Assembly: GCA_043228905.1 (NCBI GenBank)
Contig: JBHGNT010000021.1
Location: 13,082,001 to 13,146,000, forward strand
Length of the DNA: 64,000 nt
Source of the DNA: Azolla caroliniana
Taxonomy: Eukaryota; Plantae; Polypodiophyta
Direction of reading: 5' to 3'
The notes beneath the pieces were generated by a model, which searched no databases, was not told the origin of the DNA, and was given only the letters and a program-made list of their open reading frames with translations. How positions within the stretch are numbered: the first letter of the stretch is position 1; each line of letters begins with the position of its first letter. Both the position numbers and the translations under genes were made by a program. Of the stretch, positions 1-64,000 are shown piece by piece.

Positions 1-1700
1 AATAGCTATCCTACTAGCTAATTAGCCACTGGCAACTAATTAGCTATCCTAGTAACTAATTAGCTACTGCCATAGTTGTGTAAAGTACCTAATAAGCTAT
101 CCTAGTAGCTAGTTAGCTATGGTACTAGCTAATTAGCTAGTACCATAGTTGTGTAAAAAAGCTAATTAGCTATCCTACTAGCTAATTAGCTACTGGCAAC
201 TAATTAGCTATCGTACTAGCTAATTAGCTATCCTACTAGCTAATTAGCTATCCTACTAGCTAATTAGCTATCATAGTAGCTAATTAGCTACTGACATAGT
301 TGTGTAAAGTAGCTAATAAGCTATCCTAGTAGCTAGTTAGCTATGGTACTAGCTAATTAGCTAGTACCATAGTTGTGTAAAAAAGCTAATTAGCTATCCT
401 ACTAGCTAATTAGCTACTGGCAACTAATTAGCTATCCTACTAGCTAATTAGCTATCCTACTAGCTAATTAGCTATCCTACTAGCTAATTAGCTATCATAG
501 TAGCTAATTAGCTACTGACATAGTTGTGTAAAGTAGCTAATAAGCTATCCTAGTAGCTAATTAGCTACTGGCAGCTAATTAGCTATCCTAGTAGCTAATT
601 AGCTACTGGCAGCTAATTAGCTGTCCTAGTAGCTAATAAGCTATCCTAGCTACTACATAGTTGAGAAAGTAGCTAATTAGCTTTCATTGTAGCTAATTAG
701 CTATCCTAGATACCACCATAGTTAGTAAAGTAACTAATTAGCTATCCTAGCTACTACCATAGTTAGTAAAGTAGCTAATTAGCTATCCTAGCTACCACCA
801 TAGTTAGTAAAGTAACTAATTAGCTATCCTAGCTACTACCATAGTTAGTAAAGTAGCTAATTAGCTATCCTAGCTACTACCATAGTTGAGTAAAGTAGCT
901 AATTAGCTACCATAGTAGCTAATTAGCTATCCTAGCTACTACTATAGTTGTGTAAAGTAGCTAATAAGCTATCCTACTAGCTAATTAGCTATCCTAGTAG
1001 GTAATTAGCTATGGTACTAGCTAATTTAGCTAATTAGCTAGTACTATAGTTGTGTAAAAAAGCTAATTAGGTATCCTACTAGCTAATTAGCCACTGGCAA
1101 CTAATTAGCTATCCTAGTAACTAATTAGCTACTGCCATAGTTGTGTAAAGTAGCTAATAAGCTATCCTAGTAGCTAATTAGCTACTAGCAGCTAATTAGC
1201 TATCCTAGTAGCTAATTAGCTATCCTACTAGCTAATTAGCTACTACCATAGTTGAGTAAAGTACCTAATTAGCTATCCTAGTAGCTAATTAGCTGCTGGC
1301 AACTAATTAGCTATCCTACTAGCGAATTAGCTATCCTAGCGAATTAGCTATCCTAGTAGCTACTGCCATAGTTGTGTAAAGTAGCTAATAAGCTATCCTA
1401 GTAGCTAATTAGCTACTGGCAGCTAATTAGCTATCCTAGTAGCTAATTAGCTACTGGCAGCTAATTAGCTATCCTAGTAGCTAATTAGCTACTGGCAGCT
1501 AATTAGCTGTCCTAGTAGCTAATAAGCTATCCTAACTACTACCATAGTTGAGTAAAGTACCTAATTAGCTATCATACTAGCTAATTAGCTATCGTACTAG
1601 CTAATTAGCTATCGTACTAGCTAATTAGCTATCGTACTAGCTAATTAGCTATCCTAGCTTCTACCATAGTTTAGTAAAGTAGCTAATTAGCTATCCTAAA
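1..1700. repeat. Satellite array of ~20-bp units with palindromic core TAGCTAATTAGCTA, plus interspersed 'catagttgtgtaaag' higher-order units
   Basis: Directly visible tandem repeats such as tagctaattagctatcctac/tag. The array runs off the left edge of the window. Confidence 0.97.
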
Positions 1701-1720
1701 TAACTGTCATGTTATTGTAG

Positions 1721-2256
1721 AATCTTGTGGATTAAGGACGGCACATGATGTGTCTGGTGCTGATGATGCTGCAACAGATGAGGATACTACTGCCAATGTG
1801 GCTGAAAGTAAGAGTCCTGCTATCACATCTCCTTCAGATCAGCTGCACCCTATTCTTTTGGAACAGTGTACTGAATTAGGCAACGATGTGAAATGCCATG
1901 AAATAGTGGAAACAACATGTAAAACTGAGGTTCACAACAACAGTGTTTATGAACACTTGATGCAACATTTCTTCGAGTCTCAAGACCTTGATTCCACCCC
2001 ACCGAGCCCAACTACTGAAAATGTCCAAACAGATCCCTCTGTACTTGAAAAGCTAGTTCAAGAAACGGCTGATGTGCAATTAGCTGCTGAGGCGATGGGA
2101 AGGTTGTCGGAGGAGGACACACTTGCGCATTGGGTCCTAGAAGCAAGGCTAAATGGGGAACCAACCAGAAAAAGGCTGAAGAAGGGGCCACGATCGGGAA
2201 CAAGACCAGTTACTCGGTCAAGGGGCCCAGACGTAGTGGAGCGAAATACTGTTTAG
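1721..2256 (+). CDS. Probable terminal exon of a transposon cargo gene (acidic/disordered, basic C-terminal NLS-like tail), function unknown
   Basis: ORF 1750..2256 has no in-frame ATG at its start and stays open back to a ttattgtag acceptor at 1720. It ends in a basic tail (RKRLKKGPRSGTRPVTRSRG). Confidence 0.5.
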
Positions 2257-2505
2257 TTGGATATGATTGTTAGCTTAGGGATTTTGCTAGGGTTTTATGA
2301 AGTTTTACTATCCTGTTGGACAAGTAAAACCTCAGATTGGTTGTTGCTTGATCCACATTATGTAATGGAACTCTATGATGTTTTTCCAAGATAATTTGAA
2401 GAGTGTTGTTCTATGACTGAAACTCTTTGATGTTCAGGATATTGTTTTGTGAGACTAGTAGTTACTTTGTGAGTGTGAATATGTTGGTGTTTTCTGATGT
2501 TGCAG

Positions 2506-3521
2506 AGTCTAAAGGGTTTGATTCTATTGCTCGTAAGGCCAATGGCAGTGTGGATACTGTTGATGTTGCGGCATGTTTAAAGGGCCCCATCTTGAAAGTA
2601 GATGTAGCAACTGACACAAGTGATCTGGTCACACAAGTTGATCAAGCATGTAGCACGGATGACTTGGTGTTGCAGGTAGATGCAGCATGTAGCACGGATG
2701 ACTTGGTGTTGCAGGTAGATGCAGCATGTGATACCAGTGGACTGATATCGAGCAGAACAGTAGCTACATGCACTGAGGTAATCCAAGGATTGATAACTAA
2801 GTCGACAAAACAAGAGCACCAGAATGTGAAGCTAGGCCCAACACAGTCGACTAGGGGTTTAAAGAGGAAAAGGACACCAGTTGTGTCAGCCGAACCTGAG
2901 CTGATTGAGATTGATCGTATCCTACCAGAAAATGGTGTAACAGCGGCTCAGTTTCAGGAATGGAAACCTAAACCACTAGAAGTCGAGCGAAGAGCCTTGA
3001 TCTTGGAGCTTGATAAAGTCTTGATGAGTGTGAGATATATGCAGCCAAGGAGGGACGCAAATCAGTTTCTAGAGTGGGCTGCGGAGTACTTCGATTTGTT
3101 TATTTGGAGTGAAAAACCAAAATCAGATGTGTGGAAGTGTTTGGCAAGATTCTTCCCAAAATGGCGAAGTCGTTTTAAAGGTCAATGGGCACGAGAAAAT
3201 TGTGAGCAGATGGAAGCTGCAAGATTCAAGAGGCTTTCTGATTTTTGGGCTACTTGGCCTGAATATAATGCTGACAATACATTGATTTTGGATACAGAAC
3301 ATTTCCGACACTACTTCAATATTCGGAGATGCTGTCTCATTCTACCCGAGGAAATGCCTGAACAGTACCTGGTGCAAACAGTGAGCTGCCAACTAGGTGC
3401 ATGGTTGTGGACTCCATACCGAGCTCAATATGCGGATAATATATGTAGACTCGTTCCACTGACTAGCAAGAGCTTAGCTGTTTATAGGAGATTTGTAGAC
3501 ATTTCCAATGGTAATTTATAA
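2506..3521 (+). CDS. FCP1/SCP (NIF, HAD-superfamily) phosphatase-like cargo protein with degenerate catalytic motifs
   Basis: RRALILELDKVL ~ LVLDLDETL; RRDANQFLEWAAEYFDLFIWS ~ RPxxxEFLxxxxxxFExxVWS; KRLSDFW...YNADNTLILDT ~ KDLxxVW...NTLLIDD. Probable acceptor gttgcag at 2505. The ORF track gives 2427..3521. Confidence 0.65.
2630..2735 (+). repeat. In-frame 39-bp tandem repeat encoding (STDDLVLQVDAAC)n
   Basis: Two near-identical copies plus degenerate flanking copies, visible in both DNA and protein. Confidence 0.9.
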
Positions 3522-3666
3522 ATATGTAAAGAGATGACATTATTCAATGAAGAATTTAATTACTTGTTCCCACTGTACTTATCTACTGTGTAATTTGAGG
3601 AATATGTTGCAGATTGTTGATTTCATTCTATTGATGACTATTTAGCTATTGACAGCTAATTAGCTG

Positions 3667-4180
3667 CATTTGTACAGCTAATTAGCTGCATTTGTACAGC
3701 TAATTAGCTACTGATGACTATTTCGCTATAACTTATAACATAAAACTTAACAAAAAAGACATGATTTTATTGAGAAAGAAGCACAGAAAGCAGACTGTAT
3801 ACAAGAAATTGATTCCAAACGAATTTATTGATCTGTTTTCGCGAAATACATGTTTGTTTTACAAGAGAACATGGTAAGTGCTACTTGTAGCTACAAATTC
3901 CATGGCATACTATTGTAAATACATTTGTACAGCTAATTAGCTGCATTTGTACAGCTAATTAGCTACTGATGACTATTTCGCTATAACTTATAACTTAAAA
4001 CTTAACAAAAAAGACATGATTTTATTGAGAAAGAAGCACAGAAAGCAGACTGTATACAAGAAATTGATTCCAAACGAATTTATTGATCTGTTTTCGCGAA
4101 ATACATGTTTGTTTTACAAGAGAACATGGTAAGTGCTACTTGTAGCTACAAATTCCATGGCATACTATTGTAAATACATT
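3667..4180. repeat. ~255-bp direct tandem duplication of the transposase stop codon and 3' UTR
   Basis: 3667-3925 is near-identical to 3922-4180 (…gtgctacttgtagctacaaattccatggcatactattgtaaatacatt occurs twice). Confidence 0.92.
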
Positions 4181-5987
4181 CATACACATTAGCACCAACA
4201 GTGTATAAACCGGAGCAGCTATTGTATTCTGACATTGGGACGTTGATGCATCTGACCAAATGAGAGTACATATACGCCGCTGGTTTGTCTTCTAACAGCC
4301 TGTACACATATTCGTAGTCATCTAGTTTTGCATAAAAAATGCCTTCGATGTAGAATGTCCCGGCAGATACAAAATTTCCCCATGCATCTACAATATTCTG
4401 CCTTGCACACTGTTTACTAACCGTGCACTTTAATATATAGAAATCAGCACCCTCTGAATTGCCTTCTTCAGCATTTACAGCGAAGTTATCCCCAACGTTC
4501 AGGACATCACTCAAAGTATCTCCAAGTCCCTCATATGTGAAGTCAGCATTCTGCCCTGTTTCTCCATCAACTGCTTCCTTATCATTCAGAGTGTGATACT
4601 CCCAATTCTGAATGTATGCTTTGTTTAGACAATATCTCCAATTTCCCTGCACACAATGGAAGCAAAAACAAGTCAATTCTCTAACCGCAATACAATGACC
4701 ATCCAACCTGGAATAACCGCGAACAGCATGCAGAGATCGCAATTCGGGAATTCCTTGGCACTCCCAGGTCTTCTCCCTATTTACTTCATCTATCTTCACT
4801 TCCCAAAATTCACGTTTGATATCTCGAACTTGCGAGGAATAAACACCTGTGGCACTCGTCGACATATTTGTTCTTAAAAATTCAACTACATGTGATGCAC
4901 AATTCATGTGCACACCATCTGTCTTTAGTTGTTCATGGGTAAGTGCCCGCTTTATAACAGCCCCTGCACCATCATGTTCACCTTTACCATGGCCAGACCC
5001 AAAAAAATTCCATCTCATCTCCAAACCTGTTATAGCAGGATACCTCCCCACAAAATAAAATGGACGTCGAGCCTTGAATTGTGACGCAGCTCCGTCAGAC
5101 CAGACCCAATGTTGAGTAAGCTCCAAACGTTGAGCTAATAACCACTGCCAATGTAACTTAAAACAGTGTTGGACGAACAAGGTATCATGCTTCTTATCAT
5201 CGGAAATAAAGAAATGAATTACTTTTTTAACATCACCTGAAACTCGAAAATATGTTATGTGCACAAAAATGGTTACCTGAACTGAACACCAATGCATAGA
5301 TTGAATTTCATTCTGCTGCTTGAAAGTATAATTCTCTGCGAAATCTACTACTGAGACTACTACATCATTTGGGAAATCAGATATGCAAGTCTTAAACTGA
5401 TGGGCCTGCCATGAATAAATGAAGTTGTGTTTAATGAACTTTCCTAGAGATACTACAAACAGAGACACCAAATCCCTTGGTTTAAGCATCTTCCGAACTA
5501 GATCCTTTCTTTTACACACCTTTCCTTCGAAATTGGTGTTCACTGACTCAAATAACTTCACAGAGATCAATATTTCACTACTCAATTCATTTGGACACCA
5601 CCTAAATCTAGTAGGGCCACAATCTTGACATAAACCCATGACACATTTATGAATATGGAAGATAGCGTCAGATTCTCTCGGACACAATATTGAATCTAAT
5701 AAATAACTCATGGAAGAGATAACGTGCTCAGATGATTTACACTCCTCTTGCGGGCTTGATCGACAGATTTGGCACCCACATGTGCAAACTGTATTAGTTA
5801 GGGATGCGCTATGGTGACGTAGTAGATTAACAGAGTCCTTCAGAAAACCCATCTGTACATGGTAAATGCAACAACATGTGTATCGATCCTTTAAGCGTCT
5901 CACAAAGTGTGGCTTAAGAGACTCGAATGTTCGTAGTTGAACTTTGATAGTTGGATGCATTCGTTTGAACCTAATAAATAAATCCAC
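4146..5987 (-). CDS. Sola2-type DDD transposase, exon 2 (613 aa)
   Basis: Motifs VVDFAENY..QNEIQSMHW, WSDGAASQFK and FFGSGHGKGEHDGAGAVIKR (putative D-D-D triad), plus Cys/His clusters (TCCCIYH, CFCFHC). Begins at a cag|GTG acceptor at 5988/5987. No stop codons. Confidence 0.85.
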   Translation of the reverse strand: MDLFIRFKRMHPTIKVQLRTFESLKPHFVRRLKDRYTCCCIYHVQMGFLKDSVNLLRHHSASLTNTVCTCGCQICRSSPQEECKSSEHVISSMSYLLDSILCPRESDAIFHIHKCVMGLCQDCGPTRFRWCPNELSSEILISVKLFESVNTNFEGKVCKRKDLVRKMLKPRDLVSLFVVSLGKFIKHNFIYSWQAHQFKTCISDFPNDVVVSVVDFAENYTFKQQNEIQSMHWCSVQVTIFVHITYFRVSGDVKKVIHFFISDDKKHDTLFVQHCFKLHWQWLLAQRLELTQHWVWSDGAASQFKARRPFYFVGRYPAITGLEMRWNFFGSGHGKGEHDGAGAVIKRALTHEQLKTDGVHMNCASHVVEFLRTNMSTSATGVYSSQVRDIKREFWEVKIDEVNREKTWECQGIPELRSLHAVRGYSRLDGHCIAVRELTCFCFHCVQGNWRYCLNKAYIQNWEYHTLNDKEAVDGETGQNADFTYEGLGDTLSDVLNVGDNFAVNAEEGNSEGADFYILKCTVSKQCARQNIVDAWGNFVSAGTFYIEGIFYAKLDDYEYVYRLLEDKPAAYMYSHLVRCINVPMSEYNSCSGLYTVGANVYECIYNSMPWNL

Positions 5988-7503
5988 CTGCGTAATAAAG
6001 GGGAATTAGTTATTCTCGTAACTAGCTAACTATCCTAGTAGCTAATTAGCTATTCTAGTAGCTAGTTAGCTATTCTAGTAGCTAGTTAGCTATTCTAGTA
6101 GCTAATTAGCTATCATGGTAGCTAATTAGTTGTCCTAGTAGCTAATTAGCTATCATGGTAGTTAATTAGCTGTCGTAGTAGCTAATTAGCTATCATGGTA
6201 GCTAATTAGCTATTCTAGTAGCTAATTAGCTATCATGGTAGCTAATTAGCTGTCGTAGTAGCTAATTAGCTATCATGGTAGCTAATTAGCTGTCCTAGTA
6301 GCTAATTGGTTGTCCTAGTAGCTAATTAGCTATCATGGTAGCTAATTAGCTGTCGTAGTAGCTAATTAGCTATCATGGTAGCTAATTAGCTATTCTAGTA
6401 GCTAATTAGCTATTCTAGTAGCTAATTAGCTATCATGGTAGCTAATTAGCTGTCGTAGTAGCTAATTAGCTATCATGGTAGCTAATTAGCTGTCGTAGTA
6501 GCTAATTAGCTATCATGGTAGCTAATTAGCTGTCGTAGTAGCTAATTAGCTATCATGGTAGCTAATTAGCTATTCTAGTAGCTAATTAGCTATTCTAGTA
6601 GCTAATTAGCTATCATGGTAGCTAATTAGCTGTCGTAGTAGCTAATTAGCTATCATGGTAGCTAATTAGCTATCCTAGTAGCTAATTAGTTGTCCTAGTA
6701 GCTAATTAGCTATCATGGTGGCTAATTAGCTTGTCTACTAGCTAATTAGCTATCATGGTGGCTAATTAGCTTTCCTAGTAACTAATTAGCTATCATGGTA
6801 GCTAATTAGCTGGTCTAGTAGCTAATTAGCTATCGTGGTAGCTAATTAGCTAGTCTAGTAGCTAATTAGCTAGTCTAGTAGCTAATTAGCTATAATGGTG
6901 GCTGATTAGCTTTCCTAGTAACTAATTAGCTATCATGGTAGCTAATTAGCTATCATGGTAGCTAATTAGCTGGTATAGTAGCTAATTAGCTATCATGGTA
7001 GCTAATTAGCTATCACGGTGGCTAATTAGCTGTCCTAGTAACTAATTAGCTATCATGGTAGCTAATTAGCTGGTCTAGTAGCTAATTAGCTATAATGGTG
7101 GCTAATTAGCTATCCTAACTAATTAGCTATCATGGTAGTAGCTATTGAGAGTAGCCAGTTACCTATGTAGTAGTTATCATAGTAGCTAATTAGCTATCAT
7201 GGTAGCTAATTAGCTTTCCTAGTAGCTAATTAGCTGGTAATAACGAAATAGCTAACTAGCTACCATGATAGCTAACTAGCTAGCAGTACAGCTAATTATC
7301 TGGTAGTACCTAAATTAGCTATTGAGAATAGCTAATTAGCTATCATGGTAGTAACTATTGAGAGTAGCTAGTTACCTATGTAATAGCGATCCTAGTAGCT
7401 AACTGAGGTAAATGTAACTGATAAGCTAATTAGCTTTTCTGCTAACTGAGCTAATTAACTTTCCGAGTAGAGTCAAAACAAATGTTGAGATAAATGTAAA
7501 TAC
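5988..7503 (-). other. 1516-bp phase-0 GT-AG intron of the transposase
   Basis: Donor CAG|GTATTT at 7504/7503 and acceptor ttattacgcag|GTG at 5988/5987. Splicing joins HLLDVPQ to VDLFIRF in frame (750-nt exon 1). Confidence 0.8.
6020..7460. repeat. Intronic satellite array with strict 20-bp period (gctaattagc + tatcatggta/tgtcgtagta/tattctagta variants)
   Basis: Directly visible. In exact 20-bp register from ~6041 to ~7110, degenerate at the edges. Confidence 0.97.
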
Positions 7504-8253
7504 CTGAGGTACATCAAGAAGATGAATGGGATGCTCCTCGTATTGATTTCTTCCAACACGTTTCCTGCATAAATCCTTTTTATTGGGTGAAACCCTACTC
7601 TCATTAGTCCAAAACATTGTGATTACATCCTTGATTTCAAATGTTATGGGTGTCATTGGCTTACATCTTGTAGTTAGCTTTAGTAGACTAGTTCCTTCAC
7701 CCGAGGAAATTATACGGTTCATTGTATTGTACACTGTTTTTCTACTAACACCAATTACCTTAGATAGCTCACTGATGTTTATATCGTCAACATCACTATT
7801 AAGTAACATCATTAGACTAGACCTTTTTAAGACAAGATCATCTTCTGACCTGCTCATGGATACGAAACTATTACGAAGATTATTTACTAAAATAGATGAT
7901 ATGTTTGCATTAAGACCATCACAATCAACTAAGTCCTTTATCGATGGATCATTACATATTCCATAAAGTACTACCTTCTTTTCTTCATTGCTGATGTGCT
8001 TGGTTTGAACATTGAAATAGTCTACAACCTTTCTCTCTATGATGGTAGTCGCATTACTTACATTCTCAGCTAAACTATCCTTACCTTTACTGAGTGTGGC
8101 TTTCGTATCCTTCAACAATTGACGATGTTTCCTTTTTTTTTTTGCCCAATAGTTTCGTATGGCTTGTTGTGTCCTGATAACATCATCCCTATCCTTATGA
8201 TCATTGAGGGGTAATTCTAAACACCCTTCTTCCCCTTCCATTTGGCTAGACAT
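7504..8253 (-). CDS. Transposase exon 1 (250 aa; basic NLS-like stretch and HTH-like segment)
   Basis: ATG at 8253. Contains AKKKRKHR, HTH-like ISELSKVIGVSRKTVYN and FWTNESRVSPNKKD, which is typical of the N-terminal part of this transposase class. Confidence 0.75.
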
Positions 8254-8499
8254 GTTAAAACCCTAAATTTCCAGAAAAAAAAACAAGTATTAAAGATGGC
8301 TATGGGCAACAACAATACACAAAAATATTCCACACAATACACAAGATTAGACACAACAATACACAAGATAATCAATAGACAGAAAAGTTATTGCAATCCA
8401 AGACCGAACAGTAGAGGATTTCACTCTGTTGGATCCAACAGTTGAGGAGGCGATCCAAGACCGACCAATGGCAACAACTGAGTGTAGAATGTTGCCGTT

Positions 8500-9325
8500 G
8501 GATGAGTGAACTCCGTCAAATCGAAATGTGGAAGCAATCCGGGACTGGACAGTAGTGGCAACTGAGTATAGAATGATGGCAATGGAGGAGAGAACCCCGT
8601 CAGATTGAACAGTTACCGATGATGCTTGAAACGCACATAGAAGGCACTTGAGAATAGAGTGGCATAGAGAAGAGAACCCCGTCAGATTGAACAATTACCA
8701 ATGATGCTTGAAACGCACAGTAGCGGCCCCTGAGTGAGAGTGGAAAAGAGAAGAGAACCCCGTCAGATTGAACAGTTACCAATGATGCTTGAAACGCACA
8801 GTAGCGGCCCCTGAGTGAGAGTGGAAAAGAGAAGAGAACCCCGTCAGATTGAATAGCTCTTTGATTATGCTTGGAACGCACAGTAGCAACCCCTGAGTGT
8901 AGAGTGGCAAAGAGAAGAGAACCCCGTCAGATTGAACAGCTCTTTGATGATGCTTGGAACGCACAGCAGCGGACCCTGAGTGTAGAGTGGCACAGAGAAG
9001 AGAACCCCCTCAGATTGAACAGCTCTTTGATGATGCTTGGAACGCACAGTAATGGCCCCTGAGTGTAGAGTGGCACAGAGAAGAGAACCCCCTCAGATTG
9101 AACAACTCTTTGATGATGCTTGGAACGCACAGTAATGGCCCCTGAGTGTAGAGTGGCACAGAGAAGAGAACCCCGTCAGATTGAACAGCTCTTTGATGAT
9201 GCTTGGAATGCACAGTAGTGGCCCCTGAGTGTAGAGTGTCACAGAGAAGAGAACCCCGTCAGATTGAGCAGCTCTTTGATGATGCTTGGAACGCACAGTA
9301 GCGGCCCCTCAGTGTAGAGTGGCGG
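8500..9325. repeat. Subterminal ~83-bp tandem array (about 9 good copies plus degenerate copies toward 8400)
   Basis: gagaaccccgtcagattgaac recurs at about 8590, 8672, 8753, 8835, 8918, 9001, 9084, 9167 and 9250. Confidence 0.95.
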
Positions 9326-9534
9326 CAGGTGGACTCGATAGGGTTTAGCAACAGTGGTAGCAACTAACCCACAGTACTCAACTAGAGATGGCCTACGTGA
9401 TGTGGCAAAGGATCATGCATAATGGACCTAGGAATTCGATATATAATTTATGGTACACATTTATGGTGCACACATCAATTTATGTTGCACATTTATGGCA
9501 CTCATTTACATATGTAATTAAAACACTCTAGTAT

Positions 9535-9662
9535 TTTCAATGGTAGTTTTTTGCATACTTAATTTATTAATGATGGCTTTTTACTAAAATGACTATTTAT
9601 CAATGGTAGCTTTTTGCATAGCTAATTAGCTATGTCAAGGACATAGCTAATTGTTTCCACTC
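9535..9662 (-). repeat. Candidate terminal inverted repeat/terminus of the Sola2 element
   Basis: Duplicated caatggtag(t/c)tttttgcata, then catagctaattagctatg...catagctaattgtttccactc. The partner TIR lies outside the window and cannot be confirmed. Confidence 0.6.
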
Positions 9663-11314
9663 GCATGCTTTCACCCTGGTACGTTGACTCCGGAGTGTCT
9701 AACCATAGGACGAGCCACAAAGAGTGGTTCTCGTATCTAGAAAAACCGGGAGTTGTCGAAACCGGAGATGACACCCCTGACCCAATCGAACATGTTGGAG
9801 AAGTTTCGTTAAGTCATGTCGGACAAAACGGGAAGTTGATGATTGTATTACATGTTCCAACAATTACGAAGAACCTAGTGTTGGTTGGATAGATCGTCAA
9901 CCATGGGATGCAAGTACGATTCACGCCCAAGCTTGGAATTCGAAGATAATGGACCAGTTGCGTAAGATGGGGTTTGTTGCCTCCAAATCCAACTCATCGT
10001 TGTTCATCCGAAAGGGTCCGAAAGGTCCGATATGCATTCTGTTATATGTCAACGACTTGGTGGTCATCAGACCTTCCTGAAATCGGCAGAGTGAAGTCCC
10101 AACTGTCAGAAGCATTTGAAATGAAGGATCTTGGGGACCTTCATTACTTCCTTGGGATCGAAGGGATCCATACCCCAGACAACATATTGTTGTCACAATG
10201 ATAGTATGTTTTGAATATGTTGTACAAGTCTTGAATGGAATCAAAAGCTACCTCCCAACTCCGGACCTACCTACAATGAGAAACGGTTTCGACAAATTGT
10301 CGGAAGCCTCATCTACCTAACCATCACCCAATCCGACATCAACTACCCGATCGGAGTGATCAGTCAATTTATGTAGAAGCCGACCGTCGAGCACCTTTAG
10401 TGCGCGCATCGACTATTGAGATATGTGAGCGGCACTATAGATCGAGGATTGTTACGCCGACACAGTATAACCAGATAGTTAGTCGATTATACAAATGTCA
10501 ATTGGGCCGGTGACGCGTCGGATCATCGGTCAACATCCAACTTCATGTTCTGTCTTGGTAGCTCACGGCTGTTGCATGGAGTAGCAAGAAGCAGCCGACA
10601 GTGGCTCTGTCGACTACTAAGACTGAGTATCAAGGTGCTACCATCACCACCTGTTGTTACCGATTAGGAACACAGTCTACGGTCAGTCCGTTGACCTAGA
10701 CCTCAAGGTGACTGTGTTGCAACGAATGATATCGTCGTAGTGTAATATTTCTAAGTGGGCTACCTCCCGTAATCTAGTAGCGTATAAGGGAGACGGCTAC
10801 AACCGAGCTCCTTAGACAGTGGACTAGCAACCACGTTGTTACTCACGCCTACGTTCTTACGGTTGTGCTACACCACCAAGAATCCCAAACACACAGTAGA
10901 TTAACCACGGATGCACACAGAGATAAGAGAAGATATAACTATATTAAGATACGCCTTTTACATTCAAAATTACACGCTACCTCTATCAGAGGATTTCTGC
11001 CCTTTATATATGCAGGGTCTTTTAGCCGTTCATGCTTCCTGTGTGAACCATTTAAATGCGTTACAATATTACTATATTCTATATTTTTGTGCTCTTGTCC
11101 GTCGGTTACTATTCCGGCGGACAACACCTGGCACGTCGGACTTATCCCTTTAATCTTCCTCCAAAATGGCCCTGATATTTGGTTCTGCTCCGGTGTCCAG
11201 GTCCGGAGATGGCGTAGGGCCCGTAGGCGCATCGTTGTGTGGTTCCCCTCCTTGCTCGGGAGGGCTTCCCATTGTGTCGTTGCCTTCTTGTGTGGGTGGT
11301 CTGGGTTCTGCAGG

Positions 11315-13480
11315 CTATTCTTGTCCTATTGTGGTTGGTTCAGCCATCGGCAGGCTTGTGGTAGGTCGCGGTTCTGTCTCGTCCGTAGCTTCCTCCGTGA
11401 TGTCGGCCGTAGCCGTACGCTCCAATGAGTGGGGTTGGGGTTCCTCTTGGTCCGGAACGTCTTCCGTGATGTCGGCCATAGTCGTACGCTCCGGTGGTTG
11501 GGGTTCCTCTTGGTCGGCGGTTTCGCTTTCTGGTATTGCGGGGGGCTCCGCTCGCCGTTCCGTGTTGTCCACCGTAGTGGTAATTTCCGGTGACATGGGC
11601 TGAGGTTCCTCTTGTCCGGCAATATCCGGAATTGGTATCGCGATGGATTCCTCGTTTGTTCACGTGCTGCCGGTTTGCATGATCTAGTGAAACAGGTCCT
11701 CCTGACTTTCACCAAAATCATCTAGTAGCTGCGCGAGTTCCTCGGAATGTTGGTCCGCTAGCGTGCGATAGTCTTATGCTAGGTCCTCGCGTACTGCCGC
11801 AATGCTTTCCTCATTGAGTTTGTAGAACCCTCGGCCGTCTTTCCTTCGGTTCTCCCAGTCCGCCCGATACGTATGCAATTCCGCCGCTTGTGCGGCCCAC
11901 GCCATCCATCCTTTGTCTAGCGCCGATTTTAATTGCGCTGTAAACCTCTCCCGATTCCTTTGCAGAAGTATGCGCACGTTGTCAGTTATTGCTTGGCAAC
12001 GGTTGCGTGCTTCTTCTACGGATTTCTTGAGGTTTTCGATTTCTTGTTTACTAATCGTTGTCGCTTCCTCATAAGTACTCCTCATTCCTGCCCATAGTTG
12101 AGATTCCTTCAAATGTAGTTCTTCCAGCTTTCCCATTTCATTGTTCAAGCGGATTTCTAGTTGATGCCTCCTCTCTTGTTCTCCAACCAGCTGCTCATCA
12201 AATCATGCTTTCTTTTTGTCGAATAACGCACGGAGTCCCGTAATCGCCACTTTCTATTTTTTCGCTTCCTCCCGTAGTTTGGCGTTTTCTTCTTTCGTGC
12301 GGGTGTATTGTGTTGTGTTGCCTCCACAGCCAGTTTCTCTTCAAGTGTTTTTACTACCTTTCGGCTGTTGGCCCGGATGTCCTTCTCTTTGTCCAAGTAC
12401 TAGCGAAGTTCGGAGCGAAGACGGTCAATCTCGGATTCCGCCAGTTGCACGGCCCGTTTTGCTTTTGAGGAAATTGCAGTGTGGACTTCAATTTCTTCTT
12501 TCAGGGCCTCGACGGTGTTGGCCGTTGGTTGAGCTACCTATTGCGCCGTAGTCACGTTACACTCCAACTCCACGATGCGTGCGTTGGCCTTTTGTAGCTC
12601 GGCTTGGGTCAGTTTCACAGTCTTGCAGACATTTTTATTTTTAATCGCCATATCCTTGGCGCCTATACTGACCTTCGCCAGTTCCCGATGAACTTCGACA
12701 AGGGCCACGTTTAATGGGGGTAGTTCCATCCCCATTCAGCATATACCGACGTTCCTCTGTCTGTTGACTCTGGCTAACTGATCCTCATCATCGCTTTCCG
12801 CTGTTTGTGTTAGCGCGCGCTCGATCATTTGGCGCTCCGCATGCTCCTCAGCCATTTGTTGTGAGACTTTTATTTGTTGTGTTGCCAAAAATTCCATGAG
12901 TTCAAAAGTGGTTCCAAACTCATGGGCCGTGTCCGGAATAGCCGGATATGCCAGGACCTCGCTTTCCGCTGTAAATACGCCTTTCCCCCGTTGTGACTGG
13001 GCCGTAATGATCGGCCGTGGTTCTTGGATTATTTCGAAGTTGGTGTTGGGCTTCGTAGCTACGGAGCTGTCGACCATGGTCACCGTCTCTGTGGCCGCGA
13101 GTGTGTCTTTAACTAACCCACGCCCATCTTTCCTATCCAGTCTCCGCCGCTTCGGCCTCGGGCTTTCCTGTCGTGGTTCGGCTTTCTGCTCTTGTCCCGC
13201 TTCCTCGGTGCACTCAGCCTGCTCTTCCTGTGTTGTTCGCATGTTCGGATGGGCGGATTGGGGTTCATCCTCCCACTCTGTGGTGGCTAACTCTGCTAAC
13301 CTTTGCTTCGCGGATCGTGGCGGCGGCGTGAGTTTGTTGGGTTGCAGTGTCGGCAGACCTCGGGGTGGGAATAGTATCGTCAGATACTGTTGTATGATAG
13401 GCCTGAGCTTTTTGCCTCCTTCATACGCGTACAGGACTTCCCGTAATGCTGTCCCCGTAATGACCCCCCAATCGACCATA
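11315..13480 (-). pseudogene. Fragmented accessory ORFs (VDWG motif, coiled-coil and acidic repeat segments) of the unclassified LTR element
   Basis: Broken ORFs 12736-13479, 12538-12735, 12157-12396, 11774-12148 and 11315-11596, all on the same strand. No gag/pol motifs. Confidence 0.5.
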
Positions 13481-13779
13481 CGCCCTTCAAAGGTATCAAT
13501 GATGATACATGCCTTCTACTTGGGCATCCCATATGCGTTTACATGTACGCATTCGACCTCCAACAGGACCTTGGCTATCCTTATGATATTAGATTATATA
13601 TTCTAAAAACAATACACATAAACTTGTTATCACAATGGTTAAGGATTTGACATGCGTATAACAAGGTTGTGGGTTCAATTCCTTTCCAGACAAAATGTGA
13701 GTGTCATCATGACACTATCCCCCTTCTTCAACGACACGTCTCACGGATCGTAAGATTCGTAGTAGGACGTGGTTTATGA

Positions 13780-13933
13780 GGATATTTGCGATGAAATGTG
13801 GTGACCATGTCCGCAGCATTGGAAAGATTTGCAGCAAGTTCCCAACTTCGATTGTTGGGGGTATAGCCTAGCCAATCAACCAAGTAATACAACTTGTTGC
13901 GCACGATTTTAGAATCGAGAATGGCGGCAACGT
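13780..13933 (-). pseudogene. Chromodomain of the chromovirus integrase (separated by a nested insertion)
   Basis: Removing the nested element restores PDFDVAAILDSKIVRNKLYYLVDWLGYTPNNRSWELAANL. Confidence 0.85.
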
Positions 13934-14618
13934 TGTCGCGTTGTTACGCACGTGCGTGGAGAAGGGCGGAACCACGGGGGTCTTGGACTAAGGAGAAGGG
14001 GAGAAGGAATAGGACTTCGGAATGGAGCTTAGCACAAGAAGAGAAAGAATGAACAAGAGGAAGATGGAGGCCAAATGCTCAACAAGATATATTAGAACCG
14101 AAAACCGATTACAAAATGGCGGCCGCGTAGGCCGCACCAAACGACTATGATAAACCCGAAACCCTAATCCGACGAAGAAGAAAAGAAACCCTAAACCTAA
14201 CGCTCGTCCTATGTGGTATACCTTTCGCACTCAAAATAGGCAAACCCCACAATGGTGCTCTTCCTCTCCCTTTATAGCACAAGGAGGGAAGACTGTTACA
14301 TAAAGGTGCTACAAAATATCCCCTTTCAATCAATGGGGATATTTCCCTTGATTTTAGGGGAGGTGGGAAGGATGGGTCTTAACTCCCACCTCTACACGAA
14401 CTACTATGTACCTATCTCTCTCTCTCACGTGGATGTGCGCGCAAAAGCACATCACCTTTACACTTTACAAATCCTAAGGTGCATTTCTAGCACCACACTT
14501 ATCACTATCGACAAATAGAAATACAACATCTTGATGTGCAACGTTGCACATCGCGGGTTTGCTTACTTCGCTCGGTTTTCCGCCTATGGACGAAAATCTT
14601 CACGACATCCGCCCCCAC

Positions 14619-17600
14619 CTAACCGCACATCCACCGGTATGTGCCAAAAGGGGAACAAAACGCGAGATTTTCGGCCAAGGCGGCCAACCGAGCCCTTGAC
14701 AACCTCGTGGGCTTGCCCGGCTTAGTCTTCCACTTCGAGCAAGTCCACCCCGTCCACACGAACCACCGTCGCCTTCCGGCCCACCATCTCCGCCGAATGG
14801 TCTCGAACCGTCGGCTCCATCCGATCCGCCACACTTGACGACGTTCGCCGAGTCGTTGCCTCCACCCGATCCGCCACGTCCACCGTGTTTCCTCGAACCA
14901 CCGTCTACATCCGGACCGCCGTTTCCGATGCCCGCGCTTTCTTCCCCGATCGGTCCTCCCGAACGCCGTTGCCGACCCTTTGTCCGCCTCGCATATTCTC
15001 CGGATCCGCCTTTTTCGTGCCGCGCACCTCGTCGTGCCGACTCTTCTCGCTCCGCGCTTGCCTTCCGTAGGCTTTCCCCGTACGTCGGTGTCGTCCTCCG
15101 AATGCGTGCTCGTGCTTCGGTCCTTCGATGACCCCATCACGCATTTTTTGCCTTCCCTTTGCTTGCCGTGCTCTCTCGCCGTAGAGCATACCATCGTTCC
15201 CGTGCTCGTTGCTTGGCCCTCATGCGGCCGCATTGCACGTTTCGCATTCCGCTCCTCTTCGCGTACCCTTTCGGAAAGGTACCTTTCTTCCCCGACCTCC
15301 GTTTCGCTCGGAGGAACACCCTCTTGGCCCTCTTGGCCCGCTCGACCGCACACATCCTTCGTGATGTCGTGTTCGTTCTTTTGGGCGCATACATCTTCGT
15401 TCTCCGCGACCTCCCGTATGCCTCTCTCGGTGCCTTCATCCGTTGTGGCCTTCGTCCCCTCGCCGCCACCGTCCGCCACTCTTGGTCTCACGTCGGCACT
15501 CGCGCCGACCGCCGGAGTCTCTATAGCCGGTGTGGAGGATCCCTCTCGGGCCTTATCTTCGTGGCCGCCGGTCTTAGCCTCTCCGTAGGCCACCTCTTCC
15601 CACCAATCTTCCCTAGCATCGTGCCAGGTCTTGTCGTCGCCGCCTTCCTCCTCGTATTCGCCTCTCGAAGGCGTGATCCGACCGTCATCTTCGGTCGCTC
15701 GATGTGGCTCCTTCGTAGGCATGCTTGTGTCTTGGCCCTCCATCGGCCGTATTGCATGCATCTCGTCTCGCTCTTCCGCCGTAGACCCGACCTCCGTGTC
15801 GGTCTTCTCCTCCTTTGTCGCCGTAGCCCGTTCCGACACGGGCTCGCCGTCTTGGACCCACCCGTCCACCATCTCGTACCGGATATCCGTTCCGGTAACC
15901 TCGTACGCTCCGGCCTCCGACTCCTCGCCGCCACCCGCCGTTTCTCCGGTCTTATGTTGATCCGCAACCGCCGTAGTCTCTAGAGTGGGTATGGAGGGTC
16001 TCGTTTGTTTCCGTTTTTCCCCCGAACCATGGTCGTCGTGCCCGGTTAGCCTCCATCTCGCGCTTACCGGCTCCCATCGTAACCGTAACCGGCCAATCGG
16101 TCTCGCCGGCTTCCTTCGGTTTGGGCCCGGTTCGCCGGCCCTTACTCTCTTCTTCTTCCGTGCCGTATTCCGGTCGGGTCGGTTCCCGACTCTCTCCTCG
16201 TTTCCGCTCCGGTCCTCTCCGTCGGACCCACCGTATACACCCATTCCGGGCCCCGCATACTCGTCTTCGTATGCGCTCTCTCCGGGCCTCACCTCCTCAC
16301 GGTCACCGCCCATCTCTCCGGTCTCACGTTGGCATTCGAGCACAACCGCCGAAGTCTCCGGCCCCGGTGTCAAGGGGTCTAGCCTCCGTCCGCTCCAATC
16401 TTCCTTCTCGTTTCCGTTGCCCGCCTTGCCGCCGTCATCTCCCGTCGCACTAAGCCTCATGCCGGCACTCGGGCCGGCCATTGGAGCCTCTAGGATTGGT
16501 GTGGGTAAGGACCCGGCACCGCCGCTTGTTGTCTCCGTAGCCGCTTTCGTTCGGATGTCGTTGTCCGCGGCTCCCCCATCTCCGATTCCGTAAGCCTCTA
16601 GTATGCTTGCCACCACCTCTTCTTCGCCGTTCTCCGCGTCATTTTGTTTGCCCGCCTTGCTGCCGCCACCGCCCGTCGTTCTAGGTCTCGTGCCGGCACT
16701 CGGGCCGACCGCCGAAGCCTCTAGGGCCGGTGTGTGGAAGGTCGCGGCACCACCGCTCGCCTCCTCTCCGCTCGATGTTTTGGGCCGCCGTGCCCCGAAT
16801 CTTCCGCCCACTTTCGAAGTGGCGCTCTCCGCTTTGTAGTCACCGGCCTCATCCTTGGCCGTCCATTCGCCGCAAGACGAGAGGGTTTCTCGCTCCGCAC
16901 CCTCTCCCATGTCGTCGTCGTTTCGGTTGCCCGCCTTGCCGCCGCCACCGTCCGTCACTCTAGGCCTCTCGCCGGCTCTCGGGCCAGGTGCCGGAGTCTC
17001 TAGGACCGGTGTGTGGAAGGTCGCGACACCACCACTCCTCTCGTCCGTAGCCACCTCCATTCGGACATCGTCGTCCGTGGCTACCCCGTCTTCGGTTTCG
17101 CAAGCATCGAGTATGCTTGCCGCCGCCTCTTCTTCGTCGGTCTCGTCCTCATCTCGGTTGTCCGCCTTGCCGCCGCCACCGCCCGTAGCTCTAGGTCTCG
17201 TGCCGGCACTCGGGCCGACCGCCGAAGCCTCTAGGGCCGGTGTGTGGAAGGTCGCGACACCGACGCTCGTCTCCTCCCGACTCGATGTTTCGGGCCACCG
17301 TGTCCCGAAACCGTAGTTACCGGCCTCCATGGCCGTCGCTTCACCGCAAGGCAAGAGGGTCGCTTGCTCCGCACCCTCTCCCTTGTCACCGTCGTACGCT
17401 CTTCCGGCCTCGATTTTCGCAGTCACGATCTCGCACGCCTCCCATACCAACGCCTCGAAGTCGTACTCCTCCGGTTGGTCGTGCATCGAGCTCTCTTCCG
17501 GCGGTGGTGTGTAGCCGCCCACCGCGCTCTCTTCTCAGCCGCTCGCGGGTCGTGTTGTGGCCGACCACCTCTTATCATGTTGTCGGCACACCCGTTCTAC

Positions 17601-18176
17601 TTCGGGCCACTCCTCGGTGAGACCATGCGCCCCATAATCGTCTTGAAGCTCGAACATGATGTCCATCCTCTCCTCATGATGGACCGTCTTCAAAAATAGG
17701 AGGACTTTGTCCGCCCCCACCGATCTCCGTTCCCACTCCGAGAGTTGAGAGAAACGACGCTCGAACTCTCGGAATGCCTCCATTGCGCCCCGATGGTGCC
17801 TCGCCGACGCCACCCACCGATCGAACTCTCGCCGACCTCTTACCTCCGATTCCGCGCACCCGTATGCCTCCATTAGAGCCCCTTCAAAGGACTCCCACGA
17901 TTCGTGAGCTTCTTGGAGCTCCTTGACCTCCTCGTACTTTGATGCGGCCGCCGCTCGACGAAAGAACTCTAGCCTCGTCGCTTCGTCCACGCCCATCCCC
18001 CTCATTTCCGCATCGTAGGCTCTCAAAAATTTTGGGACCTCCTTCCCATCGAACCGGCCAACTAGACGGACCACCCTTTCGACCGCTTGTTGAGCCGCCT
18101 CTCGCCTCGCCCTCTTCCGTCCGGCGTCCATCAAGATCTTTGTCATCATCTCCTCGAAGTCGAAGCCTTCTTCCAT
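14619..18176 (-). CDS. Gag-like N-terminus (213 aa), one in-frame TGA, then a 967-aa disordered repeat region (~1185 codons in one frame)
   Basis: VGRFDGKEVPKFLRAY and DKVLLFLK resemble the Gag of the autonomous-type relatives. ORFs 17535..18176 and 14619..17522 share a frame (GGC TGA GAA GAG AGC GCG GTG). The frame ends at the PPT. Confidence 0.7.
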
Positions 18177-18196
18177 CTCTTTCTCCCTTGCCGCCC

Positions 18197-18214
18197 TTCA
18201 CGTCGGGTTCACCA
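18197..18214 (-). promoter_or_regulatory. Primer-binding site complementary to the plant tRNA-Trp 3' end
   Basis: TGGTGAACCCGACGTGAA on minus, 4 nt from the LTR. Variants at 33646-33663 (-) and 37720-37737 (+). Confidence 0.85.
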
Positions 18215-18894
18215 AAGATGTCGCGTTGTTACACGCGTGCGTGGAGAAGGGCGGAACCACGGGGGTCTTGGACTAAGGAGAAGGGGAGAAGGAATAGGAC
18301 TTCGGAATGGAGCTTAGCACAAGAAGAGAAAGAATGAACAAGAGGAAGATGGAGGCCAAATGCTCAACAAGATATATTAGAACCGAAAACCGATTACAAA
18401 ATGGCGGCCGCGTAGGCCGCACCAAACGACTATGATAAACCCGAAACCCTAATCCGACGAAGAAGAAAAGAAACCCTAAACCTAACGCTCGTCCTATGTG
18501 GTATACCTTTCGCACTCAAAATAGGCAACCCCCACAATGGTGCTCTTCCTCTCCCTTTATAGCACAAGGAGGGAAGACCGTTACATAAAGGTGCTACAAA
18601 ATATCCCCTTTCAATCAATGGGGATATTTCCCTTGATTTTAGGGGAGGTGGGAAGGATGGGTCTTAACTCCCACCTCTACACGAACTACTATGTACCTAC
18701 CTCTCTCTCACGTGGATGTGCGCGCAAAAGCACATCACCTTTACACTTTACAAATCCTAAGGTGCATTTCTAGCACCACACTTATCACTATCGACAAATA
18801 GAAATACAACATCTTGATGTGCAACGTTGCACATCGCGGGTTTGCTTACTTCGCTCGGTTTTCCGCCTATGGACGAAAATCTTCACGACAACGT

Positions 18895-21800
18895 CAAAGT
18901 CGGGTCCTTCCAAGAACTCAACTGGTGGTGGAGGAGTTGTAATACGGCCCGGAATTGAACTGCTGGTGTAAGGTTCTAAAAGGGATACATGGAAAGACCG
19001 GATGGAGGCGTATGTGCGGAGGGAGGCCAAGACGATATGCAACATCACTTATCTTACCAGTGATCATGTACGGGCCAAAACATTGGTAATCCAATTTACC
19101 ACAAGGCCGAGTAGTCTTGATGTTGTGTTGGAGAAGCCATACATGATCCCCAACACAGAATTTTTTGGAGGAATCTAGGCAATGACGATCCGCAAGCCTC
19201 TTGTCTGTAACTTGTGCATCATGTAAATTGTGAAGAATAGCAGCGTGAATTTCTTGGAGGCGACTAAGACGATCCGCAATAGCAGGGTTGGTAGGCACTT
19301 GTGGATGCGCATTCATTGTCCACCGAGGATGGTGGCCCGTATTTGCGAAAAATGGGGAATAACCCATAGAAGAATGGACCGAGTTATTGTAAGCGAATTC
19401 AGCCAAGTGCAGAAAATCAACCCAATCATCTTGTTGGTAGTTGATGAAACAACGAAGATATTGCTCCAATGTCTGGTTGGTACGCTCAGTTTGGCCGTTA
19501 GTCTCAGGATGATAGCCTGAAGAAAGCTTAACCGAAATTCAGAGAAGTTTGAGTATATGCTTCCAAAACTTTGAAATAAATTGTGGACCCCGATCACTAA
19601 TAATACCATCCAGAAGACCATGGTGCTTAAATACCTCCCGCATAACTAGATCGACCACCTCTTGACTAGCAATAAACTTCGTACATGGCACGAAATGTGC
19701 CATTTTGGTAAGTCGATCAACCACTGTGAGAATTGCATCATAACCTTTTGAAATTGGGAGATCAGTAATGAAATCCAAGGATTTTCCAGAATGGGAAGTG
19801 GTTGTAGTAAGCCATAGGATCGATGTCGAGGACTCTTTGATCGACAACAGGTATCACAGCTGCGAACATACTCCTCAACAAAACAACGAAGGCGAGGCCA
19901 CCAATATTGTCAAGAAACTAATTCTAGAGTTTTGCGAACTCCAAAATGTCCAGCCATTGGTGAGTCATGGCAATGTTGTAGAACTTGTAGTCGCGGGGGA
20001 CCATCAGGAACATACAATAGGTTTTGTTGAAATAGAAAACCACCATGCCAATAGAACAAACGATAGTCCTGCTGAGGGTTTTTCGATTGCGAACTAGAAG
20101 CACGATCTAGGACAATATGATCCAAAACCTGCTTGGCTAATTCATCAATGGCCATATGATCTCGAATGGAATCAAGAAGAGTGCAATCTTCAAGTGTTGT
20201 TATGGCATTAACTACCATTAATCGTAGGCGATTAGGACCCAAAAGGATTTGTTTTTGATGCTCAAATGCAGGTTCCCTTGGACGAAGTTCCATATAAGAG
20301 CGTCGAGAAAGCGCATTTGCTTTACCTTGCTGCATCCCAGGGCGATATATGATTACAAAGTCAAAGTGAGTCAAAAATTGCGCCCACCGGGCTTGTCGCC
20401 AACTCAGGACTCGAGCATTTTGGAAATATGTCAAGTTCTTATGATCATTGTAGACAATGATCTGCTGAGAAGAGCCTTCTAGAAAATGTCACCATTGTAG
20501 AAAAGAGTCCACGATTGCAAGAAGTTCTTTGTCATGGATCTCGTGGTTGATCTCTGCAGTTTCAAACTTTTGGGAATGAAAGGTGATAGGATGTAGCTCT
20601 CCGTCATCTCCCGTCTGCGACAAGACACTTCCTAGTGCAAAATTGGATGCATCAGCTTCAAGGATGAAGCATTTTGTTGGATCGACATGTGCTAAGATTG
20701 GTGCCGTTGTAAACGCCTGTATTAAACTTTCAAATGTCTCGGCTACATCCGAACTCCAAATGAATGGTTGATTTTTGTGTGTGAGTTGAGTGAGCGGAAG
20801 CACGACCTTAGAATAATTTCTAATAAATTTCCGATAAAAGTTTGCAAACCCGAGAAAACATTGCACGTCGCGCACTGAAAGGGGAGTCTGCCACTCTAGA
20901 ATTGCTTGAACCTTCATGGCGTCCATAGATACCATCTGAGGATACAACGTACCCCAAAAATCCCACTTGATTCTGGCTGAAACTACACTTCTCTAATTTT
21001 GCATCGAGACCATATTCTCGTAGCCGACGTAGTACCTGACGAACATGTTCATCATGTTCCTCTTGGGTCTTCGAATTGATCAAAATGTCATCTAGGTAAA
21101 CTATAGTGAAGATATCGAGAAAATCTCGAAAAATATCATTCACCATATGCTGGAAAACTACATGTGCATTCATGAGACCGAATGGCGTCACAGTATACTC
21201 GAAATGTCCATCCCTCAAACGAATCCGAACTAGATTATATGCACCACGAAGGTCCAACTTTGTGAAATATTTTGCTCCACTAAGACGTTCCAAAAGATTC
21301 GGGATTAATGGTAAAGCATATCGATTCCGGATGGTCACTTTGTTTAGCCCTCGATAATCCACGACCAACCTAAGAGACCCATTCTTTTTCTTAACGAAGA
21401 AGATAGGTGCACCAGCAGAGGATCTAGAATGCCAAATGAATCCATTTGCGAGATTCTCGTTGATATATTCCCGCACAGTCTCTAGCTCTACAGGGGAAAG
21501 ATTATAAATTGGGCCCCATGGAGGTTCTTTCCCCGGTTGCAAGTCAATAGGGCAGTCGTATGGCCGATGCTCCGGCAATGTATTGGCCTTCACCTTATCA
21601 AAGACATCTGAAAACTCTTTGTATTTATCTGGTAGTTGAATGTCCCCTTCATGCAAGGTGGATGACGGAGTTGCCACTATTGCGAAGATAAACATATCCT
21701 TAGTCCCCCCTTCCTCACGTAATTGACATAGAGAGATGGTAGATAACTTATGGGGTCTAGTATCAAATGTCGGAGATTTGAGGGATGTGACCTTTGTTCT

Positions 21801-22235
21801 TTCTTCTTGGGTCTCCTCAATTATTCTTTTGATCCAATCAATCTTCGAGTTATGGAGTTCAAACCAAGGGAGACCTAGAACTATTGGGTGTTCTGGACTA
21901 CGAATAATGTTGAAGGAGATTATGCTTGCCAAATTGCGAAGAACTATATGAATTGGCTCGGACCCCTCGACTATATCACCTGATGCTATGGGACGGCCAT
22001 CAATGACTCCTACGGCTACTGGGTTCGGGAGCTTATTCAAGAGGATGTTTTGTGACAATCCAAACTCATGATCCATGAAACAAGAGTTGGCTCCAGAATT
22101 TAGGAGGGCCGAGGCTAGGACTCGATGACATGTAGATGTGGTAAGCTCAACTTGCGTAGAAAAAACTCTACTCACTTGACTTGATAAAATGGAACCACGA
22201 CTAGGGACTAACTCTATATATCTAGGATGGTTCAA
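18895..22235 (-). pseudogene. pol: Chromovirus Pol (protease, RT, RNase H, integrase), frameshifted
   Basis: [83 protein letters not shown], spread over several frames. Confidence 0.92.
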
Positions 22236-22261
22236 CCAAATGGCTCCTATTTTGGCCGGAC

Positions 22262-23386
22262 TTACTCTTTTAACACATCCTCTAATTGACTCAAGACATC
22301 GAATCTATTCTCATGGCATGGACTATTAGGCTTATTGACGTTATTAGAAGTAACAATGGAGCTCAAAGTAGGAATATCATGTGCACTTACTTGGTATACT
22401 TGACGTCTAAGTTTATGTGGACAATTCACGGCGATATGTCCTGGACCACCGCAATATAGACATAGGCGGTGCGCCCGACGTCGTTGTTTCTCAACATCGG
22501 ATAAAGGCCCTCGACGTTGTGTTGTCTCTATTTCCATCGGAGTTGGGCCATCCCTTGTAATGGGCCTGGAAACTTGTGGGGGCATTGTGACTACGGAAGC
22601 ATACGTTTGTTCTGGTTGGCGGCGTAACATTTGTTGGCGCTCAGAACGTCGCTCAAAAAGACGATTATCACATCGCACAGCTCGACTAATGGCCTCTGTT
22701 AGAGACTTCGGATCTTCATGGAAAGTAAGTAGAAGATCTTTGACGTCATTACGCAAACCTTGAAGGAATTGATCCATTAAAGCCGCCTCATCCCAAGGGA
22801 TATCACATGCCAAAAGACGAAAATCAGCTGCATACGCTGACGCAGGACGATCTCCTTGTCGGAGTCTTCGAATCTTGTTTATCGCCGTCCTAGTGCTGTC
22901 GGTGTCTCCAAAACTAGCCTGAAACTCCTTAACAAATGCCTCAAAATCGTCTAGCAATGGTGATTTCTTCTCAAGAAGTGGTGCAAACCATGCTAATGTT
23001 GTACCACATAACAAGGTTCCCACTAATCCCACACGAGCCGTGGCAGTTGGGTACCGATTGGGATGTAACTGAATAACCAAACGGACTTGATTCAAAAAAC
23101 CTCGAAATAAAGACCTCATACCATCAAATTTGGCAGGGAGACTAATCTTTGGTTCTCGAGGGGAGTTTTGAGCCCCCAACGCTTGTTCCCGTAATGACAA
23201 TATAGTAGCCTCGAGTTGGTGAACCCATTGTGATAATTCTTCAACTTGTTGAGCTCTTTCGGTACTCACTTGTTGTAGGTCGCCCAATAGCCTTTGATTT
23301 TCATGCTCTAATGCCACAAATTTATTCGTGAGCATGTTGAGCTCAGAGAGAACACGGATGTATTCTTGTTTGCTCACGGACTCCAT
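22262..23386 (-). CDS. gag: Chromovirus Gag (374 aa, intact) with CCHC zinc knuckle
   Basis: PKISLPAKFDG, IRRLRQG...YAADFR, GPTPMEI, CLYCGGPGHIAVNCP. Confidence 0.9.
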   Translation of the reverse strand: MESVSKQEYIRVLSELNMLTNKFVALEHENQRLLGDLQQVSTERAQQVEELSQWVHQLEATILSLREQALGAQNSPREPKISLPAKFDGMRSLFRGFLNQVRLVIQLHPNRYPTATARVGLVGTLLCGTTLAWFAPLLEKKSPLLDDFEAFVKEFQASFGDTDSTRTAINKIRRLRQGDRPASAYAADFRLLACDIPWDEAALMDQFLQGLRNDVKDLLLTFHEDPKSLTEAISRAVRCDNRLFERRSERQQMLRRQPEQTYASVVTMPPQVSRPITRDGPTPMEIETTQRRGPLSDVEKQRRRAHRLCLYCGGPGHIAVNCPHKLRRQVYQVSAHDIPTLSSIVTSNNVNKPNSPCHENRFDVLSQLEDVLKE

Positions 23387-25489
23387 GATGAACGAGGGGA
23401 GAGGAGAAGAAATAAGAGAACTTGTGGAAGAGGGAGAAAATGAAAAAAGAAAATTGGTTCAAACTATCAAGACAAAGAGAAAAAGAGAAGAAAGAGAGAG
23501 AAAAAAGGGAAAGAGATATATTGATGAGGCAGAAAGAGAGAATTGAAAAGGAAGTATTATATTGCGATATAAGATGGAGTACACAGAGTAAGCAATAGGG
23601 AGTTATAGGATGGCGTTTAACCAATTTGGTTTTCGGATGGTTGATAACTCCTTATTTATAACTCTCTATAGAGTAATCTAGAACACTCTAGAATATTATG
23701 GGGTAATCTAGTAATCTAGAAGGTTTATAGCGTCTTCTAGAAGGTTCAAGCATATAGAACACTCTAGAATACTCTAGGACATTCTAGAATATAAAGTAAT
23801 TCAGAATATGCTTATAATATTAGATTATATATTCTAAAAACAATACACATACACTTGTTATTACAATGGTTAAGGATTTGACATGCGTATAACAAGGTTG
23901 TGGGTTCAATTTTCCAAACAAAATGTGAGTGTCATCATAACAGAAGGACTGACCGTATACCGTCTTGCAATGAATGATATCGTCGTAGCGTAATACTTAG
24001 TGGGATACCTCTCGTAATCTAGTAGCGTATAAGGGAGATGGCTACAACCGAGCTCCTTAGACAGTGGACTAGCAACCACGTTGTTACTCATGCCTACGTT
24101 CTTACGACTGCGCTACTGCGCTGCACAGTAGATTAACCACGGATGCACACACAAATCAGAGAAGATAGAACTCTATTAAGATACGCCTTTTACATTCAAA
24201 ATTATATGCTACCTCTATCAGAGGATTTCTTCTCTTTATATATGCAGGGTCTTTTAGCCGTTCACGCTTCCCACGTGAACCGTTTACATGTGTTACAATA
24301 TTACTATATTCTATATTTCTGCACTCTTGTCCGTCGATTACTATTCCGACGGACAACACCTGTGAAGCCATCTGACTCTGGCGGTTGCTGCAAGACCTCT
24401 AGAGTTGAAGTACTGACTCCAATCCCAATCTACTACGACATCTTGACCAAGCCACTTGAATCGGACAAGTTGCAACATTTTTTAGAGATGCTTGGGTTGC
24501 AGCGTCTTGGCATGCCGCACTTGAGGTGGAGAACCGGAACAGGAACCAGCGGCAGAACAAGTAAAGGCACCGGAGAAGTAGCCAGCAAAGAAGAGGAAAA
24601 TATCAAAATAGGGGGGGGGGGGGGGAGAAGAAAAATGGATCGGAGTCGACTAAAGTCGTCCGCACATCCAAAAAAGTCGGAACGAGCAATGACGACGGTA
24701 GAGTCAAGAAGGACAGAGCCGAACGGAACAAGAAGGCCAAGACCCAGACATGGTTTGATGTGGTAAAGGGCCTAGAGGATGAGGAAGAATTGGAGGCAAC
24801 CAATTTAGACAGGAGTTGGAATGAATCGGAGGCAATTGATTCAGAAGCGGTGTTTGATTCTGAGGAGCCGAATCAACTGAAGGCCAAACGGACATGAAGG
24901 TAGTAGAAGTCGATGCTGACACGGAGGAACCGATGGGTTGAGAACCGCCAAAGTCACAACAACGAAGGAGCTTAGATGGGCCTTATGAGAAGACAAGCCG
25001 ACCGAGAAGGTCAAGGTGCGTGGAACCGGACGGGTCATGGAAAGCGGGACCGGATGGGTCGAGGAGCGCGAGCGAGGTGTGAAGATGCCAAGAGGAGCCG
25101 GAGGGAAGGACTAGCAGACACTGACACCATGATCCAACCTCCAATTGAGCTTGAGGGGGAGTGTTGAGCGAGCAAGCTCAACATGATCCGGATTAGTTGA
25201 ATAAGCTAAGAGCCGGATCAGTGTCCAGATCTGAGTGTAACCGATAGGCCGTTAGAGGCCTACGATCCTAGCTTAGTATGTAGGCATATTTTTAGGAGTC
25301 AGTATCAGTCTCTTTGTACGAGCATTGAAGTACTTGCCAGTACCTCTATCAGTCCTTTCGAAGGACTTGCATAAAAGTGCTCACAGAACACATTGTATGT
25401 ACATAGTGATATTTTTTGAATTGGAGTTTAGGGTGTTTTGCTCTCTTTGTCTCTCCTGCGTGTACTCTCTATGTATCTTGAAGTTTAAG

Positions 25490-28400
25490 GACAAAATGTC
25501 GAGTCGGACATCAACTTATGGCACAAGTGGATAGGCCACATCAACTACAAGCAGCTTCAAGACCTGCAATCGAAACAACTGGTGCTCGGATTGCCCAAAT
25601 TTAGTGGCCGGAAGGCACAAATTTGTGAAGCCTGCCAGCTTGGGAAGCAACACTGACTTCCTTTCCCCAATGAGCGTAACCAGAGCCGGAACAAGCTCGA
25701 CTTGATACACACCGATGTGTGGGCGCCGGCACAAAACGTTAGTCTTGGCGGGAGCCGATATTTCGTCTCTTTCATCGACGACTACACGGGGCACACGTGG
25801 ATCTACCTCATTGAGAGGAAAAGCGAAGTCTTCGACTGTTTCCGGGACCTCAAAGGTTTCGTGGAAACGGAAACAAGAAGAAAGATCAAGTGCATGCGGT
25901 CGGATGGTGGAAAAGAATACTTTTCCGGTCAATTCAACGGTTATCTACAACAGATGGGAATTCGGCGCGAATTCAGTTGTAGATACACACCGGAGCAAAA
26001 CGGTGTGGCCGAGAGGAAAAATCGGTCGATTGTGGAAGCGGCGCGGGCAATGCTAGAAGAGAAGAGCTTGCCCAAGTTCTACTGGGCCGAGGCGGTAAGG
26101 ACCGCGGTATACATCCAGAATCGGATCGGAGACAAAGTGTCGGCGCATGAGCTATATTTTGGAATGAAGCCGAACTTGCAACACTTACGAGTTTTCGGTA
26201 GCATTGCGTATGTGCATGTGCCGAAGGAGAAACAGAGGAAGCTGGACGCAAAGGCCAAGAAATGTATCTTGGTCGGTTACTCAGACAAGCAGAAGGGTTA
26301 AGTGTTATAACCCGCGCACCAAACAAGCTCGCGTGAGCCGCGATGTTGTGTTTGACGAGTCCGCGTCCTGGTACTTGCCTCGGACTCCGGACCTCACCTC
26401 CAATCCTAGTTCTGACGATGAGGTCAACGAGGCCAAGATGCCTCCGGATGAGCCTGAAATCGAGACATGCGAAGAGTGTCCGATTTCGTTTCAGTTAAGT
26501 GGACCGAATAGTCGACTGAGTTGGTTCGACCAGTCTGATGAAGAGCTAGCGAGTAGTGGAGACTCGGTCGTGCATTCCCCGCGCAGGAAGCCGAGGAGAC
26601 GGCTTACACACAAAGAGAAAGGGAAGAAGAAGGTGTCGGATTACAGCACGGATAGGCATGAGTCAGATTGACGCGAGTCCAACTTCGAGGGAAGTGGTGA
26701 CGGGTCTTCAAGAGTGAAGTCCGCGTCGGCCGAGAAGACCTCGACATCGGCTAATGACCGCGCCGATCTACCCGCTAGAAGAACCCAGTTGTGCGGTTTG
26801 GATACAACGAGTACATGGTGCATCATTATGCCTACATGAACCATGTAGCGGAAGTGCGTGAGCCGGAGAGCTACGCAGAAGCGGCTAAGGATGTGAATTG
26901 GCGCGCCGCGATGGAGGAAGAGATGCACGCATTGGCGAAAAACGAGACATGGGACCTGGTTGACGCACCAAAGGGTGTGAAGCTGATCAGATGTAGGTGG
27001 GTGTACAAGGTCAAGTACAACACCGACAACTTGGTCAACCGATACAAGGCCCGATTAGTAACAAAAGGCTACACGCAGAAACACAGCATCGACTACGATG
27101 AGATGTTTGCGCCGGTCGCGAAGATGACGACCATCCGTGTTTTGCTCGCGGTAGCTGCGGCAAAGGGGTGGCACTTACATCATATGGATGTAAAGAATGC
27201 GTTCCTGCAAGGTGAGCTTGAGGAACAGGTATACATGGTACAACCCCCCGGATTTCACTCCAGAACGAACACATCGGCAGTGTGCCGATTGAAGAAGTCC
27301 CTTTACGAACTGAAGCAAGCCCCGCGTGCCTGGAACGCAAAGATCACGCAGCAACTGCGTTGGATGGGCTTTGCAATGTCAAAATCGGACTCTTCCCTGT
27401 TCATCCGGAAAGGTCGACTTGGTCCGGTCAGTATTTTACTATATGTTGATGACTTGGTCATCACCTGTGCCGACCTAGGTGAAATCGACCGTGTGAAGCT
27501 CCAGGTTGCGGCATCATTCGACATGAAGAATCTGGGGGACCTTCATTACTTCCTCGGGATCGAAGTGATCCGCACCCCCGAAGGCATACTGATCAGCCAA
27601 CGTCATTACGCGTTGAGCATGCTCTTCAAATTTGGGATGGCAGACTGTAAGTCCGTCTCGACTCCTCTGAATAGAACCGTCAAGCTTTGCCCCGAGTTCG
27701 GAAAGGTATGCGACCCGACGAGGTTTTGACAAATTGTCGGAAGCCTTATCTACTTGACAATCACCCGACCCAATGTCAGTTACCCGGTCGGGGTGATCAG
27801 TCAGTTCATGGCGTCACCTACCGAGGAGCACCTTCAGTGTGTGCAACGCCTACTCCGGTACGTCAGTGGCACTAAGGACCGGGGGCTACTATATCGGTCT
27901 GATACGGCCCGCAGTTGGCCAGCTACACCAATGCCGATTGGGACGGCAACATCGCCGATTTTCGATCCATGTTCGGTTTCGTGTTCTCTCTCGAGAGTGC
28001 CGCGATCGTGTGGAGCAGTAAGAAGCAGCCAACAGTTGCACTGTCGAGCACCGAAGCTGAGTACTGAGGAGCGGCTATCGCGACATGCGAAGCCATATGG
28101 TTGAAGCGGCTACTTAAGGACCTGCACGAGGAGGTGTCTGATCCGACGACGATCTACTACGACAACCTCAGCAGCATCCAGCTCGCGAAGAACCTCATTT
28201 TCCACGCATGGACCAAGCACATTGAGGTGCACTACCATTTTGTCCGTGAGTGTGTCCTTTCTGGTGATGTTGAACTTCAGTATGTTCCGACGAATCGGCA
28301 AACTGCCGACATCTTCACCAAGCCCCTTGGTCTAGACAAGTTGCGGCAATTTTCGGGTGCACTTGGGTTGCGTCACCTCGACATGCCAAACTTGAGGGGG

Positions 28401-29346
28401 AGAACAGTCTTGAAAGACCGAGCATAGGAGTAGGAAGGGAGCAGAAGAGGTCGCCACACCAAGTCAGATGACGAATTCAACTTCGGATCGGCTGAAGAAG
28501 CCGAGGGCGGATCCGCGGAAGAGAGCGAACATAAGGAGAGCAGCCGAAAGAAAGAGTCGAAGCCAACCAAGCATGGGGGAGATGACGCCGTCAAGGGCAA
28601 GAAGACCGAAGATGAGTTGGAGACAGCCAACTCGGATGAGAGCGAAAACCAATCGGAGGTAGTCGAGTCGGTTCAGATGTTTGATTCGGATACTCTGAAT
28701 CAACCGAGGGCCAAGCGGAAAAGAAGGCAGCAGGAGAAGCACCAACACCGCGATAGCAAGGGAGCTATGAAGGGCCGTGGAAGCAGACAAGCCGACTGGA
28801 AGGGTCGAAGCGCGCGGAGTCGAACAGACCGAGGAGCGCGAACTAGGCGTGGAGCAAGGAGGAACCGGAGTGGTGACCCGGAAGATCCCGAAGAGCCTCA
28901 AGTTGAGCTTGAGGGGGAGTATTGAGAGACAAGCTCAACATTGGTCGTATCAGCTGAGCAAGCCGAGGACCGGATCGGTTGGGACCTATTGGTTAGGCCG
29001 GATCGGTACCGGTATGCAAACCGGTGCGTAGGAAGGCCGGATCGGTGCAAAAACCGGGAGGCCATCGGAAAGATATTCCGCAAGGAATATATTTGGGAGT
29101 TAGTCTCAAGGCTCATTTATGAGTAGTCAAGTACCGTCAGTACTTGTGTCAGCCCGATTGTCAGGGCTTGTATAAAGGTGCTCACTGAGCACATCCTATG
29201 TATAGATTGTGTATTATTTTGAATATAGTTTTGTTTTTACTCTCTCTGTCTCTCCCGTGCGTACTATGCAAACCTAAGCTTTCCATTAAACCTGCGTTTT
29301 CTGTTGTTTCAGTTTCCTATATTGCTTCCACACATAATCTTTCACA
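25490..29346 (+). mobile_element. Copia relic B (GAG-pre-integrase, integrase, RT, RNase H, 3' extension, 3' LTR 28920-29346)
   Basis: LWHKWIGH..CEACQLGKQ, IHTDVW..FIDDYT..RSDGGKEY..PEQNGVAERKN, YKARLV, MDVKNAFLQG, LYVDDLVI, KHIEVHYHFVRE, ADIFTKPL. PPT before 28920. Several stops and frameshifts. Confidence 0.93.
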
Positions 29347-30154
29347 ATAACTTTAGGGCTATTTACAAATATAACCTCAACGATCATGTTGTCGCATTGT
29401 TACGCGCGTGCGTGGAGAAAGGCGGGACCACGGGGATCTAGGACCAGGGAGTGAAGGAGCGTAGGAAGTCGTGCTTCACCGTTCCAGGGGAGTCCCAGAA
29501 GAACACCGGAAGCGACCGAAGGGAGAGAGAGAAAGAGAGGGAGCGCGCGCTTAACACCGACTCACGCACACACACACACATGCCGACCCGACTCACGCCC
29601 TTATATACAGGAAACGCAGAAAAGGGGGGGAGCACCCGACACCAACAGAGACGCGAATATACACAGACATATGCAAATGTATATATATAAACAGAAGAAT
29701 ACATTCCCGGCTTCGAGCCGGACCGAGGTAGGTTACAGTAGTCGTCAGCTGCCAAGCCGCCGGTCGGGGAGCTCACGGGCTCGTCGCGCCGAGCGAGGTC
29801 TTGCGCAGGAGATGAGCTAAAGCAAACCCTAAGCGAACACGAAGGGGAAGAAGAAGAAGAAGAACTAACTCTAAACCTAACGGTATACCCTCTAATGCAA
29901 AATGGGCAACCCTTTCATAAAGGGCGTTCCCTTCCTTTTATAGAACAAGGAGAGGGATGCGTTACAATGTGGGACAAATCCCGACTTACATGGGATCGTC
30001 TGTCCTGACTTGACTACTCTTCGGCGCCATAAAGGCGCTCTCGATATTCACACTAAATGTACATGGGTGCGTACACACGCTGCACCCCGTCGATGACGCC
30101 AATGTTTCCCGGTTTCCGCCCCTAGCCGAAATTCTTCACGACATCCGCCCCCAC

Positions 30155-33100
30155 CTAACTACACGTCCACCGGTACATGCCAATCCGGTTAAAGGGTGAG
30201 AGATTTCGGCCGGTGAGAAACCCGTCTTCCATGATCCACATCCCGGCTCGCTGCCGGTTTGATCCATCGGCTTTGATTCTTCCTTCGCGCTTACCTTCCC
30301 GTAGGCTCATTCGACCCGTCGATGGGTCCTCTGCCGCGATCTCCGTAGTACGCGTACTTCCGTTGGCCCTTGTTCGGCCGTATGAACGCCCCGCTTCCCG
30401 CCGTATGCCCGATGTCCTCCGTTTGAGGAACGCCCGTAACGGCCCGCTTGGCCTCCGTTGATCATTCGCGTCGTCCTGATTTCCGTCCCATGTCGTTTCA
30501 CGTTGCCCTCGTCCTCTCGCGTCCACCTTCCTTCTCCATGGTCTTACATCGCCGCGTCGGTTCGAACCGCCATGGTCTCCGGAACGGTGTGGTGGATCCC
30601 TTTCCGGCCTTCTCCGTGCTACCTCCAAACCGTGCAACCTATCTCCGCGCTCGCCTTTCCGCTCCGGCACCTCCGTGTGCCACATACCCTCGTCCGTTGT
30701 TTGGCATTGCCCGTGTTGCAGTCTGGTTCATTGCACGCCTTGTCAGCCCCCTTTCCGGCCAGATCGTGCATTGCCGCTCACCCACATACCGGCGTCCTTT
30801 GCATCCGAGGAACACCCTGTAGTAGCCTGTTTGGCCCTTTCCATCTTCGTGCTGCTGCAACAGGTCCTGAGTCTTCCGTTTGCTGTCGTCCCCTCGCCCC
30901 CACCAGCTTGTCACCCCGGGCTTGCCGTGTCAGTCTTCGCTACTTCGACGAAGCTACCAAGATCTACGAAACGAGTGTGGAGGATCCTCCTCCGGCCTCT
31001 CTTGCCATCCCCCGACTCCAACCCTGTGCAATCCACTAGGCATTTGTCACCTCGTCCCCGGCACCTTTCTTGTGCCATGTTCCGCTTCCTTTGTTCGGCC
31101 CCGCCCGCGCCGAACACCGTCCCGTAGTCACGCTTCGATCCAGCCCGCGATGGCCACTTGCGAGACTCTTGTTCCGTCCAGGGTGTGCCTTTCCGGCCTA
31201 ACACACCTCCCCGCGTTTGCCCCTACCGGCTCCTTCCGAAACCTCGTGTCGTCGGGTCCAGTTCCCTACCGCCACCTTCCTTCTCCCTCAGTCTTACGTT
31301 GCCACGTTGGCCGATCAGCCGGGGTCTCCGGATCGGTGTGAGGTTCCCATAGGACCGGGCTCCGTTTCTATGCTTGCCGAAACTCAGGTGCCTTTTTTTC
31401 GAGTCCGTCCCGGACTCTCCTCGTGTCTTCCGCGTAGTCGGGTCCCGTTTCCCGCCGCCACCAACCTTCTCTCTTGGTCTCATGTTGCCACGTTGGCCGA
31501 ACTGCCGGAGTCTCTGGTTAAGTGTGGGGATCCCGTAGGACCAGACTTCCTTACGCCCTTTGGCCTTCGTCACCTTGCCGCCACCGTCAGTATCTTGGTC
31601 TTACGTCGACCGTGTTGCCGACTGCCGAAGTCTCTAGAACCGGTGTGAAGGATCCTCCGTAGGCCGCCCATCCCTAGCCCTTTTGCCTTCGTCACCTCGC
31701 CGCCACCGTCAGTATCTTGGTCTTACGTCGACCACGTTGCCGACTACCGAAGTCTCTAGAACCGGTGTGAAGGATCCTCCGTAGACCGCCGATTTGTCTT
31801 CTCGACCCTGTCCCGGGTCGTCCTTTTCCGCATGCCGAGAGGGCGGTTTAGTCCGCACCCTCTCCCGTGGTATCGACGTACCGTGTCCTCGGCCTCTTCG
31901 TAGGCCTGCGCTCTTCCTCCCTCCTGAAATGGTCATCCGGGAGTCCGCTCCGCCCGGTTCTCGCTCGGGTCCGTTCGTCTTTCTCCGGATTGCCGAGTCC
32001 CGTTCTCCTGTCGCCATCGATCTCTCTTATAGGACTCACGCCGGCACTCGGGCCTGCAGCCTGATCGGTGTAAGGAATCCCATAGGACCGGCTTTCATTC
32101 TCTTTTCAACTCTCGACCTTCGCCCGGTCGGTCTTTCTCCCCATGTAAAAGAGGGCGGCTCGTCCCGCACCCTCTCCCGTATCAGCACCTTCATGCCGAA
32201 TCCGGCCCCGATCGAACGATCCACGACCGGATTCTGCTCCATACGAATCGGAATGCCGATCTTCTCTTGCCGCTTCCGTCCTCAGCCTCCTCGCAGGCCG
32301 TTTCCCATCCGTCTTCGCTGGCATCGTGCCAGGACTCCTCGGTACCGCTATCCATCTCCTCGGTCTTACATGGGCATACGGGCCAGAATGCTGATTTCTC
32401 CGGAATTGGGTCCGTGGGCTTTCGTCTGCTCTTTCCCCGTATCGTCTCGCCGGTGATTCCTGGCCATTCGCCGCCGCCTTCCTCCACTTGGGACTCACGT
32501 GGACACTCGGGCCCGACCGCCATCGTCTCAGGAGCAAGTGTGGGAAGACACAAAGAATCGCTCGTCCGTTTTACGCCCTTGTCCGTAGCCACCGACTCTT
32601 CGTGGTCGGCAGTCGACTTCTTACCGATCGTGCAAGCCCCGTCTGGGCTTGCTTCTCCAATGACCGGGACCTCGGGCTGACACGCCCGAAACCGTTGGTC
32701 CCAACGTTCCGGTTCCGCGATTAGTATCTCGGCCTCGTCCTTGGCCGTTCTATCTCCGCTAGTCGAGAGGGCGTTTCGTTCCGCACCCTCTCCCGTGGTA
32801 CCATCGTACCGATCTTCCGCCGTCGCGTGGGGCAAGTCTGTCTCCTCAGTCTCGGCTTGCGGCCTCTGTCTTTCCTCTTCCTCGAGCATCGCCTCGAGAG
32901 CTGCGTACGCCTCCACAATTTTGGCCCCAACGCCGACCCTTGCCGACTCTCTTCGCCGTTCGGCCTCTTCCCGTTGTGATGGCACGCCGTCGCATACCTT
33001 CCTCTTAGCCTTCTTGGCTCGCTCGTTGTCTAGCCGTTGGCACACCCTTCCGACCTTCGACCAGTCCTCTGTAAGCCCATTCGCTCCATCATCGTCTTCG

Positions 33101-33630
33101 AGCTCAATCCCGATGGCCTCTCGTTCCGCTCGGTCGATCGACTTGACGAACAATAGGACCTTGTCCGCCTCCACCAAACCTTGTTCCCGCTCCGGGAGCC
33201 GAGCAAGCCGCCGCTCGAACTCTCGAAACGCCTTGGCCGCGCCCCGGTGGGTCCTTGCCAATGCTACCCATTGGTCAAAGTCGTGTCATCCCCGGCTCTT
33301 CCACCATCCTCCGTATGCCTTCAGGAGCGCCTCTTCGAAGGCCTCCCACGAACTATGAGCCTCACGGAGCTCCTTTATTTCCGCATGCTTCTGGACAGCC
33401 ACGACCCGACAGAAGAACTCCAGCCTCAACGCCTCATCTACGCCACGCTCCTCCATTTCCGCGTTGTAGGCTTCCAAGTAAGATGGGACTTTGTCCCCGT
33501 TGAAACGGCCGACTCTTTCGACCACTCGCTCAACCGCTTGTTGCGCTGCTTCTCGCCTCATCACCACTCGTGCCGACTCCAACACCACTTCGGCCACCAT
33601 CTCCGCAAGGTCGTCGTCTTCCGACTCCAT
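30155..33630 (-). pseudogene. Frameshifted Gag-like + disordered tail ORF homologous to that of element 1
   Basis: RREAAQQAVERVVERVGRFNGDKVPSYLEAY, DKVLLFVKS, GEGAERNALS, WHDASEDGWE, C-terminal YRWTCS*. Confidence 0.75.
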
Positions 33631-33667
33631 CCTCCCTTGCCGCGTTTCACGTCGGGCTCACCAAAGA

Positions 33668-36309
33668 TATCGCATTGTTACGCGCGTGCGTGGAGAAAGG
33701 CGGGACCATGGGGATCTTGGACTAGGGAGTGACGGAGCGTAGGAAGTCGAGCTTCACCGTTTCCGGGGAGTCCCAGAAGAACACGGGAAGCGACCGAAGG
33801 GAGAGAGAGAAAGAGAGGGAGCGTGCACTTAACACCGACTCACGCACACACACACACATGCTGACCCGACTCACACCCTTATATACAGGAAACGCAGAAA
33901 AGCGGGGGAGCACCCGACACCAACAGAGACGCGAATATACACAGACATATGCAAATGTATATATATAAACAGAAGAATACATTCCCGGCTTCGAGCCGGA
34001 CCGAGGTAGGTTACAGTAGTCGTCAGCTGCCAAGCCGCCGGTCGGGGAGCTCACGGGCTCGTCGCGCCGAGCGGGGTCTTGCGCAGGAGATGAGCTGAAG
34101 CAAACCCTAAGCGAACACGAAGGGGAAGAAGAAGAAGAAGAACTAACTCTAAACCTAACGGTATACCCTCTAATGCAAAATGGGCAACCCTTTCACAAAG
34201 GGCGTTCCCTTCCTTTTATAGAACAAGGAGAGGGATGCGTTACAATGTGGGACAAATCCCGACTTACATGGGATCGTCTGTCCTGACTTGACTACTCTTC
34301 GGCGCCATAAAGGCGCCCTCGATATTCACACTAAATGTACATGGGTGCGTACACACGCTGCACCCCGCCAATGTAGCCAATGTTTCCCGGTTTCCGCCCC
34401 TAGCCGAAATTCTTCACGACATCCGCCCCCACCTAACTGCACGTCCACCGGTACGTGCCAATCCGTTTAAAGGGTGAGAGATTTCGGCCGGTGAGAAACC
34501 GGTCTTCCGTGATCCACATCCCGGCTCGCTGCCGGTTTGATCCGTCGGCTTCGATTCTTCCTTCGCGCTTACCTTTCCGTAGGCTCATTCGACCCGTCGA
34601 TGGGTCCTCTGCCGCGATCTCCGTAGTACGCGTACTTCCGTTGGCCCTTGTTCGGCCGTATGAATGCCCCGCTTCCCGCCGTATGCCAAATGTCCTCCGT
34701 TTGAGGAACGCCCGTAACGGCCCGCTTGGCCTCCGTTGATCATTCGCGTCGTCCTGATTGTCGTCCCATGTCGTTGGAGACAGCCAACTCGGAGGAGAGC
34801 GAAAACCAATCGGAGGTAGTCGAGTCGGTTCAGATGTTTGATTCGGATACACTGAATCAACCGAGGGCCAAGCGGAAAAGAAGGCAACAGGAGAAGCACC
34901 AACACCGCGATAGCAAGGGAGCTGTGAAGGGCCGTGGAAGCAGACAAGCCGACCGGAAGGGTCGAAGCGCGCGGAGTCGAACAGACCGAGGAGCGCGAAC
35001 TAGGCGTGGAGCTAGGAGGAACCGGAGTGGTGACCCGGAAGATCCCGAAGAGCCTCAAGTTGAGCTTGAGGGGGAGTGTTGAGAGACAAGCTCAACATTG
35101 GCCGTATCAGCTGAGCAAGCCGAGGAACGGATCAGTTGGGACCGATCGGTTAGGCCGGATCGGTACCGGTATGCAAACCGGTGCGTAGGAAGGCCGGATC
35201 GGTGCAAAAACCGGGAGGCCATCGGAAAGATATTCCGCAAGGAATATATTTGGGAGTTAGTCTCAAGGCTCATTTATGAGTAGTCAAGTACCGTCAGTAC
35301 TTGTGTCAGCCCGATTGTCAGGGCTTGTATAAAGGTGCTCACTGAGCACATCCTATGTATAGATTGTGTATTATTTTGAATATAGTTTTGTTTTTACTCT
35401 CTCTGTCTCTCCCGTGCGTACTGTGCAAACCTAAGCTTTCCATTAAACCTACGTTTTCTGTTGTTCAGTTTCCTATATTGATTCCACACATAATCTTTCA
35501 CAATAACTTTAGGGCTATTTACAAATATAACCTCAACGGTCATGTTGTCGCGTTGTTACGCGCGTGCGTGGAGAAAGGCGGGACCACGGGGATCTTGGAC
35601 CAGGGAGTGAAGGAGCGTAGGAAGTCGTGCTTCACCGTTTCAGGGGAGTCCCAGAAGAACACCGGAAGTGACCGAAGGGAGAGAGAGAAAGAGAGGGAGC
35701 GCGCGCTTAACACCGACTCACGCACACACACGCACACACACACACATGCCGACCCGACTCACTCCCTTATATACAGGAAACGCAGAAAAGCGGGGGAGCA
35801 CCCGACACCAACAGAGACGCGAATATACACAGACAGATGCAAATGTATATATATAAATAGAAAAATACATTCCCGGCTTCGAGCCGGACCGAGGTAGGTT
35901 ACAGTAGTCGTCAGCTGCCAAGCCGCCGGTCGGGGAGCTCACGGGCTCGTCGCGCCGAGCGGGGTCTTGCGCAGGAGATGAGCTAAAGCAAACCCTAAGC
36001 GAACACGAAGGGGAAGAAGAAGAAGAAGAACTAACTCTAAACCTAACGGTATACCCTCTAATGCAAAATGGGCAACCCTTTCACAAAGGGCGTTCCCTTC
36101 CTTTTATAGAACAAGGAGAGGGATGCGTTACAATGTGGGACAAATCCCGACTTACATGGGATTGTCTGTCCCGACTTGACTACTCTTCGGCGCCATAAAG
36201 ACGCCCTCGATATTCACACTGAATGTACATGGGTGCGTACACACGCTGCACCCCGCCGATGTAGCCAATGTTTCCAGGTTTCCGCCCCTGGCCGAAATTC
36301 TTCACGACA
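33668..36309. repeat. Segmental duplication: 33668-34775 copies 29390-~30497 and 34773-36309 copies ~28617-30143
   Basis: Near-identical sequence. The junction at 34773-34775 has GTT microhomology. Confidence 0.9.
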
Positions 36310-36313
36310 ACGT

Positions 36314-37041
36314 CTGAATGTATTTACGAATATGTTCTTATTTGCTGGTTCATACTGTATCCGGCCGGACTCCTTCTCAATCCATCCGATCCGGTATACG
36401 AATACCTTCTGGATCCATCCGGACCAGTTCCTTCCTTCAGCTCATCCAATCCGGCATATCCGGAGGGACATGTTTCCCAACAATCTCCCCCTTCACTCTA
36501 GCATGGGATGTTTCATTAGTTCGATCCATCTCCGGCACACGTCCAACTTGTCTGTTGAAATCACCTTGGTCAGCATGTCCGACTTGTCCTCTATATGGAT
36601 CTTCATCAGCAAAAACTCTTTATCTTCTACCTTTTCCTGGAGCCAATGATATCTCCTCTGGATGTGCTTGGTCTGGGAGTGGTATACAACGTTCTTCGCG
36701 AGATGGATGGCACTTTGACTCATAGTAGAGCTGGAATTCCTCCTGTCGGTTCCCTAATTCTCCGATGAAGTCCTTCATCTAGATTACCTCTTTGCCGGCT
36801 TCCACAATTACCATATACTCCGCTTTCGTTGTCGATAATGCAACGAACTTTTGCAGCCTCGACTGCCACAATACAGCTCCCCATGCATAAGTCATGACAT
36901 ATCCGGATGTAGAATGGATGGCATCAGGATCAGCCAACATATCCGAATATGTGAATCCTTCAAGTTGGGGTTTTCCTAAGCCGAATCAAAGGCACATACT
37001 CGAGGCTCCTTTCAAGTACCGAAGTATCCACTTGACCGCGG
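36314..37041 (-). mobile_element. Copia relic C (RT end/RNase H, PPT, 3' LTR part; the LTR continues at 29347-29389)
   Basis: SQSAIHLAKNVVYHSQTKHIQRRYHW, WQSRLQKFVALSTTKAEY. PPT aagggggagat abuts the LTR start tgttggg at 36482. Confidence 0.85.
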
Positions 37042-39316
37042 TGTCATGGGGAAACCCGACTACAAGAAGAAAAGGAGACCAAAGGCGTGTGAACTGCCGC
37101 GTGCACAGATGCACACAATTGTAAATAATCTAAGACTAGGCTAGGTCGGTGTAAGGAACAAGACATTGTTAGGACATTTAATATAGGATTAAATCGAACA
37201 AATCTCTGTCCAAAGCAATAGAGAATAAAAGCATGATGTAACAGCCCCTTCCCCTCTGAGGGCCTATAAAAGGAGGGAGAGAGGACTGAGTTGGGGATTG
37301 GGGGGTTTTAGGGAGAATGAAGTGTCGTCAGACTGGGAACCAAGCACCCGTTCTCTGTTTTGCTCTCTTAGGTCGGACGCCTCTGCTCGCATAGGAAGCC
37401 CGTGTGCTCCCGACAAAGGCTCCACATTGTATTTTGGTGACTAGAGTGTGTGTTGTTTGTTGTGATCGTGGCTCAGCTCCTAGTTGAGCCGGTTGTAGTT
37501 TCTTTGCCTTCTAACTAATTGTTGATATCTGTTTGTTGTTCATCTAGTGTGTCGCTCTGATCCCGGCCGAGTCGGTAGTGTCGTGTGCCTCTCGATACTC
37601 AACGCCTTACGCACCTTCTGTCTGTCTTGTTCTCCTTATCCTTCTTAGCTCTTCGGTCCAAGGCCCTCGTGGTCTTGCCAAGCATCACACACGTACCCGT
37701 AGAATACCACGACATTATTTGGTGAACCCGATGTGAACAAGGTGGCAGAGGAGTCTGAAGAATGAGGGGAAGCGAGCTTGCGGAAGCCATGGCATTAGTT
37801 GTTGACCGGCTAGTGAGCGTCTGTGAGGGCACAGGTACCCTTGACAGGGCCCTTGACACGTTGGTGCTCCTCGAGGAGTTCGAGAAATGGTTTGCTTGGC
37901 TCTCGGCGTTGGACAAGACCAAGATCGACACGAGTTGTGTCTTGTTATTCATCAAGTCTGTGGACGCGCAGGATTGGGAGAAGGTGGGTCCCCTTTTGGA
38001 GATGGATCATGGGATCATGGCCGACTGGGCCATGGTTAAAAGGGTCTGCAGCCATTTCGACAAATGGTGTGAGTGGAGAGAAGAGGGCCCGTCGGCAGCA
38101 GGACCGGCAGCGGGGAGACAACATGAAGAACCAATTCAGGCTCGAACGGAAGAGGCGCGAAGGTGGATTGAGTCCGGCGCGGTCTCGACTGACGTGGTCA
38201 AGGGACCATTCGGAGGCGCGGCCCTAGAAGAGCTCACTAAGATGGTACAGGACCTACAGATCCCGCAGGCCTCCGGTCGACCAACGATGTATGTGGTGCA
38301 ACGCGGTTGGTCACACCCGAAGAGATTGCGCGGATTTTACCGAGGCACTCAAAAGCAACGTGGTGTACCTACAGAACGGGGATTTGCACGCAAGTGAGAC
38401 TAGGAAAGCCTTGGGATGGAATACCAGTCAGGGTGGAATGAAACGATTGATGGAAGAAGCCACGGTGCGACACACTGAAGCCATCCACTATTAGGCATCA
38501 GCTGGGATCCGGGTCGGAAGCGATGGCCCTCGGTGCTAGAAGGCCTCTCCGGAGTGCGACTAAGGAAGGAGGAAGCAGACCACGCGGAGAAGTGGGTCCG
38601 GAAAGTTACAGGGTGGACCGATCCAGTCGAGGAGAAGACCGGTTTCGTGGAAGCGGCGTGCCAGAACTACGAAGTTCTGGTAGAAGACAAGCGAGCGGGA
38701 AAGAGTGGAGGAGTCGAACCCTCTAGCCGATACAAAACTCAAAGCATACCGAAGAAGAATGACACCGTTAATTCCGGCGTATATGACAGAATGAAGCAGG
38801 TCGGTTACTGGATGGGCACAGAAATAGAGAGAACTATAAAATTGTGGAAAGTCCTCGACAATAGGGTGAAGCTAACGCTAAGGGAGGTGCTAGGAATCGC
38901 CAAGAAGGAGTTCCACGACTCCATCATAGACTTAGTTAAGCGTAAGTGGCTCGCGACAAAGCCGGAACCGGAAAGACCCATAGAAGTGCGAACGACGTAC
39001 TTGGAAGATGCGGCCATAGAGGACGAGTTGGCAGAAAGCCACTACTCGAAGCCACACTAGGCAAGGGCATCGACGGAAACTCCCGTTCGGATCGGGAGCG
39101 TTCAGGAACTGGTGGTGGCGTTGATAGACCATGGATCCGAAATCAACCTGATGTTCATGGACTTCTACAAGCAGGGAAAATGGTCGATTAACACCAAGCA
39201 CGGGTGGAAGATACGTGCGGCTACGCGTGCTACGGAGGAACTACACGGGATGTGCCCGAACGTGCGAGTGAAGATTGGGGATGTCGAGATTGATCAACAC
39301 TTTTTTGTGCATTGGC
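37042..39316 (+). mobile_element. Truncated tRNA-Trp-primed gypsy (5' LTR 37042-37714, PBS, gag, protease relic)
   Basis: TGTC...GACA LTR, PBS tggtgaacccgatgtgaa, knuckle CMWCNAVGHTRRDC, protease ALIDHGSEINLM. Truncated after DQHFFV. Confidence 0.88.
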
Positions 39317-41856
39317 TATGATCCTCACCCGATTGGGTGGATAAACCAACAAGCAATAACCTAGATTACAATTCTTCACCCAACTGGGTGGATAGAAAAA
39401 CTAGCAAAAAAATGGAAACAAGAAAAACACAAAATGAAGAAACCTGATGCAAGTGGACAGGATAAGTGTTGTTCAATTGTGGTTCTCTTCTAGCACGAAC
39501 AACCCCTCGCAAGTCTCTGTCTCCAATTTGGTAGAACACTCTCCCTCTTGCTTTCACTCTTTCGTTTTCTATTTTTCTTTCTCTATTTTTCTGTTTTTCT
39601 CTTTGTTTTCTGTTTTGCTCTATGTTCTCAAAAATTAGATCCTGCTCTGTTTCCTTCTTCTCTTTTTATGTTTTTCTCCTTGTAGTTCAACTTCTATATA
39701 CCTGTGTTCACACACATACACACACACACCAAAAAAACATACAAAAGAAAAAAGGGTATACATATATACATATATATAATTATAATTATAAATAATTAAA
39801 ACTTTTCTTAATTTTGTCCCTAAGCCAATTTGGCACTTAGCCGACTCCATGTTGTGGGCTCCACTTGAGTGGACAAGCCCCAACAATTCTCCCCCTCCAT
39901 CTCAAGTTCGGGGCACATGTAGGTTTGCCTTGTAGACTTCAAGCTTCTCCAAAGCTTTCTATTTCTCCCCTATTTAAGAACATCACCTAATCATGTGAAG
40001 ATCATCTTCATCTCATAGACCTCACCTCTTCCACCTCTAGTGGAGATGCTGAAACGTCATCTATCTAGTCACCTACAATTTGATGATCATGATGCTACCC
40101 ATCATCATCATCATCATTAGTTGCATGATCAGTCGTATCATCATACTCCTCCACATCTCCCCCGTAACCTTGGGTGTCTAGTGTAGGAGTTGGATATTTG
40201 ATGACTGAAAACTAGGGGTGAAATTTGGCATCTCATTTGGGTCCTTAGGTAATACTACACCCTTGTTTCTAATGACCTTCTTCTCTACTAGGTCATATAG
40301 TCTATGGCCGGATTCCTCATGACCATATCCTAGAAAATATGCATGGTTTACATCAAGCTTGGATCTTTCATCTTTCGGACGTGAACATTGGCCCTACACC
40401 TACAGTCTAACACTCTCAAGTGTTTGTATGACACTTCCTTACCTGTCCACACCCTCTCGGATACATCATCATCCAAAGGGAAGGAGTGATGGAGGCTGAT
40501 TCATGAGGTCAACTACAGTCCTCATTGTTTCACTCCAAAAGGATTTAGGAAATTTTGAGTGTGATAGCATGTACCTTATCCACTCACAAATTGTCCTACT
40601 CATCCTCTCAACCACACCATTGTGCTGAGGTGTTTTCTAAACACTCCTCTCAAGCCTGATACCATGCATATGACCATATTGCTCAAATTCTCCCCTATAT
40701 TCCACGCCATTATTCGCATGGATACATTTCAACTTGCATTAAATAGAGGGAATTTTGTTTTAGACATCTTGCTATGATTAGGGAGTCTTTGGTGAATTTC
40801 CATTTTCCTTCACCAAAGTAATTTTCATATCCCTCATCATCAAGCTTACCAGTGGAGATGATATTCAACGGAATATCTTGTGCATGCCTTACATCCCTCA
40901 ATACGAGTTTACAACCCATATCCGAGACTAAGACTACATTCCCTATGCCAACAACCTGTATCATATTGTGGTTGGCCATTTTGACTTTACCAAAGTCACC
41001 ACTGGTATATGACACAAACATCTCCCGAAATGGGGTGATGTGATACGAGGCTCCCGAGTCAATGACCCAATCAGTTTGTTGACATGCTAAACTATCACAA
41101 GAATCATCTCAAACAATAATAACATCGCCATCACATGTGGCAGTTATAGGGTCATTTCTCTTATCGTTAGTGGTTCCATTCTTTTGGTCCCTCTTCTTCT
41201 TCCTACAATCTCTTTCGTAGTGATTTGAACCACCACAATAACGACATGAGAAATCTTTCTTGAAGACTTTCCTACTTCTAGATTTTGACCTCCCCTCAAC
41301 ATTATTTATGTGATATGGTGGACCCCGAGTATGGCTTCTTCCTCTATTGGGGTTGTTTTCTATGAACAAGGCTTCATGGTCATTGTTGAACTCGCTCCTT
41401 TCGTCGTGCTTCTTCATGTAGAAGTTCGACTTAAGCATGTCCAATGTTAGCTTTTTTTGTTGCGTTGCGGTCCCAAGCGTCACAACAAGGGTTTCCTAGC
41501 TATCTAGGAGAGAGCCAAACAATAACAAGGTCAACACCTCATTTGCTAGAGGTAAATCTAGAGAGACAGTTTGACTTATTAGTCCTTGAAACATGTTTAG
41601 ATGCTCTACCATACTAGAGCCATTTTGATATCTAAGTCTTACAGTTTCCTAAACACAAAGACTCTATTAAGGCATTTTTGGTCTGAAACATAGTTTCGAT
41701 TTTCCCCCATAACTCATGTGCTTTGGTTCCATCACCAAAATTGTTATATAGACTCATGTCTATAAAACAACGTATGTATGATGTTGTTTTTCAGATACAT
41801 TGCTTCCCAAGTTAATGCATCTATGTTCTCGGGTTTGCTTATATCATGTAATACGG

Positions 41857-44800
41857 TGTCGTGAAAATCCGTCACCATGTGTGGATCGTGAGGCGAAACC
41901 GTCGGGGTTATGGACGGGAAGGAAATAGGGCTCACACACACAACACAAGGAAGGCTTACACAAACAAGGCACGAGTATTCGAACGTGTTTGTGAAAAGGA
42001 GAGGTGCATGTGCAAGCCCGAACGCTCCCTTGTTACAGGACACGCGAACACACAACCAAGGTTTACACACAGGAGATACAATTTCAAACGCCTTTGTGAA
42101 AGGAGATGTTAGAGGTTATGACCTAAGTAAGCATATGATAAGGATAAAAGATAGATAGATAAAAAGGAGAGAGAGAAAGAAGGGTGCCGATCCACCCGAC
42201 CACCCCCGAGCGAAGGGATCGAGAAGGAATGGAGCCTCAATCGGCATCCCATACCACCGTCGTCGCGTCGAGTCATACATGGTGCTAGCGCGCTCACTAC
42301 AAGAGTTGACCCACCACGAAATAGAGTCTCGACGTAGTCAAGATATGATGAAATGAGGGTAGCTAGGCCTCATATTTATAGCAATACCCAAGGCCCCCAG
42401 GCAAGTTCACACTTGGCCTAATGGGTTGTCTCAATCCCAAGGATTAAAAGTAATCATCCCCTTCTTTACACTCTCATTTAACCCTCACACTTATCCACGT
42501 GTATAGAATACTACAGTAAATTCTCACAGCGGGATATTATATGGTCATGCCCGTAACATGAGAGGTGCATGGGCAAGCCTGAACGCTCTCTTGCCACAAG
42601 TTGCATGAAAACACAAGCAAGATTTACACTAACACGCAAGAAACGAAAGTTTGAATGCCTTTGTGAAAGGAGAGGTGCATGGGCAAGCCCGAAACGCTCC
42701 CTTGTCACAAGACACACAAACAGATAAGCATAAATGACAATAACATACAAGACATGTAAGTTTGAATGCCTTTGGGAAAGGAGAGGTGCATGGGCAAGCC
42801 CGAAACGCTCCCTTGTCACAAGACACACAAACAAATAAGCACAAATGACAATAACATATAAGACACGTAGGTGAAACCAAACATTAGTTTATTGCAATAT
42901 AATAGATTCTTTTATAAAATAATAATCAATTTTACAACAGGTTTGATATGAATATGAGAGATAATTTATAAAGGAAGGGGGAAGATAGGTGGAGGAAAGA
43001 AGAGAATAGAATATAGAAGAAGGTGATTCTTTGTTGATGATGCCTCTCTATGTTGTTGATCCTTCTTCTTTTGCCTTCCAATTGAGTAGAGCTTCCACTG
43101 TCGTGTTGTTTTGCTTTCGCATAGGAAATAAGGCAGGACCGCGAGAGCCCTGAACCGAGGAGCAAGAGAAAGAAGAGGGGTGGGAGGGGGGGGAGAAGTG
43201 CGCACTCGTGGGCTGGTTAGGCCTACTTACAATCGATAGCGCTTGCCAGTTGAATGAACCACTAACGCGTATACCGACTAAACAAGATGCATGCTCGCGT
43301 AAAGGGAGACTCACAGAAACACAGAGAGATGGAAACAAGAGATTTGATTCCAATATCAGTAAAGGTTTCAGTGTTAGCAAGATTACAACCGGCTAGCCGG
43401 CGATAGACCCAACCTAGACGATCACATGGTTGCGGTCGTCTTGTTCGGCAATGCACAACCCTCCACCTGATTTGTCAAGTCCTCTCGCACAAGCACTAGG
43501 TATCGCATCTGCCCTACCCCCATCGGCATCGTCACTAAGTCCACCATCCACTTGAAGTGGATGGTCGGTGAGTAGGTCGGGTGCAGCTCGTCCCGATGTC
43601 GGATCACGGAGTGCACTTGGCAGCTCTCGCACATTGTTATGAACTGGTGCACGTCCCGGTACAGCCCCGACCACCAATACTTCTCCTTCAGCCTTTCGAA
43701 TGTGGCCCATGTCCCGTGGTGTCCGGCCCAAGGACTCTTGTGATACACCGTCAGCAACGCCTCTTGCTCTTCCTTCCCTACCACTACGCGGAGTGGAACA
43801 CCGCCTCGCTTCTTTGAGTGCTTCCATATGTTCCTGTCTCGTAGGAAAAATCAGTACACCTTCTTCCGTATCCGGTTAGCTTCATCTTTCGTCCATGTTG
43901 CGTCCGGCGTCATCGTCTTTAAGAACCTATCGATCTGGAGCCACTCCCCGTCGTACTCACCTTCGTTGAACTCGTTGAGTGCTAGGGTGCTCCTTGCCCT
44001 CGTTGTCACGTAGGCTGACTTGAAGAAGTCCACGCCGACTTCTTCGTCCTTTGAAACCATGTCGTCCTCGTCACTGTACCGTGCTCTAGAAAGCATGTCA
44101 GCCATGGTGTTGTCTTTCCCGAAAATGTGCCGTATTTCCGGATTCAGGGACTTGATGTACGCGATCCACCTGAGCATCGCCAAGTCTGGCGTCGCGCATC
44201 CGGAAACCATACCAAGGATCGTTAGGCAGTTTGTCTCGATTATTACCTCCATCCCGATCAAGTAGTCTTTATCGGCCTTGACTACCGAAACAATACCCCA
44301 GAGTTCGCGTTTAACTTGGGTGTATCCTCGTTGCCGCTCACTCAGCACTTTCGCTCCGAACCGGATGGGGAGCCTCATTCCACTCTCGTCCTCCTGGTTG
44401 ACCACCCATCCTATCCTGGTCGGGCTCATGTCTACCGTAACGTAAATTGGGATGTCCTTGCCGTAAACCACTTTCCGGAGTGCCAGTGCCGCGGTTAGCG
44501 CCTCCTTCAATCTACGAACTGACTCCACATGCTCCTCGCCCCACTCGAATTTATGCCCCTTCTTCAACAACCCGTAGAGTGGCTCTGTGACGTGCGCATA
44601 ATGCGGAATCCAAATATGGTAGAACACGCACGCGCCTAGGAACCTCCTTACCTCCGTGACCGACTTGCATTCTTCCTTCATTACGGAGATGGCCTCTACC
44701 TTCGCGAGAGACGGTTTCCGGCCATAAGGCCCGCACAAGTGTCTGAACACTAGGATCTCTGGTTTCCTGAAAGCGGACTTCTCTCCGGAGAAGGTGATTC

Positions 44801-47800
44801 GTGCATCCTCTAGCCTTTGCAGCACCCTCTTGCAATCGCTGATGTGGTCCACAATGAATCTCCGGCAACCGTTCGGGCCAACTGATTCATCCTTGTTTTC
44901 CACCAGGCACTCCTTTATCGGGATGTCATCCAAGAATGGCATGGTAATGTCCGGGATGCAATCCCTCAGCACTTATTCATTGCATTCACCATGTGTGCCA
45001 CCAAGTTGGTCCCTCCTTGCGGCAGGGTACACATCCACACTAAGTCGAGAGGAGTTCGTATCGTCGTAATGTCCCTGCTCTCCACGGCTAGTTGGAACTG
45101 ATCATACCCTGAGTACAAATCCCCAACCGAATAGATCGACTTTCCGGCAAAGGCCTCCTTGAACTCGTCAATGGTCGGCCCGATTCTTGCATTCCGAATG
45201 GTCACCTTGTTGACTAGCTGCAGGTCCTGAATAAAGCACAACGTGTCGTTCTTCTTTGGCACGGTAAACCACTTATTCGAATATGGGGCGCTCGATGGCT
45301 CGAGGATGCCCATCTCCACCTTCTGCTTCAACAACTCCATCAACTTCGGGATGTGAGCTCTGGGTACCGGAATCGGCTTGCGGTACTGTGAAGATAACCA
45401 TTGGCTCAACGATCATCGGGTCTACGCACCCGATCTCCTGTGATGAGAATGAGAAGGCCTTCCCGTGCCTCCCGAGCATCCTCCGAAACCGGTCCTCCTC
45501 CGCTGGGCAATAGAAAGCCACCCCCACCAACCTTGAGCTCCCGTAGCATTTTGTCAGTGAACCGGTGTCCTATGCTGGCCGGATTCCGCAAACTTGGGTC
45601 CGACGCGACCCCTTTCATCCATTCCTCACTGCCCTCCGGTAAGGGAGCCGCGATTGGCCTCACCTTCCGGTCCACAGTCTTGTACTTCGTTTCCACTCGG
45701 GTTGTCCGATCCAACTCGACCCTTTTCCCGAAATCAGCAATGGCTTCATACATCCTTTCTGAACAAACCGGAATCATCCGGTCTTCATTGAGACCTTCTT
45801 CAAGCACCTTCCCTAGGTCTCCCAAGGTTTCATCGAAGGAGACCACCTCCACGGCGCTGCCAATCTCCTTGTCAGGGCCAAGGACTCTGCACGCCCTGAG
45901 ACGTTCCTGTGGTCGCTTCTTTTCCCCGCCACTAATGCCGGTTATCGTACAACCTCCGTTGTCAGAGAGCCAAAATTTCCTACCTATGGTACACGTGTGG
46001 GGTTACTCCGAGGTGTCCGGAATATCGCGGCCCCACGCCTTGATAGCCCTCTCTAAAAAATCCCCTCGGTTATCGCCGTCGAGGGTCTCGCGGTTACGCT
46101 CATGGTTCAGACGCAATGTTAGAAATTGGAAGGAGTTTCGCCCATCTTGGCTCTTCACGCGTGCGTACGCCAAACCATTATCCAACACCTTTGTCTCCAT
46201 GCGTGCTGCCGTAATATACGGTTCACCGAGTATCATCGGGTGCGAGGATGTCTCCTACACGAAGAAGTGTTGGTCAATTTCAACATCGCCGATTTTCACA
46301 CGTACATTCGGGCAGGCCCTATGAAGCTCCTCCGTGGCCGCATATCTTCCACCCGTGCTTGGTGTTGATCGGCCACTTTCCCTACTTATAGAAGTCCATA
46401 GACATCAAGTTGATCTCCGACCCGTGGTCGGTCAGCGCCAGTACCGGCTCCTGGACGTCCCCGACCTGAACGGGGGTTTCTATAGTAGCCCTTACCCAGT
46501 GCAACTTTGAATAGTGGCTCTCCGCCAACTCGTCTTCCAAGGCCACGTGCTCCAGGTGTGTCGTTCGCACCTCCACCGGCTTCTCCGGCTCCGGCTCCGT
46601 CGAGAGCCGTTTACGCTTCACCAAGTCCACGATGGAATCGTGGAACTCCTTCAAGGCGATCCCGAGCACCTCCCTCAGTGACAACTCCACCTTGTTGTCG
46701 AGAATCCGCTCCTCGAGGACCTTCCACATGTCCGTCATCCTTTCTATTTCGGTGTCTAGCCGGTAACTGGTTGGCTTTGCTCTGTCTGCCATGCCAAGAT
46801 TGCCAACATCATTCCTCTTTGGCCCGAATCGGGTCTCGTACTGATTCAGGGGTGCGGTTCCACCGGACTTCCCTGCCCTCTTGTCCTCCACTAGAACCTC
46901 GTAGTTTTGGCACGCGGCCTCCATATAGCCGGTCTTCTCCTCTACCGGGTCGTCCCACCCGGTGACCTCCGACCCGTTGCTCCGCGCGGTTCGCTTCTAC
47001 CCTCTTCAGTCGAACCCTAGAGAGGCCGCCTTCTAGCACCAACGGCCAGAACCCAGAGTCTCTCGTCTTCCGACCCTCGTTGCTCCCGACTCGGATTCCG
47101 GCTTACGCCGAGTAATGGACGGCTTCTGCATGGCACGCCGCTGCTTCTTCCATCAACCTCTTCATTCCGTCGCGCCCGAAGTTCGTCTCTAGGGCTCTCC
47201 GAGTATCACCGGTGTGCACCCGCCTGTTCCACAGGTACACCACATTGCTTCTAAGTGCGTCAACAAAATCCGCGCACTCTTTTCGGGCGTGGCTGACCGC
47301 GTCGCACCACATGCACCGCTGCCCGGCTGGACGCCTCCGGTTGCGAGACTGTTCGCCGTTGTCATCTGCTTCAGCTTTCCAAAGCCGCTCCTCCAGATGG
47401 GCCCTTGACTACGCCGATCGAGGTTGAGCTGCCCATCTCAAGCCAATCCCGGGTTTCCTCATTTCGTGCCTGTGAAGGCTCATCGAACTTCCTTGCCAGG
47501 ACGGATCTCGCCGTCGACGATCCCTCGTCGCCCTACTCACATTGTTTGTCAAAACGGTCGCAGACTCTCTTCACCACGACCTAGTCGGTCATCAGCCCGT
47601 CATCCGTCTCCAGCAAGAGACCCACCTGATCTCGATCCCGCACGTCCACGGCTTTGACAAACAACAAGACATGGCTCGTGTCCATCACTGCTCTGTCCAA
47701 TGTCGAGAGCCACGCGAAGCGTTCTTCAAACTCCTGGAGAAGAGCCAACACATTCCTCCCCTTTTCGGGGGTCTCTACCCAATCCATGAAATCTCCCTTC

Positions 47801-49343
47801 GATAGCCGAAGCGCGTCATCGAGCCCATACCTTTAGAGGAGCCACCCCTCGAACTCTTCCCAGGTCCGGCATCCGGCCTTCACCTCGAGCACCTCCGCAT
47901 GAATGCCCGGTGTTGCCACTCGAGGGAATCCGGCCAGCCGGCTGTCTTCTGGGATGTCCCTCATCACCATCTCGGCTCAATAGGACTCCAAATAGTTCGT
48001 GGCATTCTTCCCACCAAACCGGCCTATTGTGTCGACAATTGCTTCAATGGCCCTGTCGAGTGTGCCCGTGCCCTCGCGAGCACTTACTATCCGATCAACT
48101 GCTGCTGCCATGGTTTCGGCAAGCTCCGATCCCCTCATCTTCGACTCCTCTGCCGCCTTGTTTCACTTAGGCCTGCTTACAATCGACAGCGCTTGTCGGC
48201 TGAATGAACCACTAACGTGTATACCAACTAAACAAGATGCACGCTCGCGTAAAGGGAGACTCACGGAAACACAGAGAGACGGAAATAGGAGATACGATTC
48301 CAATATCAGTAAAAGTTACAATGTTTGCAAGATTACAACCGGCTAGCCGGCGATAAACCCAACCCAGACAATCACACAATCGCACACACACGTAGTAGAG
48401 CCTCTGCGGGAAGCACACGGGCTTCCCTTGAAACAGAGGCAGCTGACTCAAAAACCCTGCAAAGAACAACAACAGAGTCCAGGAGAGAGCTCGGTTCCTA
48501 GTCTAACAGCACCTCGTCCTCACCAAAACGCGATCCCTTTTTAGTCTTCTCCCCTTCCCTTTTATAGGCCGCCGAGGAGGGACAGTTACATCCTGGTCAC
48601 ATCACTTTTATTCTTTGTCCCTTCGGACAGAGATCCGCTTCGATTTACTGGCCTATTAATATATTCTTCCTAGGATATGCACATCACGTCAGCCTATCAC
48701 TAGTTATGTACATAGCGTTGCTTTGAGTGCACACGCGTAAGTGCCATTTCACACGCCGAATTCCCTGATTCCACCTAAGGCCGGTTTTCTCCACGACATT
48801 GCGTTCCTTCTCCCCCCCCCCCCCCCCCACCCCCCCTCTTCTTCACTAGAATAGGCTCTTATTTATAGGTTTAGGATTGCTTGCCTTTTTCCCCAAAAAA
48901 AAACTTGTCTATATGAGTCGACTTTTCTTTTCCTCACTATTTCTGTTTTCTAGCCCCAAATTTCACATGCAAGATATTCTTGGAAAGCTCTTTGGGTTAG
49001 CTTTCTTATGCATCTTTTCTTTTCTAATTTGGACATCTGACAAGGAAATTATGAGTTTGTTTCTCTATTGTTTTCCTCATATCCACACGTGCTTCTTCTT
49101 CTTTTTCTCCCCATCTTTTTCTCCACTTTTGTCTACTTTTGAAAACCGCCTCTAACTTAATATTCTTCATTATTTATAGTAAGTTTCAATCCTTTGAACT
49201 TTTATTTATAAGGAATTATCTTTGGCAAATGAAAAATATTTTTGCTACCAATAAAGTTGACTTCACAATACTAGTTTATTTGAACTACTATTTTACTTCT
49301 TTTCGAGGGTGGTTTCACACTATGTGTTAGGAACATCACGACA
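41857..49343. mobile_element. TGTCGTG...CACGACA-bounded LTR-type insertion (solo-LTR-like or deleted element) hosting a further gypsy relic
   Basis: 4-bp TSD ACGG at 41853-41856 and 49344-49347. Removal restores Copia gag KNLWFPVLHDISKP. Internal ~107-bp repeats at ~41990-42050 and 42560-42870. Confidence 0.75.
43214..48798 (-). mobile_element. Autonomous-type gypsy relic (FLDD-type RT; same lineage as 37042-39316)
   Basis: LTR part 48167-48798 with a partial second copy at ~43214-43425. Gag IGRFGGKNATNY, CMWCDAVSH, ALTDHGSEINLM, GDLYSGYDQF..LPQGGTN..PFLDDIPIK, RNase H YTQVKRELWG, integrase HKSPWAGHHG..CESCQ. Frameshifted, with truncated integrase. Confidence 0.9.
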
Positions 49344-49664
49344 ACGGGAAACCACAAGTTCTTACATACCAACATGTCTCTCATTTTGGACTTCCATATG
49401 GGGTAGTTGGCTCCGGTCAGCTTAATCATCCCTCCTAGTGATTCATCCATATTCCAAGACTTTGCGAAGGGTATGAACCTTGGCTCTGATAACACTTGTT
49501 AGGAATATGGTACTGAATTGGGATGATTTAGACTTCCAACACAATTAACAATAAATGAAACCACTAGACAAAAATGAGAGTACACCAAAAACTTTAACAT
49601 GGAAAACCCAAAATAGGGAAAAATCACAAGAACTGTAGGTTCCAAAACAACTTTACTATGATCT

Positions 49665-50190
49665 GAATACAACCTCTCTAGGTTTTCCCTAGAGGAATGT
49701 ATCTACCTCAAGGCGATGGACTTGGTTACAACCTTCACCCAATCAGGTAGATAGAATAACAAAGATTACAAACAGAGTACAACCTCTCTAGGTTGGGATA
49801 CAGGAAATGTACTAGCCTCAAGGTACCAACCTTGGCTACAATATTCACCAGATTGGGTGGATAAAACAACAAAGATTACAACTGAGTACAACCTCTCTAG
49901 ATTTTGACTAGAGGAACGTACAAACCTCAAGGCAACAGCCTTGGCTACACAATAGTGAGTACAACTTAGTACGGACTCTCTAGGTTTTGACTAGAGAGAA
50001 TGTACTAGCGTCAAGGCAACAACCTTGGCTACAATCTTCACCCAATCGGGTGGATACAACAACAATAAGTACAACTAGAGGAAATATATTAGCCTCAAGA
50101 AAACCTTGTCTACGATCCTCACCCGATTGGGTGGATTGACCAACAAGCAATAACCTAGATTACAATTCTTCACCCAACTAGGTGGATAGA
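49665..50190. repeat. Degenerate ~105-110-bp tandem repeats inside the Copia E LTR
   Basis: tacaacctctctag...cctcaagg...ttggctacaa...cacccaat recurs about 4-5 times. Confidence 0.8.
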
Positions 50191-53100
50191 AAAACTAGCA
50201 AAAAAATGGAAACAAGAAAAACATGAAACGAAGAAACCTGATGCAAGTAGACAAGATAGGTGTTATTCAATCGTGGTTCTCTGATAGCACGAACAGACCC
50301 TTGCAAGTCTCTGTCTCCACTTTGGTAGAACACTCTTCCTCTTGCTCTCACTCTTTCGTTTTTTGTTTTTCTCTCTGTGTTTTTCTATTTTTCTCTATGT
50401 TTTCTCCCTGTAGTCCAACGTCTATATACCTATGTTCATACACACACACACAAAAGACAAACACCAAAAAAAACATAGAAAAGAAAAAAGGGTATACATT
50501 ATAATTATATATATATATATATATAATTATAACTTTTCTTATTTTTGTCCCTAAGCCAATTCGGCGCTCAGCCGACTCGATGTTGTGGGCTCCACGAGTG
50601 GACAAGCCCCAACATGATCCACGTCATTTCTATGTTTGTTTTCAGATTGGCCAAGGGTTGGTTGCACGTCAAGCTACCCCTCATCATTTGTTGTATATAT
50701 AATTATGTTTTTAGGGCGTTGCATCAACGAGGAACCTATCTTAGAATCTCAAATCCATACTCTGAATTTGTCAAGACATTGTTTCAATTGATCCCAACCT
50801 CAAAAAAAAATTAAAAATCTTGAGTAGCAATCCACTTTGTTTTTTTTTTCCATAAAAAATATGCTCCATTGGTATTAAAATTAACAATGCCAAAGGCAAT
50901 CTACAAATTGTACATAATAGTTTCCCCTCCATAAGTATATATCGTAAAAAAAGGGACCAAATAATGATGGCATTTGTTATGGCCTCTAAAAAACATCATG
51001 TTGCAGCCAACATTGGCTTAATGTGATTCCACATATACTAAAGCTCTTTAGTATACCCATATTCAACCTATAAACAAATTCCTGCGGTCCAAGTGAATAC
51101 ATATCTTGGTGGTAATCATGGCTAGTAGTCTAAAAACTCCATGTTTGCATTTGGTTCCGCATGTACTAAAGTTGTTCACCATCACCTGGTTGTCCAATAG
51201 CTGTTCCCGTTCCTTGGCCTTTAATTTTCCCTTGTGAATGTCCTTTTGTACCACTTAGGCAATACAAAACTGCTCTCTCCAATCAAGCCATTGAGGTAAT
51301 CTGCTACTTCTTGGCCGTAGTCTTCTTCAAGCTGACTTTCCAAGCTCATAAATCTGTCCAACCTCTTGTATCTTTGTCTGTCTTTTCCACTTTGTTAGTT
51401 TAAATCTTTGGTAAATGCATCCAAATTAGTAAGTTGGCGAAATGGTTTAAGGGATTCAGATATGCCTATGATCATGTAGAGTCTTAGTTGCAAATCCTCC
51501 TAGAAGTAGCTTTAAATAATTTTGTCTAGTTACTAGCCAATTTCATACGGTGGGGTACCAAATCAAACCCCATAGATCAACTATTCTTTGTCATGCAAGA
51601 CGCAAAAAAAACATGCTTAAAACGAGAATTTTATGGTTACGTTCATCAATCTCTATGACTCTATGTTACAAAACTTCCTAATAGCTAAAATATACACATC
51701 CTTCACTACAACTTGTTCAATAGTTATGAACTTAGAGAATTCCACAACAGGCCTCCAAACGCCTACATTATCAACTACGAATTCAAAGGAAGCCCTAATG
51801 ACCCCAAAAGCTACCATTAGCCTATGAGACTAAAACGCCCATCAAGTTATTTCTTGCTTGAAAGTAATGGATGCCCCACATGTCAAGGCCTTATACTTGC
51901 ACAAATCTTGCACATGGTGCAATTAGTTCATTATGTATGACCATGACAATTGTTGGTGGAAAACTTATGGGAAGTTCGGATAAGGACCAATAGTTGGATA
52001 TCCTAAATCAATAGATCAAGTGAATTTTCCACTTCCAACAACCTCTTAATACTTAGGTCTAAATATGAGCATATAATAGAGGCTCAAGTTAGGTGGGGCT
52101 AATGCCACGTAATTGCCATGATGATGAGGTTTTCTCACATTAACTAGGAACCATATCTTTGTATATGTGTGATCAAGTGAACAAGGAAATATGAGGACAT
52201 AGTAGAGCAATGGGGCACAAAGCAAACACCCCAAGATAAAGTGCTTTAATTTCTAGGTTCACACATGGTAAGTTAGTGGCCCATAAAAAATGAATTTTAC
52301 AAGGGCACTACAATAAGCAATGTTATAACCAAGGAGGGGTTCCACTAACTATCTAGACTAACCACATTCACTAGCCAATGAGCCCAAGATCATCATGTGG
52401 TTTCAAAGAGACACCATATGTTCTAAATGTGGCCAAGAACACCTTGTTCAAAATTGTCACAAAACGAAGAACAAGTAACAACATGTTGTCAATTGTACCA
52501 TCCAAAATTGGGGCAACTGTAGTCACTCGTGCTCAACGCATAGCTCAAAATGTAGAAAATGTTGAGCAAGGTACTTAGAGAACATCTATTGCTTGTTATG
52601 CACAATGAATATTTTAGAAATCTAAGCTACAAATTTGACTAAATTTATAAGCTTTACTAGAACCATTTTAATGCTCATAAATCATATTGTGTCCCTTAAT
52701 AAGAGTGACACCTTACTAAGCTTTCAAAAGAACAAACAGTAGAAGTAAGACATCAAAAAATATTGTTTCCAACACTTTGAAAAATGATCAATAAGCGCAA
52801 ATTGTATCGTCAGACAATTAGGATAGTTTATCGCTTATGAATGTTGTTGAAGCCCAAGTTAGTCATTCCCAACTAAAACCATGGGTAGGATTAGTTTTTG
52901 AATAATTTAGAAATTTTATGGAACAAGGATCTTACTCAAAGTATAGATGTATTTGAATCTTACTTCGATAACTATTTTAGGATATACTAAGGCTTAATTA
53001 ATCATTTTCATATTAATAGCACTTTAAATTTCAAATACTTGAGAAAACCATGGTACAAGATAAATTATTGATTGAGTTTGAAATATATTCTTCGGTTATT

Positions 53101-53577
53101 GATTTATTGTTCTATACATTATTTGCGAATAGGATTGTTGCTATTTACAAATTCTAATCTCACTCCAAAATTATTAGATGCATAATGAATCTTATCTTTA
53201 AACAGAACAAGGCTCAATTAAACTTTTTTTAAGGCTTGATAATACTCATTTTTCGAAGCTTTAAAAGACTTGATTTTACCCATTTTCCAAAGATTTCAAA
53301 GGCTTGAGTTGTTTCGTGTATTGATTCATAGAAGTTAGCTTGCTTTTTTATCACTATCTTTGTTTTTTATGCAATAAATTAAACTCCAACTAGCATGGAG
53401 CATGTGCCTCTCTCTCTGTATCTCTCTTTCCTTGGTCAGAACACACAAATATATTAATGTGTGTGGAAAACACAACTATGGTACCATAACTCAGTGATGT
53501 TACCCACAAAACGATTAGTTGGACACACGAAATCACCAATAGGCAAGACGTACATTCCATCAACGAAAGAATTTTGA

Positions 53578-53602
53578 TCTCTCTCTCTCTCTCTCTCTCT
53601 CT
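53578..53602. repeat. (CT)n microsatellite
   Basis: Directly visible. Confidence 0.95.
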
Positions 53603-54002
53603 AAAAATACAAAATTATATCAATTGCATGTATAAAACACTAGATAATTTGCATTACAGCGGATTTAGTGGTGTCGTTCATAGTATGAACCATATGTACC
53701 ATACGTGCATTCGCATTCGCGAATGACTGAACCATTTGCGCAAGAAAAACACCCTCAAAGAATGATAAATACCATACTTTTGGATTAACTATTTATTATG
53801 AGGTAAATAAGCCTAAAAAATGGAAAAAAACAAAAAAAACACAAGAATGTTTGAATAACATTCGCATTTGTTTTCAAACGTTATGCTAGACGAACACGAA
53901 TTTTACATACTATGGTGTCGTTACATGGTAGTTGGACATACTATACATAAGCAAAACATTGCACCAATCAGAGAATCTCCACTTTCTCCAATATGCCAAA
54001 AA

Positions 54003-54250
54003 AGTAGAAGAAAGGCTAATAGAGTTCTATGACTGTCAAAGAATTTGCAATTACAAATGAATGCAAGGATAATTCCTTAGAATCACCTCCCAAAGGTCCA
54101 ATGGGAAATTGGTGTCTTACAAAAGAGAAACTAGTAGAAAGGTTAATAGAGTTCGATGACCTTCAAAGATTTTACAAGTACGCAAGAAAGTAGGGATAAT
54201 GCCTTACAATCACCTCCCAAAAGGTCACGTGGGAAATTGGATACTTACAA
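54003..54250. repeat. Old ~128-bp tandem duplication
   Basis: aaagg(c/t)taatagagttc...aatcacctcccaaa...gggaaattgg...cttacaa occurs twice, diverged. Confidence 0.8.
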
Positions 54251-54723
54251 TAGACAAACCACAAAAATGTTTTCCTTTCCCCAATTAGCTAGGTTTAAGA
54301 TATTCATAAACTACAAGATGCCATGATAAGGAATATTTTGACGAGTTGTAGAGGGAAATAAAGGTAGATGGGAAAAGTTCATGTTTTACATATCTGCGGA
54401 CCACAATTCACATTTGAAGGAACCTCAATAAAATGGAGCACAACCTAATATATAACTAGGTTTGAGTAATAATGGAGCTGCATTGATACACTTTATTCGG
54501 AATATTACCAAGGAAGACTAAATGAGGCCCAAATTCACATTCATCACACCCTTGTATCATCACCCACACATATTGAAAATAGTAAAAAGGGGTATCAAAC
54601 ATAGCTAGGAAGAGTGATTTGTAGCAAATGATAACTAACTCTCATGTGTCATAGGTATATATGATGATGCAATCTCTTGTATGGACTCATAGTCCATTTT
54701 GGCTTCTTAAAAGACACGTCACA

Positions 54724-54726
<3 letters not shown>

Positions 54727-54781
<55 letters not shown>

Positions 54782-54784
54782 ACA
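54727..54784. repeat. (CT)n(CA)n compound microsatellite
   Basis: Directly visible. Confidence 0.95.
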
Positions 54785-57700
54785 ATTACAATTTGCACAT
54801 TCCTCTGACAATTACAATTTACACTCTCAATTATGACATTTATTAATGAAGTTCTTGAACATCAAACACAACGCACTTTCACATGTATTACTGAAAATGT
54901 TGTACGTTTCTTACTCAAAAGTCATATTTTTCTCTCTCGAAGATAACAAATTTATTATCTACCAAAAGTATTGTTTATGTATATTAAAACAAGTTACAAA
55001 ATAAAAAAATCTTAATGTACGTACTTCAATATGTTATAGAGAAGTAAACCTCCAAGGTGTTATAACTAGGTGATATAAAGGCAACTCCTCCAAGGTTAGT
55101 TACAAAATCAGCCTACAAAGGTTAGTTGCAAAAGTTATCAAATCACTTTTGATGTTAGCCTATGCACCTGTAATAGTATTCCACGGAGAGTCACAAGAAA
55201 TAACAATTGATCCTCATCTATAGGGTAGTTAAAGACTCCTTACAAGACGGGATTGAGCAAAAATTCCTTAAAAGGGTGACAAGTGTTTCTCAGTTAGTGA
55301 TATCCAAAGTTGTGACATAACAACCAAAGTGATTGTATCAACTACTTGGAGTGCTCCTTAACCAATGTACAAAAAATACATGCCCAATTTGTCAATCAAC
55401 ATTGTAAAGCCATCACCAAAGCAACTCATTCACCACGAACATAAAGGTGCATGCATGTATGACACCTAATATATACCTTAGCATGCACACGTAGATCATA
55501 AACATAATATTCGTACTAAATAGCATGATTTCAACAATCGCTAGCAACGCATATTTTGGATGGCCCAAAATATTAATAAGACATTGCAAAGAACCCTACC
55601 CTCATGTTCATATGACACTAGAATTATAAAAGGTTTATTCGCATCATTTACATTGTTCAGGGGATCTCTACAAACGGAATAAACAGATTGATACACCTTT
55701 TCTTTCACTTGACACTATCAATCAATGACAAGGCTAGAGAGAGGTAAGAACATCGGAACATGTTGACTCCATTTGAACACTCCAAAACAACTATATTCTA
55801 AATGGTATCAACGCATTCAAATTTCTTCCAAATTTGGGGTATGAACAAGAGGTTATATAAATCCCCATGATGGAATTGATGCAAAAGTTGTTGATGTTAA
55901 TCAGGCATTTATATATAGCCTACCAAAACTATAATACAAGATATTATCTCATATAACTCTTTGATCTACTTAATTAGGTGCATTATGCCTCATCACTATT
56001 CTAACCTACTAATTAGTCCTCATTGGGAAGCATTAATTGTTATTAATATATGATGAACCAATCGCCATTGTACTTCAATTGTTCTTGGGAGGGTGTGTTT
56101 TAGCTTTGTTGTAGTCCACACGAAAGGCTTCTGCTTGATCAACACTAGGTGGCGAAAGTTGTGAATGCCTCTTCTTGACTTTCAACTTCTTCAAAGAGGA
56201 TTTTTGGGGTACACCTACGTGACTCACATTGGTTAGAGTGTTGACATTAGCCTTTGTCTTCTTGTCCATGTGAACTACTAACCTAATGGAATTAGACTTT
56301 GCTCTCAACTTTCTGCTAGGTCTCCCAACAAAATGAACCTGCCAATTAATTATACATCATCATGATAATGTAAAACATGCAATTTTAGCTAGACAATACG
56401 TTAAATGAGTGTAATGTAGAGCTTACACTTTTATACCTCATGTTGTGTGATGCCATGGTATGTTTGCAAATCATTGTTGTCATTGCTTAATTTGCTCAAA
56501 GAATCTATGTTATAACCTGAGATGATCAACCCCCACACATTATATTAACTTTGGGAGTCCATTACTAAATTTTCACATTCAAATTTATTGTCAATGAACA
56601 TGCCAGACATTAAGCTCCTTCAAGTACTTGCAAGAGAGAGCTAAAAATAGTATAAGTGTGGAGAAGTATGGTACCTTTTGAAGGTGAAATGACGAGAAGG
56701 ATGAGGGCTACCACAATTGAAGATCGCATTAGAATGTATTGTATGTGAGTCCTAGCAGACAACATTGATATAAGAAGAGAAGGCATTCTTGTAAGTTACA
56801 TAAAAGATAATGGGGTTGTGTTGGAGGGACCCTTTGAATAGGTGTGAGTTTTTAAAACCAAAGCCAAAAGATTATAACAATAATGTAGGGCCTTCAATGT
56901 GCGTGAGCTTTTATAGCTCTTGCTTTATGATAGTTTTTTTACGTCCCCAAGTTTTAGATGGTAATACCTTATGTTCCTTACCATTGTCCAAATAACTTAT
57001 TGAACATATTGATGCAATATCGTCCCACACCCCCATCACAAAAACTCACGATAAAACTATTTCTTCAACTAATTAAAATACTTAGAATCCAGATATTCAC
57101 CCACCATATTATTGAATGTGAATTGGCTTTTACGTGTATAAATTTCATAATATCAAGTTGTATGAAGGCACAAATTTCTTAATTGTTTATATAAAGAAAG
57201 AAATGTTTTTAGAATGATGGTGTTTCCTTTTTTTAGGAAGTAAATGTACCTAATACCTTGTCTTCCTTTTGAGTGCTCTCGCTAACCTTCATTTATATCT
57301 ATTAAATCCTTCAACCAATTTATTACCGAATAGATTTATCATGCAAATAATTTCAACTTTCTCCTCTACATAAATTTCTCAATACCAATTGATGCTCTAG
57401 AAAGGAGGCCTATTGAAGTAGTAGGTTATAGGTTCAATTGTTGTGTAATATGTTAGGGGTAGAAACATTGGTGTCTGTTATTCCACGATATTCTCATTTT
57501 AGATGGTTAGAGTTGAGGAGTGCTTGATATATCAAAGAGAGCACTCCTTACAAGATATTTGAGATTATAGGCAATTAATGTATCATGGGGAATCAGGATT
57601 AGTCCCACTATGAGGAAAGATGAGATTTCAAGCACATTGGGGGAATAGACACATTTTCTCACAAGCATAATGCTTAAACGTGTTTAGGCACCACCATTTT

Positions 57701-60700
57701 TGTGAAGGGTCTATGTTAAAGAAGTTATGAGAATAACATTCATACAAAATGACTATGCCTAATGCACTAGTGCAAAGCTGAAGTTTTATCTTTTACACCA
57801 CCTTGCTATTATATATTTGAAATCTAGAGTAAGGTAATTTAGCATGTACTATATAGTTTTGGAAGGCATTTTATACCTTACCTTTCACATGAGATAGGTT
57901 TTCACATTGTTTTTTTATTTCATTTTAAAGATACCTCTAAAGAATTTTGAAAATTTAAAGTTTGTGGGTAAATATTACTACAAATTGGCAAAACAATTCT
58001 GAACTTATGAAATATAAAATGGTCAAAAGTTAAACAAAAGTGAAGATTATGATGAAAAGGAAAAACTTCTGATTAGGACCATATAATGAACATTGAATGG
58101 CTTCTTTTATATAAAAAATGGCATGCATGTAAATAAAACTCGATAGGGCTGAAAATTAATGTCATCTTGTACTGTTACATGTGATTATAAGTTTAACTTA
58201 ATCTTTGCAATGAAATATTCGAATGTAGTGAATCAATCATCAAATAAATCAAATCTTTCAAGAAACAATAGCACTAAATGATATAAACATGTCCAATTTG
58301 TCATGACTCATGAACTTAGTAGTAATGGTAAATGATATATTATATTGCATATTCTAATAATTTGGATAGCATATACGTAACTATAACGATAAAGTGGTTT
58401 TGATGGTTGATTTTATAATATGGAGATACATATGATTATAGAATACATTCTTCCATGAAATGTCATGTGGACTTAATTCCTACAATCTAAAGTACTTGTT
58501 CTAGAATAGTTTTGTTGTTACAGCTCACCTCAGGGTGAATGGTGGCTATCTCAATGAAACCCATGTAGGTAACACATGTGAGGTGGTTTAAAAAGAAAAT
58601 CACCACAAAAGTTGGGAAATTAACCAAAAGGTTCCAAAACTCCATGAAGTTTTCATGTATTCGTAGTCTATGTGTTTAACCCCCTTACTTTGAGGGAGAA
58701 AATGCACTAAAGCAATATTATGTTTCCTAGAAAATGCACTTTTCTATCATGTAGCGCCTGAGAAGACATTTTGTTTTTCACAAGTAGCGTCAAAAGGTAA
58801 TCTAAATTATTGTCTTGAAAGAAGTGAAGTCATTACATGTGTTTTGGTTGATTATGTGGGAAAGGTTTGCTTTGATGGCTTTAGATATTTCATAATATGG
58901 ATTTGGAGTACTATTGTTTCTGTGAAATTGCTCAAAAGATGGAAAAAGGTAAATTGACATGCGCTTTTGACGAAAAGCTTGAGGAACTAAGTATAGAGGA
59001 ATAACGGATATCATGCACCCAATGTTATCAAAACACATCATTTGTGGATGCTTTAGTTTGTGAAATTCTTCTACAATGATTATAGTAACTTTGATGGCAG
59101 AGAGGTGATTCGGATTTTACTTCAAAACAAATTGTTTGATTTCTAATTGAGAAGGTTTCATAAAACTGGCAATAGATTCGCCTCATATAAAACTAGATTC
59201 ACCATGCAACCTAATAATATATGGCCTTTTAAGTTTTGATGGCTTATCTCTTCTATTGTTGTATCTAAAACTTTCAAGTTGGTTGTAGGAGGATTTCTCT
59301 ATTCATGCTTAACCTAGACTACTTTTAGAAGGAGTTCAATGTAATTAATTTGTGGAATGTCCTTAGTGAAAACAATTTTGGGATTTATTATCTTGTGCTC
59401 ATTATGTGATAATTAGTTGGTCTTTTGTTTTCTTAAAAGTCACAAAATGTTGTGTCTCCTTACATACGTGACATTCGTTCATAACTGAAATAGATTGAAA
59501 TGACGTATTGAACAACTCCATAAATCAAAGGATGTTTGTTAACCATCCATCACAAAAGATGGTGACATTGCAATTCTTGTTTATCATAAAAATTATTTGT
59601 ATAAAAAATTCCATTATATTGCGTGTATGTTTTGATGAAGATATATGGTCTCATATACTTTGATTCATCTAATTTACAAAACAGACCGAAGGCATGTAAA
59701 GTTGAATCCATGACAACATTCTCTTTAGCAAGCAACCTACAACAAGCCTACACCCACTTTATGATTCCATATTGACACAGTATACAAATTTCAAGGTTAT
59801 GTTTATAGGGAAATTATTATCATACCCTAATTGTTTCCTTTTGTAGAATTTCATCATGCCCATCCTATATGGGACAATAAAACCCTCTTGACGAGTTATT
59901 TGGACTACACCAACACATTATGTATTAATTCACAATCCAAAGGCATTGTCTATACACATTGTTTTGTCACCCCTACAAACTATTGCATATGCTTTATGGC
60001 AATCTTATTGATATCTAAACATGATGATGTGTGGCAATAAATCGCATAAGCGATTATGTCATGTCAAAACTATACAAATACAATGTGCATGAGATGATTC
60101 TTAAAATTACTCAAAGCATATACATGCTAGACCTTCTTCATGTAGCCTCAGACATTGCTAGTTTAAATTGCATGAACACAATTTTAAAAGGCTTAATAAA
60201 GAATATAGTTTGAGAAATTTACAACACTGTGAAATGACAAAACCAAGGATTTGTTGATGTGAAAAGTAGGGCCTCCATTTGAAAAGCTGGATAATCAACA
60301 TAAAACGAGTTCCTATCTTTCTTCTAAACACACAAAGGGCCATGATAAATTAAGATTCATGCAAAAAGAGGCATTAGACTAATGAGATTTTAAAATATTT
60401 CAAAAGTGTACGGTTTGAAGATTTGTTTATCCGACAAAACTAAAGTGAAGTTTTTTTATCCAACATCTGAGTTTTGAATGGAGGGAAATCCACATGTATA
60501 TGTCCGCTTCAACCAATAGAAAATTATAGACCTCGATTGATGAGATTAAAAAGTGATAGCAAGACAGTTGGTTCGTTCATCTACATTTTTTCAACTATTA
60601 TTGTGATATGTATAAAATATATTGATTCCGTAACATGATAGAAGAACAAAAAAAACAATAATGAGAAGAAACCATAAATGAGATGAGTAAATTGTCATAT

Positions 60701-62939
60701 GGGTTACAATTATTTTAAAAGAAACCCAATAAGCATCTAGATCTATTGTGAGTAGTAAGTTGTTATATGTTAATAATGTCTAAATAGAATGCAATTGTTT
60801 TACATAAACATATCTAATCAATACAATGGACAAAAAAAGGGGTCAATCGATATGATGAAATCAAGCATAATAAATTGTCAATTTTACCACATCTTTAATT
60901 ACCTATCACAATTATGCCATGTTCTCTAGTACTCTGGGCTTGTGTAAAGAAAGCGATCAACGTAGTGACCAAGTGCCACTACAATAATATCATAAATATG
61001 TTGCAACTACTTTAAAAAGCCATACAAGTTGAAGAGTACTCCAAGAACATGACATGCATGAGGAATATCGTTTTGAGAAGAAAACATATATGGATATGTA
61101 AAAGATTCAAACATCATGATTTTCTAGATGAAATTAACAATGATTGATCTCAAACTTTTGAGATCAGTGCCTTAAGCTACTTAAGATTTCTACTAGTTTT
61201 TTGTTTGTTTTGTTTTTTTGGTTGGAAGCTAGCTTCAAACTATCATCCATAGCGTGATAGTCCCATTGTGGGTACAATTAAAACTCTAGAAAAACATTGT
61301 TTTTGCCTCATGAATTACTCGCATGACGATTGGATTGATTGAACATATATTTTGTACAGTTTTCTTATAATATTTCTTCACAAACAAAGGTTGTCATCCT
61401 TGCTAAAACATGTGTGAGCATCTACAAGATAATCTATGCCTCTTCAAGAGGTACAACTCAAAGTACTAACACGCTATATTACCATGTGGACTGGTTAGGT
61501 TATAGAACTAGTGATGAAATGTGGGAAAACACGCAAAGAAACTTGCTAATTTCCCAACTTTTGTAGTGATTTTCCTTGTGGGTATCTTTATAAGATAAAT
61601 TATGACTCCTAGAACTTGTCAAGAAAGAGGGGAATTTTGTCATTATTAGGTCATACATGTTTTCCTTCAGGAGGAAGGTGGGAGAGACTTCTCCAATGTC
61701 CCAAAGCCTTCACCAATGATCAACGTATAACATTTAACATATGGTATAGTAACATTTACATGTTATCAGAACATTAAAAATAAACACTATATGATAATTA
61801 CAGTTATAGGATAATGTATGAAAGCAAATTATTTCAGCTCAACACTAGTCTTTGATAGCTATGAACGCTTGAAGATAGAGAAAGCTCTAGAATCAAGCCG
61901 TCGAGGAGTAATTTTAGTGTCATCACTCATTTTTCCTCGTCGAAGATAAACTGAAATAATGGTTCCACGTTCTATCTTTGCGTTTTGAAGTGCCATTGCC
62001 ACCTAGTTTGCAGGACACTAAGTTTCCTAAAACATGGTGTCACAGGTTTGACTCTTGTTGTGCAAAATCTTTAATGCATAACTTCCTTTCAAGAACTCCA
62101 ATTGGTGAACTAGTAATTTCTCCATTACCCTCATGGAATTCTCAACAAATTTCTGATTCAAATCCTTGAAATGAGGACCCAAAATCGTTCTTGCACAACT
62201 TTAAGGCAGTTATATATGTAAAATTTGATTTGTTGCATGTATTAAGAAGCTGGAAATGTCGTTGTAATCCTTGTTCGATTGCAAATCACAAGAACAAAAC
62301 TACAAGTCTCTGTTCAACCTTATAGGGTTCAATACAAGAAGATAAGTGTAATATTGGCAAATCACTTTAATTTCGCAGAATTAGAGAATAAGATACAAGT
62401 AGTTTAACAAATTATCATTGTCAAGTAGAATGAGATGAAGACACCAAGCCAAAGACAGTTGGGAGAAGATTTTGAGTTTTGGGAAAGTGGGTATTGACCA
62501 ACTATGTCAGCTTTGATTAGTTCATAGCCCACCCATGCACCTTGTTCAATCATCATCCTATTTCATTCTGTCTATCAACAAAGCCCCTCTCCAAAACATC
62601 TCTTCGAAATTCCACAACCCTAACAATGAGCTCCATTGTTGAATAAATAATGTTTTGGCATGCATCTATATTCTTATCCTAACATGGGGACCTAATGCTA
62701 ACCGACATTCTTGCTACTTCATTATATCTTACACATGTCCCTTTCATGGAACCTAGTTGGGTTCAAACCCTTGGATTTATTGTTCAAGGGTGAACACCTT
62801 AGCTATCTTTAGTTGTTAGCTTAATTCTCGTCTTGTCACTTTTTCTTTGGATCCTCTTCTTCCAGAATCTTGATCTACCAAAAAACTTGACCTCTAGGTT
62901 CTTTTTTCCCTATGAACATGCCGCATTGTGACAACATTT

Positions 62940-63635
62940 TGTTGGGCTAAAAGTCCCACTCTACCCATTATATCCTAGTGTTAACACTCCTGAAGGGGGT
63001 TAGGGCTTAGTTACCCTAACTATAAATAAGAGGGAATGAAGTATTATAAAGAAGTTCGGCGGGATTTGAATAACAACTGTCTCTTGAGCTCTCAAACTAT
63101 GTAAGTGTCTTTTTCTCTATTTCTGTCTTTGTCTTTGAGATTAACAATGCACCATTCCATTTTATACCTACTTCATGTTTGCCAACTCTATTCAACAAGA
63201 TCCATACACGTTTCCACATCAATTGGCCAATCTCACACATCATGGCTGACCAAGACACACATAGTGTCAACAATTGGTATCAAACCTTGTTGGAGTTGAG
63301 CAACATCAACACAAGGAGAAGGCAAATCATCTGAAGGAAAAGACCAGGCCTAACTCTGGCTTCGACATCTGACACCGACTGTGAAATATGTAAGTTCGAT
63401 GATAAATTTTTTGCCCTCTGCAAGGAAATGATGCAGGATGTGTTGATAATCCGACGCCAAATAGAGTCTATTCAACACAGTGACAAGCTGACATCAATGA
63501 TAGTAGACGAATGGCGATCACTCGACGAGATAGTGAGGTCGACCATCCGAATGCACTTGGTCGAGAATGTCTACTTTAGCACGGCCAAGGAGACGATTGC
63601 ATTCACCCTATGGAAGAAGCTACAAACCATATATG
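62940..63635 (+). mobile_element. Copia relic F (5' LTR 62940-63272, Met-type PBS 63275-63286, gag N-terminus)
   Basis: tgttggg...tcaaca LTR with tataaata, PBS tggtatcaaacc, gag-like EWRSLDEIVRSTIRMHL...LWKKLQTIYE. Confidence 0.8.
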
Positions 63636-64000
63636 AGTCGATGGGGGAAGGAAAATTTCTGGCCCAACAAGTAGTGCAGGTACTTATTCACATTATATAC
63701 GATTCCAAGTGCTTCTCTTTCCATCGTTGAATAGTTCTGTTCCACTTTTGACAATTTCTTGTTGGCATAATATAACAGTTGATACCAATTTAGCTCTGAC
63801 AATTGCATTAGTGCGCTCCTGATCACCACGTTCGATGCATCGACGAATACATGGAAATCCAATTGGGGCTGGACTATTGGGGCTTGGGACAACATCACCT
63901 TCAAAGTTCGGTAGAACTTTTCTTTGACGTCCGTCCACTGAAATGGCACCTGATGGACGATGCCATGTAAAGGTGTGGCAAAATCTACTAAATACCGTAG
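63620..64000 (-). pseudogene. Gypsy RT-connection/RNase H fragment
   Basis: FQWT, FHVFVDASN, EQNYSTMEREALGIVY, HYLLG. Confidence 0.85.

What the first reader, a model, noticed from the sequence alone, without database searches (positions are those of the whole stretch)
13930..49347. tRNA-Trp gypsy lineage inserts at CpG-centred 4-bp target sites
Seen: independent TGTC...GACA insertions have flanks ACGT/ACGT (13930, 18891), ATGT/ACGT (29386, 36310), ACGG/ACGG (41853, 49344), one-sided GCGG (37038) and one-sided TTGC (48799; TG could be deaminated CG). Established: most plant LTR elements make 5-bp TSDs with little sequence preference. Inference: this integrase targets NCGN, possibly methylated CpG, which would direct it into silenced repeats without any chromodomain visible here (the integrase is truncated). 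All five insertions lie inside other transposons. The sample is small.
Basis: partly seen in the sequence, partly recalled or inferred. Interest (0 to 1): 0.75.

Follow-up and report, generated by a model that had tools for sequence, protein, structure and literature searches.

The report
CG-targeting moss retrotransposons, likely known Phygy
These retrotransposons insert almost only at 4-base sites centred on CG, but they are likely members of the Phygy lineage of mosses, for which this preference was published in 2019; whether the CG must be methylated is untested.

Summary
All eight flanks are at the stated coordinates. An independent sample confirms the preference: 27 of 28 distinct junctions of the same LTR end in metagenome contigs have CG at positions 2-3, against 3.5% background, and the exception is CA. 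Neumann et al. 2019 (PMC6317226) define the Physcomitrella lineage Phygy with 4-bp TSDs (100%, NCGN), a tRNA-Trp PBS (81%) and no extra domain. These elements match that set: no chromodomain or extra RNase H is listed for 120 longer relatives. One copy sits between integrase and chromodomain of a chromovirus, where Phygy nesting is already reported. Two points are not closed: tree placement with Phygy was not testable, and the Trp identity of the PBS is recalled. Small additions: the motif is tighter than NCGN (A/C-CG-G/T, 23 of 27), and the 'one-sided' TTGC copy has a left end at 43099 (CCAC). Methyl-CpG targeting is untested and not needed to explain the data.

The parts
13930..13933 (.). 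E1 left TSD ACGT
13934..18890 (-). E1: young non-autonomous Phygy-like element. 3' LTR 13934-14607, 5' LTR 18219-18890, PBS 18197-18214, PPT from 14608, gag 17538-18197, repetitive 971-aa frame, no pol
   Evidence: gag 31% identical to Riccia polyprotein P0144, E 2e-22
18891..18894 (.). E1 right TSD ACGT
13576..23942 (-). Host of E1: chromovirus (Tcn1-like, inferred); E1 lies at the start of its chromodomain (13731-13931), behind the integrase SH3
   Evidence: Pfam Chromo E 1.6e-10; SH3_Tf2-1, RVT_1 and gag hits; LTR remnants
29386..36313 (-). E2: non-autonomous Phygy-like element with three LTR copies (29390-30143, 33668-34421, 35546-36309) inside a local duplication; flanks ATGT (29386, 35542) and ACGT (36310)
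   Evidence: LTRs 96.8-97.2% identical
37038..39311 (+). E4: 5' part of a Phygy-like element. GCGG flank, LTR 37042-37714, PBS from 37720, gag to protease region; 3' part lost
41853..49347 (.). E5: unit with TGTCGTG...CACGACA ends and ACGG/ACGG TSD in a copia gag region; likely a solo LTR, interrupted by a 452-bp solo LTR (42107-42558, 5-bp GGAGA/TGAGA) and by E3
43095..48802 (-). E3: decayed gag-pol Phygy-like element 43099-48798. Flanks CCAC/TTGC; DUF4100, RT, RNase H, integrase zinc finger; integrase cut at 43427; PBS deleted

Best explanation
These are non-chromovirus Ty3/gypsy LTR retrotransposons, likely of the Phygy lineage, that insert at 4-bp sites centred on CG, likely because the integrase reads the local DNA sequence and shape rather than methylation. 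Shown: 4-bp duplication, central CG, bias to A/C-CG-G/T, and no chromodomain in longer relatives. Inferred: a 4-bp stagger needs a sharp bend at a flexible central pyrimidine-purine step, and base contacts from the integrase narrow that choice to CG. Also inferred: E1 and E2 are moved in trans, nesting follows CG density and tolerance, and TG/CA flanks arise by deamination after insertion.
For: 27 of 28 distinct junctions have central CG; 23 of these 27 are A/C-CG-G/T against 23% of background NCGN sites (P 2e-11). CG is only 15% of pyrimidine-purine steps in the flanks, so flexibility alone is not enough. The Phygy definition is 4 bp 100% (NCGN), tRNA-Trp 81%, no extra domain (PMC6317226 passages and Additional file 5). 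0 of 120 listed longer relatives carry Chromo PF00385 or RNase H PF00075/PF13456, and 0 of 8 on rescan at E 0.1. In 87 of 120 the integrase ends a median of 75 aa after the W.GP[YF] motif; the 24 tails printed end in short acidic stretches. Retroviral sites favour central YR steps, more so with short TSDs, largely independent of chromatin (PMC4422553 abstract). TSD decay follows age: 99.3% LTRs perfect, 97% one change, 90% three inferred changes. The position three residues after the second catalytic Asp is Glu or Asp in 102 of 103 aligned relatives; equating it with PFV Ala188/HIV Ser119 is recalled numbering.
Against: No Physcomitrella Phygy sequence was available, so there is no tree; named relatives are Riccia and Adiantum (38-60% identity). 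The Trp identity of the PBS is recalled (searches found no confirmation). No methylation data, so a methylation effect is not excluded. The 28 junctions come from a few metagenome assemblies and show one side only. Two solo LTRs have unmatched flanks.
Confidence: 0.75

Rival explanations
1. The integrase prefers methylated CpG at the cleavage site, which steers it into silenced repeats without a chromodomain.
For: All five window insertions are in or against other TEs. Phygy nests in Tcn1 in P. patens (PMC6911290 section 7) and is centromere-enriched in a liverwort (PMC12885004 passage). The decayed TSDs show these CGs were methylated at some time (inferred).
Against: No reader domain in the integrase C-terminus. 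Decay can follow insertion. The window is a TE cluster, so nesting is expected. 8 of 28 extra flanks were recognisable TE, 19 unclassified, and 1 lies about 65 bp behind an Alba-family ORF, possibly a retrocopy.
Confidence: 0.15
2. The elements belong to another or undescribed 4-bp, tRNA-Trp lineage (such as TatI or a Phygy sister clade) that shares the CG preference.
For: TatI also has 4-bp TSDs and a tRNA-Trp PBS. No direct Phygy reference was compared.
Against: TatI carries an extra RNase H in 100% of elements; none is listed for the relatives here. Only Phygy is listed with NCGN.
Confidence: 0.08
3. The CG enrichment is a small-sample or composition artefact.
For: Only five window insertions, in a CG-rich block.
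Against: 27 of 28 at the TSD centre against 0-3 of 28 at each of ten neighbouring offsets.
Confidence: 0.01

Closest known systems
Phygy (REXdb non-chromovirus Ty3/gypsy clade of Physcomitrium patens; Neumann et al. 2019, PMC6317226)
   Same: 4-bp TSD, NCGN, tRNA-Trp-type PBS, no chromodomain, no extra RNase H; nesting between INT and chromodomain of a chromovirus (PMC6911290).
   Different: Host species not determined here. E1 and E2 are short gag-only derivatives (E1 is 4957 bp against 7656-9968 listed). The motif in this family is narrower (A/C-CG-G/T); the passages I read give only NCGN.
TatI and Selgy (REXdb)
   Same: Non-chromovirus, 4-bp TSD; TatI also has a tRNA-Trp PBS.
   Different: TatI has an extra RNase H; Selgy uses tRNA-Ala; neither is listed with NCGN.
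Drosophila gypsy/Idefix/412 clades (PMC3276498, passages)
   Same: Ty3/gypsy integrases with 4-bp TSDs and palindromic sequence-specific targets.
   Different: Their targets are TATA, ATAT or TRYA, not CG-centred.
Prototype foamy virus intasome
   Same: Closest solved integrase (E 3e-9); central YR step and base-contact residues (PMC4422553 abstract); 4-bp stagger recalled.
   Different: Its sequence preference is weakly conserved, not a near-absolute CG.

Membership tests
Phygy | RT/RH/INT phylogeny within the P. patens non-chromovirus clade | not testable with these tools
   REXdb Additional files 1 and 3 were too large to read; no P. patens-named hit among the proteins listed
Phygy | 4-bp TSD | tested here: met
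   ACGT/ACGT and ACGG/ACGG; other host copies leave exactly four letters at the E1 site (loose ends)
Phygy | NCGN target | tested here: met
   27 of 28
Phygy | tRNA-Trp PBS | tested here: inconclusive
   Shared TGGTGA(A/G)CCCGA PBS in E1, E2, E4; Trp assignment recalled; 0 tRNA genes in 31 viral loci; 0 papers with the string
Phygy | No chromodomain and no extra RNase H | tested here: met
   Tested on longer relatives (E3's integrase is cut): 0 of 120 listed, 0 of 8 rescanned
Phygy | Length 7.7-10 kb with coding region spanning the interior | tested here: inconclusive
   No intact autonomous copy in the window; E1 4957 bp, E3 5700 bp with deletions
TatI | Extra (archaeal-type) RNase H | tested here: not met
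Chromovirus | Chromodomain after integrase | tested here: not met
   E3 RT is only 27% identical to the window's chromovirus RT

The most novel reading that the evidence does not exclude
The integrase of this lineage reads 5-methylcytosine directly in an A/C-CG-G/T site, with no chromodomain or methyl-binding domain, giving a new route to target silenced DNA that is conserved from mosses to liverworts and ferns.
Probability: 0.12. Interest if true: 0.75.

Novelty: already known. Interest (0 to 1): 0.17.

Why it matters
The preference itself is published, so the finding adds little beyond a narrower motif and more copies. It does point to an unusually sequence-specific plant integrase; I found no study of its mechanism (searches, listings only). 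If the CG had to be methylated, it would be a new way for a retrotransposon to find silenced DNA, and moss methylation mutants make that directly testable.

Tried and rejected
No whole genome is held, so there is no true genome-wide TSD census. The viral collection gave no relatives. Laying contigs on the E1 LTR and on E5 did not list the flanks of other copies usefully; no RNA holder was listed. Attempts to confirm the tRNA-Trp PBS found nothing. No P. patens-named protein appeared. The P. patens RLG2 transcript in PMC7466625's supplement was cut at 400 letters and not usable; its polymorphism tables do not say which RLG family is Phygy. A permissive alignment of the E3 and E4 LTR ends did not beat shuffles (60 vs max 60); the strict terminal alignment did. 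Two regex counts of the integrase motif were unreliable and were replaced by an alignment. PMC5221884 passages say CCG methylation in P. patens needs MET1 and CMT but gave no test of site methylation. No earlier findings matched. Rejected: chance, a 5-bp TSD, TatI, chromovirus, and E5's ends as an LTR pair.

Full report
Observation. The region 10-50 kb is a nest of LTR elements. No genome is held for this window. The host is likely a moss or other bryophyte; this is inferred from the element types and from named relatives in Riccia and Adiantum, and was not determined.

Anatomy. E1 (13934-18890, minus strand) has LTRs 667 of 672 identical, a PBS, a PPT and a gag frame but no pol, and a perfect ACGT/ACGT TSD. 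It sits at the first codons of the chromodomain of a chromovirus (Pfam Chromo E 1.6e-10; SH3, RT and gag). Contigs of other copies of that host leave the window at 13931 and continue like the right flank, leaving exactly four letters at the empty site; those shown have C rather than G at the third (6 and 9 contigs from one sample; 421 other loose ends were not shown).

E2 has three LTR copies about 97% alike inside a local duplication, so ATGT/ACGT is one event. E4 is a 5' fragment with GCGG. E3 is the only copy with RT, RNase H and part of the integrase. Its second LTR end lies at 43099, giving CCAC/TTGC, which fits a decayed CCGC (inferred). E5 (ACGG/ACGG) is one interrupted unit, likely a solo LTR, holding E3 and a 452-bp solo LTR with 5-bp flanks. 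E1-E4 are linked by gag similarity and E1, E2 and E4 by a shared PBS; E5 is linked only by its termini and TSD.

Independent test. A 26-letter pattern for the E1/E2 LTR end found 36 metagenome loci. Seven are PBS-side junctions and one duplicates another. Of the 28 left, 27 have CG at positions 2-3 and one has CA; background is 0.035 per position, and ten neighbouring offsets give 0-3 of 28. The counts are ACGT 12, ACGG 6, CCGT 4, and one each of CCGG, CCGC, TCGG, GCGG, GCGT and ACAT. A/C-CG-G/T makes up 23 of 27 against 23% of background NCGN sites (P 2e-11). Limits: one side only, a few assemblies, exact-match bias to young copies. Four looser other-end junctions read ACGT, ACAT, ATGT and AAGG, and two solo LTRs have unmatched flanks.

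Comparison with the known. Neumann et al. 2019 (PMC6317226; passages and Additional file 5 read) write that Phygy elements have an insertion preference for NCGN. They list 186 Phygy elements with 4-bp TSDs (100%, NCGN), a tRNA-Trp PBS (81%) and no extra domain. PMC6911290 (passages and section 7) reports mostly 4-bp TSDs for Phygy and six Phygy copies nested between INT and CHR of Tcn1 in P. patens, the position of E1. Phygy is also named in a liverwort genome, enriched at centromeres (PMC12885004 passages). Among the gypsy lineages in that table only Phygy combines a 4-bp TSD, tRNA-Trp and no extra RNase H. Longer relatives of E3 (best 76% identity) list no chromodomain or extra RNase H in 120 of 120 or in 8 of 8 rescanned. 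Two tests remain open: no Phygy reference was available for a tree, and the Trp assignment of the PBS is recalled (searches gave nothing).

Mechanism. The closest solved integrases are PFV and Ty3. Retroviral integrases favour flexible pyrimidine-purine steps at the site centre, more so with short TSDs, and add base contacts, largely independent of chromatin (PMC4422553 abstract). CG is only 15% of such steps in the flanks, so near-absolute CG use implies base readout as well (inferred). The residue three after the second catalytic Asp is acidic in 102 of 103 aligned relatives (17 of 120 gapped). It is a candidate contact if it corresponds to PFV Ala188 (recalled numbering, untested). The integrase tail after the SH3-like part is short (median 75 aa in 87 of 120) and acidic in the 24 printed.

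Methylation. Nothing here tests it. Nesting is expected in a TE cluster, and CG counts per 2 kb are 41-73 in the copia and chromovirus hosts against 16-38 in the 50-64 kb part. In the extra sample, 7 flanks gave TE-type Pfam hits and 1 a BLAST hit to a window LTR, 1 lies about 65 bp behind an intronless Alba-family ORF, and 19 are unclassified (up to five ORFs per 900-bp flank scanned in 27 of 28). TSD decay follows LTR divergence, which is what methylation after insertion would give.

Verdict. A real and strong target preference, already described for Phygy, to which these elements likely belong. Interest 0.17. The methyl-CpG reading remains open at about 0.12-0.15.

Noticed in passing
window 4146-6005 (-) and 7426-8262 (-): A 619-aa frame rich in Cys/His with no Pfam hit and a 278-aa frame with weak HTH hits; likely a DNA transposon of unclear type, overlapping a 20-bp tandem array from about 5880 onward.
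   Followed up: no
window 2421-3521 (+): 366-aa frame with an NIF/FCP1-like phosphatase hit (E 1e-7) next to tandem repeats.
   Followed up: no
window 14619-17534 (-): E1 keeps a 971-codon open, repetitive, acidic frame behind gag in place of pol, separated from gag by a single stop; no Pfam hit.
   Followed up: partly
window 28616-36309: Local duplication giving LTR-internal-LTR-partial internal, then a second copy of the left flank and LTR; likely unequal recombination.
   Followed up: partly
window 42107-42558: Solo LTR with 5-bp GGAGA/TGAGA flanks and very high summed contig depth, likely a high-copy family.
   Followed up: partly
L001:718-1403 (same junction in L033): Insertion about 65 bp behind an intronless Alba-family ORF, possibly a retrocopy.
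   Followed up: partly
window 46385-46996 (-): The DUF4100 region's look-alike clusters include ones whose commonest recorded phylum is Basidiomycota; a lead only that the lineage has fungal relatives.
   Followed up: no
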